From positions 10,984 to 74,983 of the forward strand of contig WOYX01000024.1 of assembly GCA_011620595.1 (NCBI GenBank): a stretch of DNA of 64,000 nt. The letters are read 5' to 3'. Source of the stretch: Bacteroidales bacterium. Its GTDB lineage: Bacteria; Bacteroidota; Bacteroidia; Bacteroidales; VadinHA17. Below the pieces are notes generated by a model. It was given only the letters and a program-made list of their open reading frames with translations, was not told the origin of the DNA and made no database searches. Within the stretch, counting starts at the first letter, position 1. Each line of letters begins with the position of its first letter. This document shows, piece by piece, positions 1-64,000 of the stretch. A program made the position numbers and the translations under genes.

Positions 1-1257
1 GGAGAAGGGATGAAGAAGGTTGTATGGAGGGCTGAGGACATTGTCGATTTTGCCTGGACAGCCTGGCCCGGATATCATGTAATGAAACGGAGATGGAGGG
101 ATGTGGATATCACCTTCCTGGCTTCCGAAAAAGGCATTCGCAAGGCAGACCAACAGTTTGAGGCTGTCATTTATGCCCTGGAGTATCTTGATGAGAGGGT
201 AGGGCCCTACCCGTGGCCGCACCTTACTTTTGTTGATCCTCCCATGTCCGGCCAGGGTGCGGGAGGCATGGAATACACAACGCTCTTTACCACTTCGGGC
301 GGCGGGCTGTTCCCGTCATTCATAAGGCTGCCGGAGATGGTCACCATTCATGAGTTCGGACATGCCTATTTCATGGGCATAATGGCTAACAATGAATTTG
401 AGGAGCCCTGGCTCGATGAAGGGATAAACTCCTACTGGGAGCAGCGCATTGTAGATGACAGCTATGGTGACGGTTACGGGCTGATACGGCTGCCATTCAT
501 GAAGATGTCGGACGCCGACCAGGGGAGGATGAACTATGTCGCTTCACCCAGCCGAACGATCTCGACCAACGATCTGCCGTCGTGGATGTACCCTCACGGT
601 ACCTATTCCATGATGTCATACAGCAAGGCCGCCACCTGGCTGCATACTCTTGAGGGTATAATAACCACTGAAACAATGGATAACGTTTTTCGCGAATATT
701 ACCGGCGCTGGGCTTTCCGCCACCCCTCCGGGCGCGATTTCATTGCTGTGGTGAATGATGTTGTAAGAAGTGAACACGGTAACCGGTTCGGTGAAGATAT
801 GAACTGGTTCTTTGACCAGGTTCTGTATGGCCATGAGGTATGCGACTACATGGTCTCCGGCATAACCAGCAATAAGATAAGAAGCTATTCGGGAGTTGTT
901 GACGGAGACTCGGTTACCTATGCAAAAAGAGACCGCAGGAGCGACACTCTCTATTTGTCACGGGTGAGCCTCGAGAGGCCCGGAGGTCTCATTCTGCCCG
1001 TTGAAGTACTTATAGGTTTTGATGATGGCAGTGAGATACTTGAAACATGGGATGGCAAAGCTGCCTGGAAGGATTTCGAGTATACAGGCACAAAAAAACC
1101 GGTGTGGGCCAGGCTCGATCCATATAATAAGATCGATATGGATGTCAACCGCATCAACAATTCATGGACACTTGATGCTGAACATGCTACCGCAAGGCGG
1201 ATGATGAACAAGTTCTTTCTGTTAATGCAGATGATGATCTCGATTTTCACAGTTTAA
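1..1257 (+). CDS. M1-family (gluzincin) zinc metallopeptidase; 5' end probably lies outside the window
   Basis: ORF 10..1257. The frame stays open back to base 1. It carries TIHEFGHAYF, then exactly 18 residues after the second His the Glu of WLDEGINSYW, giving the HExxH-X18-E signature of M1 peptidases. Confidence 0.7.
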   Translation, partial: GEGMKKVVWRAEDIVDFAWTAWPGYHVMKRRWRDVDITFLASEKGIRKADQQFEAVIYALEYLDERVGPYPWPHLTFVDPPMSGQGAGGMEYTTLFTTSGGGLFPSFIRLPEMVTIHEFGHAYFMGIMANNEFEEPWLDEGINSYWEQRIVDDSYGDGYGLIRLPFMKMSDADQGRMNYVASPSRTISTNDLPSWMYPHGTYSMMSYSKAATWLHTLEGIITTETMDNVFREYYRRWAFRHPSGRDFIAVVNDVVRSEHGNRFGEDMNWFFDQVLYGHEVCDYMVSGITSNKIRSYSGVVDGDSVTYAKRDRRSDTLYLSRVSLERPGGLILPVEVLIGFDDGSEILETWDGKAAWKDFEYTGTKKPVWARLDPYNKIDMDVNRINNSWTLDAEHATARRMMNKFFLLMQMMISIFTV

Positions 1258-1267
1258 ATTTTCACCC

Positions 1268-2122
1268 ATGAGTTTTTTCAGCACACTTAAGAACGGAGCC
1301 ATAGCAACAGTATCTTCCTATAAACTGATACTGGTTATCTGGATCACCACACTGGTGCTTAGCATGGCAGCAGGTTACCCTATGATGGTCATCCTAAATT
1401 CCATTTTCGGCAACAGCATGATAACCGGGAACCTCAATAACGGGTTTGATATTGCCCTGGCCGGTGACATGGGTAAACCATTCGGTGCCCTGTTGGCATC
1501 TGTTGCTGCGGGTGCAATGCTTGTTGTTACTGCAGGTTTCTTCCTGATGGTATTCTTTGCCGGAGGTCTCTTCAAGCGCTTCACCATTGCCGGGGGAAGG
1601 CTGAAGGTGTCAGAATTTCTCAGGTCTTCTGCTTCCAGCTTCATCCCCTTTCTCGGGATCACCCTCCTTATGATGCTGATAGTTGCCGGCTACACCCTTG
1701 TGGTGATAGGTATCCCTGCATTGGTAATGTTGCTTGTCTCGGGCTCGCAGATGCCTTCGGGCAAGGGCATTTATGCTTTCTATGCCATATGGGCTCTGGG
1801 CATGCCAGTATGGCTCTTTATTGCAGACGCATCGAGGAGGTGGATTTCAGCTACGGGCTCACCTCATGTCTTCAGGGCCATGGGTGCTGCTTTCAGGGCA
1901 CTCAGGGAGAGGTTCTGGCATTATTACGGCATCGTCCTGACAATTGTGCTTTTAAATACACTTCTGGTAATCGGAATTCTGTGGTTTTCTGCTATTGTAA
2001 CACCTGATAAAGGGATAATGGTCTTCCTCTTCTTCCTTGCAACACAGGCTCTGGTGTTCATCCGGTTGATGATGAAAGCCTTGAGGTATGCAGTTGTGAG
2101 CAGGGCAATACAACAGGAATGA
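1268..2122 (+). CDS. Multi-pass integral membrane protein, function unknown
   Basis: 284-aa ORF starting 11 nt after the peptidase stop. It has several long hydrophobic segments (LILVIWITTLVLSMAAG, AGAMLVVTAGFFLMVFFAGG, ITLLMMLIVAGYTLVVIGIPALVMLLV, IVLTIVLLNTLLVIGILWF). No catalytic motif was recognised. Confidence 0.55.
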   Translation: MSFFSTLKNGAIATVSSYKLILVIWITTLVLSMAAGYPMMVILNSIFGNSMITGNLNNGFDIALAGDMGKPFGALLASVAAGAMLVVTAGFFLMVFFAGGLFKRFTIAGGRLKVSEFLRSSASSFIPFLGITLLMMLIVAGYTLVVIGIPALVMLLVSGSQMPSGKGIYAFYAIWALGMPVWLFIADASRRWISATGSPHVFRAMGAAFRALRERFWHYYGIVLTIVLLNTLLVIGILWFSAIVTPDKGIMVFLFFLATQALVFIRLMMKALRYAVVSRAIQQE

Positions 2123-2294
2123 CAGATCGGTTCAGTCTGGAAGCCCATCGGCTGACTCGTCTTTGATCTGTTAGCAGGGAAGCTCTGATTTCTGAAAAAA
2201 TGTTAAAAAGGGAGTTTTGGTGAATAAAATCATGTTTTTCATTGATCTTACCTCTTATATTTCACCAGACAAGGAACCGTTTTTTTTAACCTAA

Positions 2295-2315
2295 AAAGTG
2301 TAACAATTACACTTT
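2295..2315. promoter_or_regulatory. Perfect 9+3+9 palindrome AAAGTGTAA-CAA-TTACACTTT, 31 nt upstream of the BNR gene start
   Basis: Read directly from the sequence: the 2295-2303 arm is the exact reverse complement of 2307-2315. Candidate operator or 5'-UTR hairpin. Confidence 0.4.
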
Positions 2316-2345
2316 CAATCTGATAACTAACCAAAAAATACCAAC

Positions 2346-4724
2346 ATGGCAAAGAGAGCTTATTATTCAATTGTTGCCAGAGCATTATGTGTTCTGTTCC
2401 TGACAGCGGCATCGGCAAGTCTGCAGGCGCAGGCAAAGCAGCCGGTCCTCAAAGGCACTGACAGGGTTGCAATGTTCAGCATCCAGGCTGAGATGAGGGC
2501 TTCGTCGCCCTATAAGGATATGCACTGGCAGTATATCGGCCCCACCAATATCAGCGGAAGATGCACTGATGTTGAGGCGATCTCACCGCGAGGCGGACAG
2601 TATGTTATATGGGTGGGGTCAGCTACCGGAGGAGTATGGAAGTCGGTCAATGAGGGAACCACCTTCGAGCCGGTCTTTGATGAGATGCCCACGGCCTCAG
2701 TCGGTGATATTGCAATTGATCCAAAGAACCCTGATGTGGTTTGGGTAGGCACCGGCGAGGCCAATATTTTTCGCAGTTCCAACGCCGGGTGCGGAGTCTT
2801 TAAGACCACTGACGGCGGTCAGACGTGGAGCCTTGCCGGCCTTGAGAATACGCATACCATAGGGAGGATCAGAATTAACCCTGAGAATACTGATATTGTT
2901 TATGTCGCATCCCCCGGTCACGAGTGGACGCCGAATGAGGAGAGGGGCCTTTACAAGACTGTCGACGGCGGCAAGAGCTGGACGAAGATTCTTTCAGTGA
3001 ATCAGAATACCGGTGTCTTTGACATCGTCCTTGACCCGCGCGATCCCAATACCATCTATGCAACCACATGGGAGCGGATCAGGCTCAAGTGGAATGACCC
3101 GCGCACCACTCCCGACACCCGTCACTGCGGGGTGTGGAAGTCGGTTGACGGCGGCAAAAGCTGGAAGGAGATAAACGAAGGGCTTCCAGCCCCGAGGCAC
3201 CGCGGACGAATTGGAATTGACATCTCGCTCTCAAATCCTGATGTGATCTACATTCTTCTTGATAACTATGAGATAGCCTATAAGGCGAAGCCCGAGGAGC
3301 TTGACTCGTATGGCCGCCAGAAGCAGGATGTCATCAAGGGTGCTACTGTTTACCGTTCAGACAATGCCGGGGCATCATGGAAGCAGGTCAGCGGACTCAC
3401 CGAGGAGACCAAGGTTTACATGGAGCGTCACTCGGCGACCTACGGCTGGGTCTTTGGTCAGATCAGGGTTGACCCGAAGGATGAGAATACCGTCTATTCG
3501 ATGGGTATCCAGCTCCACCAGTCTGTCGACGGCGGCGCCACCTTCAAGCCTCTGCGTGGACCTCATGCCGACCATCATGGTCTCTGGATCGATCCGAACA
3601 ACCCTGATTACCTGCTAAACGTACAGGACGGAGGCCTTACCATCTCATACGACAAGGGGGCAACATGGAAGTATCCCATTGATGTGCTTCCTCTTGCACA
3701 GTTTTACAACATAGCTTATGACTTCAGCGTGCCTTTCAGGGTCTTCGGATCAATACAGGATCATCATAGTTTTTACGGCAGCGTCGATATCTCACGCGGG
3801 CGCGACAGGGTGATGCCGGTGAAGTTCACCAATACCCTGGGGGCTGAGGGTAGCTCCCATGCCGTTGACCCCCGGGATAACAACACAGTTTACTCCAGCA
3901 CATTCTACGGAGCTCTTGCGCGGGCTGAGATTGACAACTACCCTGCCAGCCGCAAGGATCTACTGCCGGTAAGGTATGCCGAGGAGCCGAGGCTTAGAGG
4001 GCAGTGGGTAGCTCCCACACTTCTCTCACCCCATAATCCCGATATCGTATATCACGGCATGCAGTACGTAATGATGTCACGCGACAGGGGAGACACATGG
4101 GAGTTCATCAGTCCCGACCTTACCTTCAATGATCCGAAGAAGATGGGGGACATCAACTACCAGACCATCCAGGCGCTCGACGAGTCGCCTCTCAGGGCAG
4201 GACTTCTCTATGCGGGGACCGATGACGGCAGGATCTGGCGTACAAAGGACGGAGGCAAGGTCTGGACGGAGCTTAAGCCGAAAAACGTCCCGGTCAGATG
4301 GGTGTCGCGCATCGTGGCATCAAAATATGATCTCGGCACCGTTTATATGACGCAGACAGGGAGGCGCGATGACGATTTCCAGGTCTATGTCTGGAAATCA
4401 ACTGATTTCGGAGATACATGGACAGATATTTCCGGCAACATTCCTGTGGGCCCGGTTAACGTAATAAGGGAGGACCCCGTGAAGGAAGATATCCTGTATG
4501 TTGGTACGGATGCTTCAGTCTATATCAGCAAGGATGGCGGCGCCAGGTGGGATGTGCTTGGTGACCTGCCCTTCGCCTATGTTCATGACCTGCAGGTACA
4601 CCCACGTGACAACATGATTATCATTGCCACTCACGGGCGAGGCATGTTTGTGCTTGATGCAAATCCTATCAATGAAAAGGACAAGATCAGGTGGCCCAGA
4701 TGGGAACCTGTTGAATCAGAATAA
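2346..4724 (+). CDS. Secreted BNR/Asp-box repeat protein (sortilin/VPS10-like or GH74-like beta-propeller)
   Basis: Signal peptide (ALCVLFLTAASASLQAQA). At least 10 Asp-boxes of form S/T-x-D-x-G-x-T/S-W/F: TTDGGQTWS, TVDGGKSWT, SVDGGKSWK, SDNAGASWK, SVDGGATFK, SYDKGATWK, SRDRGDTWE, TKDGGKVWT, STDFGDTWT, SKDGGARWD. Confidence 0.75.
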   Translation: MAKRAYYSIVARALCVLFLTAASASLQAQAKQPVLKGTDRVAMFSIQAEMRASSPYKDMHWQYIGPTNISGRCTDVEAISPRGGQYVIWVGSATGGVWKSVNEGTTFEPVFDEMPTASVGDIAIDPKNPDVVWVGTGEANIFRSSNAGCGVFKTTDGGQTWSLAGLENTHTIGRIRINPENTDIVYVASPGHEWTPNEERGLYKTVDGGKSWTKILSVNQNTGVFDIVLDPRDPNTIYATTWERIRLKWNDPRTTPDTRHCGVWKSVDGGKSWKEINEGLPAPRHRGRIGIDISLSNPDVIYILLDNYEIAYKAKPEELDSYGRQKQDVIKGATVYRSDNAGASWKQVSGLTEETKVYMERHSATYGWVFGQIRVDPKDENTVYSMGIQLHQSVDGGATFKPLRGPHADHHGLWIDPNNPDYLLNVQDGGLTISYDKGATWKYPIDVLPLAQFYNIAYDFSVPFRVFGSIQDHHSFYGSVDISRGRDRVMPVKFTNTLGAEGSSHAVDPRDNNTVYSSTFYGALARAEIDNYPASRKDLLPVRYAEEPRLRGQWVAPTLLSPHNPDIVYHGMQYVMMSRDRGDTWEFISPDLTFNDPKKMGDINYQTIQALDESPLRAGLLYAGTDDGRIWRTKDGGKVWTELKPKNVPVRWVSRIVASKYDLGTVYMTQTGRRDDDFQVYVWKSTDFGDTWTDISGNIPVGPVNVIREDPVKEDILYVGTDASVYISKDGGARWDVLGDLPFAYVHDLQVHPRDNMIIIATHGRGMFVLDANPINEKDKIRWPRWEPVESE

Positions 4725-4847
4725 AACAATTTGACATCTGCTTTTCTCTAATTCTCCTGAATGTGTGTTGATTTAGGTGGTTGCTTCAGGAAGGGAAATG
4801 AGCTGGTAGCTTTTAAAACTCTATTTAATAACTAAACCAATCCAAAA

Positions 4848-7800
4848 ATGAGGAAAATTCTGATGTTTTTCGCAGTGATCCTTGTCACCGGCTCTGTGGC
4901 TTTTGCCCAGACGCGGCAGATACAAGGGACTGTCACAAGTGCCGAGGACGGTTCAGGGGTTCCCGGGGTAATGATCCAGGTCAAGGGTACTACAGTGGGG
5001 GTGATGACCGATGCTGACGGCAAGTATGTTTTAAATGTTCCTGCCGAGTCAAACACGCTGGTATTCAGTTATGTGGGAATGAAAAAAGTGGAGGTGGAGA
5101 TAATAGCCGGCAGGAACACCGTGGATGTTGTCATGGAGCCAGATACCCAGGTTATGGACGAGATCGTCGTCACCGCCCTGGGTATCCGCACCGAGAGGAA
5201 GGCGCTGGGTTACTCCACCAGTGAGGTTAAATCAGATGCCCTGACAGCCACCAAGACCAACAGCTTCGCCACCGCGCTTAGCGGTAAGGTGGCAGGGCTG
5301 AACATCTCCACAACCTCGAGCCAGGCTGGCAGTGGCACCAGGATAGTGCTCAGGGGTGGTTCATCTATCACCGGATCAAACGAACCACTTTTTGTGGTTA
5401 ATGGTGTCCCGTTTGATGCAGACAACTCAGGCTCCTCATCGGGTCTTGCTGATATAGATCCCAATGCCATTGAATCACTCAGCGTGCTAAAGGGTGCAGC
5501 AGCATCCGCACTTTATGGCAGCCGTGCTGCTAACGGTGTGATCCTAATCACACTCAAGTCAGGGGAGGCAGACTCCAAACCTGCCGTATCATTCAAGCAC
5601 ACATCATCTTTCGACAAGATATATGAAATCCCGTTGCAGAAAACATGGGCTCAGGGAAATTTCAGCATGTCAACATATGATTGGACATATATTAATGGAG
5701 AAACGCAGTTCACTTCGACTTCCTGGGGACCGCGCATCGCTGATCTTGACGGCGTGGAATACTATGACAGGTGGCAGGTCTTCCGTACCGGTTACACAAT
5801 GGACAATACCCTTAGTTTAACAGGTGGAACCGACAGGTCTACCTACTTTGTCTCATACTCAAATACCAGCAACGATGGTGTGGTTGGTCCGCTCGGGTAC
5901 AAGAGGAACTCGGTGAACGCCAATACAACATTCAAGTTCACTCCCAGGCTTACAGTTTCGTCAAACGTAATGTATTCAAATCAGGATATTGACCGTATGG
6001 AGGAAGGTAATGCCAACTATACCTTCATGAATACTCTCCTGGCCTCACCGCCATCATGGAACCCCTATCCCATATACAGGGAAGACGGAACCCTCAGACT
6101 CTTCAGGGGAGGCGGCCGTGATCCATATCTCTACACTCTTCAGAGTACCGGTAACAACATCAAACGCGACAGGTTTGTGGGTTCAGCAACCGTGGAATAC
6201 AAGATTGCTGATCATCTGAGTTTCAGGTCGGTGACCGGAATAAGCACAAACATGTCTGTCTCGCAGAACTACAAGAACAAGGGAGGCTTTGTTGAAACAC
6301 AGGGTGTCTTTAACCGATATAACAGGAGCAGTAAGGACTTTGAATCAACCGAAATGATTACCTATGAGAACACATTCGATGATTTCTCGGTCAATGTAAT
6401 GGCAGGTCATAATATAGTACAGAACTATTGGGACGGTATGCAGTTCGAAGGCACTGGCCTGGTTGTGCCGGGAATCTATAATACATCAAATGTATCGACC
6501 TATACTTCAGAGGCTTCCTACGGAATGTTCAGGTCATGGTCACTCTTCGGCGAGGCGCGTATAGGTTACAAGAGCATGCTCTATTATACTATCACAGGTC
6601 GCAATGACTGGGCGTCAAGTATTAACAATGATTATTTCTATCCGAGCCATAGCCTTGGTTTCGTTTTCAGTGAGTTGACGAAGGACTTTAATTTCCTCGA
6701 CTTCGGTAAGGTCAGGCTAAGCTATGCAAAGGTGGGAGCACCTGCTTCGGCATACACAACCAACGTTATTCTTTCACAGGCTGATGCACAGAGTTGGCTG
6801 GGCCATTCATGGCCTTTCAACGGTCAGAACAGCTATCTGCCAAGCTCAACCTACCCCAATCCTGATCTTCAAAATGAATTCAAGAGTGAAATTGAAGGAG
6901 GGCTTGAAATGAAGTTCTTTAAAAACAGGCTGGGTATTGATCTTGCCATATACAAAAACTGGAGCACCAACCAGATCCTGTGGCAGCAGTTGCTTAACTC
7001 AACAGGTTACAGCGGCGGCTGGATAAATATAGGTGGCATCACGCACAAAGGTGTTGAACTTGCAGTAACTGGCACTCCGGTGGAAATGAAGGACTTCAAA
7101 TGGAATCTTTCCGTCACCTGGGCAAAAGACAATTCAAAGGTTGATGACCTTGGTGAAAATGATGAGCCTATTGATCTCGGTTCTGCCGGGTGGGCAATTG
7201 TCGGTCAGCCGTATCCTGTAATCTACGGTGATGCTTTCCTTCGCGATGATGATGGTAACCTTGTATTGAATGATCAGGGTTCAACTGGTCAGGACAGAAC
7301 CATTTATGCAAGGCCAATTATAGATCCGCGTGGAAGAAAAATATTCGGAAAGATTGAGCCCGACTGGCTAAGTAGCATCAGGAACACTCTTTCATACAAG
7401 AACTTCACCCTGATGGCCCAGATTGATATTCAGAAGGGAGGGCTGATAGATAACTTTGATGAGCACTACCTTACATTTTATGGCGTGTCTGTTCTCCAGG
7501 AGAACAGACCTGAAGACAACCGTATAGTCTTCGATGGGGTTATGGGTCATTATGATTATACAACCCAGCAGGTTGTCGTTACCAATCCGGTCAACACAGA
7601 GTGGACTTATTACAGCAGTTATTACCAGACTGTGTGTCAATCAACCGAGGAAGACAATATCCAGCCTCGTGACTTCATAAAGCTGAGAGAGGTAAGTCTT
7701 ACTTACCGTATGCCTTCAAAGGTGTCAGAATCACTTCATCTGAATGGTCTTGATCTGTCACTTTCAGGCAGGAACCTGTGGAGGAAGTTCAAAGATGGAT

Positions 7801-7916
7801 TCTCCGGGCCTGACGTTGAGACCAACACCTATGGTGTTTCAAATGGCAATGCATGGTTCAACTACAGTTTCCCTTCCATGCGTACATACACTGTTACTCT
7901 TAGTATAACCCTTTAA
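4848..7916 (+). CDS. SusC/RagA-family TonB-dependent outer-membrane transporter
   Basis: 1022 aa. Signal peptide, then an N-terminal carboxypeptidase-regulatory-like domain (IQGTVTSAEDGSGVPGVMIQVKGTTVGVMTDADGKYVL) and a TonB-box-like DEIVVTALG. The plug motif is LKGAAASALYGSRAANGVILITLK. The C-terminus is beta-barrel-like, and a SusD gene follows 11 nt downstream. Confidence 0.9.
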   Translation: MRKILMFFAVILVTGSVAFAQTRQIQGTVTSAEDGSGVPGVMIQVKGTTVGVMTDADGKYVLNVPAESNTLVFSYVGMKKVEVEIIAGRNTVDVVMEPDTQVMDEIVVTALGIRTERKALGYSTSEVKSDALTATKTNSFATALSGKVAGLNISTTSSQAGSGTRIVLRGGSSITGSNEPLFVVNGVPFDADNSGSSSGLADIDPNAIESLSVLKGAAASALYGSRAANGVILITLKSGEADSKPAVSFKHTSSFDKIYEIPLQKTWAQGNFSMSTYDWTYINGETQFTSTSWGPRIADLDGVEYYDRWQVFRTGYTMDNTLSLTGGTDRSTYFVSYSNTSNDGVVGPLGYKRNSVNANTTFKFTPRLTVSSNVMYSNQDIDRMEEGNANYTFMNTLLASPPSWNPYPIYREDGTLRLFRGGGRDPYLYTLQSTGNNIKRDRFVGSATVEYKIADHLSFRSVTGISTNMSVSQNYKNKGGFVETQGVFNRYNRSSKDFESTEMITYENTFDDFSVNVMAGHNIVQNYWDGMQFEGTGLVVPGIYNTSNVSTYTSEASYGMFRSWSLFGEARIGYKSMLYYTITGRNDWASSINNDYFYPSHSLGFVFSELTKDFNFLDFGKVRLSYAKVGAPASAYTTNVILSQADAQSWLGHSWPFNGQNSYLPSSTYPNPDLQNEFKSEIEGGLEMKFFKNRLGIDLAIYKNWSTNQILWQQLLNSTGYSGGWINIGGITHKGVELAVTGTPVEMKDFKWNLSVTWAKDNSKVDDLGENDEPIDLGSAGWAIVGQPYPVIYGDAFLRDDDGNLVLNDQGSTGQDRTIYARPIIDPRGRKIFGKIEPDWLSSIRNTLSYKNFTLMAQIDIQKGGLIDNFDEHYLTFYGVSVLQENRPEDNRIVFDGVMGHYDYTTQQVVVTNPVNTEWTYYSSYYQTVCQSTEEDNIQPRDFIKLREVSLTYRMPSKVSESLHLNGLDLSLSGRNLWRKFKDGFSGPDVETNTYGVSNGNAWFNYSFPSMRTYTVTLSITL

Positions 7917-7927
7917 TATGAGGTCAG

Positions 7928-9397
7928 ATGAAAAGGAATCTTATTAAAATCAGCATAATTGTTCTGGCTCTGTCAATGATGACCTCATGCCAGAAGTGGT
8001 TGGATATTGATTACAATCCGAATGCCATTACCGAATCGCCAGCTATTGATGAAGGCGTATATCTTACCGGCGTTGAGTCAGAATGGGCTCAGCAGGCCGT
8101 AACTTTTTTTGTATGGTGGAACGGCATGAAGGACTGGTTGCTCTGGTATGCACCCGATGGCACCCAGGGATATGAGACCAGGTTTGAGATCTCAACCGAT
8201 TACGGTATTGAGATATGGGGAGCTTACTCGGGCGCACTGATGCATTCCAATGCCCTTCTTGAAAAGGCAAGGGAAAACCGAAACAAGAGGTTCCAGGGTA
8301 TCGGGGCAGTGATCACCGCATGGCATTGGTTCAATATGGCGGATTATTATGATCAGGCGCCACTGGATGAAGCGCTGAAAGGCGCGGAATTTCCGCATCC
8401 TGCAGTCAACACCCTTGAGGAGATATATACTCATGCCAATGCCCTTCTTGATGAAGCCATTCAGTGCTTTACAGCCAGTGATCCGGGTGACCTTTTGCCT
8501 ACTGCAGCACAGGATTATATATACGGGGCTGATTATGCGAAATGGACCCGTCTCTGCTATTCTCTAAAGGCACGCTATGCTATGAGGCTGACCTATCTCC
8601 CGGGAAAAACACCCGCCGGACAGGCAGACCTGGTATTGCAGTATCTGGAAAACGGCATGCAGAACAATGATGACATGTGCGCATGGGAACACCTGGCAAG
8701 CCTGCAATATGACAGCTATATCTATGAAGAGTCACTTTATGACTACTCCGCAGCCGGCATGACACCCTCGATATATATTGTCAACCTCCTTAACAGCCTT
8801 AATGATCCAAGAAGAATGATCTTCTGGACTGAGGCCGAAGTCGGAGGTTATATCGGTCACCGTAGCGGTACCTCTTCAATAGCCGGTGCCAGACCCTCAA
8901 GGTGGTCAATGAGTTACTGTACCCAAACCTACCCTGATATGATAATGATGTATTCCGAGAACCTGTTCCTGAAGGCTGAGGCACATGCACTCAAGGGTGA
9001 ATACGGCCCTGCTGAGACAGCTATGAAGGCAGGTATCAGGTCTGATATGGAATATCACGGTGTGGCTGAGGCTGACATTTTAAGTTACCTGGCACAGCCC
9101 TTGCTGACCATGCCTACAAGCGTTGAAGAAGCTCAGGAATTGATAATGACACAGAAGTACATCGCCAATACCTTTGAGACTACTGAATCATATTTTGATT
9201 TCATACGGACAGGTTATCCGAGGCTTGATTTCACCACAATCAACCAGGTAATCAATGTCAACACCTTCCCCAGAAGGAATCCCTATCCGCCGGACGAGAT
9301 AGAGAAGAACCCGTCAATTGCAGCACTAGGGCAGCCTGACTATTTCCTGAAAGGGACTGCATGGGACACCAAGCCCTTCAGTTGGAGGTCCAAATAG
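7928..9397 (+). CDS. SusD/RagB-family nutrient-binding outer-membrane lipoprotein
   Basis: Lipobox LALSMMTSC followed by QKWLDIDYNPN, a typical SusD-like N-terminus. 489 aa, immediately downstream of SusC. Confidence 0.85.
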   Translation: MKRNLIKISIIVLALSMMTSCQKWLDIDYNPNAITESPAIDEGVYLTGVESEWAQQAVTFFVWWNGMKDWLLWYAPDGTQGYETRFEISTDYGIEIWGAYSGALMHSNALLEKARENRNKRFQGIGAVITAWHWFNMADYYDQAPLDEALKGAEFPHPAVNTLEEIYTHANALLDEAIQCFTASDPGDLLPTAAQDYIYGADYAKWTRLCYSLKARYAMRLTYLPGKTPAGQADLVLQYLENGMQNNDDMCAWEHLASLQYDSYIYEESLYDYSAAGMTPSIYIVNLLNSLNDPRRMIFWTEAEVGGYIGHRSGTSSIAGARPSRWSMSYCTQTYPDMIMMYSENLFLKAEAHALKGEYGPAETAMKAGIRSDMEYHGVAEADILSYLAQPLLTMPTSVEEAQELIMTQKYIANTFETTESYFDFIRTGYPRLDFTTINQVINVNTFPRRNPYPPDEIEKNPSIAALGQPDYFLKGTAWDTKPFSWRSK

Positions 9398-9419
9398 TTA
9401 ACAGTTCTGATCCTAAAGG

Positions 9420-9453
9420 CCGCTGATGGGCTTTTCATTGGCGGCTTTTTTTT
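9420..9453 (+). terminator. Rho-independent terminator after SusD
   Basis: Stem CCGCUGAUG (9420-9428) pairs with CAUUGGCGG (9436-9444): 9 bp including two G-U pairs, with a 7-nt loop. A run of 8 T follows at 9446-9453. Confidence 0.65.
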
Positions 9454-9480
9454 ATATATATTAATACAAATACCCGAATC

Positions 9481-12180
9481 ATGAAGAGAGTCAAAAAGGA
9501 GCTGTTTATCCTGTTAATTGTAATGATGGTTACAGTGCTTGCGGTCCCTGCCGGTGCACAACAGTCCCTCCCCGGAGGGTATGATGCCTTTGAGTACAGA
9601 AACCTGGGAGCTTTCCGTATCAGTGCATGGGTGGGAGCAGTGGCTGTGCCAGAGAATCCGGGAGAGAAACACAGGTACACATGGTACGTCGGACCACGCA
9701 GCGGTGGTGTTTGGAAGACCGTTAACAACGGAACCACCTTTGAATGTGTATCTGACCAGTTCAATACCAGCGCCGTGGGTGACATTGCCGTGGCGCCTTC
9801 AGACCCGGAGACAGTATGGGTCGGCACCGGCGACGCATTCAATGCCAGGTCCTCTTACTACGGCAACGGTATCTGGAAGTCGACCGATGCAGGCAAAACA
9901 TGGAAGAACATGGGACTGTCCGGGACACAGCATATATCCCGTATCATGATTCACCCCACTGATCCCAGGACAGTCTGGGTGGCTGCCATGGGAAGCCTCT
10001 GGTCTGACAATGAGGAGAGAGGCGTCTTTAAGACCACAAACGGTGGCGGGAGCTGGGAGAAAATACTTTATATCGATGACAAAACCGGCGTAATTGACCT
10101 GGTTGTCAATCCTGTTGACCCGGATATCCTTTACGCCGCCACATACCAGAAAGTACGCACTGCATGGACGTATGAGCCCGGAGGGGAGAAGAGCCGCATC
10201 TACAGGAGCGTTGACGGGGGCAGGAGCTGGGAGGTGCTTTCCGGGGGGTTGCCGGAAGGTCCCCTGGGGCGAATAGGTCTTGATATTCACAGGGCAAACC
10301 CTGATATCCTGGTTGCGGTAATCCAGAACCTGAATGTCAAACCGGGCGTTGATCCGGATGCACCTGTCCCATTTGACGAGTTCACCGATCACTCATTTGA
10401 CAACCTTATTGGCGGAGAGGTATATATCACACATGATGGAGGGAATAAGTGGAAGAGGATCAATGACCCTGAAAAAACAGACGTCAGCGGCAAGGCCGCC
10501 TACAGCTTCAACAGGATAGCCATTGATCCTTTTGATCCTGATAAAATATATGTCGTGGGTGCCGGGATGTACTATACTCTTGACGGTGGAAAGAGATGGC
10601 CACTGGGCCGTCAGCAGGACCGTTTCCAGAGCAATTTCGGAGACAACAGGGTTTTCTGGATCGATCCGAAAGACCCAAGGCACATGATGCTTGGCTCCGA
10701 CGGTGGTATCTATGCCTCCTGGGACGGCGGGCTCACAATGAACCACTATTATCATATTCCTCTCGGAGAGGTTTATCATGTGGAGGTTGATATGGAGACG
10801 CCTTACAACATATACATCGGGCTGCAGGATCATGAGACATGGAAGTCTCCTTCCAACGGATGGTCAGGAGCGGTAACACCTGCCGACTGGGTTATTACCG
10901 GAATGTGGGACGGGATGTATTCAAAGGTTGACCCCGAGACCAACAGGTACATATACTATACGACCCAGTTCGGGTCACACCATAGGGTTGACCAGGCTGC
11001 AGGAGAGAGGGTGCCGATAACACCCGTAGCAGAGGATGGCAAACCGTTTTACCGTTTTACATGGACTACCCCTCTTGCTCTCTCTCCGCATAACAGCGCC
11101 ATCATATATACGGGTGCGCAGATGGTACTGCGCTCGCTTGACCGGGGTGATCACTGGGAAGAGATCAGTCCTGACCTGACTGACAATGACCCTGACAAGA
11201 TACACGGCAAAGGGCACATTCGCTACTGTACCATCACAACCCTGGCCGAGTCACCCGTCAGGGCAGGCATAATATGGGCAGGAACGGATGACGGGCATGT
11301 GCAGGTCACCACTGACCATGGCCATACATGGAGCGATGTGACTGCCGCGATGGCCGAAGCAGGCGCCCCTGAAAAGATGTGGGTCAGCAGGGTCTTCCCG
11401 TCAGCCTTTGATGAGGCCACGGCATACGTCTCAAAATCAGGTTACACCGATGACATTATGGAGCCGCATATTTATGTGACGGGTGACTTCGGGGTTACCT
11501 GGAAGAGGATAACGACAGGTCTTCCCGATTACCCGGTCAGCGTAGTTATCGAAGACCGCAGAAATCCCAATCTTCTTTTTGCCGGTAATGATAACGGCGT
11601 ATGGGTTTCACTTAGCAGGGGAGAGATTTGGGAGCCGTTGAGGGCCAACATGCCACCGGCAGTGGTGCGTGACCTGATGGTTCATCCGCGCGAAAATGAC
11701 CTGATAGTCGGTACATACGGAAGAGCGGCATGGATAACTGACATCTCGCCTTTGCAGCAGGTTACACCTGAGATCATTCAGAAACCCCTCCATCTTTTTT
11801 CCATTGAACCCAAGCCACAGATGAACTTCTCACAGCAGGCTACCTGGGGCAATTACCACATGACGGGGAGCAACCACCTCAATTCACCCAATGAACCTAA
11901 CGGGCTCGAGATATGGTATTATCAGTCGGGTGAACCAAAGGATGAGCCTGTGATTTCTATTACAGATGCTTCCGGCAACCAGGTTTTTGAGAGAAAGATA
12001 AAGAGTGGTAAAGGCATAGGGAAGATATGGTGGAATACCATGAGAGCACGTCCGGGTGTCTATACTGTCACCATCGCCTGCGGCAATTTCCGAGAGAGTA
12101 CCACCGGCATCGTCACGGAGAGATGGCAGTGGCCTGTATTGAATTTCAATCCGGGAGAAAAAGCAACGTGGAAAAGATGA
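9481..12180 (+). CDS. Secreted BNR/Asp-box repeat protein, paralogue of 2346..4724
   Basis: Signal peptide. Asp-boxes STDAGKTWK, TTNGGGSWE, SVDGGRSWE, THDGGNKWK, TLDGGKRWP, SLDRGDHWE, TTDHGHTWS, TGDFGVTWK. A block GGVWKTVNNGTTFECVSDQFNTSAVGDIAVAPSDPETVWVGTGDA is collinear with GGVWKSVNEGTTFEPVFDEMPTASVGDIAIDPKNPDVVWVGTGEA in the first copy. Confidence 0.75.
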   Translation: MKRVKKELFILLIVMMVTVLAVPAGAQQSLPGGYDAFEYRNLGAFRISAWVGAVAVPENPGEKHRYTWYVGPRSGGVWKTVNNGTTFECVSDQFNTSAVGDIAVAPSDPETVWVGTGDAFNARSSYYGNGIWKSTDAGKTWKNMGLSGTQHISRIMIHPTDPRTVWVAAMGSLWSDNEERGVFKTTNGGGSWEKILYIDDKTGVIDLVVNPVDPDILYAATYQKVRTAWTYEPGGEKSRIYRSVDGGRSWEVLSGGLPEGPLGRIGLDIHRANPDILVAVIQNLNVKPGVDPDAPVPFDEFTDHSFDNLIGGEVYITHDGGNKWKRINDPEKTDVSGKAAYSFNRIAIDPFDPDKIYVVGAGMYYTLDGGKRWPLGRQQDRFQSNFGDNRVFWIDPKDPRHMMLGSDGGIYASWDGGLTMNHYYHIPLGEVYHVEVDMETPYNIYIGLQDHETWKSPSNGWSGAVTPADWVITGMWDGMYSKVDPETNRYIYYTTQFGSHHRVDQAAGERVPITPVAEDGKPFYRFTWTTPLALSPHNSAIIYTGAQMVLRSLDRGDHWEEISPDLTDNDPDKIHGKGHIRYCTITTLAESPVRAGIIWAGTDDGHVQVTTDHGHTWSDVTAAMAEAGAPEKMWVSRVFPSAFDEATAYVSKSGYTDDIMEPHIYVTGDFGVTWKRITTGLPDYPVSVVIEDRRNPNLLFAGNDNGVWVSLSRGEIWEPLRANMPPAVVRDLMVHPRENDLIVGTYGRAAWITDISPLQQVTPEIIQKPLHLFSIEPKPQMNFSQQATWGNYHMTGSNHLNSPNEPNGLEIWYYQSGEPKDEPVISITDASGNQVFERKIKSGKGIGKIWWNTMRARPGVYTVTIACGNFRESTTGIVTERWQWPVLNFNPGEKATWKR

Positions 12181-12416
12181 GGACCATAAGGCGGATTCAT
12201 CGTCTTACCGCCTCTTTTCTCTCTGTTGCCCTGTTGCTGGTTGCTATCTCGGGCATCCTCCTTCACAGGCCTCTCGCTGCTGGTCTTTACGGTCACAGGG
12301 ATATGGCTCCGCTACCGGTCACGGAATAACATCAAAAAGGCGTAATACTCTTTATACTTCCAGTGATTTGTAAACAAAGGCTGAACCGGGATAATCTACA
12401 ATTGGTCTATTGATAA

Positions 12417-14021
12417 TCAGTTGTTAAAGTCGGGTTTAAGATAGTAATAGGCTGTAGTCGAGAAATCGATTGTGGTCTTCACCCAGTGCCACATCTCGAG
12501 GTCAACTTTCAGTGAATCTGTAAACGGAATGGCATCGAGTATCCGGTAACGCATGTTGACACTCATGCCGGGATGAAAGTTTCCGTATCCTGCTGGCTGT
12601 GCAATGAGCGGGTGATCAAAATGTTCCGGCCGGCACCAGGCATAGCCGAAATAGTCCTCGGTACCCGTCCCGAACGATGAGGGGAACATCTCGCCGTCGA
12701 CATAGATTTTCTCGTCGCCTTCACCCCACCAGGCGTCCGCAGTGTTGAATATTGTGATTGCATCACCGGCATAGACTCCTCGTCTGCTGAGCTCCGTTAT
12801 GTTTACATCCCGGTGCAATCCCGTGCCCCCGGTGGCCACTGCGCCGGCAGTCTCGAAATCCGGATACTCCTGCCACGATGCTCCGAAGTGCATTGAGGAT
12901 TCATCCCACCTGTAGGGTGTAAGTGTTACTTCCGCGCTGATGCCGATACTGTCCGGGGTTCCGTTGAAGATGCTTACAGTGCAGCTGTCGCGGAAGGGCA
13001 TGAGCCGGTAGGAGCTTAATGTGCCTCCGGGATCGGTGGCTGTGAAGAGGGTCCGGTAGCTGTTGTATGAATAACCTGTGCCGAAGAAATCACCGACAGG
13101 CACCTCAGCCGTTATCCGGCCGTCGAAGGAAAGACGGATTACTGCTCCTTTGAGTGCCGCTGCCGTATCAACGGCTGAGAGCGACATGGTGAAACGGCTG
13201 AGGGCAAGGCCCTGCCCGGCGATCGTGACGGAACATTCAGTGCCTGGAGCAAAAACACCTTCGGCGGATCTCTTCATCTCATCATTAACTCCGTTCCCGT
13301 CCCCGCCACCGGCGAGCAGGTATGATACACATTCGGCTATGGCAAGAGTATCTGATATGAAGGTTTCACTCCTGGCAGACTCAACTCTTGTGCCCTCCTC
13401 GTACAGTCTCGTGCCGATATTGTAGTATATTGAAGGTGTTCGTCTTTCAGGTGTAATAAGAATAGAATCGTTTTCCAGGGTAATTCTGCATTTTTCAGAG
13501 AAGGGGATGGGAAGATAGAGGTTATATCCCCGGCGCTGCGGTTCAGTCAGGGGCGAGACTGAGCTGCTCAGCGGCCAGGGTGCCAGGAGGCCCTCACCCA
13601 GCAGGGCCGGGGCCATGCCTTCAATGACAGGCTCTGCCACGTCATCGATGTAGACCCTGATATATGAGTTCAGGGCGTTGGCGTTGCCGAAGGTCATCCA
13701 CCAACGGACTACTGCACCCGGACCCTCTGCCTCAAGCATGACATACTCGCGCCGGCCGTCAGTAACCTCCTCCCTGATAAAGTGCGTATAATCATTGTTT
13801 GCAAACCATCCGGCACTGTCAGGGTGGATGCTGAGTCTGTCATAGGAGCTGAACTGCACCAGCCGGTAGCCCGGATCGGGGAACCGGGTCATTGTCTCCG
13901 GGTCGGCCATCTCCTTCAGCAGCGACCTGAAAGTGACCACTTTGTCATTTCTGCATGAGGTAGTTGCAAGCAGGTAAAAGATCCCGGCCGCGATCACGAT
14001 TAACGGTACTCTCTTTTTCAT
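12417..14021 (-). CDS. DUF2961 / glycoside hydrolase family 172 protein (lipoprotein)
   Basis: Family motifs WWGEGDEKIYVDGE and GTGTEDYFGYAW. The start is placed at the internal ATG at 14021 (MKKRVPLIVIAAGIFYLLATTSC, signal plus lipobox) rather than the ORF-track start at 14123. Confidence 0.75.
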   Translation of the reverse strand: MKKRVPLIVIAAGIFYLLATTSCRNDKVVTFRSLLKEMADPETMTRFPDPGYRLVQFSSYDRLSIHPDSAGWFANNDYTHFIREEVTDGRREYVMLEAEGPGAVVRWWMTFGNANALNSYIRVYIDDVAEPVIEGMAPALLGEGLLAPWPLSSSVSPLTEPQRRGYNLYLPIPFSEKCRITLENDSILITPERRTPSIYYNIGTRLYEEGTRVESARSETFISDTLAIAECVSYLLAGGGDGNGVNDEMKRSAEGVFAPGTECSVTIAGQGLALSRFTMSLSAVDTAAALKGAVIRLSFDGRITAEVPVGDFFGTGYSYNSYRTLFTATDPGGTLSSYRLMPFRDSCTVSIFNGTPDSIGISAEVTLTPYRWDESSMHFGASWQEYPDFETAGAVATGGTGLHRDVNITELSRRGVYAGDAITIFNTADAWWGEGDEKIYVDGEMFPSSFGTGTEDYFGYAWCRPEHFDHPLIAQPAGYGNFHPGMSVNMRYRILDAIPFTDSLKVDLEMWHWVKTTIDFSTTAYYYLKPDFNN

Positions 14022-14191
14022 TCGGTTATTTTGTTTATAATTCAATGATCGAATGGAACTTGCATGAAGTAAGATAATCATAGTCTTATCTGAGTGGATG
14101 CTCATGCAGGTATCTTTGGGCATACTTCGGGACTAAAGTTACTCATTCGGGCAAAATATTTAAATTGCAATCCGGATTAAAAGCAACAGAG

Positions 14192-15394
14192 ATGAAAAAA
14201 GTCGTGGTTTTGCTGGCAGTGGTCAGCATGATGGCCTCATGCAGGCCCGCATCAGAAGGATTTCTCCAGACGGATGGCAGGCACATTGTCAACGGAGAAG
14301 GTGATTTTGTTTTATTGAGGGGGATTGGTCTGGGAGGCTGGATGCTGCAGGAACCTTACATGCTTAAGCTCTCAGGGGTGGCTCCCGCACAGTATGATAT
14401 AAAGAACAGGATAGCTGCGCTGACGGGAGAGGAGAGATGTGCGGAATTTTACGATGCCTGGCTGGCCAACATGGTCACGCGCAGGGATATCGACTCGCTT
14501 AAGGCATGGGGATTTAATTCGGTGAGGCTCGCCATGCACTACAACCTGTTTACCCCGCCTATTGAGGAAGAGCCCGTGGCAGGGGAAATTAGCTGGCTGG
14601 ATAAAGGCTTTGTGATGACTGATTCCCTGCTCAGCTGGTGCACGGCGAATGAGATTTACCTTATTCTCGATCTCCACGCGGCACCGGGAGGGCAGGGAAA
14701 TGACATTCCCATTGCTGATGTCGACACCACAAAAGCAAACCTGTGGGAGAGTGAGCTGAACCGGAAAAAGACCGTTGCTCTCTGGGGCAGGCTTGCAGAG
14801 AGGTACAGGGATGAACCGTGGATTGGTGGCTATGACCTGATAAATGAAACGAATTATCCTCTTGAAGACAACAGCGAGCTGCGCAGGCTCTTTATCGAAA
14901 TCACCGGGGCCATCCGGGCCGTTGACACCAACCATATCATTTTTATCGAAGGCAATAACTTTGCCACTGATTTCCGGGGAGTGACGCCTCCCTGGGATGA
15001 CAATATGGTCTACAGCTTTCACAAGTACTGGAATCCCACAACTGTTGAAACCATTCAGAAGTATCTTGATCTCAGGGATGAATACAATGTCCCGCTCTGG
15101 ATGGGTGAATCAGGCGAGAACAACAACGAATGGTACCGGTCTGCCGTGGAGCTTTTTGAGGCTGACAGCATAGGGTGGGCATGGTGGACGCTCAAGAAGC
15201 TCGGTTCCGAAAGCGGAATCATGAATGTCACCATGCCAGACGGTTACCAGCAGATCATCAATTACTGGAAGGGTAACGGGCCGGCCCCTGCACCTGATGA
15301 AGCACACCGTACGCTTATGCAACTCACTGAAAACATACGGATTGAGAACTGCGATGTCAACTACGGCGTCCTGACGGCGTTGTTTGGACGGTAG
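14192..15394 (+). CDS. Glycoside hydrolase family 5 enzyme (lipoprotein)
   Basis: GFNSVRL, the acid/base motif in GGYDLINETN (NE), FHKYW, and the nucleophile region WMGESGE. The start is placed at the ATG at 14192 (MKKVVVLLAVVSMMASC), because the track start at 14165 is a TTG. Confidence 0.75.
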   Translation: MKKVVVLLAVVSMMASCRPASEGFLQTDGRHIVNGEGDFVLLRGIGLGGWMLQEPYMLKLSGVAPAQYDIKNRIAALTGEERCAEFYDAWLANMVTRRDIDSLKAWGFNSVRLAMHYNLFTPPIEEEPVAGEISWLDKGFVMTDSLLSWCTANEIYLILDLHAAPGGQGNDIPIADVDTTKANLWESELNRKKTVALWGRLAERYRDEPWIGGYDLINETNYPLEDNSELRRLFIEITGAIRAVDTNHIIFIEGNNFATDFRGVTPPWDDNMVYSFHKYWNPTTVETIQKYLDLRDEYNVPLWMGESGENNNEWYRSAVELFEADSIGWAWWTLKKLGSESGIMNVTMPDGYQQIINYWKGNGPAPAPDEAHRTLMQLTENIRIENCDVNYGVLTALFGR

Positions 15395-15405
15395 TTCCCG
15401 GTCTT

Positions 15406-15552
15406 CAGTCGGCAGTCAGCAGTCGGCAGTCGGCAGTCGGCAGTCGGCAGTCGGCAGTCAGCAGTCAGCAGTCGGCAGTCGGCAGTCGGCAGTCAGCAGT
15501 CAGCAGTCAGCAGTCGGCAGTCGGCAGTCGGCAGTCAGCAGTCGGCAGTCAG
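15406..15552. repeat. Heptanucleotide tandem array, 21 units of CAGTCGG / CAGTCAG
   Basis: Counted unit by unit. The pattern of the G and A variants is G A G G G G G A A G G G A A A G G G A G A. It begins 12 nt after the GH5 stop and is intergenic. Confidence 0.95.
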
Positions 15553-15575
15553 CATCCTCACAACCTAAATACCTG

Positions 15576-15614
15576 ATTCTTAATTCTTAATTCTTAATTC
15601 TTAATTCTTAATTC
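15576..15614. repeat. Second heptanucleotide tandem array, 5 full units of ATTCTTA plus a partial unit
   Basis: Read directly. It starts 23 nt after the first array ends and is AT-rich, whereas the first array is GC-rich. Confidence 0.9.
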
Positions 15615-15769
15615 CTCCCACTACTGCCTCCCCCCGCAGACTGGCTGCCCGCTGGAATGACCCACCGGGTCATTCATTCACGCTCGGCACTCTACTGGCC
15701 TCATTCATAAGTATAAATACCAATGGAAAAATAGGCTAAAAGCCCGTTCCGGCCCTCAGAAGTCCTTGC

Positions 15770-15777
15770 TAATTTTG
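15770..15777 (+). promoter_or_regulatory. Candidate Bacteroidota sigma-A -7 box (TAATTTTG, consensus TAnnTTTG)
   Basis: Exact match to TAnnTTTG, 30 nt upstream of the ATG at 15807. Confidence 0.4.
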
Positions 15778-15806
15778 AGCTTCCCAAAAAGGGCAACTAC
15801 GGAATT

Positions 15807-16556
15807 ATGGAAGATCTCTATTCAAGGCTTATGCAGGATGTCCGTTTCGAGGAGGGACTGAAGGCATGCATGAACTGCGGCATATGCACCGGCATCTGTC
15901 CGGCAGCCGAATATTACAGCTACGACCCGCGCAGGGTGGTGGACCTTGTTCAGACACGCAACAATGATGTTATCAGGGAGTTGCTGAAGAGTGAGACCAT
16001 CTGGTACTGCGGTCAGTGCATGAGCTGCAAGACCCGGTGTCCCAGGGGCAACACCCCCGGGATGGTGATCATGGCGCTGCGCAAACTGTCGCAGGAGCTG
16101 GGTTACTTTACCGACTCCGAGAAGGGGAGACAGCAGTTTGCCATCAAGAGAACGGTGGGCGACAATGTGCTGAAGCACGGGTATTGCATTGTCTCCTATG
16201 ACGTTGACCCGGCCACACACCCTGAGCAGGGTCCGGCATGGGAGCATTACTACAACCATCTCGACGATTCGCTGGCGAGGTTGGGTGGTGAGCTGAACGG
16301 CAAGGAGGGGCCCACGCGCAAGATAGCCGATGATGTGCTTGACGAACTTAGAAGCATCTTTGAGGTGACGGGCGGCAAGGATCTCTACGATGCCATCGAG
16401 GAGGCTTCGGAACTGAAGGCGGAGGAGATGGGCATGGAGTTTAAGAAGGAGGGCAGGGACTTTGAATACTTCAGGCATGTAGTGTCAGCCGACAACGGCA
16501 CTCATCAGTGTGAAACGGAAGACGTGAGGAGGGATATATATGAAACCAGAAGGTAA
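15807..16556 (+). CDS. HdrC-like 2x[4Fe-4S] subunit (heterodisulfide-reductase C family)
   Basis: Two cluster motifs in HdrC spacing: CMNCGICTGICP and CGQCMSCKTRCPRGNTP. Confidence 0.75.
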   Translation: MEDLYSRLMQDVRFEEGLKACMNCGICTGICPAAEYYSYDPRRVVDLVQTRNNDVIRELLKSETIWYCGQCMSCKTRCPRGNTPGMVIMALRKLSQELGYFTDSEKGRQQFAIKRTVGDNVLKHGYCIVSYDVDPATHPEQGPAWEHYYNHLDDSLARLGGELNGKEGPTRKIADDVLDELRSIFEVTGGKDLYDAIEEASELKAEEMGMEFKKEGRDFEYFRHVVSADNGTHQCETEDVRRDIYETRR

Positions 16557-17601
16557 GAAGCGCATCTGGGCCGAGTACCAGAAGGAGATACCGGACGACC
16601 ACTTCTTCTATGTCAGGTCGTGCATCAGGCAGACATTCTTTGCAGGGTCGGAACAGCATTTCCTGAAGATCCTGCGGGAGGACCTGGGCAAGGATGTCTT
16701 CGAGGACCCGCGTCACACCACCTGCACGGGCATCGGGTATCACGGTGACGTGGTCCCCTTTGAGACTATCCAGACAGTGGTGGCGCGTCATTTTGCACTG
16801 GCCACTGAGGCCGGGTACAAGCATATTGCCATATCGTGCGTCACCTCTTTCGGCATCTACTCTGAGATACTGGAGACCTGGAAACACTTTCCTGAAACTC
16901 TGGCCCGCACGCGTGAGGATCTCTACAAAGCCACGGGCCGCACCTTTGAGGTGCCTGAGACCATCTCGCATGCCAGTGACATAATATACAAATTCAGGGA
17001 TGAGATAGCCCGCAAGGCAAAGTATAACCTTGTTGACATCAAAACCGGAAAACCCCTGAAGGTGGTGGAGCACATCGGCTGTCACTATTCAAAGATGTTT
17101 CCGAAGTACGGCGTCGGCGGGGCCGAATTCCCTCATGTTCTGACAGGCATGATAGAGGCATGGGGCGGCGATGTCATTGACTACCCGGAGCGGCGCCACT
17201 GCTGCGGCTTTGGCTTCAGACAGTACCTCGTGCAGGCTAACAGGGGATATTCGCTCTTTGCCTCACGCAAGAAGTTTGAGTCGATGGAGCCCTACCAGCC
17301 TGATCTCATCATTGCCAACTGTCCGGGATGCACCATGTTCATGGACCGCTGGCAATACACGATAAAGGAGATAGACGGCATCACATACGGTGCTGACGGC
17401 CAGGGGATACCTGTTCTGACTTATGAGGAGGTTGCCGGACTGGTGCTTGGATACGATCCGTGGGATATAGGCCTGCAATACCACAATGTACAGTCGTTGC
17501 CACTACTTCGCAGGATGGGTATCAAGGCTGATCCGGCACGGCGTTTCCTGGCAAAGGACGGCACACCGTTGCCCGAGCCTGCCAATCTTATCAACGGATG
17601 A
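16540..17601 (+). CDS. HdrB-like CCG-domain subunit
   Basis: The C-terminal CCG domain is intact (GCHYSK ... RRHCCGFGFRQ ... IANCPGCTMF). The N-terminal copy is degenerate (TTCTGIGYHGD ... ISCVTSF). The gene overlaps the HdrC-like gene by 17 nt. Confidence 0.7.
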   Translation: MKPEGKKRIWAEYQKEIPDDHFFYVRSCIRQTFFAGSEQHFLKILREDLGKDVFEDPRHTTCTGIGYHGDVVPFETIQTVVARHFALATEAGYKHIAISCVTSFGIYSEILETWKHFPETLARTREDLYKATGRTFEVPETISHASDIIYKFRDEIARKAKYNLVDIKTGKPLKVVEHIGCHYSKMFPKYGVGGAEFPHVLTGMIEAWGGDVIDYPERRHCCGFGFRQYLVQANRGYSLFASRKKFESMEPYQPDLIIANCPGCTMFMDRWQYTIKEIDGITYGADGQGIPVLTYEEVAGLVLGYDPWDIGLQYHNVQSLPLLRRMGIKADPARRFLAKDGTPLPEPANLING

Positions 17602-18629
17602 AGGAGAAGAGAAAGCATGTAATTGTAGCCGGTGGCGGTGTGGCTGGCATGGAAGCCGCAGGGTCGCTGGCGGAGATGGGCATCAGGGTTACCCTTGTTG
17701 AAAAGGGAGAGGACCCCGGCGGCCACCTCCTGCAGTGGCACGCGCTGTTCCCCGGACGCAGGCCGGCGGAGGAGGTAAGGAAGTATCTCAGGAAGAGGAT
17801 CGCCCATGAGAACATAAATGTAATCACCAGGACCACAGTTGAAAAGGTCAGGCATCACGGCCATGAGATCATTGCAGATCTCTCAGGAGGCACAGAGGAG
17901 AGGGCTGATGCCCTTATTGTGGCAACCGGCTTTGACCTCTTTGATGCACACCGTAAGGAAGAGTACGGATACGGAATATATGACAACGTAATCACCTCGG
18001 CTGATCTTGAGGAGATGTTCAACGGGAAGAGGGTTGTCAGGGCTGACGGCTCCGTCCCCTCGCGTATCGGCTTCATCCACTGCGTGGGCTCACGCGATGA
18101 GAAGGTAAATAACAATCACTGCTCAAAAGTATGCTGCGTCACGGCTGTGAAGCAGGCTATAGAGGTGCGCAAGCTTCTTCCGGAATCTGAGGTCTTCTGT
18201 TTCTACATGGACATGAGGATGTTTGGTCCATATTATGAAGAGCTCTACCGTGAGTCGCAGGAGGTTCATAACGTCAACTACATGAGGGGTAAGGTCTCCG
18301 AAGCCTCTGTCAATATCAACAACAGGCTGGTTATTAAGGTGGAAGATACCCTTGCGGGCCGGCCGCTGAAGATGGAGCTCGACCTGATGGTGCTGATGGT
18401 GGGTATGGAGATGTCGAAGCCGGGGGCACGTCTGGCAGAGGCGTCGGGACTGAACACGGGCATCAACAGGTTTCTTGAGTCTGCTGATCAGCACTACGGA
18501 ACCAACAGGAGCGGGGTGGCAGGTATTTTTTATGCCGGCACATGCACTGCTCCCATGAACATCACCGACACAATTTCACATTCGCGTTCAGCTGTGGAAG
18601 AGACGGTAAGATATCTGGGCGGCAGATGA
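17598..18629 (+). CDS. Short HdrA-like FAD/[4Fe-4S] oxidoreductase (no ferredoxin or inserted domains)
   Basis: Dinucleotide-binding fold VIVAGGGVAGMEAAGSLAE. HdrA cluster signature CVGSRDEKVNNNHCSKVCC. Only 343 aa. Its start overlaps the upstream stop as ATGA. Confidence 0.7.
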   Translation: MKEKRKHVIVAGGGVAGMEAAGSLAEMGIRVTLVEKGEDPGGHLLQWHALFPGRRPAEEVRKYLRKRIAHENINVITRTTVEKVRHHGHEIIADLSGGTEERADALIVATGFDLFDAHRKEEYGYGIYDNVITSADLEEMFNGKRVVRADGSVPSRIGFIHCVGSRDEKVNNNHCSKVCCVTAVKQAIEVRKLLPESEVFCFYMDMRMFGPYYEELYRESQEVHNVNYMRGKVSEASVNINNRLVIKVEDTLAGRPLKMELDLMVLMVGMEMSKPGARLAEASGLNTGINRFLESADQHYGTNRSGVAGIFYAGTCTAPMNITDTISHSRSAVEETVRYLGGR

Positions 18630-18985
18630 GTGAGCAGAAGGCAAACAGGTTCGGTTTCGCCATTAACCGCAGCAGAGCCATCAACTATGACACCTCTGAC
18701 CGAAAGGTGAGGGAGTATGTCACTATGCGGGAGCCCAGCTTCAGACTCTGTTTTGCCTGCGGAGGATGCACCGCCACCTGCACTGCGGGGCAGCATGCCT
18801 CCTTCAACCTGCGGAGGATGAATACCTACATTCGTCGCGGTGAGATAGATTCTCTCCGTGAGGAGGTAGCACGCTGCATGCTGTGCGGCAAATGCCTGCT
18901 CGTCTGTCCGCGCGGGGTCAACACCCGCAACGTGGTTGCAACGACTGCCGAAGCATTAAGAAAACTGGACAGAAATGAACTCTGA
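18626..18985 (+). CDS. Small 4Fe-4S ferredoxin-domain protein
   Basis: CFACGGCTATCTAG and CMLCGKCLLVCPRG. The start is placed at the ATG at 18626 (MSEQKANRF), which forms an ATGA overlap with the HdrA-like stop. The track start at 18542 lies inside the preceding gene. Confidence 0.6.
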   Translation: MSEQKANRFGFAINRSRAINYDTSDRKVREYVTMREPSFRLCFACGGCTATCTAGQHASFNLRRMNTYIRRGEIDSLREEVARCMLCGKCLLVCPRGVNTRNVVATTAEALRKLDRNEL

Positions 18986-20870
18986 TATCTTCGTCTGGCC
19001 GTTTAATTTAGGACTCTATTTCATACTTATATACAGTGTTGTAAGGAGTACCATATGGTTCCGCAACCTGTCACGGGCAGACAAGCTGCGGCTGCAGCGC
19101 GGTTTCTTCGGCATGCCCTTCATGCAGAGCATCAGGGAGATATTCATGGAGAGCCTGCTGCATCGCCGGATCTTCAAAAAGAATCCCGTACTGGGTTACA
19201 TGCACATGAGCCTCGCTTTCGGTTGGTTCCTGCTGATAGTATTCGGTACCATTGAGGCAGACTTTTTCGGGGAGCGACATCTTAATCCGCCATCCCATGC
19301 CATCTTCTTCCGCTGGTTCAATCCCGAACACGGGGCGTCCGGACTGGCTGCCATCTACGGTCACTGGATGGATTTCCTCCTTATCTTCATACTGTCAGGA
19401 CTGCTGCTGGCCGTTGTCAAGAGGTTTATCCCCGGCATGATGGGTATGAAGAAGACCACAAGGCATACCTGGAGTGACCGTATTGCATTGATAAGCCTCT
19501 GGCTCATCTTCCCCTCACGGCTGCTGGCGGAGAGCTTCACCTGTGGAGCCCACGGCAACGGAGGCTTCCTCACCGGCAATCTGGGCGCTGCGCTGGCATC
19601 ATTTCTCCCGGCAGCTGACATTGCCCCCTACTTCTGGTGGCTATACTCCCTTTCACTGGGAACGTTTTTCTTCCTTCTGCCGGTAACGCGCTACTTTCAC
19701 ATACCCGTGGAGCTGCTCCTCATATTCATGCGCAACTCCGGCATCACCACGGCCGACCGGTGGTCTGCCTATACGGAGGTACAGACCCATGCCTGTTCTT
19801 CATGCGGCATCTGCATCAGTGTCTGCCAGATGAGCCGGGCGGCGGGCATAAACGACATGCAGTCGGTGTACTTTGTAAAGGGTCTGAGAAATGAAAGGGA
19901 TATTGCTGCAATCACAGCCAACTGCCTGATGTGCGGACGTTGTGATGAGGTTTGTCCAGTAGGCATTGAGCTCGGCCCGTTGCGCCTCATTGAGAGGCGT
20001 CAGGGGGAGAGAGAGGTAACCAAACTGAAATTCTTTGACAGATACGGGCTTATGCGGCGAAGGGAACACATTGAGAGAGAGCCGACACAGTCGTACAGTT
20101 ACCTGACGCCCGAAGAGGAAAAGCCGGCAGACGTGCTCTTCTTTGCAGGCTGCATGACCCATCTGACTCCGTCGGTTATTGCAGCCATGAAGAAGATAAT
20201 GGATAGTGCAGGGGTGAGGTACCGTTTTATGGATGAGCAGGGAGGAGTCTGCTGCGGCAGGCCTCTGATGCTTGCCGGCAGGGACAGGGAGGCGCGGGAG
20301 CTTATCAACCATAACTCTGACATCATCTGGAAGTCGGGAGCAAAGACGCTTGTGACATCATGCCCCATTTGCTACAAGGTATTCAGGGAGAGCTATTACC
20401 TTGAGGCAGAGGTGATGCATCACTCCGAATTCATCAACCTCCTCATTGAGGAGGGGTCGCTGCGGCCGGGTTACCTTCATCGCAGGGTAGTCTATCATGA
20501 TCCCTGTGACCTTGGCCGCGGATCGGGCATATACGACGAGCCCAGGGCCGTCATCAGTTATGTGGCCGAACTTCAGCCGGTACCGGAGGAGAGATCCATG
20601 TCGCTATGCTGCGGCGGCAGCCTGGGAAACCTTACGCTTTCATCGGGAAAACGTTCCCTGATAGCTGCTGATGCTGCCAGAATCCTGACACAGTCGGATC
20701 CTGACGAAGTGATAACTTCCTGCCCCCTCTGCAAAAAAACCTTTGCCAAGGCCACAGAGACCAGGGTGAGCGATATCGCCGAACTGGTTGCCGCAGCCCT
20801 CCCGAAGCCTGTCAGGAAGACGAGGGGCCGGGCCTCACTTGCTGCCGTCAAAACGGTGGCTGACGGTTGA
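18975..20870 (+). CDS. Membrane-anchored Fe-S oxidoreductase: N-terminal polytopic domain fused to an HdrC-like 2x[4Fe-4S] module and two CCG domains (HdrD/DsrK/HmeD-like)
   Basis: About 5-6 hydrophobic helices in the first ~250 aa. These are followed by CSSCGICISVCQ, CLMCGRCDEVCPVG, FFAGCM...VCCGRPL...TSCPICY and YHDPCDLGRG...LCCGGSL...TSCPLCK. The gene overlaps the upstream gene by 11 nt. Confidence 0.7.
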   Translation: MNSDIFVWPFNLGLYFILIYSVVRSTIWFRNLSRADKLRLQRGFFGMPFMQSIREIFMESLLHRRIFKKNPVLGYMHMSLAFGWFLLIVFGTIEADFFGERHLNPPSHAIFFRWFNPEHGASGLAAIYGHWMDFLLIFILSGLLLAVVKRFIPGMMGMKKTTRHTWSDRIALISLWLIFPSRLLAESFTCGAHGNGGFLTGNLGAALASFLPAADIAPYFWWLYSLSLGTFFFLLPVTRYFHIPVELLLIFMRNSGITTADRWSAYTEVQTHACSSCGICISVCQMSRAAGINDMQSVYFVKGLRNERDIAAITANCLMCGRCDEVCPVGIELGPLRLIERRQGEREVTKLKFFDRYGLMRRREHIEREPTQSYSYLTPEEEKPADVLFFAGCMTHLTPSVIAAMKKIMDSAGVRYRFMDEQGGVCCGRPLMLAGRDREARELINHNSDIIWKSGAKTLVTSCPICYKVFRESYYLEAEVMHHSEFINLLIEEGSLRPGYLHRRVVYHDPCDLGRGSGIYDEPRAVISYVAELQPVPEERSMSLCCGGSLGNLTLSSGKRSLIAADAARILTQSDPDEVITSCPLCKKTFAKATETRVSDIAELVAAALPKPVRKTRGRASLAAVKTVADG

Positions 20871-21008
20871 TAACTTTTTCTCACTTTTAATTAATTGATT
20901 ATTTGATGTTTCATATATCAGAAAATTACATTTACTTTGAGGTTGTCTTTTCCGGTTGAACATTGGAATGGTTTTTGTTGTTTTTTATGTTTCAAAAGGA
21001 CCCGTAGG

Positions 21009-21566
21009 ATGAAATCAATAATCAGGATAACAGGCGTATTTGCCCTTACCGTGCTTCTAGGCATAACCTCATGCAAGCAGGAGGGTTCATCATCGGCCGA
21101 TGTCGGCAATCAGGGCGGGAGTGACAAGATAGCTCTCAACGACGGTGATGTAGTTCTCAGGATAGAAGATGCTGATCTCCTCCAGGTAGATTACAATCCG
21201 CAGTATAACACTGCTGAGTGGCAGTTCACCGTTGAGGAGCCCGGACGTTATGATGTATGGCTTTCCAGTCTTACCTGTGACACTGCCCATCTCCGCTATG
21301 AGGATAATGTCATCATCACGGCCGGAGACACCAGGTTGACCAAGAGGCCTGTGGGCGATCAGATTGTGAAGGATGACAAGAGTGTCACTGAGCCCTGGTA
21401 CAGGGCCGATTCACATATGGGATCAATTTTCTTCAGCCAGCCGGGTGAATACCAGATACAGGTTATCAGCGACAGGGTGGAACCGCATCCCTCGGATGTC
21501 TCCAGGCTGAGTGTTGATAAGCACACGCTTATCAACTCAGTGATCCTTAAGCCGAAGGTCAACTGA
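21009..21566 (+). CDS. Hypothetical lipoprotein (possibly a beta-sandwich or carbohydrate-binding-like fold)
   Basis: The start is placed at the ATG at 21009 (MKSIIRITGVFALTVLLGITSC, signal plus lipobox). No catalytic motif was recognised. Its stop overlaps the convergent purL stop by 8 nt. Confidence 0.5.
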   Translation: MKSIIRITGVFALTVLLGITSCKQEGSSSADVGNQGGSDKIALNDGDVVLRIEDADLLQVDYNPQYNTAEWQFTVEEPGRYDVWLSSLTCDTAHLRYEDNVIITAGDTRLTKRPVGDQIVKDDKSVTEPWYRADSHMGSIFFSQPGEYQIQVISDRVEPHPSDVSRLSVDKHTLINSVILKPKVN

Positions 21567-24500
21567 TCTTTTTCTCAATCCATTTTCTGGCATTTACTAA
21601 GGGCAACATCCAGGGAGTGACCTGGTCGTTGTGTCTCTCTGCCGGGTAGTATGCGCACTGCCATGGAAAATATGCCCTTTCGAGGTGCGGCATCATAGCC
21701 AGGTGCCTGCCGTCAGGCGAGCAGATTCCTGCCGTATTGTACATTGAGCCGTTAGGGTTGGCAGGATAGCGGCTGCTGTTATACTTCATGGCTATATTGT
21801 AACTCTCCTCAGGTCCGGGAAAAACAAACCGTCCCTCACCGTGGGCTACCCATATGCCGAGCTGCATCCCCTCAAGCCCGGAGAGCATGACAGAGGTGGA
21901 CGGAAGAATTTTCACCCCCAGGAAGTCAGATTCAAACTTATGTGAGGCATTATGTTCCAGACGAGGCATCAGACTGTGATCAGGGACAATAAGTCCCAGT
22001 TCAGCCATCAGCTGGCAGCCGTTGCAGACGCCTAGCGACAGAGTATCGTCCCTGCTGTAGAATTTCTCAAGTGCCAGGCGGGCCTTCTCATTGTACCTGA
22101 AGGCTCCGGCCCACCCTTTTGCTGAGCCAAGCACATCGGAGTTGGAAAACCCTCCCACAAAGACAATCATGTTAATCTCTTTCAGGGTCTCGCGCCCCGA
22201 AATCAGGTCAGTCATGTGCACATCCTTCACGTCAAAACCGGCGAGCCAGAGTGCATAAGCCATCTCCCTGTCGCCGTTGACTCCCTTTTCCCTGATGATG
22301 GCAGCTTTAACCCCGCTGACAGGCTTGCGGTCAGGGGTTATGCCCAGAGATGAGAAACTGCCGCCAAAACCCTTCAGTTCAAATTCAATTCTCTTGTTTC
22401 CGTGGTTCTCAAACCTCTCTTTTGCCAGCTCAGTGCCGCTCTGTCTCCGGTCGAGAAGGTATGAGCTGCGGTACCATGATGAGCGGCACGTGTCAATGTC
22501 AAACTCAAAACGGGATTCACCGTTGGTTACAAAGATATTCCTCTCTGCTACCGGGTGACCTATGGAGACAAAGCTGATCATCCTGTCGCACAGATATTCC
22601 TCTGCATCCATCTCATCAGACACCTGGATTATCACACCGGGGTTCTGGCTGTAGAGCAGCCGAACCGTATCACTCTCGCTGATCTCTGTCAGGTTCACTG
22701 CCAGACCTCCGTCACGGTTTGCAAAGCACATCTCAAGAAGGGTGGTAATCATTCCTCCGGCTGAGATATCATGGCCGGCAATGATCATTTTCCTGTCGAT
22801 CATATCCTGCAGTGCCTCAAAGACCATTGCAAAGTATTCCGGATCACTCACCCCAGGTGCAGTTGTTCCCGGGCTTCCCAGAATCTGTGCCAGTGCGCTG
22901 CCGCCCAGGGCCGGACTCATCCTGCTCATGTCGATATAGAACAGGGCCGTTGATGGGTCATTGCGCAGCACCGGTTCAACGATGCCGCGAATATCTTTCA
23001 CCTCAGCGGCAGAGCTTATGATGACCGTCCCCGGACTGTAAACCACGCCGTCAGGATATTTCTGAGTCATGGAAAGGCTGTCCTTGCCTGTGGGGATATT
23101 TATACCGAGGGCTATGGCGAAATCGCTTGCTGCCTTCACGGCTTCATAGAGTCTGGCATCTTCGCCGGGGTTTTTGCATGGCCACATCCAGTTGGCTGAG
23201 AGGGAGACGCCCTTCAGTCTGTCAGCCAGAGGGGCCCAGACAATGTTTGTAAGTGCTTCTGCTATTGAGAGGACAGAGCCTGCCGCCGCGCTGACAAGAG
23301 CTGCCGCCGGTGCATGCCCCAGTGCCGTCGCCATGCCTCTTGTGCCGCGGTAGTCAAGTGCAATTGCTCCCAGATTGTTCAGTGGCAGCTGCAGCTCGCC
23401 GGCGCACTGCTGTTTTGCTATTCGGCCCGTGACGGAGCGGTCGACCTTATTGGTCAGCCAGTCCTTGCATGCCACCTCCTCCAGTTGCAGCACCGCATCG
23501 ATATACTTCAGGGGATCTGACGGGTCATATGCCAGTTCACTGAACTGGATCCTTATGGTGGAATCTGTCATCACCGTCCGTGGCGGCTCGCCGAAGAAGT
23601 CACTGAGCTGCAGGTCTATCGGCTTCTCACCGGTAGCGGTATTATAGAATGTGAACTGGTTGTCTCCGGTCACCTCCCCGATGACATAGAGAGGGGCGCG
23701 TTCACGTGAGGCAACTCCTGATAATGTATTCACATCGCCGGGTTTTATCACCAGACCCATTCTCTCCTGGGATTCGTTGCCTATAATCTCCCGCGCTGAG
23801 AGAGTGGGATCGCCCACAGGCAGCCTGGCTATGTCAACCTTCCCGCCTCTCTCCTCCACCAGTTCGGAGAGGCAGTTGAGGTGGCCGCCGGCACCGTGGT
23901 CGTGCAGTGATATCACCGGGTTACTGTCGCTCTCCGTCATAGCGCGCAGTGCGTTGTAGACTCTCTTCTGCATCTCGGGGTTGGCGCGCTGTACGGCGTT
24001 GAGCTCAATAGCGCTCTCGTAGGCGCCGGTATCCACTGACGATACTGCGCCCCCTCCCATGCCTATGCGGTAGTTGTCGCCTCCCAGAAGCACTATCAGG
24101 TCACCTTTCTGAGGCGTATCTTTCGTGCTGTCTCTCTTTTTTCCCAGCCCAATGCCGCCCGCGAGCATGATAACCTTGTCATAGCCATAGCGTCGCATTT
24201 CTCCAAAGTGTTCAAATGTCAGCACCGACCCGCAGATGAGCGGCTGGCCAAACTTGTTCCCAAAGTCGCTGGCTCCGTTGGAGGCTTTGATGAGTATCTC
24301 TTCCGGTGTCTGGTAGAGCCAATGACGGGGCTCGGTATGCCCTTCCCACTGCCGCGGGCCGTCAGGCCTTGGATAGGAAGTCATGTATACTGCCGTACCT
24401 GCTATGGGCATGGCCCCCTTGCCGCCCGCAATGCGGTCGCGTATCTCGCCCCCGGTGCCGGTGGAGGCTCCGTTAAAGGGCTCCACAGTGGTGGGGAAGT

Positions 24501-25260
24501 TATGGGTCTCGGCCTTGAGCGAGAGAACAGATTCGAAATCGCTCACCACAAACCAGTCAGGTTTATCCTGTGTGGCCGGTGCAAACTGCTCGGCAGACGG
24601 CCCGTCAAGAAAGGCACAGTTGTCCCTGTAGGCCGAAGCAACATGGTTGGGATTCTTCCGGGTGGTCTTTTTTATCAGACTGAAGAGTGAGTGGGAATGC
24701 TCCTTCCCGTCAATGATAAAGGTGCCGTTGAATATCTTGTGACGGCAGTGCTCGGAATTCACTTGTGAGAACCCAAAGACTTCACTGTCAGTAAGTTTTC
24801 TTCCCAGTCTCAGGCTCAGCTGTTCAAGATAGAGTATCTCATCGGCACTGAGGGCCAGACCCTCCCGGAGATTGTAGGCAGCAATGTCTTCTATTTCCGT
24901 CACGGGCTCCGGCTCATGGTGAACGGTGAAGATCTCACTGTCAAGACCATGATATACCCTCTGCAGCATCGGATCATGATCAGGATTCTCACCTGCAGCA
25001 GCAATGAACTCTTCAATCCGTGAGATACCTGTTATGGCCATATTCTGGGTTATCTCCACCGCGTTGGTGCTCCAGGGAGATATCATCTCGCGTCGGGGGC
25101 CGACAAAGGTGCCTTCAACAGTGTCGGTACCTGTAATGCCGGCATTGCCGAACAACCACGAGAGCCTGTCTGTCTCACCGGAGGAGAGCTGCCTGTCTGC
25201 CTCTACGGCGATAATGTTTCCCGCGGAGGTTCTGAAGAAAAGTAGAGTCTTGCTGGTCAT
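21559..25260 (-). CDS. purL: Phosphoribosylformylglycinamidine (FGAM) synthase, single-chain large form
   Basis: 1233 aa. It has the N-terminal, duplicated AIR-synthase-like and C-terminal glutamine amidotransferase layout (ETHNFPTTVEPFNGASTGTGGEIRD; GVCNGCQLM with the nucleophile Cys; HGEGRF). Confidence 0.95.
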   Translation of the reverse strand: MTSKTLLFFRTSAGNIIAVEADRQLSSGETDRLSWLFGNAGITGTDTVEGTFVGPRREMISPWSTNAVEITQNMAITGISRIEEFIAAAGENPDHDPMLQRVYHGLDSEIFTVHHEPEPVTEIEDIAAYNLREGLALSADEILYLEQLSLRLGRKLTDSEVFGFSQVNSEHCRHKIFNGTFIIDGKEHSHSLFSLIKKTTRKNPNHVASAYRDNCAFLDGPSAEQFAPATQDKPDWFVVSDFESVLSLKAETHNFPTTVEPFNGASTGTGGEIRDRIAGGKGAMPIAGTAVYMTSYPRPDGPRQWEGHTEPRHWLYQTPEEILIKASNGASDFGNKFGQPLICGSVLTFEHFGEMRRYGYDKVIMLAGGIGLGKKRDSTKDTPQKGDLIVLLGGDNYRIGMGGGAVSSVDTGAYESAIELNAVQRANPEMQKRVYNALRAMTESDSNPVISLHDHGAGGHLNCLSELVEERGGKVDIARLPVGDPTLSAREIIGNESQERMGLVIKPGDVNTLSGVASRERAPLYVIGEVTGDNQFTFYNTATGEKPIDLQLSDFFGEPPRTVMTDSTIRIQFSELAYDPSDPLKYIDAVLQLEEVACKDWLTNKVDRSVTGRIAKQQCAGELQLPLNNLGAIALDYRGTRGMATALGHAPAAALVSAAAGSVLSIAEALTNIVWAPLADRLKGVSLSANWMWPCKNPGEDARLYEAVKAASDFAIALGINIPTGKDSLSMTQKYPDGVVYSPGTVIISSAAEVKDIRGIVEPVLRNDPSTALFYIDMSRMSPALGGSALAQILGSPGTTAPGVSDPEYFAMVFEALQDMIDRKMIIAGHDISAGGMITTLLEMCFANRDGGLAVNLTEISESDTVRLLYSQNPGVIIQVSDEMDAEEYLCDRMISFVSIGHPVAERNIFVTNGESRFEFDIDTCRSSWYRSSYLLDRRQSGTELAKERFENHGNKRIEFELKGFGGSFSSLGITPDRKPVSGVKAAIIREKGVNGDREMAYALWLAGFDVKDVHMTDLISGRETLKEINMIVFVGGFSNSDVLGSAKGWAGAFRYNEKARLALEKFYSRDDTLSLGVCNGCQLMAELGLIVPDHSLMPRLEHNASHKFESDFLGVKILPSTSVMLSGLEGMQLGIWVAHGEGRFVFPGPEESYNIAMKYNSSRYPANPNGSMYNTAGICSPDGRHLAMMPHLERAYFPWQCAYYPAERHNDQVTPWMLPLVNARKWIEKKIS

Positions 25261-25501
25261 AATATGCTTATGGATAGAGTTTTGGCGATTAACTTCCTGC
25301 TTCTGCCGTCACCCTCAAAGATAATAAAACAACTGTTGTGGCTCTGCAGCTAATGCACGCTCGTTGAGAAATGACACTCCGCAAGAAACTCTGCCAGCGG
25401 GAAAATTCTCCTGCCGGAGAAATTCTGCCACCGGAGAAAGACTACCGGCACGACTGCACACTATCAGTGAGCGAAACAATAGCACTCCTCACTGCTCAGA
25501 T

Positions 25502-26830
25502 TCAGTTACCGAATCTGGGATTGACTATATTGTTGTATATCGAACCGAAAGTATATGTCAGACCTATGCCGGTCCCGATCTCATAGCCCGTTGCCTGTTC
25601 CCTCAGCCTCAGGAGTCTCTCGGCTTCCGACAGCTCTCCCTTTCTCAGGCTGAGCTGGTCATTAATGCGTGCCGCCTCGAGGTTGAGAGTGAGGGAGAGT
25701 CCCTTGAATATTCTTACGCGGGCAAAGAGGTCTGCGGCTACCATGTTTTTCGATAAGTCATGGAAGTAGTTAAGTCCCCGGAGCGAGAAGTAGATCGAAC
25801 CCCATTTCTTCTGCACCTGGTATGCGACCCTGATCTGATGTACGAAAAGATTCTCTCTGGTCTTGTTGTAAATGGTGGTGTCTGCGTAATTACTGTACTG
25901 GTAACCAATGCTGTAGAGGAACCTGAGCTGACGGTGGGTAGCCTCGGCATAGGGAAACAGATCATACTCTATTGAGGGCATGATCGAAGTATTGAAATCG
26001 TAGTTCTCGGATGTCGATGAGTTCATCTCCCAGATCAGTCCGGCGGACCAGTGGTCACCGAGGCTCTTTACCAACAGGTTTTCCAGTCTTTCGTAGCTTC
26101 TGAGGTAGGTTGTATCAAGATCTTCCTCAATGAATCTCTGTTTCGTATAGCTCTGGTCAAAATCGATCTCCAGCTTGAGGTCAGGGGTTACTTTTGTAAC
26201 TCTCAGCGAGTTTCTCAGGTTCATTCTCTTGTATGACTCTTCTGCATTATACTGCGGGCTTGTTGAGATCTCAAAGACCCAGTTTCTCCATCCGTCGATG
26301 ACCTCTTCCTGCTCGATGGCACTGCCGTGTGTTATGTCTATCTCATAAATTACCGGTGTCCTGCTTGCGAACCTCAGCAGGCCGGCCTTGAGAAGATTGG
26401 TGCGACGCTCCCTGATCTCCGTTGAGGTCTCGTAGGGGTTGCTCATATAGGTCAGGGTGTCGTCCATTCCCGCAAAAATGTCCATCCCGTGAAAAACGTA
26501 AGTATAAAGGTTGCCGCCATTGCCTGAGTTCTGCCGTGTGACAAGTACATATACCTGTGCTTCCCTTACATCCCTGACATAGTTTATCCACGGAATCTCC
26601 TGGCGGGTATAGCTCATGTCGCAGCTGCTGCAGTCGATGAACACCCTGGCGGCATCCTGTCTCAGGTTGATGGCAGGTTGTATATCTTGTTCCCCGGGGT
26701 TACCTGATGCAGGAGGGTCATTTTGCCTCAGGTTTCCTACGGGGGGAGGATTATCCTGGGCGGCTGCGGCGACTGAAAAAAGTGTTGTAAGTAGAAAAAA
26801 AAGCAGTAGTCTGATGTTGTTTTGAATCAT
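25502..26830 (-). CDS. Hypothetical outer-membrane (beta-barrel-like) protein
   Basis: Signal peptide (LLLFFLLTTLFSVAAAAQ), a low-complexity Pro/Asn/Gln linker, and alternating hydrophobic strands towards the C-terminus. No family was recognised. Confidence 0.45.
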   Translation of the reverse strand: MIQNNIRLLLFFLLTTLFSVAAAAQDNPPPVGNLRQNDPPASGNPGEQDIQPAINLRQDAARVFIDCSSCDMSYTRQEIPWINYVRDVREAQVYVLVTRQNSGNGGNLYTYVFHGMDIFAGMDDTLTYMSNPYETSTEIRERRTNLLKAGLLRFASRTPVIYEIDITHGSAIEQEEVIDGWRNWVFEISTSPQYNAEESYKRMNLRNSLRVTKVTPDLKLEIDFDQSYTKQRFIEEDLDTTYLRSYERLENLLVKSLGDHWSAGLIWEMNSSTSENYDFNTSIMPSIEYDLFPYAEATHRQLRFLYSIGYQYSNYADTTIYNKTRENLFVHQIRVAYQVQKKWGSIYFSLRGLNYFHDLSKNMVAADLFARVRIFKGLSLTLNLEAARINDQLSLRKGELSEAERLLRLREQATGYEIGTGIGLTYTFGSIYNNIVNPRFGN

Positions 26831-26868
26831 AAGATGTTGTGGCTGAATTTAAACAGCCGCAAATATAT

Positions 26869-27267
26869 TCAAAAGAACGGAGCAGGGAGATGTTTTATAG
26901 CAATTACGACAGATGGCGAATGCCAGTGGGTGTTGATTTCGGGCGCGCTGAACTGAAGATCACTCCCGGCGAAGCCAATCTCTTCGGGTGAAGGCAACTT
27001 GGGCGGAGCCGTTTTCTGAAAGTTACCTGCCGGTTTCTCTGACAGACTGAGAGTCAGGTCATTCTGTGTGAGCTTCTTCTTCCAGACCCTGGAGTAGGGA
27101 GTGAAGACGGTATAGGATATCACGTCCGCCTTCACCTCCTCGTTTCTTTCGACGATAACCTGGTCTTTGAAAGTGCGGAACGGGACTCCGGATTTTTCTG
27201 GCATCAGCCCGGTCTGGTGGTCGCTGCCGAACCAGAAGAGGACTACAGGTTCATCAGTCTTTGTCAT
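26869..27267 (-). pseudogene. Remnant of a deoxyribodipyrimidine photolyase/cryptochrome gene
   Basis: VVLFWFGSDHQTGL resembles the N-terminal WFRRDLRLxDNxGL motif. FKDQVIVERNEEVKADVISYTVFTPYSRVWKKKL resembles the photolyase YxVFTP(F/Y)xxxW block. The roughly 90 residues normally lying between these blocks are missing, and so is the entire C-terminal FAD-binding domain. Confidence 0.45.
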
Positions 27268-27859
27268 ACAGGTCAGTTATTGCTTCCTTTTGCATGTGAT
27301 TCTTTCTGAGCTTACGCCGGATCCGGGTGAAGACGAAGACAACCAAAAGCAGGAAGAGGGCAATAACGAAGAAGGGTATTACCAGCGAAAGGAGGGAAGT
27401 GCCTGTCGCGGCGACATTCTCGACGGTAGCCACCACGGGGTTGCCTATGCCGGCCGTAAGCTTTGTTGATGTGAGCCTGGTCAGGGCGCTGCCGCTCTGT
27501 ACCACGGCGGCGCTGCCTCCGCCTACTGCGGCGCCGGTGATCCACCTCATCAGCTCACTGTCAATCGGCAGTACGCTGGTCAGAAGCAGCGTCCCGGCAA
27601 CGACAGCCAGCGGGGTGGCTATGGTATCAAGAAGGTTGTCGACCACGGGGATATAATAGGCGATGATCTCCACCAGCGTGGCTGTGGCCAGTATGACAAT
27701 GGAGGTCAGGGAGGCAAGCCACATGAAGCTCTCATTCAGCGGCAGGAAGCCTGCTTTAGCCGCAACGGCGGCGACGAGCATTGGCACGAAGACCCGGAAG
27801 CCGGTGCTGGCTGCCAGCCCGATACCTATTGCCACTGCTGTGATTAGCTCAGTACTCAT
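27254..27859 (-). CDS. DUF4126-like integral membrane protein
   Basis: 201 aa with several helices. The N-terminal IGIGLAASTGFRVFVPMLVAAVAAKAGFL matches my recollection of the DUF4126 signature. Confidence 0.5.
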   Translation of the reverse strand: MSTELITAVAIGIGLAASTGFRVFVPMLVAAVAAKAGFLPLNESFMWLASLTSIVILATATLVEIIAYYIPVVDNLLDTIATPLAVVAGTLLLTSVLPIDSELMRWITGAAVGGGSAAVVQSGSALTRLTSTKLTAGIGNPVVATVENVAATGTSLLSLVIPFFVIALFLLLVVFVFTRIRRKLRKNHMQKEAITDLYDKD

Positions 27860-27866
27860 TGATTGT

Positions 27867-29450
27867 TCATCTTGTCTTTATTACTGCAAATTTACGTACT
27901 GATCGCCCGTTTTCGGTCTGCAGCAGGCAGAAATATATCCCCGGAGCATAGTCACCGGCATAAAGTGTTTCGTTGTACATTCCCGGCTCCATTATCCTGT
28001 CTGCCAGTGCGGCGACCAGTCTGCCGTCAGTGCTGTAGACCTGCAAGATTACACGTGATCTGCTGAGAATGCGGTAATCAATTACTGCCATGTCACTTAC
28101 AGGGTTCGGAGTAACGGTGATGATCTGATCTTCATCCTGTGTGAATGTTCCATCATCAGAAGAGGTAGTTCCCGTGATGGCTGCTTTCAGGCCGTTCCAC
28201 AGTTCGTCGCGTCCCGCTTCATAGCTCAGGGCCCATATGCCTATCCCTGCCAGGTGGAGGTCCATGGCCAGGTTGTTCTTCATCTGGAGGCTGAGGCTGT
28301 CGTCATACCACATCTGCCGCCACTGCCCGGAGCTCTGGTAACTTATCCATGGTACGCCTGTTGTCTGATCAAAAGTTACAGTGTGATTGGCTGCCAGGTT
28401 TAGGGCGGAGTTGTACAGTCGTGATGTTCCTGTGCCTGTAGTAGGGGCTTTTCTGTCGCTGCTGGTCACGGGCCAGTCGTAGCCGTACCATGGCACTCCG
28501 AGCAGCAGTTTGCCGGACGGCACGCCGTCACCGATATAGTCTTCGTTCAGGCTTCGGGTGATGTTGTAATTCTCCCCTGAAACGGGGGCTACCGGTCCGG
28601 CAGTGGAAGATCCGCTCCAGTAATAGTTGTAGCCCATCATAATAAGGTAGTCACAGATGCCGGCCAGCACTGCCAGGTCCCATCCGTCAGACCAGTTTAC
28701 TGCCGGCGTTGCCAGTGATATCTCGGCAAAGGGTAGTGCCCCCTTGATGCCTCTTACTGCCCTGCGGCAGAAGCTGACCATATTGGCCTTCTGAGCTGAA
28801 GGCACGCTCTCGAAATCGAAGTTGACACCGTCACCGTTGCGAGCCTGCAGCTGAGAAACCAGGTTGTTGATGAGGTTCCACTGCTTGACGGTGTCAGTGA
28901 GCAGCTCGGTATTGCGTGCAGAACCGAAGTTGGTGACGGTGAGGATCACCTTAACGCCTCTCTGGTGTGCATAGCTGATTATGGGAGTGGTATCCCACCC
29001 TCTCAGTGTTGTATATCCTCCGGTTGCTGTGTCAACCTCGTAACTGAAGTAGGCTATATGGGTGAGTACGTCATAGTCGTAATAAATGTAAGCGGTTGAC
29101 CCGGCCCAGTAGGGATGCCATCCGAAGACCATGGGATTTTCGCCTCCGTTCTTAATGACAGTCAGCGGTGCAGGCTTCTCCCCGGCGTTTACTGCGGACC
29201 GCCGTCCTGCTGCACTTCGTGGTCGGGATTGAGCCTCCTCCCCGACACTCCTTGTAAGGGACTTGTCCTCCGTCGGAGTCTCAAACTGCGGACTGCTGAC
29301 TGAAGATTTAAAGAGTGAGTCATAGATCTTCCCGTAGTACTCGCTCTCAACCTGATGTATGCCTTTGACTTTTGGCACAGGATCCTGGGCGACGGCCTTC
29401 ATCATGATGAGAGCTGACAGCATCAGAGCCAGTGTGATCTTAACGGGCAT
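27867..29450 (-). CDS. Secreted glycoside hydrolase family 18 enzyme with a T9SS C-terminal sorting domain
   Basis: GH18 catalytic motif DGVNFDFE (DxxDxDxE). The C-terminal ~80 aa (ITVTPNPVSDMAVIDY...GIYFCLLQTENGRSVRKFAVIK) form a Por-secretion tail. The start is placed at the ATG at 29450 (MPVKITLALMLSALIMMKAVAQ), which removes the overlap with the GntR gene. Confidence 0.75.
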   Translation of the reverse strand: MPVKITLALMLSALIMMKAVAQDPVPKVKGIHQVESEYYGKIYDSLFKSSVSSPQFETPTEDKSLTRSVGEEAQSRPRSAAGRRSAVNAGEKPAPLTVIKNGGENPMVFGWHPYWAGSTAYIYYDYDVLTHIAYFSYEVDTATGGYTTLRGWDTTPIISYAHQRGVKVILTVTNFGSARNTELLTDTVKQWNLINNLVSQLQARNGDGVNFDFESVPSAQKANMVSFCRRAVRGIKGALPFAEISLATPAVNWSDGWDLAVLAGICDYLIMMGYNYYWSGSSTAGPVAPVSGENYNITRSLNEDYIGDGVPSGKLLLGVPWYGYDWPVTSSDRKAPTTGTGTSRLYNSALNLAANHTVTFDQTTGVPWISYQSSGQWRQMWYDDSLSLQMKNNLAMDLHLAGIGIWALSYEAGRDELWNGLKAAITGTTSSDDGTFTQDEDQIITVTPNPVSDMAVIDYRILSRSRVILQVYSTDGRLVAALADRIMEPGMYNETLYAGDYAPGIYFCLLQTENGRSVRKFAVIKTR

Positions 29451-29472
29451 GCAGGCAGGGAAGAGCGAATTG

Positions 29473-30198
29473 TCAGGTTGCCTTGAAATACTTTTTATAT
29501 ATCTCCATGTTCCGTTCAAGGAGGGTGACGGAGACCTCATGAGCCTCCTGGCTATCCTTTTTTTTGAGGGCATCAAGGAGCTCTCTCTGGTATTTCAGGG
29601 TATACTCCTTCTCGCCTTCAATATTTCCGTAGATGAGGTTTCTCATGCGCGGGAGAAGGGAATAGACGGGTTCCATGCTGATGATGACAATGGGATTGCC
29701 GGTTGCTTTTGAGAGGTTCATATGGAACCGGTTGATAAGGTCGACCTCAAGCTGGGTGTTGTCAGGATTGCATTTTTCGAGATCTGCCTGGTTTTTCTGG
29801 AGGATACGTATGTCCTCGTCGCTCCTGTTGCGTGCAGCCAGTCTTGCCACCTCCGGTTCGAAGAGCCTGCGCACCTCTATGATCTGCAGTATCAGGTCCG
29901 AGTTGAACCTGAGGTCATAGAAGAGGTGGAGGGAGTTGATGGCATCCTCTATCTTCAGCTCCGTGATATACATGCCGCTTCCCTTGCGTATATCGATCAG
30001 TCCGCGTGCACTCAGGCGGCGCAGAGCCTCACGGAGGGCAGTACGGCTCACCGCAAACTGGGCGCAGAGCTCTTTTTCCGTGGGAAGCTTTGATCCGGGC
30101 AGTAGTTTCTTCTGCCTTATAGCTTCTTCAATTCTCCTCTCTATTTTCTGGCTGAGAGTGAGTCCCGAGCCGATTTTACTGAAGACGTCGTCTGCCAT
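29473..30198 (-). CDS. GntR-family transcriptional regulator (FadR/FCD-type C-terminal domain)
   Basis: wHTH LPTEKELCAQFAVSRTALREALRRLSARGLIDIRKGSGMYI followed by an all-helical effector domain. Confidence 0.85.
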   Translation of the reverse strand: MADDVFSKIGSGLTLSQKIERRIEEAIRQKKLLPGSKLPTEKELCAQFAVSRTALREALRRLSARGLIDIRKGSGMYITELKIEDAINSLHLFYDLRFNSDLILQIIEVRRLFEPEVARLAARNRSDEDIRILQKNQADLEKCNPDNTQLEVDLINRFHMNLSKATGNPIVIISMEPVYSLLPRMRNLIYGNIEGEKEYTLKYQRELLDALKKKDSQEAHEVSVTLLERNMEIYKKYFKAT

Positions 30199-30252
30199 GT
30201 CAGTGGTTATTTTTCAGATCAGGACAAATATCTTCTATCCCGTTCATTATGT

Positions 30253-31107
30253 TTATTCATAGTGTTCCCTGTAAAACTCCAGGGCCTTTTTTACCGATCC
30301 CTGCTCCATCAGCAGTATGCGGGCTGCCTCCCTCTGGATGTCCAGCTCCTCAACTATCATCCTGGTACCACGTTCTATCAGCTTCTTGTTGGTGAGCTGC
30401 ATGTTGACCATCTTGTTTCCCTTTACCCGGCCCAGCTTGATCATGAGCGTTGTGGTGATCATGTTCAGCACCATCTTCTGTGCGGTGCCGGCCTTCAGCC
30501 GTGTGCTTCCTGTCACAAACTCAGGTCCTACAACCACCACCACCGGGTACTCGGCGACCTTCACCAGCGGGCTGTCAGGGTTGCATGTGATGCATCCGGT
30601 CAGGATGCCGTTCTGCCTTGCTCTCTGTACCCCACCGATAACATACGGGGTGGTTCCGGAAGCAGCTATCCCGATAACCGAATCCTTGGTGTTGATGTTG
30701 AAAATCTCCAGCTCGCTCCACGCTTTGGAGGGGTCATCCTCGGCAGATTCTACAGCCTTGCGAAGCGCGGTCTCTCCTCCGGCAATCAGCCCGATAACCA
30801 CGGTATCGGGCACACCGAAGGATGGAGGCACCTCTGAGGCGTCCAGCACCCCCAGCCTGCCGCTGGTGCCTGCCCCGAGATAGAAGAGCCTGCCGCCCTT
30901 TTGCATTCTTCCGTGGATCTGGTTGATGAGAGTCTCTATCTGCGGGATCGCTTCCCTGACAGCCAGGTGTACCTTTGCATCTTCCTGGTTTATATTCGTC
31001 AGCAACTCATTGACTGTCATCTTGTCAAGATCCTCAAAGTTGGAGGGCGACTCGGTAATGCTGAGCTGTTGTCTTGTAAGACCTGCTTTACTCGTGGTTC
31101 GGTACAT
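30253..31107 (-). CDS. murQ: N-acetylmuramic acid 6-phosphate etherase
   Basis: Collinear with E. coli MurQ as I recall it: GGRLFYLGAGTSGRLGVLDASEVPPSFG, IGIAASGTTPYVIGG, VTGSTRLKAGTAQKMVLNMITT. The start is placed at the ATG at 31107 (285 aa). The track ORF extends further upstream into the preceding gene. Confidence 0.9.
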   Translation of the reverse strand: MYRTTSKAGLTRQQLSITESPSNFEDLDKMTVNELLTNINQEDAKVHLAVREAIPQIETLINQIHGRMQKGGRLFYLGAGTSGRLGVLDASEVPPSFGVPDTVVIGLIAGGETALRKAVESAEDDPSKAWSELEIFNINTKDSVIGIAASGTTPYVIGGVQRARQNGILTGCITCNPDSPLVKVAEYPVVVVVGPEFVTGSTRLKAGTAQKMVLNMITTTLMIKLGRVKGNKMVNMQLTNKKLIERGTRMIVEELDIQREAARILLMEQGSVKKALEFYREHYE

Positions 31108-31948
31108 CTGGATTCCGGATATGATATTTAACGAGGTTGTCCATCGGAGAGAGGGAGAAAATTCCCGGCTGCAACCTGTGCTCAATAAGCAGCTTCTCGA
31201 GAAATGGCCTGAAATGATATGCAATGCTGCCTGTAAAATGGACAGGATAGTCCCAGGCCTCCGGATAGGAGAGCACATTCCTAACGATGAACTCATCAAA
31301 ACTGGATGTTATTATCGCCTGCAGTTCCGGTATATGTAGGTTGTCAGCGATGAAGAGTGAAAACTGACCAAGAAATTTATTGGGGAAAGGCATGTTGTAC
31401 ACTCTCTCAAGTATCTGAGCCGGAGTATAGTTATAAGTCTTAAAGAAGGTATCTATTACCTCATCCGGGAACTGCTTCTTCAGGATACCTGATACCAGTT
31501 TTCTGCCGATAACAGCACCGCCTCCCTCGTCGCCAAGGATATAACCCAGGGGTGAGACATTCGAGACAATATTTCTTCCGTCATAGTAGCATGAGTTGGA
31601 CCCTGTGCCAATTATGCATGCAATACCTGGCTGATCCATGCAGAGCGACCGCGCTGCACCCAGCAGGTCACTGCCGATAAACAGCTCTTCAATACCAAAA
31701 AAGGAGGTCAGTGCTCCCTTTACTATCTCAACCTTTGAGGCGTTGCTGACTCCGGTACAGTAAAAAAACACTTTGCTGACACCCGCATTTGCAAGCTCAG
31801 GTATCTCTTTACCCAGCATATTGTTTATCTCCTCACGGTTAACAAAAAAAGGATTTATGCCGGAAGATGTGTATGACTTCCCATTACCGGTCTCTGCAAC
31901 CTCTCTCCATTCAGTCTTGGTGGAGCCACTGTCAGCGATCAGTATCAT
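31088..31948 (-). CDS. BadF/BadG/BcrA/BcrD-type ASKHA sugar kinase (MurNAc/GlcNAc kinase, MurK-like)
   Basis: MILIADSGSTKTEW (phosphate-1 motif) and IIGTGSNS (phosphate-2 motif). 286 aa, directly upstream of murQ with a 20-nt overlap. Confidence 0.7.
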   Translation of the reverse strand: MILIADSGSTKTEWREVAETGNGKSYTSSGINPFFVNREEINNMLGKEIPELANAGVSKVFFYCTGVSNASKVEIVKGALTSFFGIEELFIGSDLLGAARSLCMDQPGIACIIGTGSNSCYYDGRNIVSNVSPLGYILGDEGGGAVIGRKLVSGILKKQFPDEVIDTFFKTYNYTPAQILERVYNMPFPNKFLGQFSLFIADNLHIPELQAIITSSFDEFIVRNVLSYPEAWDYPVHFTGSIAYHFRPFLEKLLIEHRLQPGIFSLSPMDNLVKYHIRNPDVPNHE

Positions 31949-32080
31949 GATTGGATAAGAATGTATATTTATTTGTTAACCAATTTATTACATATACTGC
32001 ACAAATATGGCTGATTAAATTTAATTCCTAATGTTGTAACAAGTGTATGTAATTATACCGAAATATACAGATTTTTGTCA

Positions 32081-32091
32081 GATGTATGACA
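32081..32091 (+). promoter_or_regulatory. GATGTATGACA motif (GT-N3-AC core); candidate operator in the divergent murK / amidase-operon promoter region
   Basis: The same 11-mer recurs at 60388-60398 and, inverted, at 60573-60583. The 9-mer core TGTATGACA also occurs at 50139-50147. All copies are intergenic. Confidence 0.4.
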
Positions 32092-32108
32092 CATTTATAA
32101 AAACTTTC

Positions 32109-32116
32109 TACTTTTG
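32109..32116 (+). promoter_or_regulatory. Candidate -7 box TACTTTTG (TAnnTTTG)
   Basis: Exact consensus match, 38 nt upstream of the ATG at 32154, in an AT-rich 205-nt divergent intergenic region. Confidence 0.4.
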
Positions 32117-32153
32117 AATCATAATTACTAATTTAAGCAAAAAAATATCAGAG

Positions 32154-35100
32154 ATGCGAAGATCCAATCTCCTCTTTTCCCTTTTCCTTTTTCTGATTGT
32201 GCCCGGAATGTTTCAGCCTCTGTCGGGGCAGAAACCCGGCAGGATGCAGCGAATCGCTGAATCAAGGTTGGGTGAGTGGGTCACACCCATCCCGGAATGG
32301 CTTTTCCCGGAAGAGCTGAAGATCGATTCCGTGAGTGTTGATGATCAGCAGAAGGAGGTCAGCATCTGGTTGCCGGCCGAGGCAGCCCATAACCCTGTCA
32401 GGGAGGAGTCGCACGCGCACCTGGTAAACTCCCTCAGGGAGAGTCTGGGAAGGAGATTTTCCGGGTACGGTATAACTGTCCTGTGCGGCGGTCAGCCTCT
32501 TGAGGAGCTCATACCTAACTACTTCAGATATGAGCTTTCCCGTGACGCCGGGAGGATACCTCCCGCGCCGGAGTCGAGGCCCCGGCTTGTACAACGGATC
32601 GGGTCCGCTGAGTATTCCGAAGGTCTTGACGGCAGGAATATTGCCCTGTGGCACAGTCACGGCTACTATTTCGACATGACCCTGGACCGCTGGGAGTGGC
32701 AGCGTGCCAAGCTCTTCGGCAGTGTGGAGGATCTTTCGGTCATGGCCTATGTCATTCCATACCTTGTACCCATGCTTGAGAATTCCGGCGCAACGGTATT
32801 CATACCGCGCGAAAGGGATATCCAGCTAAATGAAGTCATCGTTGATAACAACGGCTCTACGGGCAACTCCGAGTTTGTATTGCAGGTAACCGAGCCTCCC
32901 GTGGAAGCCGGTCCGGGATTCCTGCTCAGGGATACACTCTTCAGCGGTGACAATCCTTTCCTCATGGGCACCTCCCTGACCATCAGCGACGGCTCTGCGC
33001 TGTTTATTCCCGAGATACCCGAAAAGGGATCTTACGGTGTCACGGTCTCCTGGCCCCGCCTGACTGACAATGCAGGCAAGGCGCTTGTCAGGGTCAGTCA
33101 CACCGGCGGCGTGACCGAATTTATTGCAGACCAGTCGATAGGAGGCGGCACCTGGGTCTGGCTCGGTTCCTTCATCTTCGATAAGGGGCTTGACCGCGAC
33201 AGGGGTTCTGTCACCCTCACCTCGACCGACGGTTCACCGGTGGCCGTTGATGCTGTCCGCTTCGGAGGAGGGATGGGCAACGTAGCCCGCCGTCCCTCAT
33301 CATCGGTGATAGCAAACCAGTGGTCGCTCAATGCCGGCGACCAGCCTGCCGGTGATGAGAGCCAATCCGCCGTGAGCTACAGCTGGAAGCTGAGCGGCAA
33401 GCCGAGGTATCTTGAGGCTGCCCGCTACTGGCTCCAGTTTGCAGGTATGCCTGACACACTCGTCTATACTGTTAACCATGGGAGAAACGATTACAATGAC
33501 GACTACATGTCGCGTGCCGAATGGGTCAACTACCTGAATCGCGAGCCCGACAGTACCGGCGGCAACGGCATGGGTATCCCCGTTGACCTCTCCTTCGCAT
33601 TTCATACAGATGCAGGCATCACGCCCGATGATTCCATCATTGGCACTCTCGGTATCTATTCCACCGCAACCAACGAAGGCAGATTCCCCGACGGCACCAG
33701 TCGTCTCGCCAGCCGTGATCTCACTGATATCGTTCAGACCCAGATCGTCGAGGACATATATGTGCTCTTTAATCCCGACTGGACCCGGCGTGCCATGTGG
33801 GACCGTTCCTATTATGAGGCACGCAAGCCCGATGTGCCCGCCATGCTTCTGGAACTGCTCTCTCATCAGAACCTGGCCGACCAGCGTTACGGGTTTGACC
33901 CGCGCTTTCGCTTTCATGTGAGCCGTGCCGTTTACAAGGGTATCCTACGCTACCTGGCCACCGCCTCTGGTATGGAGTATACCATTCATCCGCTGCCAGT
34001 CTCGCACATGGAGCTTGCTCCCCTTGGTGGCAAGAGTGTCAGGCTTAGCTGGACGCCTGTAACTGATCCCCTGGAGTCGACCGCTGACCCGCTCTCATAC
34101 AAAGTATATATGGCTGTCGGCGACAACGGCTTTGATAATGGAAGGGAGGTGACCGGCACCATCCTTAACATCGAGCTTCCGTCATACAACATGCTCTACC
34201 GGTTCAGGGTTACCGCACTGAATGAGGGGGGAGAGAGCTTCCCCTCAGAAACGCTCTCGGCAGGCTTTGTGGCGGATTCTCCGGAGACCGTGCTTGTTGT
34301 CAGCGGCTTTGACCGTATCTCCGGCCCCTCCTGGTTTGACCGCGGCGGTATGGCCGGCGTCGCGTGGTGGGATGACCGCGGGGTGGCTGACCATTACAAT
34401 TTCTCGAATACCGGCGACCAGTATGACTTTAACCGCAGGTCGCCGTGGACAGATGATGACAATGCAGGATGGGGTGCTTCATGGTCTGACGGCGAGGGAA
34501 AGATTATCCCGGGGAACACATTCGACTTTTCTGCCATCCACGGCAGTTCAATCATGGCTGCCGGCAGGTCGTTCATCTCGGTCAGCGATGAGGTGTTCAA
34601 CAGTCCTGAATTCGATCTCAGACCATACGCTGCCGTTGACCTGCTCTTCGGTGAAGAGAAGAGCACACCTTCAGCCTGTTATCCTGAGAGGAAGGAGTTT
34701 CAGATATACACCCCTGAGTTCATGCGGAGCCTGGAGAGACTCACGGAGGCTTCCATACCACTATTCATGTCCGGGGCCTACATCGGCACCGATCTTATGA
34801 TCACGGCTGACAGCGCTGTCAGCGCAAAGGTGATGCAGCTCCTGCATTTCAAACCCCGGACTAACCACGCTGTAAGAACGGGTGAATTCTACGCCACCGA
34901 CATCGCAGGGCCTGACCTCTCAGGTAAATTTTCATTCAACACCGGATCTTATACCGGTATCTATGCAGCCGAATCACCCGATGCCATTGAACCGGCTGAC
35001 AGGAGATCGCGCACAGCATTCCGCTATTCGGAGAACAATACGTCAGCAGCCGTCATGCACAATGGAGAAGTGAGAACTGTGGTCACCGGATTCCCGTTTG

Positions 35101-35171
35101 AGACTGTAACTTCGCAGGAAGAGAGAGACAGACTCATGAAACAGATACTGGATTTCATCTTAAAGAGATAA
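32154..35171 (+). CDS. Large secreted protein with an Amidase_3-like (MurNAc-L-Ala amidase fold) core and an Fn3-like domain
   Basis: Signal peptide. NIALWHSHGYYF, VDLSFAFHTDAG and PAMLLELLSHQNLADQ resemble the Zn-ligand and catalytic-Glu blocks of Amidase_3. VRLSWTPVTDPLESTADPLSYKVYMAV is Fn3-like. Confidence 0.4.
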   Translation: MRRSNLLFSLFLFLIVPGMFQPLSGQKPGRMQRIAESRLGEWVTPIPEWLFPEELKIDSVSVDDQQKEVSIWLPAEAAHNPVREESHAHLVNSLRESLGRRFSGYGITVLCGGQPLEELIPNYFRYELSRDAGRIPPAPESRPRLVQRIGSAEYSEGLDGRNIALWHSHGYYFDMTLDRWEWQRAKLFGSVEDLSVMAYVIPYLVPMLENSGATVFIPRERDIQLNEVIVDNNGSTGNSEFVLQVTEPPVEAGPGFLLRDTLFSGDNPFLMGTSLTISDGSALFIPEIPEKGSYGVTVSWPRLTDNAGKALVRVSHTGGVTEFIADQSIGGGTWVWLGSFIFDKGLDRDRGSVTLTSTDGSPVAVDAVRFGGGMGNVARRPSSSVIANQWSLNAGDQPAGDESQSAVSYSWKLSGKPRYLEAARYWLQFAGMPDTLVYTVNHGRNDYNDDYMSRAEWVNYLNREPDSTGGNGMGIPVDLSFAFHTDAGITPDDSIIGTLGIYSTATNEGRFPDGTSRLASRDLTDIVQTQIVEDIYVLFNPDWTRRAMWDRSYYEARKPDVPAMLLELLSHQNLADQRYGFDPRFRFHVSRAVYKGILRYLATASGMEYTIHPLPVSHMELAPLGGKSVRLSWTPVTDPLESTADPLSYKVYMAVGDNGFDNGREVTGTILNIELPSYNMLYRFRVTALNEGGESFPSETLSAGFVADSPETVLVVSGFDRISGPSWFDRGGMAGVAWWDDRGVADHYNFSNTGDQYDFNRRSPWTDDDNAGWGASWSDGEGKIIPGNTFDFSAIHGSSIMAAGRSFISVSDEVFNSPEFDLRPYAAVDLLFGEEKSTPSACYPERKEFQIYTPEFMRSLERLTEASIPLFMSGAYIGTDLMITADSAVSAKVMQLLHFKPRTNHAVRTGEFYATDIAGPDLSGKFSFNTGSYTGIYAAESPDAIEPADRRSRTAFRYSENNTSAAVMHNGEVRTVVTGFPFETVTSQEERDRLMKQILDFILKR

Positions 35172-35180
35172 ACCAACGTT

Positions 35181-36659
35181 ATGGAGAGAACCATCACATG
35201 CTTTATGCCCTGGTCTGACTCCGGCTCTGTGGCGGCTACAGTCAGATCACTGAGAAGTTCCGTCGTAGTCAGCAGGATCTTCATCGTGGTACCCCCTGAC
35301 CATACTGGTGATATCGGGATACCGGAGACTCAGATTCTTAGATCAGCAGGATTTGTCTCCACCGACGCGCTGAAGAAAATGGCAGCAGTGACCGATACCG
35401 ATTTTGTTTTAATATACAGCAAGGGCTTTCCGCTCGATCCGGGGAAATTTGCCTTCGAACGGTTGATCCAGGTTTGCGAAGGCACAGGTGCCGGCATGGT
35501 CTATTCAGACTACTTCGAGAAAAAGAGTGAGAAGCTCTCATCGCACCCTCTGATAGATTACCAGGAGGGCAGCCTTCGTGACGACTTCAATTTCGGTTCG
35601 GTCATCCTTTACAGTACTGACGCCTTCAGGAAGGCCTGCAGCGCCATGAAGAAAGAATACAGCTTTGCCGGGCTGTACGATCTGAGGCTCAGGGTCTCGC
35701 AGTCTTATCCTGTGCTCCACATCCCGGAGATGCTGTATACCGAGGTGGAAACGGACACCCGCAGGTCGGAGGAGAAGATGTTTGATTACGTTGACCCGCG
35801 CAACAGGGAGGTTCAGATAGAGATGGAAAGGGCCTGCACAGATCACCTCAGGGAGGTCGGCGCCTGGCTCGGACCCCGGTTCAGGGAGATAGCATTTGAT
35901 GATGAGAGCTTTGAATACGATGCCTCTGTTATCATTCCCGTACGAAACAGGGTCAAAACAATCGGTGATGCCATCAGGTCAGTGCTCAGCCAGAAGTCGC
36001 CCTACAGCTTTAACCTGATAATCGTTGACAATCATTCCACCGACGGCACAACCGATGTTGTAAGGTCATTTGCAGGCGACAGCAGGGTGGTGCATATAAT
36101 TCCGGAAAGAGATGATCTGGGTATCGGCGGATGCTGGAACGAGGCTCTCTTCAGCGACAAGTGCGGCAAGTTTGCGATACAGCTTGACAGTGACGACCTC
36201 TATATAGACGACACGGTGGTGACCAGGATCGTTGATGCCTTTCAGGAGCAGCAGTGCGCCATGGTGGTAGGCTCGTACAGGATGGTCAACTTTGAGCTGA
36301 AGGATATCCCTCCGGGACTGATAGACCACAGGGAGTGGACCCCTGACAACGGCAGGAACAATGCGTTGAGGATCAATGGCCTCGGGGCTCCGAGGGCATT
36401 TTACACACCTGTGCTGCGAACCGTGAGGGTACCCAACGTCAGCTATGGCGAGGATTATGCTGTCGGGCTCGCCATAAGCCGACACTACAGGATAGGACGT
36501 ATATATGAACCTCTCTATCTCTGCCGCCGCTGGGATGAAAACTCCGATGCGTTGCTGGATGTGGAAACGATGAATGCACATAATCTTTATAAGGACAGGA
36601 TACGCACTCTGGAGCTTCTTGCCAGGAGACGGATGATCAGCAGCGGGAGGAGAAACTGA
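35181..36659 (+). CDS. Family-2 glycosyltransferase with a ~240-aa N-terminal extension
   Basis: ASVIIPVRNRVKTIGDAIRSVLSQKSPYSFNLIIVDNHSTDGT (GT-A fold) and the DxD-like QLDSDDLY. No signal peptide. Confidence 0.75.
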   Translation: MERTITCFMPWSDSGSVAATVRSLRSSVVVSRIFIVVPPDHTGDIGIPETQILRSAGFVSTDALKKMAAVTDTDFVLIYSKGFPLDPGKFAFERLIQVCEGTGAGMVYSDYFEKKSEKLSSHPLIDYQEGSLRDDFNFGSVILYSTDAFRKACSAMKKEYSFAGLYDLRLRVSQSYPVLHIPEMLYTEVETDTRRSEEKMFDYVDPRNREVQIEMERACTDHLREVGAWLGPRFREIAFDDESFEYDASVIIPVRNRVKTIGDAIRSVLSQKSPYSFNLIIVDNHSTDGTTDVVRSFAGDSRVVHIIPERDDLGIGGCWNEALFSDKCGKFAIQLDSDDLYIDDTVVTRIVDAFQEQQCAMVVGSYRMVNFELKDIPPGLIDHREWTPDNGRNNALRINGLGAPRAFYTPVLRTVRVPNVSYGEDYAVGLAISRHYRIGRIYEPLYLCRRWDENSDALLDVETMNAHNLYKDRIRTLELLARRRMISSGRRN

Positions 36660-36730
36660 AAAGCAGCTGCAGGTAAAGCTGAAGAGCAGATGTATGCTGA
36701 GGAGTATTCACAGGGGAAATTGAAAACCAG

Positions 36731-37669
36731 ATGTACGATCACTCAGATATTGTAAATGATCTTTTTGAGAGCCAGTTCAGGGAGTGGCCCCTGGCGCGCG
36801 ACAACTACGGTCAGCTCGACAGTGTGAGGGTAAGGAAGATACCCTTCCCGGGCTATGAGATCGCCGTGCAGTTCAATCCCGGGAGGATCGTCTCATCCGC
36901 GGCGATGGTGGATGCCGGTTCCATCAAAGCGAGGCCCTGTTTCCTCTGTGAGGATAACAGGCCGCCGGAGCAGAGGGGAGTGCCCTTTGGCAGTGATTAC
37001 ATCATCCTGATCAATCCCTTCCCGATCTTCAGGCGTCATCTCACCATTGTTAACCGGGCACACACGCCGCAGCAGATAGAAGGCAACTTCTTATCCATGC
37101 TTTCAATGGCAGAGGCACTGCCCGATTTTGTCATCTTCTATAACGGTCCGCAGTGCGGTGCCTCAGCTCCCGACCACCTCCATTTTCAGGCGGGCAACAG
37201 GGGGTTTCTGCCGGTGGAAATGGATGCCGGAAACCCTGGTCTCAGCAGTACTGTGGCCTCCTCAGGGGGTATTGAACTCCGTCTGTGGAGCGGCTACGGC
37301 AGGGGGATGCTGACTCTTGCGGGGAGCGACAGCAGGGCTCTCGACAATGCCTTTACCCGTTTCTACAATAAGTTTGCCGCCACACAGCCTGAAAGGCCGG
37401 AGCCCATGCTGAACATGCTGGCTTACCATTCCGCGGGCAGATGGACAATACACATCATACCCCGCAGGCTCCACAGGCCGTCGTGCTACTTTGCCGCTGA
37501 GCCGGGGAGGATTCTACTGAGCCCGGCATCAGTTGACATGGGAGGGGTATTCATCACCCCCAGGGAAGAAGATTACATAAAGATCACCGCCGCTGATATC
37601 AGCAGCATCCTCGAAGAGGTGTGCCTGAGCGACGGGGAGGTGAAATCATTAACGGAAGGATTATTATGA
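36731..37669 (+). CDS. DUF4922-like HIT/GalT-superfamily nucleotidyl-transferase or nucleotide-sugar phosphorylase
   Basis: APDHLHFQAG carries the HxHxQ motif of the GalT / GDP-L-galactose-phosphorylase branch. An upstream CFLC Cys pair is present. Confidence 0.55.
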   Translation: MYDHSDIVNDLFESQFREWPLARDNYGQLDSVRVRKIPFPGYEIAVQFNPGRIVSSAAMVDAGSIKARPCFLCEDNRPPEQRGVPFGSDYIILINPFPIFRRHLTIVNRAHTPQQIEGNFLSMLSMAEALPDFVIFYNGPQCGASAPDHLHFQAGNRGFLPVEMDAGNPGLSSTVASSGGIELRLWSGYGRGMLTLAGSDSRALDNAFTRFYNKFAATQPERPEPMLNMLAYHSAGRWTIHIIPRRLHRPSCYFAAEPGRILLSPASVDMGGVFITPREEDYIKITAADISSILEEVCLSDGEVKSLTEGLL

Positions 37670-39009
37670 AGGAGAGAAGTTTTCCCGAAATAAGCGTGGG
37701 TATTGTGTCAGGCAAGGCACTGACAGTCACTCTCAACGGAGAGTACAATGTCTCCGGGGGAGAGAGAAGCATAAAGGGTCAGTGGACTGCAGCAATCAGT
37801 GACGGGAGAGTGCTGCTTACAGGTGACGGAGCCGCCCTGCATGCAGGCAGGGAGCTGATACTGGTGCCAACAGATGACCTGCGCTGCAGCTTCACCCTAC
37901 ATGCCGTGACCATAGGCGTCGCCTTTCACTGGGAGCGCAATGAGGACCAGACCTTCGTGGGTAAGCTGAAGTTCATGATCATTGAAGGTCAGGTTACGGC
38001 AGTCAATCTGGTACCTGTCGAGGATTATCTTGCCAGTGTGATCTCCTCGGAGATGAGTGCCACCTCATCGGTGGAGCTGCTGAAGGCGCACGCCGTAATC
38101 TCAAGGAGCTGGCTGGTGGCGCAGATCGACAAAACCGCGCGGCTGGAGGCAGGCGGAAAGAGACATATTGCAAACCAGGTCACTGAAAGTGAAATCATAC
38201 GGTGGTATGACCGGGAAGACCATAAGGAGTATGATGTCTGCGCTGATGATCACTGCCAGCGTTACCAGGGCATTACCAGGGCAACAACGCCGGAGGTGGA
38301 GAGCGCTGTGCGGGAGACAGCCGGGGAGGTGCTCATGTCAGGCGATACCCTGTGCGATGCACGTTACTCCAAGTGCTGCGGCGGTATCACCGAACTGTTT
38401 GAAAACGTATGGGAGCCGGTGAGCCACGACTGTCTGCAGAGTATCACAGATGCTGCCCAACCGCCGGAGGGCTTCGACACGGATCTCACCGTGGAGGAGA
38501 ATGCCGTCAGATGGATCAGGGGAAACCCCGAAGCCTATTGCAATACCGGTGACAGGGCGGTTCTGGCGCAGGTGCTCAACAGCTATGACCAGGAGACCAA
38601 CGACTTCTTCCGTTGGAAGGTGGCATACAGGCAGGAGGAGCTGAGTGGGCTGGTGAGGGAGCGTACCGGCATCGACTTCGGTATGATAACAGCACTGGAA
38701 CCGTTGGAACGAGGCACCTCCGGACGAATCATAAAACTGAAGATCACGGGTGACAAAAAGAGTATGATAATAGGCAAGGAACTGGAGATAAGAAAGGCAC
38801 TCTCAACGTCGCATCTTTACAGCTCGGCCTTCTTTGTAGAGACGGAAGATAATGAACATGGCAGATCGTTTATCCTTCACGGCGCCGGCTGGGGTCACGG
38901 GGTGGGACTCTGCCAGATAGGAGCCGCGGTGATGGGTGCCGCGGGCTTCGGATACAGGGAGATTCTCTCGCACTATTTTGTACATTCAGTGCTTCAAAGG
39001 ATATACTGA
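37666..39009 (+). CDS. SpoIID/LytB-domain protein (lytic transglycosylase family)
   Basis: YLASVISSEMSATSSVELLKAHAVISRSW, DVCADDHCQRYQG, CDARYSKCCGG, GHGVGLCQIGA. The start is placed at the ATG at 37666 (ATGA overlap with the upstream stop). No obvious signal peptide. Confidence 0.75.
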   Translation: MKERSFPEISVGIVSGKALTVTLNGEYNVSGGERSIKGQWTAAISDGRVLLTGDGAALHAGRELILVPTDDLRCSFTLHAVTIGVAFHWERNEDQTFVGKLKFMIIEGQVTAVNLVPVEDYLASVISSEMSATSSVELLKAHAVISRSWLVAQIDKTARLEAGGKRHIANQVTESEIIRWYDREDHKEYDVCADDHCQRYQGITRATTPEVESAVRETAGEVLMSGDTLCDARYSKCCGGITELFENVWEPVSHDCLQSITDAAQPPEGFDTDLTVEENAVRWIRGNPEAYCNTGDRAVLAQVLNSYDQETNDFFRWKVAYRQEELSGLVRERTGIDFGMITALEPLERGTSGRIIKLKITGDKKSMIIGKELEIRKALSTSHLYSSAFFVETEDNEHGRSFILHGAGWGHGVGLCQIGAAVMGAAGFGYREILSHYFVHSVLQRIY

Positions 39010-39010
39010 G

Positions 39011-41479
39011 ATGAAAACCGCTATTTCGCTTGCATTGCTGTTCTGCATGCCGGCTTTTACCGCAGAAGCAGACTCATGGATAAGGATCAACCAGCTGGGG
39101 TACCTTCCGCAGTCGGTGAAGGTGGCAGTATATATCTCGCAGGAGCCGGGGGCCAAACCTACATTCACGGTCTGTGATGCCCTGACGGGAAAAAGGGTGT
39201 TCATCGGTAAGGCCTCCATTTATGACGGTTCGGCATGGGGTATGAGTGCGGCAGCCAGACTTGACTTCTCGGCGCTGACCACCCCGGGAGGCTATTATAT
39301 CAGATACGGAAACACCATCTCGGAGACCTTTCGCATCGGTCATGGGGTCTATGACGGCACCGCTGACTTCATCCTAAAATATATCAGGCAGCAGCGTTGC
39401 GGGTACAACCCCTTTCTTGCCGACTCATGTCATGCCCATGACGGGGTCATTGTGGATCATCCGACACTCACCGGCACGGTCATCGATGTCAGGGGAGGGT
39501 ATCATGATGCCAGTGATCACCTGAGATACACAGCCACCACATCCAACTCGGTTTACCAGATGATGTTCGCCTGGGAGAGATGCCCGGAGATTTTTGGCGA
39601 CAGCCATGATGCGGCCGGAATGCCCGGCAGCAACGGCATCCCCGACATCCTGGATGAGGCAAGGTGGGGTCTGGAGTGGCTGCTGAAGATGAACCCCGAC
39701 AGCGGGATGATGTACAACCAGGTGGCTGACGACCGTGATCACCGGGGATTCAGGCTGCCGAACCTCGACAAGGCCGACTACGGGCTGGGGCCCCACAGAC
39801 CGGTGTACTTCGTCACGGGCAAGCCGCAGGGACTGGCCAGGTTCAAGAACCGCACCGAGGGAGTCTCCTCTACGGCAGGTAAGTTTGCATCGGTCTTTGC
39901 CATGGGAGCACGCCTCTTTGCCGACAGTGATCCCTCATTTGCCTCCCTCATGGCGGCAAAGGCTGCCGATGCGCTGGAGTTTGCCCGTACTGACCCCGGT
40001 GCGACACAGACAGCCTGTAATGTCTCTCCCTATTTCTATGAGGAGGATAACTATGTTGATGACATGGAACTGGCAGCATGGGAGCTCTGGTCACTCACAG
40101 GTGATGAGGAGCTCCTTGCCGAGGCCGACTACTGGGGGACGCTCGAGCCATTCACGCCGTGGATAGAGAAGGATACGGCACGTCATTACCAGTTTTATCC
40201 GTTTGTCAACCTGGGGCACGCACAACTCGCCATGTCAGACACGAAATATTCCCGGAAATACATTGATTTCATGCGTAAGGGACTCGACCTTATCAACGCC
40301 CGGGACCGGAATGATGTCTTTCAGTTGAAGATACCCTTTGTATGGTGCTCCAACAACTATGTGGCCGCTACCCTGACACAGTGCAGGCTATACCGCGAAA
40401 TCACGGGAGACGGGAGGTTTGATCATATGGAGGCGGCCATGCGCGACTGGCTCTTCGGGTGCAACCCGTGGGGAACATCAATGATATGCGGACTGCCGGC
40501 CGGCGGGGACTACCCTCTCTATCCCCACTCGGCCGTTACCGTCTACCTTGGCCAGACGACAACGGGAGGACTGGTTGACGGGCCGGTGTACAAGGGCATC
40601 TATGAAAATCTCACGGGACTGACACTGCTGAAACCGGATCCCTATGCCGCCTTCCAGAACGGTCCTGTCGTCTATCATGATGACATCGGCGACTACAGCA
40701 CCAATGAACCCACACTCGACGGTACAGCAAGCCTCAGCTATTACCTCTCAACACTGGAGAAGGAGGGAAGGCAGGGCCGAAAAGAGGCTTCGGGCGATAT
40801 CCGGGATGATCACGGCGCTCTCATCAGGAAGGGATCCGATGAAAAGGCAATATACCTGCTTTTCTCGGCCGATGAGTATGGCGAAGGGTTTGATCACATA
40901 CTCAATGTACTTGACCGGAAAATGATCAAAGGCTCTTTCTTTCTGACAGGCAAATTTCTGAGAAACAAACAGTTTGCGCCTGTCGCAAAACGACTGGTTT
41001 CCGGCGGCCATTATCTCGGTCCTCACTCGGACGGACATCTGCTATATATGCCGTGGGAGAACCGCGACACCCTGCTTGTCACCAAGGATCAGTTCAACCA
41101 GGACATCAGAAAAAACATCATTGAGCTGGGGCGGGCAGGAGTGAGGGAGAAACCCCGCTGGTTTCTGGCGCCGTACGAATGGTACAACAGTGCCATCAGC
41201 AGGTGGAGTGAAGAGCTGGGACTCACACTGGTGAACTTCACCCCGGGCACCGGCACCAGCGCTGACTACACCACTCCTGAGATGGCAAACTACAGGTCAT
41301 CTGAATACCTGTTTGAGAGGCTTGCCAGTTTTGAGGAGAGATCACCGCAGGGACTCAACGGGGCGCTGCTACTGATCCACCCGGGCACGGATCCGGCACG
41401 GGATGACAAGTTTTACCTGAAGCTGGAAGAGCTTATTGAATATTACCAGAAAAAAGGTTATACATTTAAAAAGTTATAA
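39011..41479 (+). CDS. Secreted fusion of a GH9 glycoside hydrolase and a NodB/CE4-type polysaccharide deacetylase
   Basis: Signal peptide MKTAISLALLFCMPAFTAEA. GH9 motifs GGYHDASDHLRY (both Asp of DAGD retained) and STNEPTLDGTA (catalytic Glu). The C-terminal ~230 aa carry LFSADEYG and the HSDGH (HxxxH) deacetylase motifs. Confidence 0.7.
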   Translation: MKTAISLALLFCMPAFTAEADSWIRINQLGYLPQSVKVAVYISQEPGAKPTFTVCDALTGKRVFIGKASIYDGSAWGMSAAARLDFSALTTPGGYYIRYGNTISETFRIGHGVYDGTADFILKYIRQQRCGYNPFLADSCHAHDGVIVDHPTLTGTVIDVRGGYHDASDHLRYTATTSNSVYQMMFAWERCPEIFGDSHDAAGMPGSNGIPDILDEARWGLEWLLKMNPDSGMMYNQVADDRDHRGFRLPNLDKADYGLGPHRPVYFVTGKPQGLARFKNRTEGVSSTAGKFASVFAMGARLFADSDPSFASLMAAKAADALEFARTDPGATQTACNVSPYFYEEDNYVDDMELAAWELWSLTGDEELLAEADYWGTLEPFTPWIEKDTARHYQFYPFVNLGHAQLAMSDTKYSRKYIDFMRKGLDLINARDRNDVFQLKIPFVWCSNNYVAATLTQCRLYREITGDGRFDHMEAAMRDWLFGCNPWGTSMICGLPAGGDYPLYPHSAVTVYLGQTTTGGLVDGPVYKGIYENLTGLTLLKPDPYAAFQNGPVVYHDDIGDYSTNEPTLDGTASLSYYLSTLEKEGRQGRKEASGDIRDDHGALIRKGSDEKAIYLLFSADEYGEGFDHILNVLDRKMIKGSFFLTGKFLRNKQFAPVAKRLVSGGHYLGPHSDGHLLYMPWENRDTLLVTKDQFNQDIRKNIIELGRAGVREKPRWFLAPYEWYNSAISRWSEELGLTLVNFTPGTGTSADYTTPEMANYRSSEYLFERLASFEERSPQGLNGALLLIHPGTDPARDDKFYLKLEELIEYYQKKGYTFKKL

Positions 41480-41481
41480 GC

Positions 41482-43152
41482 ATGGCAGGCAAGAATGCCA
41501 ACCGGTCACCATGGGCGTGGGTTCCTTCGCTCTATTTTTACCAGGGTATTCCCTATAGCATCGTGATGACCACCTCGGGTCTCATCTACAAGACAATGGG
41601 TATCTCGATAGCCTCGTTTGCATTCTGGACGAGCATTCTCTATCTTCCCTGGGCGCTGAAGCCACTCTGGAGCCCGTACATAGATGTAGTCTCCACCAAA
41701 CGCAACTGGGTGGTGTGGACGCAGCTGTTGATCGCAGCCACCTTTGTCGGTGCCGGCCTTGCGATGCAGCTTCCGCTATTCTATCCAATCACCATAGCGA
41801 TCTTTGCCATCATCGCCATCTCGTCGGCGAGCCATGACATAGCCGCTGACGGGTTCTATATGTATGCCCTCAACCAGCACAAGCAGGCCTATTTTGTAGG
41901 TATACGAAGCACCTTCTACCGTTTTGCAATGCTGACCGCGCTGGGGCTGATACCGCTGGTTGCCGGGATAGTACAGAAAAACACCGGTCTTGAGCCTCTC
42001 GCTTTTGAGGCGAGATCAGTGGTTATGACAGATTATCAGCCTTTTGATCCTGCGCTTATAGAGATTAAGGAAGAGCCCGGAGAACCCCGGATACTGCTCT
42101 ACCCCGAGGAGATTACCGTGCCGATGTGGGAGGCGGGGGTCTCCGAGCTCGACTCAGCAGTTATTTACATAGCCCTCTCCGCTCCGCCGGAGGAGGGAGA
42201 GACCATCGTTGTCAATATTGCCCGCGAAAGCGGAAGCAAGGATATCGATATACCCAGGAACCAGGTAAGCAGGTTCGAGTTCACCGGCAGCAACTGGAAC
42301 GTCCCTGTTGCCGTCTCGCTGAAAACCCATCATAACCTCAAGGAGGTCACAACGGCGGAGTTTGGCATCACCGCCGGCAATATAGCCTTCAGCTGGACAG
42401 TATCGCTGGGGGTACTCGGGCTGCTGCTGCTTCTGCTGGCGCTCTATAACCGCTATATTCTTCCGCGGCCTCCAGAGAACGACATCCGTGAGAAGGTAAG
42501 CCTGAAGGTCTTTGTTGAGGTCTTCGTCTCCTTCTTCACCAAGCCGGGTGTTGTCGCTGCCCTCGCCTTCTTCCTTCTTTACAGGCTTGGCGAGGCACAG
42601 CTGGTGAAGATCGCCACACCATTCCTGGTCGATTCCAGGAGCATGGGCGGCATAGGGTTAACATCGGCACAGTATGGCATCATCTACGGTACCCTGGGGA
42701 TGGTCTGCCTGACCATAGGGGGTATCCTCGGCGGCATCCTTGCAGCGAAGTACGGGCTGAAAAAGCTGATCTGGTACATGGCTGTGGCAATGAACCTGCC
42801 CAACGTGGTATATGTCTATCTTGCATTTGCCCAGCCCATGCCGGGTGATCTGGGGGTCTACCTCTCCATCGCTACGGAACAGTTCGGTTACGGCTTCGGG
42901 TTTACGGCCTATTCTCTCTTCATGCTCTATTATGTGGGAGAGAGTAAATACAAGACCGCCGAGTTCGCCATAGGTACCTCACTGATGGCCCTCGGGATGA
43001 TGCTGCCGGGTATGGTATCGGGAAAGATATACGAGGCGATAGGCTATGAACACTTCTTCATCTGGGTGTTGATATGCACCATTCCGGGGATGCTCTCGAT
43101 ACTGTTCCTGAAGATCGATCCCGGGTTTGGACTCAAGAAGAACGAAGATTAA
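41482..43152 (+). CDS. ampG: AmpG-family muropeptide MFS permease with a ~135-aa insertion in the central loop
   Basis: LKPLWSPYID and SSASHDIAADGF match E. coli AmpG FKFLWSPLMD and SASQDIVFDAW. A non-hydrophobic insert lies at about aa 168-303. Confidence 0.65.
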   Translation: MAGKNANRSPWAWVPSLYFYQGIPYSIVMTTSGLIYKTMGISIASFAFWTSILYLPWALKPLWSPYIDVVSTKRNWVVWTQLLIAATFVGAGLAMQLPLFYPITIAIFAIIAISSASHDIAADGFYMYALNQHKQAYFVGIRSTFYRFAMLTALGLIPLVAGIVQKNTGLEPLAFEARSVVMTDYQPFDPALIEIKEEPGEPRILLYPEEITVPMWEAGVSELDSAVIYIALSAPPEEGETIVVNIARESGSKDIDIPRNQVSRFEFTGSNWNVPVAVSLKTHHNLKEVTTAEFGITAGNIAFSWTVSLGVLGLLLLLLALYNRYILPRPPENDIREKVSLKVFVEVFVSFFTKPGVVAALAFFLLYRLGEAQLVKIATPFLVDSRSMGGIGLTSAQYGIIYGTLGMVCLTIGGILGGILAAKYGLKKLIWYMAVAMNLPNVVYVYLAFAQPMPGDLGVYLSIATEQFGYGFGFTAYSLFMLYYVGESKYKTAEFAIGTSLMALGMMLPGMVSGKIYEAIGYEHFFIWVLICTIPGMLSILFLKIDPGFGLKKNED

Positions 43153-43169
43153 CTAAATCAGGGAGCGAC

Positions 43170-46106
43170 ATGATAACGGAAGAGAAGTTCAGAAGGCTTG
43201 CAGGCGAGATCACGGGAGATCTTTATACTGACATCACACAGCGTATACTCTATGCCACGGATGCCTCGGCATACAGGGAGGTGCCCCTGGCAGTGACGAG
43301 GCCCGCCGGCCGTGATGATATCAAAAAGATAATTGCTTTTGCCCGCAACGAGGGCACATCAGTGATCCCCCGCGGGGCCGGCACCTCGCTGGCAGGCCAG
43401 GTGGTGGGGCCGGGGATCGTCATGGATATCTCAAAACATCTGAACCGCATCCTTGAGTTCAATCCGGAAGAGCACTGGGTTAAGGTTGAACCCGGCGTCG
43501 TACTGGCGGAGCTGAACCGCTATGTTGCTCCTCACGGCCTGCAGTTTGGTCCCGAGACATCCACCGCAAACCGCTGCTGCATGGGAGGCATGCTGGGCAA
43601 CAACTCATGCGGTGCGCACTCCATCATCCACGGCAGCGTGAGAGACCACATCCTCGAGGTCGATGCTGTACTCTCCGACGGATCAGAAGTCCATTTTGGC
43701 GCTCTCACCACGGAGGAGTTCAATGCAAAGTGCGACGGTGACCCGGAGCTGCTGGAGACACAGATTTACAGGAATCTCCGCAACATCCTCTCTGACCGGC
43801 AAAATGTGGAGGAGATAGAGAGGGAGTTCCCTCATCCGGAGTTGCGGCGCCGGAACAACGGGTATGCCCTCGATGTACTGCTGAGGACGGATGCCTTCAC
43901 CGGTAACGGCGAGAAGATAAATGTATGCAGGCTTCTGGCAGGATCAGAAGGTACGCTGGCCTTCACCACCGCCATGAAGCTGAACCTGGTGCCGGTGACC
44001 GAACAGAAAACCGGGTTGCTCTGCGCTCACTTCAGCAGCCTCCAGGATGCCGTCAGGGCTAACATCATCGTACTTAAGCACTCACCTGCCGCCGTGGAGC
44101 TGATAGATGACTATATCGTCAACTGCACCGGCGACAACATAGAGCAGAGTAAAAACCGCTTCTTCATCAAGGGAGATCCGAAGGCAATACTGCTGATTGA
44201 GATCATCAGGCCGACGGTTGAGGAGATAGAAAAGACAGCCTCAGCGATGGAGAGGGATATGATTGCGGCAGGCTACGGATATCATTTCCCGCTTTATACC
44301 GGCGCCGATGAGATGGCGAGGGTGTGGGAGCTGCGCAAGGCCGGCCTGGGTGTGCTGCTGAATATCCCCGGCAGGAGGAAGAGTGTGCAGGTCATCGAGG
44401 ACACCGCGGTGCTGCCGGAACTCTTACCGGGTTATTTGGAGGATGTCACCGCGGTACTTGAAAAATACGGACTGAGCTGTGCCTATTACGCACATATTGC
44501 CACCGGTGAGCTGCATCTGAGTCCGCTTCTCGACCTGAAAGACCCTGCCGATATAGAGATATTTCACGGACTGGCAAGGGATATCGCCATGCTTGTGAAA
44601 AAATACAGGGGCTCGCTCAGCGGTGAGCACGGCGACGGCAGGCTGAGAGGCGAGTTTATTCCCCTGATGCTCGGGGAGCATAACTACGAACTGCTGAAGA
44701 CAATCAAGAAGACGTGGGATCCCACCTCCGTTTTCAATCCGGGAAAAATCACCGACACCCCGCCGATAACTGAAAACCTGAGGTATCCGGCAGGTGTCAG
44801 GATAAAGGTGCCGGGGATCGTCTTTGACTTCCCCGAAGAGGAGGGGCTGCTCTATGCCACGGAGAAGTGCAGCGGCTCGGCCGACTGCCGGAAGAGCGCC
44901 CTTGTGGGCGGCACCATGTGTCCCACCTTCATGGCAATGGGCGACGAGGATAAGTCGACACGTGCCAGGGCAAATATCCTGAGGGAGTTCCTGACGAGAT
45001 CGGAAAAGAGGGACCCGTTTGACCATGAGGAGATATACCGGGTGATGGACCTCTGTCTCTCATGCAAGGCATGCAAGGCTGAGTGTCCTTCCAATGTTGA
45101 TATGGCAAAGCTTAAGGCTGAGTTCATGCAGCATTATTATGACATCCACCATGTACCTTTCCGTGCATGGCTGATAGCTTGGCTACCAAGGATTTATGTT
45201 CCAGGGATGATGATTCGTCCGCTGACCAACCTCGTCACCTCCACGGCTCTGTTCAAGCGAATCATAGGCTTCTCTGTAAAACGCCCGATCCCGGCTCTCT
45301 CGCCCATGACACTGAGGAGCTGGAAAAAAAGGCACGAAAGAAAGAACGGGCAGCTGAACGGCAGCAAAGGAACCGTCTGCCTCTTTGCCGATGAGTTCAC
45401 CAACTACAATGAGAGCGATATCGGCATCAAGGCGGTGATGCTCCTGGAGAGACTGGGATACAGCGTTATCATCCCGCGACACAGGGAGAGCGGACGCACA
45501 TTCCTCTCCAAGGGACTGATACGGTCGGCACGCAAGCTGGCCCTGAAAAACATACTGATGCTGAGGGATGTTGTCTCCGATGACCGTCCGCTTATAGGCA
45601 TCGAGCCGTCAGCGCTCCTTACCTTCCGTGACGAGTATCCTGAAATGGCTGGAGAGGCTCTGGCTGAGGATGCACGCAACATAGCACGTAACGCACTTCT
45701 CTTTGAGGAGTTCATCTCGCGGGAGACAGAGAGGGGTAATATCACTCCTGACCAGTTCACTGACAGAGCCCTGAATATATTGCTGCACGGCCACTGCCAG
45801 CAGAAGGCTGTTGCATCAACGGCTCCCACCATCAGGATGCTTTCACTGCCCCGCAACTATAGCGTTGAGGAGATAAATGACGGCTGCTGCGGCATGGCAG
45901 GAGCCTTCGGTTATGAGAAGGAGCACTATGACCTGAGCATGAAGATAGGAGAGATGGTGTTGTTCCCGGCTGTGCGGGCCGCTGAGGCCGACACGGTGAT
46001 AGCTGCACCGGGCACCTCCTGCCGGAACCATATTGCTGACGGCACGGGACGCCGGGCGCTGCATCCCGTAGAGATAATGTATGAAGCACTTAAGAAACAG
46101 GCTTGA
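43170..46106 (+). CDS. FAD-linked oxidase fused to a 2x[4Fe-4S]/CCG module (Dld-II / GlcD-GlcF-type 2-hydroxyacid dehydrogenase)
   Basis: PRGAGTSLAGQ (FAD_binding_4), SGEHGDGRLR, CLSCKACKAECPSNVD, HGHCQQK...DGCCGMAGAFGY...APGTSCRNH. The start is placed at the ATG at 43170 (MITEEKF). Confidence 0.7.
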   Translation: MITEEKFRRLAGEITGDLYTDITQRILYATDASAYREVPLAVTRPAGRDDIKKIIAFARNEGTSVIPRGAGTSLAGQVVGPGIVMDISKHLNRILEFNPEEHWVKVEPGVVLAELNRYVAPHGLQFGPETSTANRCCMGGMLGNNSCGAHSIIHGSVRDHILEVDAVLSDGSEVHFGALTTEEFNAKCDGDPELLETQIYRNLRNILSDRQNVEEIEREFPHPELRRRNNGYALDVLLRTDAFTGNGEKINVCRLLAGSEGTLAFTTAMKLNLVPVTEQKTGLLCAHFSSLQDAVRANIIVLKHSPAAVELIDDYIVNCTGDNIEQSKNRFFIKGDPKAILLIEIIRPTVEEIEKTASAMERDMIAAGYGYHFPLYTGADEMARVWELRKAGLGVLLNIPGRRKSVQVIEDTAVLPELLPGYLEDVTAVLEKYGLSCAYYAHIATGELHLSPLLDLKDPADIEIFHGLARDIAMLVKKYRGSLSGEHGDGRLRGEFIPLMLGEHNYELLKTIKKTWDPTSVFNPGKITDTPPITENLRYPAGVRIKVPGIVFDFPEEEGLLYATEKCSGSADCRKSALVGGTMCPTFMAMGDEDKSTRARANILREFLTRSEKRDPFDHEEIYRVMDLCLSCKACKAECPSNVDMAKLKAEFMQHYYDIHHVPFRAWLIAWLPRIYVPGMMIRPLTNLVTSTALFKRIIGFSVKRPIPALSPMTLRSWKKRHERKNGQLNGSKGTVCLFADEFTNYNESDIGIKAVMLLERLGYSVIIPRHRESGRTFLSKGLIRSARKLALKNILMLRDVVSDDRPLIGIEPSALLTFRDEYPEMAGEALAEDARNIARNALLFEEFISRETERGNITPDQFTDRALNILLHGHCQQKAVASTAPTIRMLSLPRNYSVEEINDGCCGMAGAFGYEKEHYDLSMKIGEMVLFPAVRAAEADTVIAAPGTSCRNHIADGTGRRALHPVEIMYEALKKQA

Positions 46107-46169
46107 CTTAATCATATACGGATTGCGACTCTTCAGAAATAGGTTTTAATAAAATAAATACCAGTAACG

Positions 46170-48500
46170 ATGAAAAGTGCAGGTTTCAGCAGGGTGGAAC
46201 AGTCGTTCTTCGACCGTTCAGGCAGGAGAGAGACAACAACGAAGCTGCCTTATGTGGTGGTGCACAATTTCCCCGGCCTCGGTCTGCTGACGGCGCTGAG
46301 GTTTCTGGAATGGGTAGCTGCAAATCCTGACGGGGTTATAAGCCTCCCCACCGGTAAGACGCCGGAGTACTTCATCAAGTGGACCCGGTACATGTTAAAA
46401 AACTGGAATAAGCCCGAGGCAAGGAAGATACGTGAGGATAACGGACTGTTCATGGATGAAAAGCCCTCACTGCGCGGTCTTCATTTCGTTCAGATAGATG
46501 AGTTTTATCCCATTGATCCGCGCCAGCACAACAGCTTCTTTGATTATGTGAGCAAATATTATATCAGGGATTTTGATCTCGATCCTGCCAAAGCCCTGCT
46601 GATCAACAGCGAAGAGATACCCCTGGCAGAGGGCAGACACTATACGGAGGTTTTTCCCGATAGCCTTATAGACCTGAGCCTGAGGAACAGGGAGCCGCTC
46701 AGCCCGCTGGAGAGGCTGCAGCAGGCGTCGATATTCAGCATTGATAACTGGTGCACCAACTACGAGAAGAAGATCCGCAAACTTGGAGGAATAGGCTTCT
46801 TCCTGGGAGGAATAGGTCCTGACGGGCATATAGCCTTCAACACACGCGGCAGTGACCATAACTCTGCCACCAGACTCACGGCCACCAACTTCGAGACTCA
46901 GGCGGCATCGGCCGGCGACCTCGGAGGAATAGAGGTCTCCAGGACCAGGCTGGTGATCACAATAGGACTGGGTACAATTACCTATAACCCTGAAGCAGTG
47001 TCAATTATCTTCGCCGCCGGCGATGCCAAGGCGCACGTTGTAAGAGACGCCCTGGAGAAGGGACCTGACAATCTTTATCCCGCCACCGTACTGCAGGGAC
47101 AGAAGAATGCACGCTTTTACATCACTGACGGTGCTTCGGTTCAGCTTCATGATACCATCGAAAGATACTACAGGGAGGGAGACTGGACCTTTGAAAAGAC
47201 AGAGAGAGCTATCCATGACCTCTGCCGGAAGATCGACAAATATGCGCATAAGCTTGTCCTGGAGGATCTGCAGAATGATGAATACTGTTCCCTGATACCT
47301 GACCTTAGCCTGGAGCGGGTCAAGGAAGTAATAAAATCGACCAGGAGAAAGATAGAAGCGGGACTGAAGCGGGAGCACAACGCCACCTTTTTTCACACCG
47401 GGCCCCACCATGACGACATCATGCTCGGTATCTTCCCGGCCATAATACCCCAGTTGAGGGAGATCACCAACAAATTTCATTTTTCGGTTCTGACATCAGG
47501 ATTCACCGCTGTCACCAACGCCATGCTGCTCGGGCTGCTTGAGGAGACCCGGAGGCTGATAGCGATTGACAAGATACAGATGCTGGAATATCCTGATTTC
47601 TTTGACGAGGGGTACAGGTTCAAGTGGGACAAGGATGTGAGTCACTATCTCGACAAGGTGGCTGATAAGGACGAGGCCGGGAAACTGAGGGGAGTATGCC
47701 ACCGTATAGTCAGGGCGATGGTTGAGATTTACCGGCTGAAGTCGAAGGATGAACTGGTGGAACAGATACGTAGGAACATTGATCTTATAAATGCCAGTTA
47801 CAGCGGGGAGAAAAACCCACCTGACATACAGCAGCTCAAGGGAATGCTGAGGGAGTTCGAGGAGGAGCTTGTCTGGGCGCACTACGGCGTGCCGGTAAGG
47901 AATATAGAGCATCTCAGACTCGGTTTCTATACCGGTGACATCTTTACCCGGCAGCCTGACCGGCACCGTGATGTGGAGCCAATACTGGAGTGCCTGAGGC
48001 GTATACAGCCGACAATCATAAGCCTTGCCTTTGACCCGGAAGGGTCGGGGCCTGACACCCATTACAAGGTGCTGCAGGCCATTGCCGAGGCTCTCAGGCA
48101 GTGGAGCCTTGAGAAGGATCTCTCAGATCTGAGGATCATAGGTTACCGCAACGTTTGGTTTAGGTTCCAGCCCTTTGAGGCCAATGTCTTCGTACCCGTC
48201 TCGCTGAACTCTATGGCAGTACTCAATCAATCGTTCCGCGACTGTTATGTCAGCCAGGTCAATGCCTCCTTCCCCAGTCCTGCATATGACGGTCCCTTCA
48301 GCGATCTGTCGCAGCAGGTGTGGGTTGAGCAGTTCAAGCAGGTGCAGCTCCTCCTGGGCAAGGACTTCTTCTACGAGAATGAGAGTCCCAAGATAAGAAG
48401 TACCCACGGCATGGTCTATTACCGGGAGATGAAGACCGATGAGTTCCTGCAGCATGCCCGCGAACTCGAGAAGAGCGTCGAGGGGGAGATGCTGCGCTGA
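46170..48500 (+). CDS. nagB: Glucosamine-6-phosphate deaminase fused to a LmbE/PIG-L-like deacetylase domain
   Basis: ISLPTGKTPEYF, VQIDEFYP and GGIGPDGHIAFN match NagB. The downstream FFHTGPHHDDIMLG resembles the PIG-L AHPDD motif. Confidence 0.7.
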   Translation: MKSAGFSRVEQSFFDRSGRRETTTKLPYVVVHNFPGLGLLTALRFLEWVAANPDGVISLPTGKTPEYFIKWTRYMLKNWNKPEARKIREDNGLFMDEKPSLRGLHFVQIDEFYPIDPRQHNSFFDYVSKYYIRDFDLDPAKALLINSEEIPLAEGRHYTEVFPDSLIDLSLRNREPLSPLERLQQASIFSIDNWCTNYEKKIRKLGGIGFFLGGIGPDGHIAFNTRGSDHNSATRLTATNFETQAASAGDLGGIEVSRTRLVITIGLGTITYNPEAVSIIFAAGDAKAHVVRDALEKGPDNLYPATVLQGQKNARFYITDGASVQLHDTIERYYREGDWTFEKTERAIHDLCRKIDKYAHKLVLEDLQNDEYCSLIPDLSLERVKEVIKSTRRKIEAGLKREHNATFFHTGPHHDDIMLGIFPAIIPQLREITNKFHFSVLTSGFTAVTNAMLLGLLEETRRLIAIDKIQMLEYPDFFDEGYRFKWDKDVSHYLDKVADKDEAGKLRGVCHRIVRAMVEIYRLKSKDELVEQIRRNIDLINASYSGEKNPPDIQQLKGMLREFEEELVWAHYGVPVRNIEHLRLGFYTGDIFTRQPDRHRDVEPILECLRRIQPTIISLAFDPEGSGPDTHYKVLQAIAEALRQWSLEKDLSDLRIIGYRNVWFRFQPFEANVFVPVSLNSMAVLNQSFRDCYVSQVNASFPSPAYDGPFSDLSQQVWVEQFKQVQLLLGKDFFYENESPKIRSTHGMVYYREMKTDEFLQHARELEKSVEGEMLR

Positions 48501-48728
48501 TATCTTACAGACAGGGCGGCCCCCGGGCAGGCCGGAGACCAACAAACAAGCCGGCACCCGGGCAGGTCGGAGACCAGCAAAAAGGACAATCAGTGAGTTG
48601 TCGGGGCGGCCCTGCAGGTTGCAGACAGAGCACTGCCACGCTGCTGCAAACAGGCACTCCTCCGGTAAGCCGGCCAACCGTGCGCAGCATGATCCCCTGC
48701 CAGTCAGGGCAGCTTTCGTTATCCGGGT

Positions 48729-49985
48729 TTAATCGTAGAGGAAATACCTGCCCGCCTGCTCCCGCCAGGCTGGTATATCATTGTTCCACATGGCGCTGAT
48801 ATCGCTGACCCTGAAGGCTTTTGTGAACTCCTTCCTCACCTCGTCAGTGCCGCACACCTTGTCGAACATGGAGTGGCGCGAGGGGTTACAGATCTCAAAC
48901 AGGTTTTTGTCAGGCCAGAGACGGTGAGCCTCCTGCATGATGTAAAACTGCATCAGGGAGAGAGGAGCCGTGGAAGGATCTGTAAGATGGATCTGCACAC
49001 CGTGGACCAACATACCCTGAAGGGTGCTGTAGTATGGCTTGTAGTGGATGGGCCTGAAGATGACACCGGGGAGCTTCAGCCCATTAAGGCTTGCTGCCAG
49101 TGAGTCGGCATTGATCCATTCGGCGGCAAAGGTCTGGAAGGGGATGGTATAGCCCACTCCTATGCTGACGGCATAAAGCTCTCCGGCGATGCCTGTTGCA
49201 GGGTAAAAGAGAGGAGAGTCTTTATGGGGCACATGAGGAGATGAGGGAACCCATGGCAATCCAGTCCCTTCAAACAACATTCCTCTTTTCCAGCCGGTCA
49301 TCTTCACCACCTCGAGGTCACATTTGATGCCGTTGGCGAGCATCCTTTCGCCGTTGAGCAAGAGTGCCAGCTCACCGACGGTGAGGCCATGTATATAAGG
49401 TATGGCAAACTGGCTCACGAAAGAGAAGAAGCCGGGACGGGTGACAACACCCTCCATGCGGATGCCTCCAAGCGGGTTGGGCCTGTCGAGCACGACAACC
49501 TTCTTGCCGTTCTCTGCCGCTGCCTCCATCAGGAGTCCCAGGGTGCTGATGAAAGTGTACGACCGCGAACCTATGTCCTGGATGTCGTAAACAAGTATGT
49601 CCACATCACTAAGCATCTCCGGCGTCGGCTTGCGGGTTTTTCCGTAAAGACTCCAGACTACGAGGCCGGTTGCGGGATCCTTCTCCGAGGCTACATGCTC
49701 ACCGGCGGTGAACTCGCCACGGACACCGTGCTCGGGACCATACAGCGCCACCAGGTTAACGCCGGGGGCATTGAAGAGAATATCAACCGTCGATCTGAGA
49801 TAGCGGTCAACGCCGGTTGGATTTGTTACCAGACCCACTCTCTTTCCCTTCAGAAGGTCAAAATCACTCTTCATAAGGTTCTCAAGGCCGGTCTCAACCA
49901 CCTGACCGCTCATTGACAAAATTACAGTGAAGGTGATGATCGCTACTATCCCGATCCGTCTCCTAACACTTCTTAATGCTTTCAT
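48729..49985 (-). CDS. namZ: DUF1343 / GH171 exo-beta-N-acetylmuramidase (NamZ/YbbC-like)
   Basis: LKGKRVGLVTNPTGVD, ALYGPEHGVRGE, VDILVYDIQDIGSRSYTFIST, VVLDRPNPLGG. An N-terminal signal peptide is present. Confidence 0.7.
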   Translation of the reverse strand: MKALRSVRRRIGIVAIITFTVILSMSGQVVETGLENLMKSDFDLLKGKRVGLVTNPTGVDRYLRSTVDILFNAPGVNLVALYGPEHGVRGEFTAGEHVASEKDPATGLVVWSLYGKTRKPTPEMLSDVDILVYDIQDIGSRSYTFISTLGLLMEAAAENGKKVVVLDRPNPLGGIRMEGVVTRPGFFSFVSQFAIPYIHGLTVGELALLLNGERMLANGIKCDLEVVKMTGWKRGMLFEGTGLPWVPSSPHVPHKDSPLFYPATGIAGELYAVSIGVGYTIPFQTFAAEWINADSLAASLNGLKLPGVIFRPIHYKPYYSTLQGMLVHGVQIHLTDPSTAPLSLMQFYIMQEAHRLWPDKNLFEICNPSRHSMFDKVCGTDEVRKEFTKAFRVSDISAMWNNDIPAWREQAGRYFLYD

Positions 49986-50050
49986 ATTCAGATAATTTAT
50001 TTAACATCTACTCTAAGTAAATCAGGCACTCCAGACCCTTCAGGCAGATA

Positions 50051-50124
50051 ACTCCAGTTCACTCTGGTTCACTCCAGTTCACTCTAGTTCACTCTAGTTC
50101 ACTCTAGTTCACTCTAGTTCACTT
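50051..50124. repeat. Decanucleotide tandem array, 7 units (ACTCCAGTTC, ACTCTGGTTC, ACTCCAGTTC, then 4x ACTCTAGTTC) plus a partial unit
   Basis: Read directly. It lies in the divergent intergenic region between the namZ start (49985) and the NlpC/P60 start (50229). Confidence 0.95.
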
Positions 50125-50138
50125 CGAACTTAAAAAAG

Positions 50139-50147
50139 TGTATGACA
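50139..50147 (+). promoter_or_regulatory. TGTATGACA motif copy in the namZ / NlpC-P60 divergent promoter region
   Basis: Exact 9-mer shared with 32083-32091, 60390-60398 and (inverted) 60573-60581. Confidence 0.35.
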
Positions 50148-50194
50148 AATTAAATAAAATTCAATTGCCTATTGACTTGAATACTATAAATATT

Positions 50195-50202
50195 TATTTT
50201 TG
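50195..50202 (+). promoter_or_regulatory. Candidate -7 box TATTTTTG (TAnnTTTG)
   Basis: Exact consensus match, 27 nt upstream of the ATG at 50229. Confidence 0.35.
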
Positions 50203-50228
50203 AATTTGTAAGATGTAATACAACTTTC

Positions 50229-51401
50229 ATGAAACTCTCAAACTACCTTTCCCTGTTGTTTATCCTGGTCCTGCTTGCAGGATGCAATCCAAAGGAGGTT
50301 CCTGCAGATATTCAGGAACAGCTTGATTCCATAGCTACTGCGATGGTACCCCAGCATGCCGAGTCCCTCTGTGACGTTGCCATGGTCATGGAAAAAGACG
50401 GCAGCCTTACCGTTAAAGGTGAAACCAACCTGCCTGTGGCGAAGGAAGAGATTCTTGCAATGCTGGGCAGATCGGGTTACAGTTACAACGACAGCATTAC
50501 CCTTCTGCCGGATACTTCAGTGGTTAAGTCGCCCTGGGGACTGGTATCCGTCAGTGTATGCAATGTACGCACCAGGCCCTCTCATGCTGCCGAGATGGCC
50601 ACCCAGGCCCTGATGGGCACGCCGGTGAAGATACTGAACAAACGCGGGGGATGGCTTCTCATCCAGATGCCGGACTCCTATATCGGGTGGACAGATGACC
50701 CTGTTATTGAGCTTACTGATGATGAGCTTAATAACTGGAAAAAGAGTGACAGGCTTATCTACATGGAGCACACGGGAGTAATAACTGACAATAACGGGCA
50801 GACAGTCTCCGATGCCGTTTTCGGGATGATAGTACAGAAAACAGGCGAAAAAGGTTACTCCTACATGGTTAAGTTTCCCGATGGCAGAGAGGGGCAGGTG
50901 AAAAAGACAGAGGTTGCTGACTTCCGGAAATGGGCAGAAAATGTTGAGCCTGATGCGGATAAAATGATCAAATTTGCCAGGTTATTTCTGGGCTCTCCTT
51001 ACCTGTGGGGAGGTACATCGACGAAAAGTGTTGACTGCAGCGGGTTTGTAAAGACAATATATTATTCTGGAGGAATTATTCTCAGGCGTGATGCCTCAGG
51101 ACAATATAAATATGGCCTGGAGCGGAGCATTGAAATCCCTTGTGATTCCCTTGCTCCCGGTGACCTTCTCTTCTTCGGAAGGGTCAGGGATGGAAAGAAG
51201 AGTATAACACACACAGGGATGTATATTGGCGATACAGAATTCATTCATTCATCGCGGCTTGTCAGGATAAACAGCTTCGATTCCACCAGGACAAACTACA
51301 GCGAGTATCTCCTGGACATACTTCAGGGGGCGAAGAGGATTATAGGTGTTGCTCCCGGTGAGGGTATGGAACGGGTATCTCAGCACAGTTGGTATTTTTA
51401 A
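50229..51401 (+). CDS. NlpC/P60 cysteine peptidase lipoprotein with SH3-like domains (gamma-D-Glu-diamino-acid endopeptidase, YkfC-like)
   Basis: Lipobox LVLLAGC. An SH3b-like region. Catalytic block GSPYLWGGTSTKSVDCSGFV and HTGMYIGDTEFIHSS. Confidence 0.8.
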   Translation: MKLSNYLSLLFILVLLAGCNPKEVPADIQEQLDSIATAMVPQHAESLCDVAMVMEKDGSLTVKGETNLPVAKEEILAMLGRSGYSYNDSITLLPDTSVVKSPWGLVSVSVCNVRTRPSHAAEMATQALMGTPVKILNKRGGWLLIQMPDSYIGWTDDPVIELTDDELNNWKKSDRLIYMEHTGVITDNNGQTVSDAVFGMIVQKTGEKGYSYMVKFPDGREGQVKKTEVADFRKWAENVEPDADKMIKFARLFLGSPYLWGGTSTKSVDCSGFVKTIYYSGGIILRRDASGQYKYGLERSIEIPCDSLAPGDLLFFGRVRDGKKSITHTGMYIGDTEFIHSSRLVRINSFDSTRTNYSEYLLDILQGAKRIIGVAPGEGMERVSQHSWYF

Positions 51402-51595
51402 AATAAAAGGATACTTGCCTGAGTGACAGTACCCTTCGGGATTTGAATTTATTCTTCATACAAGTTCCATTCAATCAATCTGATAAGTATTTCAAATACG
51501 AATAAAACTTACATGAGCTGTAACTCACAATTGGAAATGATTATTTCTCTTCATGTAAGTTCCATTAGACCAATAAAATAACATCAAATAATCTA

Positions 51596-52735
51596 ATGAA
51601 AAAAAGAGATTTCATCAAGATCGGAGGCCTCGCAGCAGGGGCACTGATGGTTGGATGCACATCGGCTGTATCCGATGGCACTGTCAGAAAAGGCGGTGCC
51701 GCAAAGAAGGGCAGCGGGGTTCTGAAACTAAGTTACAGGCCTTATGAGCTGCAACTTAAACATGTATTTACCGTTGCAACAAACTCGAGGACAACCACTC
51801 CGGTGGTACTCACCTCGATTGAATATGACGGCGTCACCGGCTTTGGCGAGGCATCAATGCCTCCCTACCTGGGTGAGAGTCATGAGTCAGTGCTGAATTT
51901 CCTTTCGAAAGTTGACCTTGAACAGTTCAGTGATCCCTTCCTGATTGAGGATATTCTTGATTATATAGAAGGTGTCATGCCCGGCAACTATGCTGCCAAG
52001 GCCTCGCTTGACATCGCCCTGCATGACCTCACCGGCAAGCTTCTTGGCCAGCCGTGGTTCAGGCTGTGGGGACTCAACCCGGAGAAGACACCTCTTACCA
52101 GTTTCACGATTGGCATTGACACTGCTGACGTCGTCAGGGAGAAGACCCTGGAGGCCAGTGCCTTCAAATTGCTGAAGATCAAGCTCGGCCGTGATAACGA
52201 CAGGGAGATGATAGAGACGGTGAGATCGGTGACCGACGTGCCGATCTTCGTTGATGTCAACCAGGGATGGAAGGACAGGAATTATGCTCTGGAGATGGCC
52301 CATTTCCTGAATGAAAACCACGCTGAGTTCATTGAACAGCCGATGCCCAAGGAGCAGATCGATGACATCGCATGGCTGACGGAGAGGAGTCCTTTGCCGA
52401 TTGTCGCCGACGAGGCACTGCAGACGGTAGATCAGCTCCTCGGCATGAAGGGCATATACAGCGGCATCAATATCAAGCTGATGAAGTGTGGCGGCATGCA
52501 TGCCGCATACAAGATGATAACAATGGCCAGGCAGATGGGAATGAAGATATTGATAGGATGTATGACAGAAACCTCATGTGCGGTTTCGGCAGCAGCACAG
52601 CTATCTCCGCTGGTCGACTGGGCTGATCTTGACGGCAATCTATTGATAGCCAATGATATTTATGAAGGAATGACTGTGGTTGACGGCAGGGTGAAGCTTC
52701 CCGTTAGGCCAGGTATAGGCATAATTGAAATTTAA
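51596..52735 (+). CDS. Enolase-superfamily dipeptide epimerase (L-Ala-D/L-Glu epimerase, YkfB/YcjG-like) with an N-terminal export-like signal
   Basis: Collinear with B. subtilis YkfB as I recall it: KIKLGRDND, VDVNQGW, IEQPMP, VADEAL, INIKLMKCGG, GCMTETS, PGIGI. The N-terminus MKKRDFIKIGGLAAGALMVGC looks like a Tat-type/lipobox signal. Confidence 0.8.
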   Translation: MKKRDFIKIGGLAAGALMVGCTSAVSDGTVRKGGAAKKGSGVLKLSYRPYELQLKHVFTVATNSRTTTPVVLTSIEYDGVTGFGEASMPPYLGESHESVLNFLSKVDLEQFSDPFLIEDILDYIEGVMPGNYAAKASLDIALHDLTGKLLGQPWFRLWGLNPEKTPLTSFTIGIDTADVVREKTLEASAFKLLKIKLGRDNDREMIETVRSVTDVPIFVDVNQGWKDRNYALEMAHFLNENHAEFIEQPMPKEQIDDIAWLTERSPLPIVADEALQTVDQLLGMKGIYSGINIKLMKCGGMHAAYKMITMARQMGMKILIGCMTETSCAVSAAAQLSPLVDWADLDGNLLIANDIYEGMTVVDGRVKLPVRPGIGIIEI

Positions 52736-52750
52736 TACAGAAGATTCTAT

Positions 52751-54517
52751 ATGAATATTAAAGCGCGTCAGGAGGCTGAACACTTTCTGAAAAATGAGAC
52801 GCAATTTCATCTTGGCATGCTGCCGACAGAACAGGCTAATCCCAGGACCAGCAACCTCGACAGTATATTTGCTCAAAGCACCGGCGAGGGAGTGAAAACA
52901 CTGTTGTCAGTAGATACGGATATATTTCCGATGGCTGAAAAGATTTTCAGGAGCAGGGAGTATGACAAACTGGTAAAGGACGGAGTGAAGGCAATCTCCG
53001 ATGGAAAGAAGATTGTATTTTCAGGATGCGGCGCCACTGGCCGTTTAAGTATCCTGCTTGAATCATTCTGGAGATGCTTTTTCAGGGATCTGCGGCAGGA
53101 TCATCCGGATATCTATGAAAGAGTAAAACATGTTGAGAACTCCGTATTCAGTATTATGACGGGGGGTGATTACGCACTTATCAGGGCTGTGGAGTATTTT
53201 GAGGATTACCAGGAATTTGGCAGGCAGCAGGTGAGGGAACTTAATATTAACGAAGGCGATATTCTTGTTGCTATAACCGAGGGAGGTGAGACCTCGTCAG
53301 TTCTGGGCACACTTGCAGAAGCTGCTGACAGGGGTGCTGAAGTATTCCTAATGTTTAACAATCCCGCCGATATCCTTTGCAAATATATTGAGCGTTCCAG
53401 AAAAGCCATTGAAGATCCTCGTGTTACTGTGCTTGACCTGTACTGCGGACCGATGGCAATTGCAGGCTCCACACGGATGCAGGCAACAACATCGGAACAG
53501 CTAATTGCCGGGGCAGCCCTGGAATCAATACTGGGAGGGACTTTCAGCAAGCTGCTTTCAGCTGAAGAACTGAAGATTCTCAATATCAGGGAGATTGATT
53601 ATGCCGGGGCATACAATGAGATGCTAAATGAACTGCTCTCTGTTGAAAACACGAAGATCCTCGGGGATTATATCCGGATGGAGCACGACATCTACAGCCG
53701 GAACGGACTGGTCACCTACTACGGCAATTCCCTGATGCTGGATATCTTCACTGACACTACCGAACGCTCTCCGACATTCATGCTACCGCCATTCAGGAAA
53801 TATGACGACACTGTTTCGCCACCATCATGGGCTTTTGTCAAGAATCCTCTTCTGCCCACTCCCGAAGCATGGGTAAATGTCCTGGGGCGTACCCCCAGAT
53901 GTCTTGAGTGGGAGGGGGAACTGTACAGTAAAATGAATGCTCCGCAGGCACTCATATCAGACCCTCCTCAGCTTGATATATCGCAGATCCTCAAATTTCA
54001 GATCGGCAATGAAGAGGATAAATCACGTTTATCAAGAAAGCCTAATGTTGCAGTTAATGTGATCAGTCGCCTGGAAGTGACACGGCCGGAATATGAAGAC
54101 TATCAGGCAGCCTTCAATGAAGAAGCGGAAAAGTACCTGAGCAGATATTCCCTGATAATAGGGACATGCGATGAGGCAGCCAGTTATAAGATATCCTGTT
54201 CGCCGCAAAGTTCGGTTTTCAGTCTAATGGACCGGCTGGCAGTCAAGCTTGTACTGAATACGGTTTCGACCGGAACCATGGTTTTAATGGGAAGGGTGTT
54301 GGGCAACTGGATGAGCTGGGTTGATGTTACCAACAAGAAGCTTAAAGACAGAGGCATAAGGTTGATTTCCGATATCTGTAACATGAGTTACGAAGAGGCG
54401 TGCTATGCCCTCCATGAATCACTGGAAGAATTAAAATCCTACAATTTTTCCGAGAAGGAAAAACCATCGCCGGTTCAGTACACTATTAAGAAGATCATAT
54501 CTTCCCGGAAGGATTGA
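52751..54517 (+). CDS. Double-SIS, MurQ-related protein of glucokinase-regulatory-protein (GCKR) architecture
   Basis: 588 aa, against 285 aa for MurQ. FSGCGATGRLS and CGPMAIAGSTRMQATTSEQL parallel MurQ GAGTSGRLG and GSTRLKAGTAQK. A long extra C-terminal half is present. Confidence 0.55.
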   Translation: MNIKARQEAEHFLKNETQFHLGMLPTEQANPRTSNLDSIFAQSTGEGVKTLLSVDTDIFPMAEKIFRSREYDKLVKDGVKAISDGKKIVFSGCGATGRLSILLESFWRCFFRDLRQDHPDIYERVKHVENSVFSIMTGGDYALIRAVEYFEDYQEFGRQQVRELNINEGDILVAITEGGETSSVLGTLAEAADRGAEVFLMFNNPADILCKYIERSRKAIEDPRVTVLDLYCGPMAIAGSTRMQATTSEQLIAGAALESILGGTFSKLLSAEELKILNIREIDYAGAYNEMLNELLSVENTKILGDYIRMEHDIYSRNGLVTYYGNSLMLDIFTDTTERSPTFMLPPFRKYDDTVSPPSWAFVKNPLLPTPEAWVNVLGRTPRCLEWEGELYSKMNAPQALISDPPQLDISQILKFQIGNEEDKSRLSRKPNVAVNVISRLEVTRPEYEDYQAAFNEEAEKYLSRYSLIIGTCDEAASYKISCSPQSSVFSLMDRLAVKLVLNTVSTGTMVLMGRVLGNWMSWVDVTNKKLKDRGIRLISDICNMSYEEACYALHESLEELKSYNFSEKEKPSPVQYTIKKIISSRKD

Positions 54518-54652
54518 GACTTAATTTAGGTCAAACAATTGAAAATTTGTAATACATATTATCAGAAAAAACATTTAACTTGCTTAAGTATTGAAACCAA
54601 TAATTCCATCTATATAACACAATCAATATTATTTAACCCTAAATCCAATCAC

Positions 54653-57600
54653 ATGAGAACAAAACTATTAATGTTGTTTGCGGTTTTGGGACTGATGCTC
54701 ACACAAGGCATTTATGCTCAGCCTAAGACCGTGACAGGGACTGTCACTGACGCCACGACGGGTGAACCGTTGCCGGGTGTCAATGTGATTATCAAGAACA
54801 CAACCACTGGTACCAGCACTGATCCGATGGGCAATTATTCCATTACTGTCGCAGCCGGACAGGTCTTGTCGTTTAGCTCATTGGGATATGAAACGCAAGA
54901 GGTAAATGTTGGTTCCGCTTCTCGTATTGACGTCAGGCTGAGTTTGGGTACGGAGATGATCGAAGATGTTGTGGTAGTTGCCTATGGTACCCAGAAAAGG
55001 GCAAATTTAACTGGTCCTGTATCAACAGTAGATGTGGGCAAGACATTGGAATCCAGACCTATTACAGATGTTGGTCGCGCCCTTCAGGGTTCGACTCCCG
55101 GCTTGATTGTTACCACTACCTCAGGTCAGATAGGAGAAGAACCAAACATTAAGATCCGTGGAATGGTGGGTACCATAAGCGGGAATACCGGTAATCCTCT
55201 TATTCTGGTAGACCAGGTGGAAGTCCCCAGCCTTAGCTACATTAATCCGGATGACATTGAGAGCATTTCAATTTTAAAGGATGGGTCATCGACTGCAATT
55301 TATGGGCCCAGGGCTGCATTCGGAGCTGTTTTGATAACTACCAAGAAAGGTAGTAAAGAAGGCAAGACCAGGGTCTCATATTCAAATAACTTTTCATGGG
55401 CAACCCCAACACAGGTTCCACAACATACCCGGGCAGACCTTAACCTACAGTATTCTCTGGATCAGCAGAATGCGCTAAAAACAACTCCCACATATGAGTA
55501 TGGCTATGTCGGATTCTATTATAATCCTGATGTTGTGGCAAAGGTTAAAAACTGGATTGACACTTATGGTGATGGGAGTGACCTTGGACGAGAGATGGTG
55601 GAAGGCAGAGACTTTGAATACAGAGCTGCCGGGGGTGCCTATTTCTACAGGCCATGGGATATATATAACATATACTATAAGGACTGGGCACCTCAGCAGA
55701 ATCAGAATCTGTCGGTCAGCGGTGGAAATCAAAGTACACAATATAGTATTTCAATGGGTTACATGAACCAGAAAGGTTCTCTTAAGCTTTTTGATGATTT
55801 CTATAAGAGGCTTAATACTGCAGGTTCTGTAAGTACGGATGTTACGAAATGGCTTACTGTCAGAGGCAACTATATGTATGCTAAAACTTCTGAAGAAACT
55901 CCTTTTCTTTATGCCGCTACCGCTTATGCTCCGATTTATTACCTGTACCGCTGGCATCAGACGTATCCTTATGGCACATACAATGGTTACGAGTTCCGTG
56001 GTGGTGTTAATGACCTGAAATCGGCACGCCCGATGGAGGATGATACTTATTATAGTCGTTATACTTTAGGGGCTACAATAAAGTTATTTGAAGGGTTGTC
56101 CCTGGATTTTGATTATACTTATGGTCAGACATTTTCCACTCATCACAGGGTGGGGGGCCAGGTCCTTGGGGTTGATTTCTGGAACAGGACCACAGCTCCT
56201 GCCAGTGACACCTTCGAAGAAGTGACCAGGGTTTATTCGACTGCATCATATGATTATGCACAGTACAACTCATCCAAGAATCTCAGGAACACCTATAACG
56301 GTTATTTGACATATGAGAAAACTTTGGGTGACCATGCCTTCAAGGTACAGACCGGAGTTAACTTTGAAGATGCTGAGTATATTTTTCATTCATCAAAAAG
56401 GAACCTTGTATATGATTTTGATAAACCGGAAGTGAATCTTGCCGGGGGAGATCAGTCTGCATCATCAAGTCATTCATGGTGGTCAGTGGCAGGGTTTTAT
56501 GGCAGGCTGAATTATGCCTTTAAAGACAGATACATACTGGAACTTAACGGTCGTTATGATGGTTCTTCAAGATTCTCTGATGTTGACCGCTGGGGATTCT
56601 TCCCATCAGCTTCTGCTGCCTGGATTGTCACTGAGGAGGATTTCGCCAAACCGCTGTTGCCTTATCTCAGCACCCTGAAACTGAGGGCCGCTTATGGTTC
56701 AATCGGCAACCAGGATGTGCCTCTTGCAGCATTCATTCCTACCCTAACGGTTACAAATCCAAGTGCCTCTGGTGCATACTGGCTGATTAACAATAATTTT
56801 GTTCCATACATTAATCATAATCCCAGCTCTCCTATGCCGGCTTTGGTGGATCCTTCACTAACATGGGAAATGGTTACTACCTTTGATGCCGGAGTAGATG
56901 CCAGGTTCTTTAATAACCGCCTTGGGATAACGTTTGACTGGTATCAGAGAAAAACGACGGGAATACTCTCACCGGGTGAGACAGTCCCGGCTTCAATTGG
57001 GGCTCCATCTGCAAGAAGGAACTTCGGTGAGCTTACAACTAATGGCATCGAATTGGCAGCAGACTATAATCACACATTTGCAAATGGTTTAAGAATAACA
57101 CTTACAGGTGCATTCTGGGATTATAAAACTGTAGTAACAAAATATGAATCGGCAGAGGATCCTTTAATCAGCTCGACATATTATGAAGGGAAAGTCCTTG
57201 GCGAAATATGGGGTTATAAGACGGAGGGGCTCTTTCAGCATGATGATTTCGTATGGGACGGGGATGCAATCCGCCAGATAGTAGTAAATACCCAATCAAA
57301 AAACCAGATGGCAGAGGGCGTAGCCAATCAATATTTGCTTGAGTCAGGATTATTCAAATTCAGCCCGGGCGATGTAAGATTTGCTGACCTCAATGGCAAT
57401 GACTCAATTGAATACGGCACCAACACAGTCGGTAACCCGGGAGACAGGACCGTAATCGGAAATACTCAACCCCGTTATCAGTTTAGTTTCAGTGTTGGGG
57501 GAGACTGGAAAGGATTTGACCTGAGGGTTTTCTTCCAGGGTGTAGGAAAACGTAACCTTTGGGCTACTGGTAACATGGTACTTCCGGGGTGGTATGGCGC

Positions 57601-57982
57601 CGAAGCCAACTTTGCTCATACAATTGATTACTGGACTCCGGAAAATACAGATGCTTTCTATCCAAGACCAATGGAATACAGTCAGATTGGGAAATGGAAT
57701 TACCTACCAAATGACAGATACATTCTGAATATGGCTTATGTCAGGCTGAAGACTCTGACATTTGGATATACACTGCCGCATAACCTGACCAGCAAGATCC
57801 AGGTTGAAAAACTGAGAGTTTACTTCAGTGGCGAGAACCTGTTTGAGTTTGATAAAATGGGCGATATACCAATAGATCCTGAACTCGACTGGACCGCTGC
57901 AACGAGTGCTGACGGTCGTTCCTATGGAAGAAGTTATCCTTACAGAAGAACCCTGGCATTTGGTGTCCAAGTACAATTCTAA
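54653..57982 (+). CDS. SusC/RagA-family TonB-dependent outer-membrane transporter
   Basis: The start is placed at the ATG at 54653 (MRTKLLMLFAVLGLMLTQGIYAQ). Carboxypeptidase-regulatory-like domain TVTGTVTDATTGEPLPGVNVIIKNTTTGTSTDPMGNYSI. TonB box EDVVVVAYG. Plug ILKDGSSTAIYGPRAAFGAVLITTKKG. Confidence 0.9.
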   Translation: MRTKLLMLFAVLGLMLTQGIYAQPKTVTGTVTDATTGEPLPGVNVIIKNTTTGTSTDPMGNYSITVAAGQVLSFSSLGYETQEVNVGSASRIDVRLSLGTEMIEDVVVVAYGTQKRANLTGPVSTVDVGKTLESRPITDVGRALQGSTPGLIVTTTSGQIGEEPNIKIRGMVGTISGNTGNPLILVDQVEVPSLSYINPDDIESISILKDGSSTAIYGPRAAFGAVLITTKKGSKEGKTRVSYSNNFSWATPTQVPQHTRADLNLQYSLDQQNALKTTPTYEYGYVGFYYNPDVVAKVKNWIDTYGDGSDLGREMVEGRDFEYRAAGGAYFYRPWDIYNIYYKDWAPQQNQNLSVSGGNQSTQYSISMGYMNQKGSLKLFDDFYKRLNTAGSVSTDVTKWLTVRGNYMYAKTSEETPFLYAATAYAPIYYLYRWHQTYPYGTYNGYEFRGGVNDLKSARPMEDDTYYSRYTLGATIKLFEGLSLDFDYTYGQTFSTHHRVGGQVLGVDFWNRTTAPASDTFEEVTRVYSTASYDYAQYNSSKNLRNTYNGYLTYEKTLGDHAFKVQTGVNFEDAEYIFHSSKRNLVYDFDKPEVNLAGGDQSASSSHSWWSVAGFYGRLNYAFKDRYILELNGRYDGSSRFSDVDRWGFFPSASAAWIVTEEDFAKPLLPYLSTLKLRAAYGSIGNQDVPLAAFIPTLTVTNPSASGAYWLINNNFVPYINHNPSSPMPALVDPSLTWEMVTTFDAGVDARFFNNRLGITFDWYQRKTTGILSPGETVPASIGAPSARRNFGELTTNGIELAADYNHTFANGLRITLTGAFWDYKTVVTKYESAEDPLISSTYYEGKVLGEIWGYKTEGLFQHDDFVWDGDAIRQIVVNTQSKNQMAEGVANQYLLESGLFKFSPGDVRFADLNGNDSIEYGTNTVGNPGDRTVIGNTQPRYQFSFSVGGDWKGFDLRVFFQGVGKRNLWATGNMVLPGWYGAEANFAHTIDYWTPENTDAFYPRPMEYSQIGKWNYLPNDRYILNMAYVRLKTLTFGYTLPHNLTSKIQVEKLRVYFSGENLFEFDKMGDIPIDPELDWTAATSADGRSYGRSYPYRRTLAFGVQVQF

Positions 57983-57993
57983 AACATATAACT

Positions 57994-59790
57994 ATGAAAG
58001 GAAAAATATTTTTAATTATAACGATACTTCTGGGTCTGACAGGTTGTGAAGATTATCTGGACCGGAAGAATCTGGATTCCTTCGATGATGCCAACTTCTG
58101 GGTAAATGAAGGAAACCTGAGACTTTATGCAATGGGCAATTATGCAGGATATTCAAGCATCAGACCCGGATATTTCTACGGATATGGTACTGGTTTTGCC
58201 TACGGTAACTTTTTTACATTTGGACCATGGTCTGATGAGTACAGTTCAAGTTCGATATGGACTCAGAACACTGCAACTTCCGGAAACGGATGGGACTTTA
58301 CATGGGTAAGAAGGCACAACCTGATGATAGATCGAGTTCAGGGGATGACACTCTCTGATGAGGCAAAGAATCACTGGTTAGGCGTAGCGAGATTTTTTAG
58401 GGCTATGGAGTATTCAAAACTTGCTGCTTTATTTGGCGATATACCCTGGTATGATAAAGAAATCTTCCCGGGTGACTATGAGGTCATCTACAAAGACCGT
58501 GATCCGGTTGAATTTGTGGTTGGCAAAATCGCTGAAGACTTCGAATATGCTGCTGCAAACGTCAGGGAAGATGATGGCATGCTCCAGGTAAACCGTAATG
58601 TGGTACTGGCTTATATGTCCAGGCATTTGCTGTATTTCGGGACCTATTTGAAATACCACAATATTGATCTGCAAGTAGCTTCTACCATGCTCGAAAAGGC
58701 AAAGTGGGCAGCAGAACAGGTAATGAACAGCAATAAATTCGAAGTTGCTGACGATTATAGGGGGTTGTTTACTTCTGAAGACCTGAGTACAAATAAAGAG
58801 GTGATATTTTACCGTCAGTATGCTGATGCGAAAGCTACTCACTCTTTGGTCTCATATAATAATCAGGAAGCTCAGACCGGAACAACCCTTAAAATGGTCA
58901 ATACCTACCTCAGCACTGATGGCCTGCCTATCAAACAGTCGCCGCTATATGACTATGCCGCCGATAACGGGATCAGATATCCGGCTGCCCAGTTTGAAAA
59001 CAGAGACCCTAGGATGCTTGCCACAATGGTTGACTCAATCAGAATAAACCAGGTTCACAGCGCATATTCGACCACAGGATTCCTCTCCCTGAAGTTCCTT
59101 CCCGTAGGAGCCAATTCTGTTGATCCGAAATATAACAGTTCAACCAACTCAACCGACGCCCCGGTTATGAGATACGGAGAGGTTTTGCTGAACTATGCTG
59201 AGGCTGCGGCTGAACTCGGACAGTTTACCCAGACTGATGCAGACAAGACCATTAATCTTTTACGCGACCGTAATATCAAAAAGAACAATGAAGGTCCCGA
59301 CATGACAAAGCTTCCACCAATGACAGTTTCCGGAACAACGGTATTTGCCAACGGAGTGGAGATTAACGATCCTGACAGAGACCCGACAGTCAATCCTCTT
59401 ATCTGGGAGATCCGAAGAGAACGTTGTGTGGAGCTGCTGGGTGAAGGCTTCCGAAAGGCTGACCTGAGACGCTGGAAGAAATTTGAATATCTGAATACTC
59501 TTGAGACAGCGTCCGGTCCCACAACACTTGGCAAGGGTGCACTTGTTGACCTGATGGCCTTTTCGGCAGCTGACAGGCAAAAGATTGTCAAGGCAGTACA
59601 CTTTTGGCTTCCGGTCCCTGGAGACAGCACAAAGAGTTTCATATATAATCTGTATGACTCCAATATGCGTCGGGATTGGGTACCAGGTGACTCATTCTAT
59701 GAGAGACAATATCTGAACAGTGTTCCTCTGGATCAGATAAAGCTCTACAGTGATATGGGCTTTAACCTCACACAAAACTCAGGCTGGTAG
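57994..59790 (+). CDS. SusD/RagB-family outer-membrane lipoprotein
   Basis: Lipobox LLGLTGC followed by EDYLDRKNLDSF, a classic SusD N-terminus. 598 aa, starting 11 nt after the SusC stop. Confidence 0.9.
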   Translation: MKGKIFLIITILLGLTGCEDYLDRKNLDSFDDANFWVNEGNLRLYAMGNYAGYSSIRPGYFYGYGTGFAYGNFFTFGPWSDEYSSSSIWTQNTATSGNGWDFTWVRRHNLMIDRVQGMTLSDEAKNHWLGVARFFRAMEYSKLAALFGDIPWYDKEIFPGDYEVIYKDRDPVEFVVGKIAEDFEYAAANVREDDGMLQVNRNVVLAYMSRHLLYFGTYLKYHNIDLQVASTMLEKAKWAAEQVMNSNKFEVADDYRGLFTSEDLSTNKEVIFYRQYADAKATHSLVSYNNQEAQTGTTLKMVNTYLSTDGLPIKQSPLYDYAADNGIRYPAAQFENRDPRMLATMVDSIRINQVHSAYSTTGFLSLKFLPVGANSVDPKYNSSTNSTDAPVMRYGEVLLNYAEAAAELGQFTQTDADKTINLLRDRNIKKNNEGPDMTKLPPMTVSGTTVFANGVEINDPDRDPTVNPLIWEIRRERCVELLGEGFRKADLRRWKKFEYLNTLETASGPTTLGKGALVDLMAFSAADRQKIVKAVHFWLPVPGDSTKSFIYNLYDSNMRRDWVPGDSFYERQYLNSVPLDQIKLYSDMGFNLTQNSGW

Positions 59791-59834
59791 AGCTTTATAG
59801 AACACGCAAAGAAGCAGAATCAGGGTTAGTTGTA

Positions 59835-59868
59835 GCAGAGACGCTGAACTCAGCGTCTCTGCATTTTT
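59835..59868 (+). terminator. Strong rho-independent terminator
   Basis: Perfect 12-bp stem GCAGAGACGCTG (59835-59846) / CAGCGTCTCTGC (59851-59862), loop AACT, then ATTTTT ending at 59868. Confidence 0.85.
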
Positions 59869-59869
59869 G

Positions 59870-60262
59870 GTGCGCCCGGCATGGGCGATAACTATAGGGT
59901 GAGAGTCCAGAACTCGCCCTGAACAGTGGGAAGCGTTAGCCAAAGGCAAGGGTGCCCGCCGTGAGGCGGGATCTGAAGGAAGCCGGAGGCTACGTATGGT
60001 TATTTGGAAACAGTGGAAACGGATAAGGACCAGAATAGCTAACCTCGTTAAGCTGGGCGTAAAGAAACAAAAGGCTTACGAATGGGCGAACACGAGGAAG
60101 GGTTATTGGCACATTGCTGGTAGTAACATCCTCAGCACGACTATTACCACAGAGCGTCTCCGCCTTGCTGGCTGCGTTTTCTAATCGGACCACTTCAGTA
60201 AGGTAAAAGTTGTTTCTTGGGGAACCACCGTATACGAGACCCGTACGTACGGTGGTGTGAGA
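59870..60262 (+). mobile_element. Internally deleted group II intron remnant: 5' RNA segment, last ~60 codons of the intron-encoded RT/maturase, and a domain-V-like hairpin
   Basis: GTGCG at 59870-59874 matches the GUGYG 5' consensus. The RNA segment contains GGTGAGAGTCC...CTGAAGGAAGC. ORF 59996..60184 reads VIWKQWKRIRTRIANLVKLGVKKQKAYEWANTRKGYWHIAGSNIL...RLRLAGCVF, like the C-terminus of bacterial group II maturases. The hairpin at 60224-60256 has a 10-bp outer stem (ACCACCGTAT/GTACGGTGGT), a 2-nt 3' bulge and a short inner stem, like domain V. The 3' boundary is uncertain. Confidence 0.6.
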
Positions 60263-60387
60263 GGTCGGAAATTGAAATAGGAGGAATCCTATTTCAATTT
60301 CCTCCTACTCGATTGGGCAGTGATGCATCCACTCTTATAAGCTTGATTTGCCAACGTCTGACAACCTGCAAATTAAAAATTTGCCAG

Positions 60388-60398
60388 GATGTATGACA
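60388..60398 (+). promoter_or_regulatory. GATGTATGACA motif copy (forward)
   Basis: Identical 11-mer to 32081-32091. It lies in the ~0.5-kb non-coding stretch upstream of the third SusC. Confidence 0.35.
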
Positions 60399-60572
60399 TA
60401 AACCTTATGTACGGTTTCCCCGACGCTGCATTAACACCAGATAGGTAAAGGGGCTGATTATGAGGGCAATCGATTGAATAATAGTCATATATTCAATTCA
60501 CTAATGCTTTTTCGAGACAGAATTAGGTTTTCCGACAGGCCTTTGACAGAATATTTATTAAAAATAACAACT

Positions 60573-60583
60573 TGTCATACATC
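60573..60583 (-). promoter_or_regulatory. GATGTATGACA motif copy (inverted: TGTCATACATC on the plus strand)
   Basis: Exact reverse complement of the 11-mer at 60388-60398, 174 nt downstream of it and ~200 nt upstream of the SusC start. Confidence 0.35.
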
Positions 60584-60783
60584 TTATTCTGAAAACATTT
60601 ATCTTGCTCTGCGTATTGGAATACTCAATCAGCGCCGGGCCATGACCCGGATCAATACTATCAGACCCGCGATTGAAAGAGTTTGAATTAATGTTGTAAC
60701 TTGCCCAATTGAATGTTATATGGTGGTCAAGCACCATCTGATTACTTGATAGAACCCGAAATACTAACTTAAAACATTGATTT

Positions 60784-63700
60784 ATGTTGATGTCAAAAAA
60801 AATGACCGAATGGTGTAAGCGCTTTATGGTGTCAGTGTTTGCACTGCTTCTTGTTTCCTGGACGTTATCCGCCCAGACTACAAGAGTGACCGGCAAGGTT
60901 ACAGACAACGCCGGTCTGCCTATCCCGGGGGTGACGGTACTGATTGAAGGTACTACTACCGGTGTGGCAACAGATTATGATGGCACATACTCGATTGAGG
61001 TCCCCTCAAACGGTGTGCTTCTCTTCTCTGCTATCGGAATGGAGAGTCAGAGAGTGCCTGTCAACGGCAGGTCAGTCATAAACCTGACAATGGCTGAATC
61101 ATCCGTGATGGTCGAGGAGGTTGTGGTTACCGCCCTCGGTATCGAAAAGGAGAAGAAAGCCCTGGGCTATGCTGTCCAGGATCTCAAGAGCGATGAGATC
61201 ATGAGGAACAAGCAGACAAACGTTATCAACTCGCTGGCAGGCAAGGTTGCCGGGGTAAATATCACCCAGTCAAGCGGTTCGGCTGGGGCCGGTTCAACCA
61301 TAATTATCCGCGGAGGCAACTCGGCGAGTGAGTCACGTGACAACCAGCCCCTGTTCGTGGTTGACGGTATAATCTATGATAACTCAACCGTGAACAGCGG
61401 AGACTCGGGGACCGACGGGATGACAAGGAATGCAACCTCATTCGGTAACCGCGTCATGGATATTAACCCGGATGATATTGAAAGCATGTCGATCCTTAAG
61501 GGCGCTGCCGCTTCTGCATTGTATGGTTCGCGCGCTGCAGACGGTGTGGTTATCATCACAACAAAGAGAGGAAGTGAAGGTCCTGTGAAAATTGACTTCA
61601 ATTCAAAATATTCATACTCCTGGACTGGTATTCTTCCTGAACTGCAGGGTGTATACGGCAGAGGATTTTATAACCAGGCCGGTGTGTTCAGTGACTTTAC
61701 CACCCAGTCATGGGGCAATCCGATCACCGGTGCTGTCTATGACAACGTGGGCAACTTCTTCCAGGGAGGCAATGTATTCGATAACAGCCTGAGCATTTCC
61801 GGCGGAAGCAAGAGCAACAGCTTTTATCTCTCTGTCTCCAATTTTGACCAGACCGGCGTTGTGCCCCTGACCGGGTATGACAAGACCACATTCCGTTTCA
61901 ATGGTGAACAGAAGTATGGCAAGCTGACAGTAGGTGCAAACGCGGCCTATTCGATTTCAAATACGGCAAAAACGCTGACGTCAGCCGGACTATATAACGG
62001 TGGTGGAAACGGCACCATGACTGCTACCTACGGATGGGCACGCAGTGATGATATGTCAAAATACCTGAACGAAGACGGGTCCAAATATAGGAGATTTGAA
62101 GGACTGCTGGAATTGGCAGATGAGGTAGAAAATCCTTACTGGATCATCAACAAGAACAAACTTACCGATGAAGTCAACCGTTTCACCGGTGGTATCAATG
62201 CCTCTATAGACGTGACTGAATGGTTCAACATTCTCTACCGTGTAGGTTACGACACCTACAAGAGCGGGGCTTATACCTATATCGCTCCAGGAGGATCCGT
62301 GCTTGAGAAATACCAGGATGGCCGCCTTAGTAAGAGCAGCTCCGATTATGAGTTTATTACATCAAACCTGATGCTCAATTTCAACAAGACTTTTGGGGAC
62401 TTCGATCTGAACCTACTTCTTGGTCATACAGTCGAGAATACCAACAGGGTATTGCGGACAAACTGGGGTTACGGTTTCTCCACTGCAGGTACGATAAGCT
62501 TTGCAAATATTGTTGACGACACCAAATTCTTCACGGAAAGAAACATAACAAAACGACTGGTGGGTGCCTTCGGTGAATTCAGAGCCTCATACAAAAGCAT
62601 TGCATACCTTACGGTAACAGGACGAAACGACTGGTCGTCAACGCTGCCCATAGAGAACAGGTCCTATTTCTATCCTTCAGTATCGGGTAGCCTTGTATTT
62701 ACGGAGCTGCTTCCGAAGAATGACATACTCTCATTCGGAAAGATTCGTGTCTCCTGGGCACAGGTTGGTAAGGATGCCGATGCCTATGCCACGAACACCT
62801 ATCTCTGGGCACCCCAGGTGGTCAGCGCTCATTTCGTGGGTGTCGGCAACAGCTGGACAGGAGGAAGCCCGAACCTGGTTCCTGAGATTCAGACATCAAC
62901 CGAGTTTGGTGCGGAATTACAATTCCTTAAAGGCAGGCTGGGCTTGGACTTTACATACTACAACAGTGTAACCAAAAACCAGCTGGCAAGTCCCCGTCTC
63001 GCCCAGTCGACCGGCTATATCTTCCTGACGCTGAACAGCGGCTCGGTACACAACAAGGGTATGGAGCTCTCAATTAACGCCACTCCTGTAAAGAGCCGGG
63101 ATTTCACCTGGGATCTGACCCTGAACCTCTCCGGGAACCGCGGTACCCTGGGTGAATTTCTCCCGGGTGTAGGGTTGTTCTATGTGACAGATGTTCAGAT
63201 TGGAGGTGTAAAAGCTGCCTCGATCCCCAACGGAGGATACTTCCTTGGTCTGACAGGCGATTACTGGGAGAGAGAAAAAGACGAGGAGGGTAACGAGATT
63301 CCCGATGGAAGGTACCTGATTGACGAAGTTACCGGACTCTACCAGAACACAAAGGTTACAACCAACGTCATTGGTAACCGTGAACCGGATTTTATCGGCG
63401 GACTGAATAACAATTTCCGTTATAAGAACCTGAACTTCTCCTTACTGTTTGACATAAGGAAAGGTGGAGATATCTACAACGGTACAGAGTATTTCCTTAC
63501 AGTGAATGGCTTGAGCATGAGGACTCTGGATCGTGAATCCGTCACTGTTACAGGCGTCTCCTCTTCAACCAATGAACAGCTTTCCTATACCTATCAAGCC
63601 GGGCAGACCTACACTATAGGCGGTGCTTCATATTCAGGTGAGTATATGATACAGCAATACTGGTTAAACTATGCCAATAATGCCTACAATTTCATGACCA

Positions 63701-63957
63701 GTACTAACTGGTTAAGGCTTCGCTCCATGTCGCTATCATACGACTTTGGCGGACTGCTTGGAAACAACAAGTATATAAAAGGCCTCTCCGCTTCGGTAGC
63801 AGGATATAACCTATGGCTATGGACCAACTATAAGGGTATGGACCCCGAGGTCAGTGTTTCCGGTTCAGGAACGGGTGGCTCAGGCTCAATGGGTATCGAC
63901 TATTGCGGTGTTCCTGCAACAAGGAATATCACATTCGGCCTCAATGTCACATTTTAA
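60784..63957 (+). CDS. SusC/RagA-family TonB-dependent outer-membrane transporter
   Basis: Signal peptide. VTGKVTDNAGLPIPGVTVLIEGTTTGVATDYDGTYSI, EEVVVTALG, ILKGAAASALYGSRAADGVVIITTKRG. It resembles the first SusC (4848..7916) in many blocks. The exact start is ambiguous because several in-frame Met codons lie at 60784-60802. Confidence 0.9.
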   Translation: MLMSKKMTEWCKRFMVSVFALLLVSWTLSAQTTRVTGKVTDNAGLPIPGVTVLIEGTTTGVATDYDGTYSIEVPSNGVLLFSAIGMESQRVPVNGRSVINLTMAESSVMVEEVVVTALGIEKEKKALGYAVQDLKSDEIMRNKQTNVINSLAGKVAGVNITQSSGSAGAGSTIIIRGGNSASESRDNQPLFVVDGIIYDNSTVNSGDSGTDGMTRNATSFGNRVMDINPDDIESMSILKGAAASALYGSRAADGVVIITTKRGSEGPVKIDFNSKYSYSWTGILPELQGVYGRGFYNQAGVFSDFTTQSWGNPITGAVYDNVGNFFQGGNVFDNSLSISGGSKSNSFYLSVSNFDQTGVVPLTGYDKTTFRFNGEQKYGKLTVGANAAYSISNTAKTLTSAGLYNGGGNGTMTATYGWARSDDMSKYLNEDGSKYRRFEGLLELADEVENPYWIINKNKLTDEVNRFTGGINASIDVTEWFNILYRVGYDTYKSGAYTYIAPGGSVLEKYQDGRLSKSSSDYEFITSNLMLNFNKTFGDFDLNLLLGHTVENTNRVLRTNWGYGFSTAGTISFANIVDDTKFFTERNITKRLVGAFGEFRASYKSIAYLTVTGRNDWSSTLPIENRSYFYPSVSGSLVFTELLPKNDILSFGKIRVSWAQVGKDADAYATNTYLWAPQVVSAHFVGVGNSWTGGSPNLVPEIQTSTEFGAELQFLKGRLGLDFTYYNSVTKNQLASPRLAQSTGYIFLTLNSGSVHNKGMELSINATPVKSRDFTWDLTLNLSGNRGTLGEFLPGVGLFYVTDVQIGGVKAASIPNGGYFLGLTGDYWEREKDEEGNEIPDGRYLIDEVTGLYQNTKVTTNVIGNREPDFIGGLNNNFRYKNLNFSLLFDIRKGGDIYNGTEYFLTVNGLSMRTLDRESVTVTGVSSSTNEQLSYTYQAGQTYTIGGASYSGEYMIQQYWLNYANNAYNFMTSTNWLRLRSMSLSYDFGGLLGNNKYIKGLSASVAGYNLWLWTNYKGMDPEVSVSGSGTGGSGSMGIDYCGVPATRNITFGLNVTF

Positions 63958-63981
63958 TAACGGATTTAACAATACACGATT

Positions 63982-64000
63982 ATGAAAAAGATATTGTATA
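63982..64000 (+). CDS. First codons (MKKILY...) of a gene cut by the window end; by position probably the SusD partner
   Basis: ATG at 63982, 24 nt after the SusC stop. Only 6 codons are visible, so the call rests on SusC/SusD synteny alone. Confidence 0.3.

What the first reader, a model, noticed from the sequence alone, without database searches (positions are those of the whole stretch)
15807..20870. Orphan, translationally coupled Hdr-like five-gene redox cassette in a saccharolytic Bacteroidota setting
**What the sequence shows**
- The gene order is HdrC-like, HdrB-like, a 343-aa HdrA-like protein, a small ferredoxin, and a 631-aa membrane-anchored HdrC+HdrB-type fusion.
- The HdrA-like protein has the FAD fold plus the CxGxRD...CSxxCC cluster motif but no ferredoxin domains.
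- Every junction overlaps (17 nt, ATGA, ATGA, 11 nt), which argues for one complex.

**Comparison with known systems**
- The C-B-A-small-C2/B2 order and the short HdrA recall the sHdr systems of sulfur oxidisers.
- Here the second C/B pair is fused and tethered to a 5-6-helix membrane domain, like NarI, HdrE or DsrM.
- I see no lipoate-binding protein, DsrE/TusA or lipoate-assembly genes in the flanks.

**Open question**
- The physiological disulfide or thiol substrate, and the reason the cassette sits between a GH5 gene and purL, are unknown.
Basis: partly seen in the sequence, partly recalled or inferred. Interest (0 to 1): 0.65.

Follow-up and report, generated by a model that had tools for sequence, protein, structure and literature searches.

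The report
Membrane-anchored Hdr-like sulfur redox cassette
A five-gene iron-sulfur/flavin enzyme cassette that is conserved across anaerobic Bacteroidia, including gut Alistipes and Butyricimonas, looks like a quinone-linked relative of the sulfur-oxidising Hdr complex and may supply the sulfite these bacteria need to make sulfonolipids.

Summary
Five + strand genes (15807-20870) overlap by 17, 4, 4 and 11 nt. They encode an HdrC1-like protein, an HdrB1-like protein, a short HdrA, a mini HdrC2-like ferredoxin, and a 631-aa membrane protein.

- **Membrane protein:** a confident model matches M. smegmatis EtfD/EMO over its full length (NarI-type membrane domain, two cubane clusters, two complete CCG motifs).
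- **Relation to sHdr:** genes 1-3 are distant homologues of sHdrC1/B1/A and share the non-classical B1 motif. There is no sHdrH, sHdrB2, LbpA, DsrE or TusA here or in about 160 related loci, so this is neither sHdr type I nor type II.
- **Distribution:** the cassette is not an oddity. Gene order is identical in all 160 related loci examined, with g5 identity falling to 39%. Hosts include Alistipes, Butyricimonas, Geofilum, Lentimicrobiaceae and Prolixibacteraceae.
- **Functional lead:** in one deep sister clade, cysteate synthase (a sulfite consumer) follows g5 directly in 7 of 7 lineages looked up and 8 of 10 metagenome loci, sometimes overlapping it.

Best reading (about 0.45): a menaquinone-linked, LbpA-independent complex that oxidises reduced sulfur to sulfite, which in the sister clade feeds sulfonolipid synthesis. 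It is a new variant of a known kind, and the function is untested.

The parts
15770..15777 (+). Candidate Bacteroidetes-type -7 promoter element TAATTTTG, 37 nt upstream of the g1 ATG
   Evidence: A regex match to TAnnTTTG is the only one in 15560-15810. The consensus is from my own knowledge of Bacteroides promoters, and function is inferred, not shown.
15807..16556 (+). g1: HdrC1-like subunit with two [4Fe-4S] clusters (249 aa)
   Evidence: Pfam Fer4_8/17/9 and NCBIfam HdrC at 78 bits, far below the equivalog cut-offs. It is 49.5% identical to the cyanobacterial C1 and 43% over 95 aa to Hyphomicrobium-type sHdrC1 (E 2.5e-30), better than to either C2. Eight cluster Cys plus C127 are invariant in 70 orthologues.
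16540..17601 (+). g2: HdrB1-like putative catalytic subunit (353 aa). The C-terminal CCG motif is complete and the N-terminal one is non-classical.
   Evidence: It aligns over its full length to methanogen HdrB (PDB 9sfi_C, E 9e-29). It is closer to sHdrB1 (E 1.4e-31) than to sHdrB2 (E 1e-9), and 42% identical to the cyanobacterial B1. The motifs (T/S)C...YHG and C(V/G)TSF are shared with genuine sHdrB1 (sequences printed). The relevant Cys and His are 100% conserved.
17598..18629 (+). g3: short HdrA-type FAD plus single [4Fe-4S] flavoprotein (343 aa), without ferredoxin domains
   Evidence: It matches the H. denitrificans sHdrA crystal structure 6tjr_A over its full length (E 5e-55, 33% identity) and the TrxR-like core of methanogen HdrA (E 8e-60). 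C162, C175, C179 and C180 are conserved at 99%.
18626..18985 (+). g4: 119-aa ferredoxin with two [4Fe-4S] clusters, a truncated HdrC2-type electron carrier
   Evidence: Pfam Fer4 families, with HdrC as the best NCBIfam family. The best BLAST hit is sHdrC2 (39% over 74 aa, E 6e-11). All eight Cys are invariant. It always lies between g3 and g5 and overlaps them in most loci.
18975..20870 (+). g5: EtfD/EMO/HdrDE-type membrane Fe-S protein (631 aa), with five TM helices (about 1-255), a domain carrying two cubane clusters (274-327) and an NCB domain with two complete CCG motifs (393-586)
   Evidence: - AF2 model: pLDDT 84.7, pTM 0.80.
- Foldseek top hit: M. smegmatis EtfD 9ojn over the full length, E 3.8e-19, TM 0.64/0.56.
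- Profile against PDB sequences: 9ojn_A, E 1.6e-24.
- No NCBIfam equivalog; the best family is TfrB at 134 bits against a cut-off of 385.
- All 18 Cys are invariant across two clades that are 41-45% identical, as are His63, His77 and His242.
- His102 and His119 are conserved only within the window's own clade.
21009..21566 (+). Conserved downstream lipoprotein (185 aa, lipobox ...GITSC). Membership of the system is uncertain.
   Evidence: It lies on the same strand about 140 nt after g5. It is present in 69 of 80 genome loci of this clade at only 30-90% identity. It has no Pfam or NCBIfam match and is absent from the other clades.

Best explanation
**The complex (inferred from homology and gene coupling)**
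- The five products form one membrane-bound complex: an sHdr-type core (C1, B1 and a short HdrA, which is probably dimeric), a small C2-type ferredoxin, and an EtfD/EMO-like anchor.
- The anchor wires the flavin and Fe-S chain to the menaquinone pool through at least one proximal heme b.

**The chemistry (inferred)**
- The non-classical HdrB1 site oxidises thiol-bound or free reduced sulfur (sulfane or persulfide sulfur derived from sulfide) to sulfite.
- This is what sHdr is held to do in sulfur oxidisers, but here it would happen without a lipoate-binding carrier protein.
- Electrons pass B1 -> C1 -> FAD(HdrA) -> g4 -> g5 -> menaquinone. In these anaerobes the quinol would be re-oxidised by fumarate reductase or cytochrome bd.

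**The physiological role**
- In the sister clade the sulfite is consumed directly by the co-translated cysteate synthase (O-phosphoserine + sulfite -> cysteate), the first step of sulfonolipid synthesis.
- In the window's own clade the same chemistry is assumed, with cysteate synthase, if present, encoded elsewhere in the genome.
For: **Core homology**
- g1, g2 and g3 each match sHdrC1, B1 and A better than the C2/B2 paralogues, and g2 carries the B1-specific motifs.
- g3 matches the sHdrA structure over its full length.

**Quinone link**
- The g5 fold equals EtfD/EMO, an enzyme shown to pass electrons to (methyl)menaquinone (bioRxiv 10.64898/2026.08.18.745454).
- Three His on the cytoplasmic side of the membrane domain are invariant across clades.

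**One unit**
- Overlapping genes, an invariant order in 160 loci down to 39% g5 identity, and all cofactor ligands conserved.

**Sulfite link**
- Four of the genes immediately downstream of g5 were scored against TIGR03844 and are cysteate synthase: 462-471 bits against a cut-off of 325.
- A gene of this kind follows g5 in 8 of 10 metagenome loci of one clade and in 7 of 7 further lineages looked up.
- It overlaps g5 in L170 and L171, and a SulP transporter follows it in 3 lineages.

**Other context**
- The closest non-Bacteroidia relative, a Picosynechococcus plasmid cluster (C1-B1-A-C2-B2), ends with an SQR-family flavoprotein.
- Named hosts include Alistipes, Butyricimonas (same GTDB family as Odoribacter, from my own knowledge) and MAGs labelled Rikenellaceae. 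Rikenellaceae (Alistipes) and Marinifilaceae (Odoribacter) are the gut families reported to make sulfonolipids (PMC11525784).
- The sulfonolipid papers read here do not address the sulfite source. PMC11211663 never uses the word sulfite.
- sHdr is described as an O2-independent route from zerovalent sulfur to sulfite (PMC12345210).
Against: - No LbpA, DsrE or sHdrH in any of about 160 loci by tblastn, and no TusA or lipoate-ligase gene among conserved or Pfam-labelled neighbours. The sHdr literature describes sHdr genes as inevitably associated with LbpA genes, with sulfur transferases always accompanying (PMC6067878, PMC11094781).
- g2 lacks the N- and C-terminal extensions of Hyphomicrobium-type sHdrB1 and is only 26% identical to it.
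- In the window's clade (80 loci), in Alistipes (L126) and in Butyricimonas (L141), cysteate synthase is not adjacent.
- g5 keeps both CCG motifs complete, as in the catalytic HdrB/HdrD. That could mean a second active site rather than a simple electron conduit.
- With menaquinone as acceptor, oxidation of zerovalent sulfur to sulfite is close to equilibrium. The standard potentials are from my own knowledge, and this was not tested.
- No expression or biochemical data exist.
Confidence: 0.45

Rival explanations
1. The cassette is a menaquinol-dependent (hetero)disulfide or polysulfide reductase working in the HdrDE direction. Electrons would flow from the quinol pool through g5 to reduce an unknown low-molecular-weight or protein disulfide at the classical NCB site of g5 and/or at B1. 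Possible roles are thiol homeostasis or oxidative-stress repair.
For: - g5 has all ten CCG cysteines, as in the catalytic HdrB/HdrD. The characterised EMOs have a degenerate distal cluster.
- The architecture equals HdrDE fused into one chain.
- MarR/OhrR-like regulators lie upstream in 5 of the 7 lineages looked up and in 6 metagenome loci.
- Thioredoxin-fold/AhpC-TSA lipoproteins and rubrerythrin lie nearby in the Alistipes and Butyricimonas loci.
Against: - Menaquinol (about -74 mV, my own knowledge) is a poor donor for typical disulfides.
- This reading does not explain the tight coupling to cysteate synthase.
- TlpA-like lipoproteins are very common paralogues in Bacteroidia (my own knowledge), so their proximity may be chance.
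- The sHdr-type B1, C1 and A core would have no clear role.
Confidence: 0.2
2. The cassette forms sulfite reductively. It would cleave the S-S bond of thiosulfate or an S-sulfonate (R-S-SO3-) at an Hdr-type noncubane site, giving a thiol or sulfide plus sulfite for cysteate synthase. Electrons would come from the quinol pool or another donor.
For: - Hdr chemistry is S-S bond cleavage.
- Cysteate synthase and a SulP-family anion transporter directly follow the cassette in three lineages.
- From my own knowledge, thiosulfate is available in the gut.
Against: - The thiosulfate/(sulfide + sulfite) couple is very negative (about -400 mV, my own knowledge), so menaquinol would need input from the proton-motive force.
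- SulP is present in only 3 of 7 lineages and its substrate is unknown (best NCBIfam family DauA, below cut-off).
- Homology points to the oxidative sHdr.
Confidence: 0.12
3. The cassette is a canonical LbpA-dependent sHdr whose lipoate-binding protein, lipoate-assembly genes and sulfur-transferase genes are simply encoded elsewhere. It would serve dissimilatory or detoxifying sulfur oxidation.
For: - The C1-B1-A core is homologous to sHdr.
- Many of the MAGs come from sulfidic settings such as a sulfidic cave, Zodletone spring, a meromictic lake and sediments (record titles).
- The rest of these genomes could not be searched.
Against: - No LbpA, DsrE or sHdrH hit in about 160 loci with 8-10 kb flanks. 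In sHdr organisms these genes are clustered with the hdr genes (PMC6067878, PMC11094781).
- sHdrH and sHdrB2 are replaced rather than merely displaced.
- The published GTDB survey passages read list 20 phyla with sHdr, and the word Bacteroid- occurs nowhere in that text.
Confidence: 0.1
4. The cassette is a flavin-based electron-bifurcating or confurcating complex. The HdrA flavin would split electrons between menaquinone (high potential, via g4 and g5) and a low-potential acceptor, or between B1 and the quinone.
For: - HdrA is the bifurcating subunit of methanogen HdrABC, and the g3 core is 39% identical to it.
- Two separate electron branches (C1/B1 and g4/g5) leave the flavoprotein.
Against: - g3 lacks the inserted and C-terminal ferredoxin domains that carry the low-potential branch in methanogens.
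- No ferredoxin-, NAD(P)H- or hydrogenase-type partner is conserved next to the cassette.
Confidence: 0.08

Closest known systems
sHdr type I (shdrC1B1AHC2B2 plus lbpA) of sulfur oxidisers such as Hyphomicrobium denitrificans
   Same: - The order is C1-B1-A followed by a C2-type ferredoxin.
- The HdrA is short, with FAD and one [4Fe-4S] cluster.
- B1 has the same non-classical N-terminal cluster motif.
- Each subunit matches its own sHdr counterpart best.
   Different: - Identity is only 26-43%.
- There is no sHdrH.
- sHdrB2 is replaced by a membrane protein.
- C2 is cut down to its 119-aa ferredoxin core, and B1 lacks the terminal extensions.
- There is no LbpA, lipoate-assembly gene, DsrE or TusA.
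- The hosts are anaerobic, saccharolytic Bacteroidia, not known sulfur oxidisers.
sHdr type II (shdrC1B1AHB3-etfAB-emo)
   Same: It combines an sHdr core with a fused HdrC/HdrB-type protein and an EMO-type route to menaquinone. This is the same logical wiring proposed for type II (PMC11094781).
   Different: - Here a single protein (g5) unites the fused C/B module with the EMO membrane domain.
- It keeps two complete CCG motifs, whereas sHdrB3 is said to bind only one noncubane cluster.
- There is no etfAB in the cassette, no sHdrH and no LbpA.
EtfD/EMO (ETF:(methyl)menaquinone oxidoreductase; M. smegmatis 9ojn, Syntrophus aciditrophicus SaEMO)
   Same: - The three-domain architecture is the same: a NarI-like five-helix membrane domain, an HdrC-like domain with two cubane clusters, and an HdrB-like NCB domain.
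- It is the best fold and sequence match in the PDB.
- The domain boundaries are almost the same as in SaEMO.
   Different: - Structural-alignment identity is only 16%, and the membrane domain is not detectable by sequence.
- The partner is an HdrA-type flavoprotein plus a ferredoxin, not EtfAB.
- The distal noncubane site has the full Cys set, unlike both characterised EMOs.
- Only three His are invariant across clades, which fits one proximal heme as in MsEMO, not the three hemes of SaEMO.
Methanogen HdrDE and HdrABC
   Same: - It uses the same Fe-S modules.
- g5 looks like HdrE and HdrD fused.
- g2 and g3 align with HdrB and the HdrA core.
   Different: - All NCBIfam scores are far below the equivalog cut-offs.
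- HdrA lacks the ferredoxin domains.
- No CoM/CoB metabolism is known in Bacteroidia (my own knowledge).
Picosynechococcus sp. PCC 7003 plasmid cluster (C1-B1-A-C2-B2 plus an SQR-family flavoprotein), uncharacterised
   Same: - It is the closest annotated relative of g1-g3 outside Bacteroidia that was found (42-50% identity).
- It also lacks sHdrH and LbpA.
   Different: - It has separate, soluble, full-length C2 and B2 subunits and no membrane anchor.
- g5 does not match its B2.

Membership tests
sHdr type I | sHdrC1, sHdrB1 and short sHdrA encoded in the order C1-B1-A | tested here: met
   Reciprocal-best-type BLAST against a Hyphomicrobium-type locus (L082): g1 to C1 E 2.5e-30, g2 to B1 E 1.4e-31, g3 to A E 1e-61. 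Each is better than the match to the paralogous subunit. 6tjr_A matches over its full length. Identity is low (26-43%), and g3 falls outside the Hyphomicrobium sHdrA branch in an unsupported NJ tree.
sHdr type I | sHdrH gene between hdrA and hdrC2 | tested here: not met
   sHdrH (282 aa) has no tblastn hit in the window or in L001-L162. The gene in that position is a 119-aa ferredoxin.
sHdr type I | Separate soluble sHdrC2 and sHdrB2 | tested here: not met
   g4 resembles only the ferredoxin core of C2 (39% over 74 aa). g5 gives no BLAST hit to sHdrB2 or to the cyanobacterial B2 at E < 0.01.
sHdr (both types) | Linked lbpA, lipoate-assembly and DsrE/TusA sulfur-transferase genes | tested here: not met
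   LbpA and DsrE give no tblastn hit in the window (64 kb) or in 160 loci with 8-10 kb flanks. No such genes appear among the conserved neighbours or in the Pfam-labelled neighbourhoods. TusA was not used as a query, and the rest of the genome was not searchable.
sHdr type II | sHdrB3 plus etfAB plus emo in one syntenic cluster | tested here: not met
   There is no etfAB in the cassette. In L169 and L170 an etfAB/acyl-CoA dehydrogenase set lies on the opposite strand beyond SulP. g5 is EMO-like but carries the C/B module itself.
EtfD/EMO | NarI-like five-TM domain, then a two-cubane domain, then an NCB (CCG) domain, in one chain | tested here: met
   AF2 model with pLDDT 84.7 and five long helices before residue 255. 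Foldseek full-length hit to 9ojn, E 3.8e-19, TM 0.64/0.56.
EtfD/EMO | Heme b bound by His ligands in the membrane domain | tested here: inconclusive
   His63, His77 and His242 are invariant across clades. His102 and His119 are conserved only in the window's clade. The motif P-x-T-R-Y-x-H-I resembles the C-terminal NarI heme-ligand motif as I recall it. Model coordinates could not be inspected and there is no spectroscopy.
EtfD/EMO | EtfAB as electron-donating partner | tested here: not met
   The conserved partners are g1-g4, and etfAB is not a conserved neighbour.
QmoABC | Two HdrA-like subunits, QmoC (HdrC-like N-terminus followed by a membrane domain), and linkage to aprAB | tested here: not met
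   There is one HdrA-like gene. The domain order in g5 is membrane domain first. NCBIfam qmoC scores only 49.6 bits (g1) and 24.8 bits (g4) against a cut-off of 300. No apr genes are in the flanks.
DsrMK(JOP) | DsrK equivalog and dsrC/dsrAB context | tested here: not met
   DsrK scores 59.6 bits against a cut-off of 400. No dsr genes appear among the conserved neighbours.
Methanogen HdrABC | Equivalog-level HdrA (with ferredoxin domains), HdrB and HdrC | tested here: not met
   HdrA2 scores 244.6 against 1100, HdrB 139 against 450, and HdrC 78 against 270-350. g3 covers only the TrxR-like core.

The most novel reading that the evidence does not exclude
The cassette is the missing anaerobic source of sulfite in Bacteroidia. 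It would be an assimilatory, lipoate-carrier-independent, menaquinone-linked Hdr-type oxidase that converts sulfide-derived sulfane sulfur into sulfite. In one clade the sulfite would be handed directly to a co-translated cysteate synthase. The cassette would therefore control production of the immunomodulatory sulfonolipids of gut Alistipes and Odoribacteraceae.
Probability: 0.33. Interest if true: 0.85.

Novelty: new variant of a known kind. Interest (0 to 1): 0.7.

Why it matters
- **A third architecture.** Heterodisulfide-reductase-like enzymes are known from methanogens and from dedicated sulfur oxidisers. This would add a third, membrane-anchored architecture, distinct from sHdr types I and II.
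- **Wide but unstudied.** It is widespread in anaerobic, carbohydrate-degrading Bacteroidia, including abundant human-gut genera. It is annotated only generically there, and no study of it was found.
- **A hidden step in sulfonolipid synthesis.** The papers read here on Alistipes and Odoribacter sulfonolipids start the pathway at phosphoserine plus sulfite and never say where a strict anaerobe gets sulfite. If the sulfite reading holds, this cassette answers that.
- **A question for sHdr chemistry.** It would show that sHdr-type chemistry can run without the lipoate-binding protein, which bears on the unresolved sHdr mechanism.
- **If the sulfite reading is wrong.** A conserved quinone-linked Hdr-type complex of unknown substrate in major gut bacteria would still be a worthwhile target.

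Tried and rejected
- **Membrane domain by sequence.** Pfam on the g5 membrane domain alone gave no NarI match, only a weak DUF5671 hit. Sequence and profile searches of the PDB did not reach any NarI-type chain.
- **First structure model.** The first AF2 model, from 13 close sequences, was poor (pLDDT 56) and was not used. It was replaced by a 46-sequence, two-clade alignment.
- **Promoter and terminator scan.** It was uninformative: 8 sigma-70-like sites against 4.6 expected, and 3 terminator-like sites against 4.5 expected, one of them inside g5. Bacteroidia promoters are not covered by that scan.
- **Plasmid collection.** It gave only two hits, but one was the useful cyanobacterial cluster.
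- **HdrA tree.** The NJ tree is star-like and has no support values. I use it only to say that g3 is not nested with Hyphomicrobium sHdrA.
- **Cluster look-ups.** Look-ups of the nearest 50%-identity representatives mostly returned unnamed metagenome proteins.
- **Literature.** Searches for Hdr with Bacteroidales or Alistipes, or with cysteate synthase, found no prior description. Koch & Dahl 2018 was not held.
- **Families rejected on tested features.** Canonical sHdr types I and II, Qmo, DsrMK and methanogen HdrABC/HdrDE (see the membership table).
- **CoM-like cofactor idea.** I considered that cysteate synthase signals a CoM-like thiol-sulfonate cofactor whose disulfide the complex reduces. 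I set it aside as unsupported, because no other cofactor-pathway enzyme is a conserved neighbour (comDE itself was not searched for), and sulfonolipids already explain the need for cysteate.
- **SQR assignment.** The SQR identity of the cyanobacterial neighbour is weak (83 bits against a cut-off of 525) and I treat it only as a lead.

Full report
**1. Observation**

- The window carries five + strand ORFs: 15807-16556, 16540-17601, 17598-18629, 18626-18985 and 18975-20870.
- The fourth uses the ATG at 18626, inside a longer mechanical ORF.
- I read the junctions directly. They are a 17-nt overlap, ATGA, ATGA and an 11-nt overlap.
- A single TAnnTTTG match (TAATTTTG, 15770-15777) lies 37 nt upstream of g1. 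From my own knowledge this fits the Bacteroides -7 promoter consensus. Function is inferred only.
- The sigma-70 and terminator scan was not informative.

**2. What the five proteins are** (unless stated)

- **g1 (249 aa) and g4 (119 aa)** are ferredoxins with two [4Fe-4S] clusters. Their best NCBIfam families are HdrC.
- **g2 (353 aa)** aligns over its full length with HdrB.
  - The C-terminal CCG motif is complete.
  - The N-terminal one is altered. The usual CC pair reads TC, and CxxC reads CxxS.
- **g3 (343 aa)** is the thioredoxin-reductase-like core of HdrA.
  - It has the CxGSRD...C...CC cluster motif and no ferredoxin domains.
  - It matches the H. denitrificans sHdrA crystal structure 6tjr over its whole length (E 5e-55).
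- **g5 (631 aa)** has a helical N-terminal region of about 255 aa, a ferredoxin domain and two complete CCG motifs.
- No protein reaches any NCBIfam equivalog cut-off.
- All cluster-binding Cys are 97-100% conserved in 69-81 orthologues per gene.

**3. The membrane protein**

- A first model from a shallow alignment was poor (pLDDT 56).
- I then aligned two clades that are 41-45% identical (46 sequences). AlphaFold2 gave pLDDT 84.7 and pTM 0.80, with five long helices before residue 255.
- Foldseek against the PDB gave one full-length hit: M. smegmatis EtfD/EMO 9ojn (E 3.8e-19, TM 0.64/0.56). HdrB chains followed, matching the C-terminal domain only.
- A sequence profile also hit 9ojn_A best (E 1.6e-24).
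- A 2026 preprint describes EMO as a NarI-family five-helix cytochrome b domain (to residue 260), followed by an HdrC-like domain with two cubane clusters and an HdrB-like noncubane-cluster domain.
  - EMO passes electrons from ETF to (methyl)menaquinone and resembles HdrDE fused into one chain.
  - MsEMO has only the proximal heme.
- In g5, His63, His77 and His242 are invariant across both clades. All three lie near the predicted cytoplasmic face.
- His102 and His119 are conserved only within the window's own clade.
- So at least one proximal heme is plausible, but it is unproven.
- Unlike both characterised EMOs, g5 keeps all ten CCG cysteines.

**4. Relation to real sHdr**

- I fetched a Hyphomicrobium-type type I locus, L082: DsrE-C1-B1-A-H-C2-B2-hyp-LbpA, with TusA nearby.
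- I also found a Picosynechococcus plasmid cluster, L081: C1-B1-A-C2-B2 followed by an SQR-family flavoprotein.
- BLAST results:

| Window gene | Best matches | Weaker or absent matches |
|---|---|---|
| g1 | cyanobacterial C1 49.5%; sHdrC1 43% over 95 aa, E 2.5e-30 | both C2 subunits |
| g2 | cyanobacterial B1 42%; sHdrB1 26%, E 1.4e-31 | sHdrB2 E 1e-9 |
| g3 | cyanobacterial A 46%; sHdrA 33% | - |
| g4 | sHdrC2 ferredoxin core, 39% over 74 aa | - |
| g5 | weak hits to C1/C2 over its ferredoxin domain only | no hit to either B2 |

- The altered N-terminal motif of g2, (T/S)C...YHG and C(V/G)TSF, is also present in both B1 references. It is therefore a B1 signature.
- sHdrH, LbpA and DsrE have no homologue in the window or in L001-L162.
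- The literature defines type I as shdrC1B1AHC2B2 and type II as shdrC1B1AHB3-etfAB-emo. It reports that the genes are inevitably associated with lbpA and always accompanied by sulfur transferases (PMC11094781; PMC6067878).
- The cassette meets the core criterion and fails the others. It is a third architecture.
- In it, one protein unites the fused C/B module with the EMO-type membrane link. Type II spreads those roles over sHdrB3, EtfAB and EMO.

**5. Distribution**

  - One of the two search patterns is generic, so this figure is a count of candidates.
  - The best 80 were all uncultured Bacteroidales MAGs, many labelled Rikenellaceae or Rikenella.
- In those 80 loci:
  - the order g1-g5 is colinear in 78, and the two exceptions are truncated contigs;
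  - 73 hold all five genes;
  - purL is adjacent in 75;
  - a small lipoprotein gene is adjacent in 69;
  - the upstream GH5 gene occurs only in close relatives.
- An exhaustive search with g3 showed many short HdrA clusters at 36-52% identity. Hyphomicrobium sHdrA is at 32% and falls on a different branch of an unsupported NJ tree.
- A metagenome scan seeded with those distant short HdrAs returned 80 loci with GC from 25% to 64%.
  - All 80 were colinear with the same five genes, and 48 were complete.
  - g5 identity fell as low as 39%.
- Exact-sequence look-ups named hosts:
  - Alistipes spp.
  - Butyricimonas virosa
  - Geofilum rhodophaeum
  - Lentimicrobiaceae, Prolixibacteraceae and Rikenellaceae MAGs
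  - Candidatus Coprenecus
- RefSeq names for these proteins are generic.
- The cassette is therefore an old, conserved Bacteroidia module and not an orphan.

**6. The functional lead**

- In one deep g5 clade (50-69% identical within the clade, about 41% to the window), the gene immediately after g5 on the same strand is cysteate synthase.
- Four of these genes were scored against TIGR03844. They reach 462-471 bits against a cut-off of 325.
- The others were assigned in two ways:
  - 58-100% identity to a scored one;
  - a PALP gene of 428-436 aa in the same position.
- This arrangement holds in 8 of 10 metagenome loci of that clade and in all 7 further lineages looked up.
- The gene overlaps g5 in L170 and L171.
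- A SulP-family transporter follows it in three lineages. A MarR regulator precedes the cassette in five of the seven lineages and in six metagenome loci.
- Cysteate synthase makes cysteate from O-phosphoserine and sulfite. This is the first step of sulfonolipid synthesis, as characterised in Chryseobacterium and Alistipes (PMC11211663).
- The gut families reported to make sulfonolipids are Rikenellaceae (Alistipes) and Marinifilaceae (Odoribacter) (PMC11525784).
- PMC11211663 never mentions sulfite.
- sHdr is described as an oxygen-independent route from zerovalent sulfur to sulfite (PMC12345210).
- Cysteate synthase is not in the 64-kb window, nor next to the cassette in the window's clade, in Alistipes or in Butyricimonas.

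**7. Proposed mechanism**

- *Shown:* the homologies, the conserved cofactor ligands, the gene coupling, the EMO-like fold and the operon link to a sulfite consumer in a sister clade.
- *Inferred:*
  - The five proteins form one complex.
  - The B1 site oxidises sulfide-derived sulfane sulfur to sulfite.
  - Electrons run C1 -> FAD -> g4 -> g5 -> menaquinone.
- *Energetics, from my own knowledge of standard potentials:*
  - HSO3-/HS- is about -116 mV, S0/HS- about -270 mV, and hence HSO3-/S0 about -40 mV.
  - MK/MKH2 is about -74 mV.
  - The reaction is near equilibrium. It would be pulled by sulfite consumption and by quinol re-oxidation through fumarate reductase or cytochrome bd. A cyd operon lies near the cassette in L167.
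- I put the complex-level statement at about 0.8 and the sulfite-forming function at about 0.45.

**8. Rivals**

- A quinol-driven disulfide or polysulfide reductase, as in HdrDE. The complete CCG motifs of g5 and the MarR and thioredoxin-fold neighbours speak for it. The energetics and the cysteate-synthase link speak against it.
- Reductive release of sulfite from thiosulfate or S-sulfonates.
- A dispersed canonical sHdr with LbpA encoded elsewhere.
- Flavin-based bifurcation.
- None of these is excluded.

**9. Limits**

- I could not search whole genomes for LbpA, cysteate synthase or sulfate-assimilation genes.
- I could not inspect model coordinates to measure His geometry.
- I could not build a supported phylogeny.
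- There are no expression or biochemical data.

**10. Verdict**

- The sHdr analogy is half right. The core is shared, but the accessory parts differ.
- The cassette is a widespread, uncharacterised new variant of the Hdr, sHdr and EMO kind, with a testable link to sulfite and sulfonolipid metabolism.

Noticed in passing
window 15406-15554 and 15576-15614: Two perfect or near-perfect heptamer tandem arrays lie in the GH5-cassette intergenic region: CAGTCGG x21.3 (93% matches) and ATTCTTA x5.6 (100%). They create a spurious 68-aa ORF. Their origin and any role, such as phase variation of the downstream promoter, are unknown.
   Followed up: partly
window 21009-21566 (+): A 185-aa predicted lipoprotein lies about 140 nt after g5. 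It has no Pfam or NCBIfam match. It is conserved next to the cassette in 69 of 80 genome loci of this clade but is fast-evolving (30-90% identity), and it is absent from the other clades.
   Followed up: partly
L163-L172; L101, L107, L111, L131, L134, L137, L138, L155: In a sister clade the operon is extended: MarR, the five-gene cassette, cysteate synthase, and in L165, L169 and L170 a SulP-family anion transporter. The cysteate synthase gene overlaps g5 in L170 and L171.
   Followed up: yes
L081 7065-12805 (Picosynechococcus sp. PCC 7003 plasmid NZ_CP016476.1): An uncharacterised cyanobacterial C1-B1-A-C2-B2 cluster, without sHdrH or LbpA, is followed by an SQR-family flavoprotein (83 bits against a cut-off of 525). 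It is the closest relative of g1-g3 found outside Bacteroidia.
   Followed up: partly
window 2346-15394: The upstream region looks like a polysaccharide utilisation locus. It holds two BNR/sortilin-repeat proteins (2346-4724, 9481-12180), a SusC-like TonB receptor (4848-7916), a SusD-like protein (7928-9397), a DUF2961 protein (12417-14123, - strand) and a GH5 gene (14165-15394).
   Followed up: partly
window 25502-26830 (-) and 46170-48500 (+): Two large ORFs (442 aa and 776 aa) have no Pfam match at the thresholds used. The 442-aa protein is a conserved neighbour beyond purL in 14 related loci.
   Followed up: no
window 27867-31948 and 48729-54517: Amino-sugar and cell-wall recycling genes: a GH18 with a T9SS sorting tail, a GntR/FCD regulator, SIS-domain (MurQ/GKRP-like) proteins, a BadF-type ATPase, a NamZ exo-muramidase, an NlpC/P60 peptidase and an enolase-superfamily (MR/MLE) enzyme.
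   Followed up: no
L169 11143-11851; L170 9878-11818: etfAB and an acyl-CoA dehydrogenase lie on the opposite strand just beyond the SulP gene in two sister-clade loci. This is probably an ordinary butyryl-CoA dehydrogenase/Etf set, but it is worth noting because g5 resembles the ETF-oxidising EMO.
   Followed up: no

Follow-up and report, generated by a model that had tools for sequence, protein, structure and literature searches.

How might Bacteroidales import the wall fragments of other bacteria? The question is raised by a candidate peptidoglycan locus of ~32 kb (27867-59790) in an uncultured Bacteroidales genome; it lies within the window, which is the whole stretch of DNA analysed (64,000 nucleotides). 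The locus is real, and from its sequence we infer the substrate and the transport. We consider it fairly likely that it is a conserved Bacteroidales supercluster for the uptake and consumption of peptidoglycan, consisting of three to four transcription units, which are probably parts of one regulon. It is a good candidate for such an importer because relatives of its SusC/SusD pair adjoin cell-wall genes in many other Bacteroidota, and because the enzymes are clustered here.

Genes of the cluster

Profile and PDB searches bear out nearly every gene call made in a sequence-only reading of 27867-59790; two genes, encoding the GT2 and DUF4922/GDPGP1-like proteins below, had been left out of its list. 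It had also assigned nearly every gene to a step of cell-wall turnover.

Four genes at the left-hand end are on the reverse strand. The first (g1, 27867-29450) encodes a secreted GH18 protein (PF00704, E=2e-28), a candidate wall-degrading enzyme, with a signal peptide beginning at M43 of the ORF and a T9SS C-terminal sorting domain (Por_Secre_tail/TIGR04183, the latter scoring 24 bits where the cut-off is 23); its position is unchanged in the relatives L090 and L091. Next to it is the GntR/FCD-family protein g2 (29473-30198; PF00392 and PF07729), which is indeed the sole regulator within the block; its top NCBIfam match is NanR (120 bits, under the cut-off). [quoted passage not shown] A MurK-type MurNAc kinase of BadF/ASKHA fold (g4, 31088-31948) matches the structures of Tannerella forsythia MurK and K1058 at 231-240 bits and PG1100 at 265 bits, and its S132-P133-L134 corresponds to the lactyl-ether pocket of MurK, S133/P134/L135 (PMC10465942).

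The forward gene g5 (32154-35171) encodes an exported protein of 1005 residues, in which an Amidase_3-like domain is split by a Golvesin_C β-sandwich and followed by Fn3 and a C-terminal domain. Annotators label it 'xanthan lyase'. Its description as Amidase_3-like is below threshold for g5 alone (E=0.0047) and is upheld at the level of the family: PF01520 matches 19 of 20 orthologues, and the spliced domain matches Amidase_3 in 14/14 cases (best 8e-13). The best PDB profile matches are all MurNAc-L-Ala amidases, and H169, E181, H484 and E567 are invariant; the AlphaFold model was of too low a quality for use. We propose that g5 is a MurNAc-L-Ala amidase.

The genes that follow are also on the forward strand. 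The product of g6 (35181-36659) is a cytoplasmic GT2 glycosyltransferase-like protein (PF00535, E=6e-20, residues 249-382), the position of which is conserved in L083, L090 and L091, and g7 (36731-37669) encodes a DUF4922/GDPGP1-like protein with a HIT/GalT-type nucleotidyl-transferase or phosphorylase fold (PF16269, E=5e-62), orthologues of which carry GDPGP1_C. A SpoIID/LytB-domain protein (g8, 37666-39009; TIGR02669, 162 bits, cut-off 83) has no recognisable signal peptide at its N-terminus, and g9 (39011-41479) is a periplasmic CelD_N-GH9-CE4 fusion (PF00759, E=7e-68, and PF01522), homologues of which lie directly 3' of a SusD-family gene in about 10 metagenome loci. The AmpG-family MFS permease g10 (41482-43152; TIGR00901, 151 bits, under the curated cut-offs) would, by analogy, be the inner-membrane importer of GlcNAc-MurNAc-type fragments. 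It is proposed that g11 (43170-46106), a FAD/Fe-S YdiJ/Dld-II-like 2-hydroxy-acid dehydrogenase (PF01565, PF02913, Fer4; YdiJ, 558 bits, below the cut-off of 1350), oxidises D-lactate; a protein of this type adjoins NamZ in L087. The 776-residue g12 (46170-48500), previously called a NagB-LmbE fusion, is NagB-like (nagB, 88 bits; PDB 3HN6, E=2.5e-21); only an HHDD motif at residue 413 and a match to PRK02122 under its cut-off (185 bits) point to the LmbE-like C-terminal half, which is probable.

NamZ (g13, 48729-49985, reverse strand) is an exported GH171 exo-β-N-acetylmuramidase (NamZ_N, E=8e-82, and NamZ_C; 514 bits against PDB 4K05, BF0371). On the forward strand, g14 (50229-51401) encodes a lipoprotein (lipobox LAGC) with SH3 (SH3_16) and NlpC/P60 (PF00877) domains, a YkfC-type γ-D-Glu-diamino-acid endopeptidase matching 3PVQ, 3NPF and 3H41 at 204, 193 and 108 bits. 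The L-Ala-D/L-Glu-type dipeptide epimerase g15 (51596-52735) matches 3IJI/3IJL/3IJQ in the PDB at 518 bits and 1JPD at 145 bits, and carries an N-terminal export/lipoprotein signal (KRDFIK and MVGC). The 588-residue double-SIS protein g16 (52751-54517) is MurQ-like in its N-terminal half and GKRP-like at its C-terminus (PF22645; PDB 4S12 and GKRP chains). Outside this clade, g16 homologues adjoin GH20, SSF/MFS transporters and GlcNAc 2-epimerase, and peptidoglycan genes were not found adjacent to them.

The SusC/SusD pair and the regulation of the cluster

The SusC/RagA-type TonB-dependent transporter g17 (54653-57982, forward; TIGR04056, 807 bits, cut-off 368) has no STN domain. It is followed by the SusD-family surface lipoprotein g18 (57994-59790, forward; PF07980, E=1e-34), with a lipobox TGC and then E-D; we call this pair type A. 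The strong terminator noted at 59835 is present as a forward-strand hairpin (59835-59862) with a 12-bp stem, eight G-C pairs and a T-run. The last operon had been thought to continue into SusC/SusD, and there is no terminator between g16 and SusC, but continuity is doubtful. A SusC start at TTG 54539 was rejected, the signal peptide beginning at ATG 54653; with the ATG as start, a spacer of 135 bp (54518-54652, forward) separates SusC from g16. This spacer is conserved, with a TTGTAATACA box, a TAACTTGC box and a near-invariant leader, and is probably the promoter and 5' UTR of SusC. Since SusC starts behind it, SusC/SusD probably has its own promoter and is co-regulated, rather than co-transcribed, with the cluster.

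The 9-mer TGTATGACA occurs seven times in the window against an expected 0.55, a number reached in none of 100 shuffles. The promoter regions of g5, g14 and g19 all contain it, and it is also present upstream of g16. The forward copy at 32083-32091, in the divergent g4/g5 promoter region, has a conserved counterpart in L090, 67 nt 5' of the g5 orthologue. Another (50139-50147, forward), upstream of g14 and near a tandem repeat (10-bp × 7.3, 50051-50123), is kept 5' of the P60 gene in L001, L003, L006, L010, L017, L018 and L081. Two copies precede g19, at 60390 (+) and 60573 (-), and a copy with one mismatch (54548-54557) lies within the spacer upstream of SusC. Because it marks promoter regions of the cluster, the 9-mer suggests that the cluster is one regulon; g2 is a candidate for the protein that binds TGT-N3-ACA sites. 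A second SusC, type C (g19, 60784-63957, forward; TIGR04056, 637 bits), lies outside the block first described and is a possible further member of this regulon. It is 97% identical in L001, and in L081 a SusD-like_2 gene and then an M3 peptidase are found downstream of it.

Synteny comparison showed that the whole gene arrangement is kept in relatives at 65-97% protein identity, and it is thus beyond chance; the relatives also encode a T9SS M4 protease and a β-lactamase-family peptidase. More widely, SusD homologues and peptidoglycan genes are neighbours in five or more distinct arrangements. In Petrimonas the order is ECF-sigma, FecR, SusC, SusD, GHL10, amidase-like, GT2, SpoIID, AmpG, NamZ; in L087 it is NamZ, SusC, SusD, P60, epimerase, AmgK-like, MurU-like; L089 and further metagenome loci provide other cases. 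Among SusD-family metagenome loci of at least 10 kb, 27/46 carry at least one peptidoglycan marker and 14/46 at least two, against 2/51 and 0/51 of control loci, which are imperfect controls, coming from other phyla and centred on another gene. The remaining 19/46 have no marker gene. These contexts back the functional tie between enzymes and importer claimed in the sequence-only reading.

Other readings of the importer

An alternative that we consider unlikely is that the enzymes serve only to recycle turnover products of the cell's own wall, in the manner of a T. forsythia/B. fragilis-type operon joined by a stem-peptide route, with SusC/SusD an unrelated neighbour for some other nutrient at a recombination-prone site. 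The promoter-like spacer of SusC fits this, as does the GC content of SusC/SusD (0.45, below the 0.53-0.56 of g5-g13). Close relatives with flanks 80-97% identical have different SusC-barrel/SusD types (A, B, D') at the same site, which makes the transporter interchangeable. Where the flanks are 90-97% identical, type B is 43%/35% identical in SusC-barrel/SusD and a third type about 30%. Furthermore, 3/8 individually inspected SusD-family contexts are stand-alone or tandem SusCD arrays without the enzymes. Against it, SusD-family genes have peptidoglycan genes as neighbours in several arrangements and lineages that are unrelated, at a rate far above the control, and the 9-mer variant upstream of SusC is common to other cluster promoters. 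The T9SS-secreted GH18, the exported peptide enzymes and the catabolic end-steps (NagB-like, D-lactate dehydrogenase-like) also point to an exogenous substrate.

It is very unlikely that the outer-membrane module instead serves chitin or GlcNAc-rich glycans, with a GH18 chitinase, a CE4 chito-oligosaccharide deacetylase, a GH9 glucosaminidase and NagB downstream, and with MurNAc genes that merely share an amino-sugar regulon. GH18 is a family best known for its chitinases and ENGases, and exo-glucosaminidases occur in GH9; neither family is known to have peptidoglycan-active members. The domains of g1 and g9 resemble chitinases/ENGases and endoglucanases and, wall-active as they had been taken to be, cannot be placed by sequence in peptidoglycan-active subfamilies. 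The GH20 and GlcNAc 2-epimerase neighbours of g16 relatives point the same way, as do the TonB-dependent clusters for GlcNAc uptake, GntR regulators included, of Caulobacter and Xanthomonas (PMC4173781). However, the block is without a GH20/GH3 hexosaminidase, a chitin-binding module or a NagK/NagA-type set, the CE4 half of g9 is closest to PdaA-type MurNAc deacetylases in its best PDB and NCBIfam matches, and the SusD-family neighbours (NamZ, MurQ, MurK, AmgK/MurU-like, YkfC, epimerase) are peptidoglycan-specific rather than chitin-specific.

Equally improbable is that SusC/SusD and the g19 pair are RagAB-like peptide importers, which would take up stem peptides or other oligopeptides and not fragments that contain glycan: SusC/SusD does directly follow two stem-peptide enzymes, an M3 oligopeptidase lies downstream of the array in relatives, and SusD-like_2 proteins, the kind paired with the g19-type SusC, also occur in non-glycan SusCD systems (RagAB, BT2263/4), but the type-A pair is directly 5' of glycan-side genes (GHL10, GH9-CE4, NamZ, amidase-like) in Petrimonas and many metagenome loci, and YkfC-type enzymes require a free N-terminal L-Ala, which fits an amidase releasing peptides after import.

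Proposed route and known systems

For peptidoglycan uptake and consumption, the reading we prefer, the domain identities are established here and the biochemical steps are extrapolated from homologues that have been characterised; our literature search found no paper showing SusCD import of peptidoglycan. Outside the cell, the T9SS-secreted GH18 would help to break up wall material, fragments of which would be bound by surface SusD and moved across the outer membrane by TonB-dependent SusC. In the periplasm, the split-Amidase_3 protein g5 would remove stem peptides from MurNAc, NamZ would shorten the stripped glycan, yielding MurNAc or GlcNAc-MurNAc, and the GH9-CE4 fusion probably also works on glycan; the YkfC-type lipoprotein g14 would split L-Ala-γ-D-Glu from the diamino acid and the exported epimerase g15 turn L-Ala-D-Glu into L-Ala-L-Glu. 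The AmpG-like permease would take in the disaccharide. In the cytoplasm, MurNAc would be phosphorylated by MurK, after which MurQ would free GlcNAc-6-P and D-lactate, the sugar being channelled to glycolysis by the NagB/LmbE-like g12 and the D-lactate oxidised by g11. The GntR/FCD protein g2 may regulate every unit by way of TGT-N3-ACA sites.

The novelty claimed for the locus in the sequence-only reading was overstated. Genes g5-g10, with NamZ, MurK and MurQ, are colinear with the peptidoglycan-scavenging operon Tanf_08345-08385 of T. forsythia, which has been characterised experimentally and is a single transcript (PMC5388701; bioRxiv 10.1101/2021.12.02.470905); the left half of the locus is therefore not new. 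In that operon the counterpart of g6 is 'gtf', and g10 occupies the position of TfAmpG (PMC5388701, PMC7670621). A similar PUL of ~27 kb, from a mussel symbiont, was annotated as murein-related in 2023; it contains two susCD pairs, murQ, nagB, ampG, an epimerase, an amidase and GH3/18/171 (PMC10199937).

Boundaries and gene content of the block

The block under study extends from 27867 to 59790, and these coordinates, proposed in the sequence-only reading, are sound. The genes at 1-27866 encode an M1 peptidase, another SusCD pair with BNR/sortilin proteins, a GH5 enzyme, Hdr-like Fe-S proteins, PurL and DUF4126; none is related to the cell wall, so that the left boundary at 27867 stands, and a strong hairpin at 59835-59862 forms the right end. 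That hairpin is all that was retained from a scan for σ70-type promoters and terminators, which was otherwise discarded because shuffled sequence gave counts just as good and the consensus is not applicable to Bacteroidota. The closest public contig is that of MAG UBA4772, with 97% protein identity in the GKRP-like gene. Upstream of the block, at 4848-12180, lies an unrelated PUL-like cluster, in which a separate SusC/SusD-like_2 pair between two BNR/sortilin-repeat proteins is followed by DUF2961 and GH5. The GH18 gene directly abuts DUF4126 in the window (27859-27867); in the homologous loci L090 (843-5826) and L091 (796-5753) three extra genes lie between the two, encoding a β-lactamase-family protein, a 125-aa protein and a T9SS-secreted M4 (thermolysin-like) protease.

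Searches against Pfam, NCBIfam and the PDB bore out almost all of the earlier gene calls; gene starts were revised during the analysis. On the minus strand are a GH18 protein with a signal peptide and T9SS tail (g1), a GntR/FCD regulator (g2), MurQ (g3), which exceeds the equivalog cut-off, and a MurK-type kinase (g4, 31088-31948). The kinase belongs to the ASKHA/BadF fold, scoring 231 bits against the Tannerella forsythia MurK structure 8OQW and 240 bits against the K1058 structure, and it has S132-P133-L134, the patch of small residues that makes room for the lactyl ether and is described as the lactyl-ether pocket of MurK (PMC10465942). The plus strand carries an exported protein of 1005 aa (g5), a GT2 (g6) and a DUF4922/GDPGP1-like protein (g7), the last two absent from the earlier list, followed by SpoIID/LytB (g8, 37666-39009), a CelD_N-GH9-CE4 fusion with a signal peptide (g9), an AmpG-family MFS transporter (g10), an FAD/Fe-S dehydrogenase of the YdiJ/Dld-II-like type (g11) and a 776-aa NagB-like protein (g12). 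The last had been called a NagB-LmbE fusion; the NagB-like part is borne out, and an LmbE-like half is hinted at by an HHDD motif. No recognisable signal peptide or membrane anchor was found in the sequence of g8, which sits with two other cytoplasmic proteins, the GT2 and the DUF4922/GDPGP1-like protein; SpoIID-type enzymes have their peptidoglycan substrate outside the cytoplasm.

NamZ (g13) lies on the minus strand and is a GH171 enzyme with NamZ_N (274 bits) and NamZ_C (136 bits) domains, and scores 514 bits against 4K05 and 183 bits against 4JJA, the Bacteroides fragilis structures used to define the NamZ fold. Back on the plus strand, an SH3 plus NlpC/P60 lipoprotein of YkfC type (g14) adjoins a dipeptide epimerase (g15). 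This is the arrangement that defines the YkfC/YkfB route, namely an SH3 plus NlpC/P60 γ-D-Glu-diamino-acid endopeptidase beside an enolase-superfamily L-Ala-D/L-Glu epimerase; g14 matches 3PVQ, 3NPF and 3H41, and g15 scores 518 bits against 3IJI, which is the B. thetaiotaomicron enzyme, and 145 bits against 1JPD, although neither protein attains its NCBIfam equivalog cut-off. The N-terminus of the epimerase (51596-51680) has a KRDFIK motif and then the lipobox MVGC, and the enzyme is thus predicted to be an exported, possibly Tat-dependent, lipoprotein. The characterised epimerases YcjG and YkfB are cytoplasmic. A GKRP-like double-SIS protein (g16), SusC (g17, start 54653) and SusD (g18), all on the plus strand, complete the block.

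The amidase candidate and enzymes placed by context

The exported protein g5 had been described as Amidase_3-like. Taken alone, the window protein does not reach the gathering score of 27 for PF01520 (17.4 bits whole, 22.9 bits minus its insertion; E=0.0047 alone); the evidence from its orthologue family is stronger, since PF01520 is matched by 19 of 20 full-length orthologues that are 53-72% identical. Inspection places an N-terminal third of the amidase fold (IALWHSHG, then LENSGATVFIPRERD) ahead of a Golvesin_C β-sandwich and the remainder (FAFHTDAG, then VPAMLLELLSHQN) behind it. When residues 227-467 are spliced out, the match extends to profile positions 35-173, and all 14 orthologues treated in this way match PF01520, the best at 8e-13. 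A profile of the full-length protein finds nothing in the PDB beyond Fn3 domains and the C-terminal β-sandwich of xanthan lyase, and an amidase signal emerges only once the insertion has been removed: the spliced-domain profile then finds MurNAc-L-Ala amidases exclusively, with 7RAG first (E=0.002), followed by LytH, CwlV and AmiB. The Amidase_3 family is characterised by conserved motifs that hold the His/Glu/His ligands of the zinc and the catalytic Glu. The candidate zinc and catalytic residues of g5 (H169, E181, H484 and E567) are invariant across the 20 orthologues and, judged by inspection and by profile alignment to 7RAG, fall in motifs resembling GHGG, LxxxGxxVxxxRxxD, SxHxN and PxxLxE. 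An AlphaFold2 model from the 20-sequence alignment has a mean pLDDT of 57, and of less than 50 over the putative amidase region, which is too poor to use. NCBI labels the orthologues 'xanthan lyase', the label also borne by the gene that opens the T. forsythia operon. As far as sequence can indicate, g5 is probably a periplasmic muramoyl-L-alanine amidase.

Neither GH18 nor GH9 could be placed in a peptidoglycan-active subfamily, and the CE4 half of g9 is closest to the PdaA MurNAc deacetylases. It is context that connects these two proteins with use of the wall: the GH18 gene is kept beside MurQ in relatives, and GH9-CE4 adjoins the SusD family in metagenome loci.

The protein g16 had been read as a GKRP-like paralogue of MurQ. 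The GKRP-like identity holds; a MurQ function is not supported: its TIGR00274 score is 126 bits against a cut-off of 302, its architecture is GKRP-like, and among 51 loci of distant homologues one peptidoglycan marker lies near two and two markers near none. A second MurQ was therefore rejected as unsupported. Relatives in Victivallales, Planctomycetes and other Bacteroidota occur with GH20, IclR, SSF/MFS transporters and GlcNAc 2-epimerase. In eleven loci (L011-L015, L019, L021, L026, L034, L039 and L040) a sodium:solute symporter of 489 aa directly follows the GKRP-like gene, and in other genomes an MFS transporter, GH20 or GlcNAc 2-epimerase precedes it. These neighbours suggest that the family acts on an imported amino-sugar derivative, not necessarily one derived from peptidoglycan.

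The SusC/SusD pair: linkage, variability and possible regulation

The identity of the transporter pair is clear: SusC scores 807 bits with TIGR04056 (cut-off 368) and SusD matches PF07980 at E=1e-34. A gap of 11 nt separates the two genes, the SusD lipobox has acidic residues at +2/+3, and no STN domain was found on the window SusC. GH171, GH9-CE4 and GH18 all lie inside the same 32 kb. The sequence-only reading tied the pair to the wall genes by way of an operon continuing into SusC. The tie itself is supported by synteny, by independent linkage and by a common motif, but the operon is doubtful: the 135-bp spacer before the SusC start is as conserved as coding sequence and resembles a promoter plus leader, so that co-transcription with g16 is not needed and may not occur.

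Linkage is seen first in some 20 related genomes, where a SusC/SusD pair comes after the NamZ-P60-epimerase-GKRP genes. Homologues of the window SusD also lie with wall genes in further arrangements. In the complete genome of Petrimonas sulfuriphila (CP073276, locus L083), with a SusD 63% identical, the genes are ECF-sigma, FecR, SusC(STN), SusD, GHL10, g5-like, GT2, SpoIID, AmpG-like and NamZ; a 72%-identical SusD lies between NamZ and P60, followed by an epimerase, DUF5009, an AmgK-like kinase and a MurU-like transferase; and a 60%-identical SusD is found beside a GH3/β-lactamase fusion, NAGPA-Golvesin_C, GHL10 and a BadF kinase. Across 79 metagenome SusD loci (84-30% identity) the gene immediately after SusD is recurrently GH9-CE4, NamZ, GHL10 or P60, and MurQ and MurK likewise recur. 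At least one marker was present in 27 of the 46 SusD-family loci of at least 10 kb and at least two in 14, against two and none, respectively, of 51 control loci of at least 10 kb centred on the distant g16 homologues; these controls are not ideal, yet the difference is large.

The transporter slot itself is variable. Genomes with flanks 90-97% identical have another SusC barrel and SusD at this site, for instance type B, which is 43%/35% identical to the type A of the window, and further genomes carry a third type. Types D, A, B and C also stand in tandem in one genome with no enzymes nearby, type A is found alone as well, and the GC content of SusC/SusD is lower than that of the enzyme genes. 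From the g16-SusC spacer through the first ~60 nt of SusC (54518-54720) the sequence is almost invariant in the loci of 15 relatives (among L001-L020, L081 and L094), where the leader reads ...ATATAACCTAATCAATACTATTTAACCCTAAATCCAATCAC-ATG and the signal peptide is MRTKLLMLFAVLG; downstream, the SusC barrel and SusD are of three types (A, B and D') that are 30-43% identical, which points to a fixed promoter, leader and N-terminal module ahead of an exchangeable cassette. BLASTN similarity to relatives extends ~500 nt into SusC, as a recent recombination inside the gene might produce. This was rejected, since over its first 200 residues the protein shares only 68% identity with that of L001; the module common to types A and B is also 68% identical when both occur within one genome (L086), as expected of a conserved N-terminal module of paralogues and not of a fresh crossover.

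The GntR/FCD protein is, as had been proposed, the only regulator of the block: domain searches found no dedicated HTCS, ECF-sigma/anti-sigma or SusR-type regulator there. The 9-mer TGTATGACA occurs seven times in the window against 0.55 expected, a count reached by none of 100 shuffles. The copy ahead of g5 (32083) is 63 nt from the gene and the one ahead of g14 (50139) is 82 nt from it; another is near the 3' end of g15, before g16, and two (60390 and 60573) precede the second SusC, beyond the block (g19). A palindromic variant with one mismatch, TGTAATACA, lies at 54548, ~100 nt upstream of SusC. The sites are kept at orthologous positions in relatives, that of g5 even in a 72%-identity genome, and the variant at SusC is conserved in all 13 relatives with a readable spacer. 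TGT-N3-ACA is the kind of half-palindrome bound by GntR-family proteins, which makes g2 the obvious candidate regulator acting at these sites, and the presence of the 9-mer in several promoter regions suggests that the genes may be co-regulated. In the divergent namZ/NlpC-P60 promoter region, just upstream of a TGTATGACA site, 7.3 copies of a 10-bp unit, ACTCTAGTTC, follow each other at intervals of one helical turn (50051-50123).

Beyond the block, the sequence right after the SusD terminator hairpin (59872 to ~60330) is a compact, ORF-less group II intron-like element, which starts GTGCG, has a domain-V-like hairpin near 60240 and matches Rfam RF02001 at 59955-60000 with 32.4 bits (gathering score 32); its 5' part is common to the related loci L003 and L008. 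Class C introns typically insert just past a terminator. The second SusC, g19 (60784-63957), is 88-97% conserved in relatives; in L081 (12086-19585) it is followed by a SusD-like_2 protein, with an M3 oligopeptidase on the opposite strand, and the region there resembles peptide-type SusCD systems.

A proposed pathway and its known relatives

The reading that we consider most likely, and hold with reasonable though not strong confidence, is one of peptidoglycan uptake and catabolism in seven stages. The analysis establishes the domain identities, the synteny and the statistical association, and from there infers substrates, localisation and regulation. Secreted GH18 would act first, followed by import through SusCD. 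In the periplasm, the split amidase g5 would strip peptides, NamZ, perhaps with GH9-CE4, would trim the glycan exo-lytically, and the YkfC-type lipoprotein and exported epimerase, both with lipoprotein signals, would process the stem peptides. Import by AmpG would follow, and in the cytoplasm MurK and MurQ, together with the NagB-like protein and a D-lactate dehydrogenase-like enzyme, would carry out the catabolism.

A wider proposal, which we put forward more tentatively, is that type-A SusC/SusD is a dedicated outer-membrane gateway in Bacteroidota for the peptidoglycan fragments of other bacteria, one that Tannerella-type MurNAc auxotrophs may also use; that the widespread 'xanthan lyase' gene at the head of these operons supplies the missing periplasmic MurNAc-L-Ala amidase, in the form of an Amidase_3 domain interrupted by a carbohydrate-binding β-sandwich; and that, with the exported YkfC and epimerase, these would form a complete periplasmic peptidoglycan utilisation system. 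Guts, sediments and digesters contain few bacterial polymers more abundant than peptidoglycan, whose fragments are also potent immune signals. For Bacteroidota, the inner-membrane and cytoplasmic steps of scavenging are known from T. forsythia, but the crossing of the outer membrane is not established in the literature searched. The locus and its relatives name concrete candidates, the SusC/SusD family for outer-membrane passage and the split Amidase_3 protein for peptide removal, and P. sulfuriphila is a cultivable organism that carries them. If the proposal is true, the SusD family would be a metagenome marker for consumers of bacterial necromass.

The locus is real and coherent, but it is not as novel as had been claimed, since one half is known from characterised systems elsewhere, and the idea of a murein PUL has appeared once in print. 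Our literature search found no characterised 'peptidoglycan PUL' and no paper demonstrating SusCD-mediated peptidoglycan uptake; in marine PUL papers peptidoglycan appears only via counts of GH23, GH73 and GH103. In T. forsythia, Tanf_08345-08385 is a single transcript under GppX control, in the order 'xanthan lyase', gtf, gtf, lytB, ampG, namZ1, murT, murK, murQ (PMC5388701). AmpG there is a GlcNAc-MurNAc importer required for growth on peptidoglycan (PMC7670621), NamZ1 frees the disaccharide from peptide-free strands, and a similar cluster is present in B. fragilis (bioRxiv 10.1101/2021.12.02.470905). Domain calls set against the published operon maps recover this gene set in the window (amidase-like 'xanthan lyase', GT2, SpoIID/LytB, AmpG, NamZ, MurK and MurQ), the second gtf corresponding to DUF4922 (g7). 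The order g5-g6-g7-g8-(g9)-g10, with orthology judged by gene names and order, is that of the operon, so that the left half is a member of the characterised system. The domain calls also upheld the earlier statement that the block has no MurT-type transporter. In the window, unlike T. forsythia, MurK and MurQ are on the opposite strand with GntR and GH18, the GH9-CE4 fusion is inserted ahead of ampG, the YdiJ-like dehydrogenase, NagB-like, YkfC, epimerase, GKRP-like and SusC/SusD genes are additional, and the regulator is GntR and not the hybrid two-component GppX.

The printed murein PUL is that of a Urechidicola (Flavobacteriaceae) mussel symbiont, a ~27-kb locus in which, according to its authors, most genes are murein-related, with two susCD pairs, murQ, nagB, ampG, an L-Ala-D/L-Glu epimerase, ampD, dacA and GH3/18/171 (PMC10199937). 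It shares with the window the clustering of SusCD with murQ, nagB, ampG, the epimerase, an amidase, GH18 and GH171. It is known from annotation alone and comes from a different class; it has a DeoR regulator, an SSF transporter, GH3, dacA and ampD and, by its published gene content, none of the GH9-CE4, YdiJ-like and GKRP-like genes of the window. Canonical, Sus-like PULs of Bacteroidota likewise have adjacent SusC/SusD, with SusD as a surface lipoprotein and glycoside hydrolases, both secreted and periplasmic, nearby; the window differs from them in its GntR regulator in place of HTCS or ECF-sigma, in its presumed glycopeptide substrate and in the position of SusCD at the cluster end, after non-CAZyme genes. 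Finally, namZ-nagZ-amiE-murQRP and ykfABCD of Bacillus subtilis also combine exo-lytic glycan degradation by NamZ and an amidase with MurQ catabolism, and the YkfC endopeptidase and YkfB epimerase for L-Ala-γ-D-Glu-DAP are paralleled by g14 and g15 (matches to PDB 3H41 and 1JPM). The window, in contrast, represents a Gram-negative system with an outer-membrane SusCD and neither NagZ nor the PTS MurP, and its epimerase and endopeptidase bear export/lipoprotein signals, whereas their B. subtilis counterparts are cytoplasmic.

Follow-up and report, generated by a model that had tools for sequence, protein, structure and literature searches.

The DNA analysed here, referred to as the window, is a stretch of 64,000 nucleotides from a Bacteroidales bacterium (GCA_011620595.1 WOYX01000024.1:10984-74983). 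Three consecutive genes within it, encoding a family-2 glycosyltransferase (GT2), a DUF4922 protein and a SpoIID-like protein, sit in a cell-wall salvage cluster with the following features:

30253-31299, minus strand: MurQ etherase, divergent (Pfam SIS/GKRP_SIS_N)
31088-31948, minus strand: MurK-like kinase, divergent (Pfam BcrAD_BadFG)
32154-35171, plus strand: first operon gene, secreted 1005-aa Amidase_3-like / Golvesin_C / Fn3 protein (Pfam; N-terminal hydrophobic peak)
35181-36659, plus strand: GT2 gene, 492 aa
35181-35900, plus strand: GT2 N-terminal domain (residues 1-240), predicted second GT-A-fold domain without DxD
35925-36659, plus strand: GT2 C-terminal catalytic GT-A domain (Pfam GT2, residues 249-382)
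36731-37669, plus strand: predicted DUF4922 / GDPGP1-like HIT (GalT-branch) nucleotidyl-transferase or phosphorylase, 312 aa
37666-39009, plus strand: SpoIID/LytB-family protein without signal, 447 aa
41482-43152, plus strand: AmpG-family muropeptide permease (TIGR00901, 3.8e-44)

The GT2 gene starts 9 nt past the stop of the secreted amidase-like gene, and the ATG of the SpoIID-like gene at 37666 overlaps the DUF4922 stop as ATGA (37666-37669). The reading frames, the HLHFQ motif and this overlap are all as given in a preliminary description of the same DNA, which had also proposed that the SpoIID protein lacks a signal peptide; an alternative GTG start of that gene (37621) adds only MPERRGGEIINGRII and provides no signal peptide.

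Divergently upstream of the operon lie the MurK-like, MurQ and GntR genes, of which MurK-like and MurQ are conserved beside it in other loci. Downstream of the trio are genes for a GH9+CE4 protein, AmpG, an FAD/Fe-S oxidase (D-lactate-type) and a long NagB; NamZ is convergent and is followed by an NlpC/P60 peptidase and then an L-Ala-D/L-Glu epimerase. The remaining operon genes (MurK, MurQ, NagB, NamZ, D-lactate-type oxidase) are catabolic or salvage genes. Pfam and NCBIfam scans of the operon proteins found no anomeric kinase or pyrophosphorylase; when the larger ORFs of the 64-kb window were searched with Pfam, neither a GH3/GH20 hexosaminidase nor an AnmK turned up.

By published gene descriptions alone, the cluster matches the ampG / MurNAc-utilisation operon of Tannerella forsythia (Tanf_08345-08385), so that it is not an undescribed cluster. 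The order in T. forsythia is a "xanthan lyase"-like secreted protein (the name used there for the Amidase_3-like first gene), gtf, gtf, lytB and ampG, then namZ and murT/K/Q; its AmpG imports GlcNAc-MurNAc and GlcNAc-anhMurNAc, and gtf/gtf/lytB are listed as "function unknown" (PMC5388701; bioRxiv 10.1101/2021.12.02.470905). The operon is co-transcribed, GppX-regulated and AmpG-dependent, and although no AnmK is predicted in the organism, it can grow on GlcNAc-anhMurNAc (PMC5388701, PMC7670621); it also lacks glmS, glmU, murA and murB (PMC5790795). The T. forsythia operon was first termed "glycosylation related", and it has been connected with glycosylation phenotypes of the gppX mutant (Niwa 2011, as cited in PMC5388701); the SpoIID-like gene is annotated as an "amidase enhancer precursor" (PMC5388701). 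A Tannerella sp. GT2-DUF4922 protein (P0177) is among the homologues that we found.

Families and folds of the three proteins

The GT2 family profile (PF00535) covers only residues 249-382 of the glycosyltransferase (6e-20; 72 bits against a cutoff of 23.3), and no Pfam family matched residues 1-240, even at E 0.1. In the AF2 model (pLDDT 89.8) the N-terminal domain has an alpha/beta pattern, and the best full-length Foldseek matches are the tandem GT-A enzymes K4CP (E 3e-20), PmHS2 and LH3; PDB profile matches of the C-domain are K4CP, TarP and SpsA, and hhalign of the N half against the C half gave a weak match (E 0.044). The C-domain has the profile, the GT-A fold and the DxD of Glycosyltransferase family 2 (GT-A, inverting), with DSDD at residues 336-339 (nt 36186-36197) and D336, S337, D338 and D339 invariant in 63 sequences. 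The N-domain has Y79-S-K81 (Y-x-K) at the DxD position, together with its own invariant columns (RDDFxFG 133-139; D192, R194 and K199; DYVDPxNR 202-209; 63 sequences). The N-terminal extension of about 240 residues, previously reported as unexplained, is real; the model and its Foldseek matches identify it as a second GT-A domain lacking DxD.

K4CP (2Z86), PmHS2 (8VIW) and LH3 (6FXM) are likewise soluble single chains with a pair of GT-A domains. Both members of the pair are catalytic in K4CP and PmHS2, and each has its DxD; with Y79-S-K81 in place of the DxD of its N-domain, the GT2 protein, despite its two GT-A domains, was rejected as a bifunctional polymerase of this type. Its N-domain resembles the non-catalytic accessory domain of LH3, though it is very strongly conserved.

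The DUF4922 protein is homologous over its full length to HIT enzymes of the GDPGP1/VTC2/Apa2 branch, in agreement with its earlier placement in the HIT/GalT superfamily. It matches PF16269 (5e-62; 208.6 bits, cutoff 23.6) and Ap4A_phos_N (24.9 bits, cutoff 23.1), and PF26216 (GDPGP1_C) is precomputed for its own cluster and nearly all homologues; together, DUF4922 and GDPGP1_C, the pair that marks the GDPGP1/VTC2 family, span the entire protein. DUF4922 is also carried by GDPGP1 and plant GGP proteins (PMC7041677, PMC11047344). The motif residues are C70-F-L-C73, H103 and H149-L-H151-F-Q153, with HLHFQ at residues 149-153 (nt 37175-37189); H149, H151 and Q153 are invariant in alignments of 13, 73 and 79 sequences, and the motifs as a set are invariant in 73-79 sequences; the protein keeps the catalytic residues of its branch. 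This HxHxQ aligns with DHKHLQ of yeast Apa2, which is also the best PDB match by sequence. The two-lobed HIT-like fold was seen on the model of an orthologous fusion protein (L028) rather than of the window protein, where Foldseek matched Apa2 (4i5t; E 1.4e-9, TM 0.56-0.64, about 310 residues), then DUF4931 (4qvu) and a uridylyltransferase (6k9z); among NCBIfam profiles there are weak matches to galT_2 uridylyltransferases. With GDPGP1, VTC2 and Apa2 (4I5T), then, the protein shares Pfam families (DUF4922 + GDPGP1_C; Ap4A_phos_N), HxHxQ and the two-lobed fold, but its sequence identity to Apa2 is only about 15-19 %, and unlike them it is bacterial, lies in a peptidoglycan context and occurs fused to SpoIID, GT2 or GNAT.

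The third protein reaches the profile cutoff of the SpoIID/LytB lytic transglycosylases (PF08486, 1.7e-24; TIGR02669, 162 bits against 83.3) and retains their catalytic glutamate: Glu129, in SVISSEM (nt 38050-38052), is invariant among orthologues and aligns with the SEM/GEM Glu of PDB SpoIID 4rwr and 5i1t. It also carries DVCADDHC and GHGVGLCQIGA, an N-terminal beta domain (about residues 1-110) and an insert at about residues 255-330. To our knowledge, every characterised SpoIID/LytB enzyme is extracytoplasmic; this protein, however, is predicted to stay in the cytoplasm. A signal peptide or upstream in-frame extension was found in 0/71 homologues, and in Kyte-Doolittle analysis no 19-residue window of the GT2, DUF4922 or SpoIID-like protein reaches 1.6, whereas the neighbours AmiX and NamZ show clear N-terminal hydrophobic peaks. 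The earlier claim of a signal-less SpoIID is thus borne out, and in other proteins the domain stands behind cytoplasmic domains (see below).

The SpoIID of Bacillus and Clostridioides difficile (4RWR, 5I1T) is a lytic transglycosylase acting on peptide-free glycan, a preference that fits the amidase upstream of the trio. Common to both are the TIGR02669 family, the catalytic Glu, the Cys/His cluster and the fold (TM 0.74 to C. difficile SpoIID, on an orthologue model); the SpoIID-like protein differs in having no signal peptide or membrane anchor, in its extra N-terminal beta domain and roughly 75-residue insert, and in being often fused to a cytoplasmic nucleotide enzyme.

Conservation and gene fusions in Bacteroidota

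We surveyed 80 Bacteroidota loci, with a denominator that differs for each neighbour, covering Rikenellaceae-like MAGs, Bacteroides, Muribaculaceae, Barnesiella, Dysgonomonas, Marinilabiliales and Cytophagales. GT2 lies directly upstream of DUF4922 in 71/73 loci and SpoIID directly downstream in 74/75, AmpG follows within 6 kb downstream of DUF4922 in all 61 of 61, and an Amidase_3-like gene precedes the trio in 56/62. The trio is a fixed unit tied to cell-wall salvage, and two of the refuting conditions set in the preliminary description did not come true. The catalytic centres (DSDD, HxHxQ and the SEM Glu) are all invariant across 63-79 orthologues.

The genes are also joined. DUF4922-SpoIID is a single ORF in Carboxylicivirga linearis and one MAG, and among the 120 best DUF4922 proteins with a length of 417 aa or more there are about 105 fusions of the DUF4922-SpoIID type and 5 GT2-DUF4922 fusions, a SpoIID-like enzyme being the most frequent fusion partner of DUF4922; a GT2-DUF4922-SpoIID triple fusion of 1214 aa exists as well. 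A GNAT acetyltransferase accompanies DUF4922 in some lineages, either fused to it or encoded by a gene between DUF4922 and SpoIID. The SpoIID domain is fused behind a nucleotide-dependent enzyme in thousands of clusters, and no hydrophobic linker was visible in the fusions inspected. When one of the natural fusions was modelled with AF2 (pLDDT 88.1), the structure matched both SpoIID 5i1t (E 8e-12) and Apa2 4i5t (E 1e-9). Pairwise and triple fusions and the fixed order by AmpG argue for one pathway rather than two, and the fusions fit one cytoplasmic machine.

A probable module for imported wall disaccharides

It is very likely that the three genes form one cytoplasmic enzyme module acting on the peptide-free GlcNAc-MurNAc and GlcNAc-1,6-anhydroMurNAc disaccharides imported by AmpG, and they are the best candidates for the missing steps in processing these wall sugars. 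Before import, foreign or own peptidoglycan would be trimmed by periplasmic enzymes, among them the secreted amidase-like protein.

As to mechanism, we tentatively favour NDP-dependent phosphorolytic processing of GlcNAc-(anh)MurNAc into HexNAc-1-phosphates, while giving it somewhat less than an even chance. The soluble tandem GT-A enzyme would link this NDP-sugar with the cargo's beta-1,4 glycosidic bond, which it would cleave in an NDP-dependent manner (disaccharide + NDP -> NDP-HexNAc + remaining sugar), and the DUF4922 protein, through a covalent NMP-enzyme at His151, would interconvert NDP-N-acetylhexosamine and NDP + HexNAc-1-phosphate with phosphate as acceptor, like GDPGP1/VTC2 and Apa2; in combination they would behave as a glycoside phosphorylase split over two enzymes, the nucleotide being catalytic. 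The SpoIID-like lytic transglycosylase may act on the MurNAc beta-glycosidic or 1,6-anhydro bond, either cutting imported oligomers or moving the anhydro-MurNAc end back onto a GlcNAc 4-OH for processing. This would yield HexNAc-1-phosphates, which MurU- or GlmU-type enzymes could use, as well as free MurNAc as a substrate of MurK/MurQ. Several points count against this proposal: Leloir glycosyltransferases rarely reverse in vivo, and with a large UDP-GlcNAc pool the forward reaction of a UDP-dependent enzyme would be favoured; polymerases (K4CP, PmHS2) have this tandem GT-A architecture; GNAT fused or adjacent to DUF4922 recalls GlmU and may, by analogy, indicate an activating direction; and we know of no precedent for a reverse lytic-transglycosylase step.

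The preliminary description had instead seen a biosynthetic shunt, a view that is only partly borne out. A sugar-1-phosphate / NDP-sugar step beside a GT is still the natural reading, but the biosynthetic direction is not supported, and the operon has no anomeric kinase or pyrophosphorylase; Apa2, GDPGP1 and VTC2, the best-matching characterised relatives of DUF4922, are phosphorylases, and phosphorolytic release of HexNAc-1-P from an imported disaccharide fits at least as well. In the anabolic version, which we consider rather unlikely, DUF4922 would act like GalT or LnpC, exchanging NMP between another NDP-sugar and HexNAc-1-phosphate to give NDP-HexNAc, GNAT in some lineages would first make GlcNAc-1-P from GlcN-1-P like GlmU, and GT2 would pass the sugar forwards onto MurNAc, anhMurNAc or an oligosaccharide. 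T. forsythia, without glmS, glmU, murA and murB, needs another route to UDP-amino sugars (PMC5790795), which speaks for such activation, as do the GNAT arrangements, which mimic the two-activity logic of GlmU, the galT_2 and 6k9z matches, and the forward direction normal for glycosyltransferases. It leaves the SpoIID-like enzyme and the strict AmpG linkage without a role, however, and neither its product nor its acceptor can be named. The module is, moreover, equally conserved in Bacteroides, which presumably has GlmU and MurA/B.

In an unlikely alternative, the SpoIID-like protein would act in the cytoplasm as a plain hydrolase that opens or cleaves MurNAc bonds, for instance taking the place of AnmK as a 1,6-anhydro-MurNAc hydrolase, and GT2 and DUF4922 would serve a different purpose under common regulation, one example being the glycosylation of proteins or glycans from the salvaged amino-sugar pool: the retained catalytic Glu, the lack of a predicted AnmK in T. 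forsythia (PMC7670621) and the gppX glycosylation phenotypes (Niwa 2011, as cited in PMC5388701) would suit this, but the fusions and fixed order by AmpG point to one pathway, and GT2 is soluble, with no membrane segment. Quality control, in which DUF4922 would destroy a wrong NDP-sugar side product of amino-sugar salvage and GT2 and SpoIID would be loosely connected, draws on GDPGP1, a quality-control GDP-D-glucose phosphorylase (Adler 2011, as cited in PMC7041677), and on the coverage of the whole protein by DUF4922 plus GDPGP1_C; it is very improbable, as a proofreading housekeeper is not expected to have a lytic transglycosylase and a GT as fusion partners, or to occur only beside AmpG. 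Finally, export of the SpoIID-like protein by an unrecognised signal or route, to act on the sacculus like classical SpoIID/LytB, would accord with the location of its characterised relatives and the "amidase enhancer precursor" annotation (PMC5388701), but in view of the 71 signal-less homologues and the thousands of clusters in which the domain stands behind a nucleotide-dependent enzyme, with no hydrophobic linker in the fusions inspected, it is barely credible.

Judged by description, the gene order agrees with that published for the T. forsythia operon; in the window lineage, by contrast, GH9+CE4, the FAD/Fe-S oxidase and the long NagB lie inside the operon and murK/murQ are divergent, and the second gene, a glycosyltransferase in the T. 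forsythia papers, is here a HIT/GDPGP1-like enzyme. The anomeric sugar kinase and NTP-dependent uridylyltransferase folds that define AmgK/MurU gave no Pfam or NCBIfam match among the operon proteins. NagZ + AnmK (E. coli), AmgK + MurU (Pseudomonas), GlmU and LnpC (bifidobacterial LNB/GNB) stand at this point of the pathway too, downstream of AmpG, and their intermediates are probably of the same kind as those of the trio (HexNAc-1-P, NDP-HexNAc), a functional analogy only; the trio is built from unrelated folds with no ATP- or UTP-dependent enzyme and, if our proposal is true, would provide a route without ATP cost, standing in for NagZ and AnmK.

The trio in its peptidoglycan salvage cluster

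Three co-directional open reading frames (ORFs) lie across 35181-39009, the first of them starting 9 nt after the stop codon of a gene for a secreted Amidase_3-like protein (AmiX-like), and the muropeptide permease AmpG is encoded further downstream:

32154-35171 (+): AmiX-like protein, 1005 aa
35181-36659 (+): family 2 glycosyltransferase (GT2) protein, 492 aa
36731-37669 (+): DUF4922 protein, 312 aa
37666-39009 (+): SpoIID-like protein, 447 aa; its ATG overlaps the DUF4922 stop codon as ATGA
41482-43152 (+): AmpG

In Pfam/NCBIfam searches, the GT2 match was confined to residues 249-382 of the first protein, the second matched DUF4922 (5e-62) and, slightly over the cutoff, Ap4A_phos_N, and the third matched SpoIID/TIGR02669 with 162 bits against a cutoff of 83. 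A hydropathy scan found no hydrophobic N-terminus or membrane segment in any of the three; the same scan gave clear N-terminal peaks for the neighbouring AmiX-like and NamZ proteins. The surroundings are those of a peptidoglycan salvage cluster, with divergent MurK-like, MurQ, GntR and GH18 genes upstream, genes for GH9+CE4, AmpG, an FAD/Fe-S oxidase and a long NagB downstream, and then a convergent NamZ followed by an NlpC/P60 peptidase, an L-Ala-D/L-Glu epimerase, a second SIS protein and SusC/D pairs. The preliminary description of the trio (its ORFs, domain matches, HLHFQ motif, ATGA overlap, missing export signal and salvage context) was correct as written.

A scan for promoters and terminators inside the trio gave nothing interpretable over shuffled background. 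The source organism, an uncultured member of the Bacteroidales, comes from oil-field metagenomes, and DNA near-identical to 35181-39009 came from oil-field metagenome runs only (share 0.98-1.00), with groundwater runs carrying it partly (share 0.54-0.67); there were no RNA runs among the sequencing runs matched.

Several other features of the window deserve mention. The gene at 52751-54517, after the NlpC/P60 and epimerase genes and before a SusC/SusD pair, encodes 588 aa with a SIS domain of the GKRP/MurQ type; its product could be another etherase-like SIS protein of the same regulon, or a regulatory one. A 442-aa ORF (25502-26830, -) between purL and the DUF4126/GH18/GntR genes had no Pfam match at E 0.01, and no MurT-type transporter (HGSNAT_cat-like, as at 17836-19026 of the Bacteroides clarus locus L042) was found among the window ORFs scanned. 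When the window AmpG was mapped by tblastn onto its orthologues in loci L003-L016, the match often split mid-protein (coverage 0.8-0.9, identity down to 39-52 %), as would be expected if the central loop of AmpG contained a soluble insert that varies.

Conservation, gene order and fusions

A pattern scan with one genome per species yielded 584 confirmed DUF4922 relatives, from which 80 loci were retained, spanning Rikenellaceae-like MAGs, Bacteroides, Mediterranea, Muribaculaceae, Barnesiella, Dysgonomonas, Marinilabiliales and Cytophagales. Mapping the window proteins onto these loci placed GT2 immediately upstream of DUF4922 in 71 of 73 and SpoIID immediately downstream in 74 of 75; AmpG followed within 6 kb downstream of DUF4922 in all 61 loci, and an AmiX-like gene lay upstream in 56 of 62. 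The trio is kept as a unit, together with AmpG, in related genomes.

The order in Bacteroides is NamZ, SSF transporter, AmiX, metallophosphoesterase/beta-propeller, GT2, DUF4922, SpoIID, AmpG, NamZ, FAD/Fe-S oxidase, MurT-like, MurK, MurQ. The phosphoesterase/beta-propeller gene of these operons is absent from the window; in B. clarus it encodes a 624-aa fusion of a calcineurin-like phosphoesterase with a PQQ/BamB-like beta-propeller, between the AmiX-like gene and GT2 (L042:6620-8494). An optional fourth member, a GNAT acetyltransferase likewise absent from the window, stands between DUF4922 and SpoIID in several Cytophagia-type and related loci, in tandem at L031:10930-11850, L055:4728-5663 and L062:2941-3858 and singly at L027:6603-7106. 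Elsewhere it is fused to the DUF4922 N-terminus (homologues P0301, P0323 and P0388), and such a fusion directly follows GT2 at L084:4362-5867. This association links an N-acetylation step to the DUF4922 substrate, and it recalls the two activities of GlmU, whose acetyltransferase plus nucleotidyltransferase logic it resembles. At L052 the local insert is an AmiA-like amidase, and at L071 a transglutaminase-like protein. The Roseivirgaceae locus L031 has no tandem GT2 upstream of DUF4922, and glycogen-synthase-like GT4/GT5 and carbohydrate-phosphorylase-like genes take its place (6144-9289), either by chance adjacency or as a variant module.

Most DUF4922 family members are unfused (about 130 of the 150 best cluster representatives are 250-390 aa long). 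When the search was limited to lengths of 417 aa or more, DUF4922-SpoIID fusions made up about 105 of the best 120 proteins and GT2-DUF4922 fusions 5, one of the latter within a compact NamZ-SSF-fusion-SpoIID-AmpG-MurK-MurQ operon. DUF4922 and SpoIID form a single ORF with no intervening stop in the isolate Carboxylicivirga linearis, where the junction has no canonical in-frame start, and in one MAG, where it has two in-frame ATGs; a triple GT2-DUF4922-SpoIID fusion of 1214 aa was also found. Because the SpoIID domain is here fused behind nucleotide-dependent cytoplasmic domains, these proteins are strong evidence that all three enzymes act in the cytoplasm and in one process. A few rare architectures, joining DUF4922 to an exosortase-EpsH-like N-terminus (P0325), DUF559 endonuclease-like parts (P0139, P0155, P0161, P0167) or WecG-type glycosyltransferase parts (P0150, P0159), may be gene-calling joins on short contigs and not true fusions.

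Predicted activities of the three proteins

The bacterial DUF4922 family is large (1750 clusters at 50 % identity with E <= 0.001, and more than 7500 at 90 %), and its members bear PF16269 and PF26216 (GDPGP1_C). HIT enzymes of the GalT branch move NMP from an NDP-X donor to phosphate or a sugar-1-phosphate via a histidine adduct. HLHFQ occupies residues 149-153 of the window protein, and C70-x-x-C73, H103 and H149-x-H151-x-Q153 are invariant in alignments of homologues, so that the HxHxQ protein has the other catalytic residues that the preliminary description asked for. A single-sequence search of the PDB with DUF4922 gave no meaningful match; a profile search returned yeast Ap4A phosphorylase Apa2 as the sole solved relative (E 0.013), aligning its DHKHLQ with DHLHFQ. 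In a model of a natural-fusion orthologue, not of the window protein, the match to Apa2 extended over the whole DUF4922 domain (E 1e-9, TM about 0.6), followed by DUF4931 and then a uridylyltransferase; inter-domain geometry in this model is moderately confident (pTM 0.65). A first alignment, in which a natural fusion stood beside separate DUF4922 and SpoIID sequences, was set aside, its DUF4922 C-terminal half being misaligned, and one of fused proteins only was used instead. From its conserved residues, the DUF4922 protein looks like an active nucleotidyl-transferring enzyme with phosphate or a sugar-1-phosphate as acceptor. The domain is also present in animal GDPGP1 and plant GDP-L-galactose phosphorylases (PMC7041677, PMC11047344), and in the literature searched, use of the term DUF4922 is confined to plant and animal GGP/GDPGP1 papers.

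The N-terminal extension of about 240 aa that had been noted on the GT2 protein is real, and residues 1-240 match no Pfam family; it need no longer be called unexplained, since it models as a GT-A domain lacking DxD. Conservation is as high in it as in the catalytic half, and RDDFxFG, D192, R194, K199 and DYVDPxNR are invariant. When an AF2 model from 63 orthologues (pLDDT 89.8, pTM 0.87) was searched with Foldseek, the top full-length matches were K4CP chondroitin polymerase (E 3e-20), PmHS2 heparosan synthase and LH3, and K4CP also led the PDB matches by sequence profile. These full-length matches are tandem GT-A enzymes, and the extension is thus a second GT-A domain. The case for an internal duplication comes from the AF2/Foldseek result, the hhalign comparison of the N and C halves (E 0.044, probability 1 %) not being significant. 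Where the C-domain has its invariant DSDD, this domain has Y79-x-K81, and the lack of DxD rules out, by the usual criterion, a second transferase of the K4CP type. The N-domain would be either an accessory or acceptor-binding domain, like that of LH3, or a metal-independent site.

SpoIID cuts MurNAc-beta-1,4-GlcNAc in peptide-free glycan, making 1,6-anhydro-MurNAc. Against the SpoIID structures of B. anthracis and C. difficile, the third protein aligns through the catalytic Glu E129 (SVISSEM), a C...HC cluster and a GHGVG(L/M)xQxGA block, all three invariant across the family, and an orthologue model matches C. difficile SpoIID (5i1t) with a TM of 0.74. Two additions set the protein apart from classical SpoIID, a beta domain at the N-terminus (about 110 residues) and an insert (about 75 residues). 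The ORFs of 71 homologues start immediately before a conserved P-E-I-x-V-G-I; what directly precedes them is either a stop codon or the last part of DUF4922, and in none a hydrophobic stretch. The absence of a signal peptide thus held up in the window protein and in these homologues. The sole in-frame extension in the window, from a GTG at 37621, is hydrophilic, and an upstream start supplying a signal was rejected.

Probable processing of AmpG cargo, and the Tannerella operon

By gene description, the window gene list matches the published Tannerella forsythia operon Tanf_08345-08385 ('xanthan lyase', gtf, gtf, lytB, ampG, ybbC/namZ1, murT, murK, murQ). The genes of this operon are transcribed together, under direct activation by GppX (PMC5388701). 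In the NamZ paper the functions of Tanf_08345, 08350 and 08355 are stated to be unknown, and Tanf_08360 is a putative lytic transglycosylase (bioRxiv 10.1101/2021.12.02.470905). T. forsythia lacks glmS, glmU, murA and murB (PMC5790795). The published pathway ends at AmpG, leaving open both the splitting of the disaccharide and the AnmK-free use of anhydro-MurNAc (PMC7670621). Growth of T. forsythia on peptidoglycan requires AmpG, and its cell extracts yield chiefly GlcNAc-MurNAc. Our literature search found no paper giving the trio a function, and none of relevance to BT0125-0127, presumably the B. thetaiotaomicron homologues.

The three enzymes look active, carry no export signal, are coupled genetically and physically and are in the constant company of AmpG, from which we infer that they very likely form one cytoplasmic module processing AmpG cargo. 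How they would do so is more tentative. GT2 enzymes connect an alpha-NDP-sugar and a beta-glycoside; with NDP, the GT2 protein could strip the non-reducing sugar from the disaccharide as an NDP-sugar, which DUF4922 would phosphorolyse to HexNAc-1-P, returning NDP. The SpoIID-like enzyme, handling MurNAc-glycosidic or anhydro bonds, would cut imported oligomers or alternatively, in reverse, restore an anhydro end to a normal glycosidic linkage, and the GNAT would acetylate GlcN-1-P from de-N-acetylated residues for re-use. This split phosphorylase, in which each part finds a function, is the mechanism we favour, though we hold to it loosely. By approximate textbook free energies, conversion of glycoside and phosphate to sugar-1-phosphate is near equilibrium, as in ordinary disaccharide phosphorylases. 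Forming the NDP-sugar intermediate is an uphill step, and its level would have to stay low; fusion or channelling would help, and a nucleotide other than UDP would sidestep the large UDP-GlcNAc pool.

The main alternative is the forward, anabolic direction of the preliminary description, in which GT2 and DUF4922 would re-activate a recovered sugar and transfer it; the analogy of GNAT with GlmU and the absence of GlmU from T. forsythia speak for it, but its product is not named and both SpoIID and AmpG are left without explanation, and we consider it unlikely. The split phosphorylase might be carried further, to a pathway that would turn imported muropeptide into activated precursors with neither hydrolysis nor ATP: SpoIID in reverse would open the 1,6-anhydro ring of GlcNAc-anhMurNAc onto a GlcNAc 4-OH, the GT-A enzyme would remove NDP-sugars from the non-reducing end with catalytic NDP, DUF4922 would yield GlcNAc-1-P and MurNAc-1-P while regenerating NDP, and the GNAT would re-acetylate. 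This is a long shot. If true, it would replace NagZ, AnmK and AmgK in Bacteroidota (the phyletic argument being that of the T. forsythia literature only) and explain the AnmK-free use of anhydro-muropeptides by that organism.

The functions proposed here draw on sequence, models and family chemistry. Were the chemistry true, it would provide the first function for bacterial DUF4922 proteins, the first SpoIID-type lytic transglycosylase used in the cytoplasm, and a new example of a glycosyltransferase and an NDP-sugar phosphorylase jointly acting as a phosphorylase. The trio supplies three named candidate enzymes for the steps after AmpG, turning an open question of cell-wall salvage in Bacteroidota into a directly testable one; such scavenging and recycling bears on gut Bacteroides, environmental decomposers and the MurNAc-auxotrophic periodontal pathogen T. 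forsythia. The module to which the window trio belongs is widespread and has already been noticed in the literature; what makes it unusual is that its cytoplasmic SpoIID can be fused with an NDP-sugar enzyme and a glycosyltransferase.
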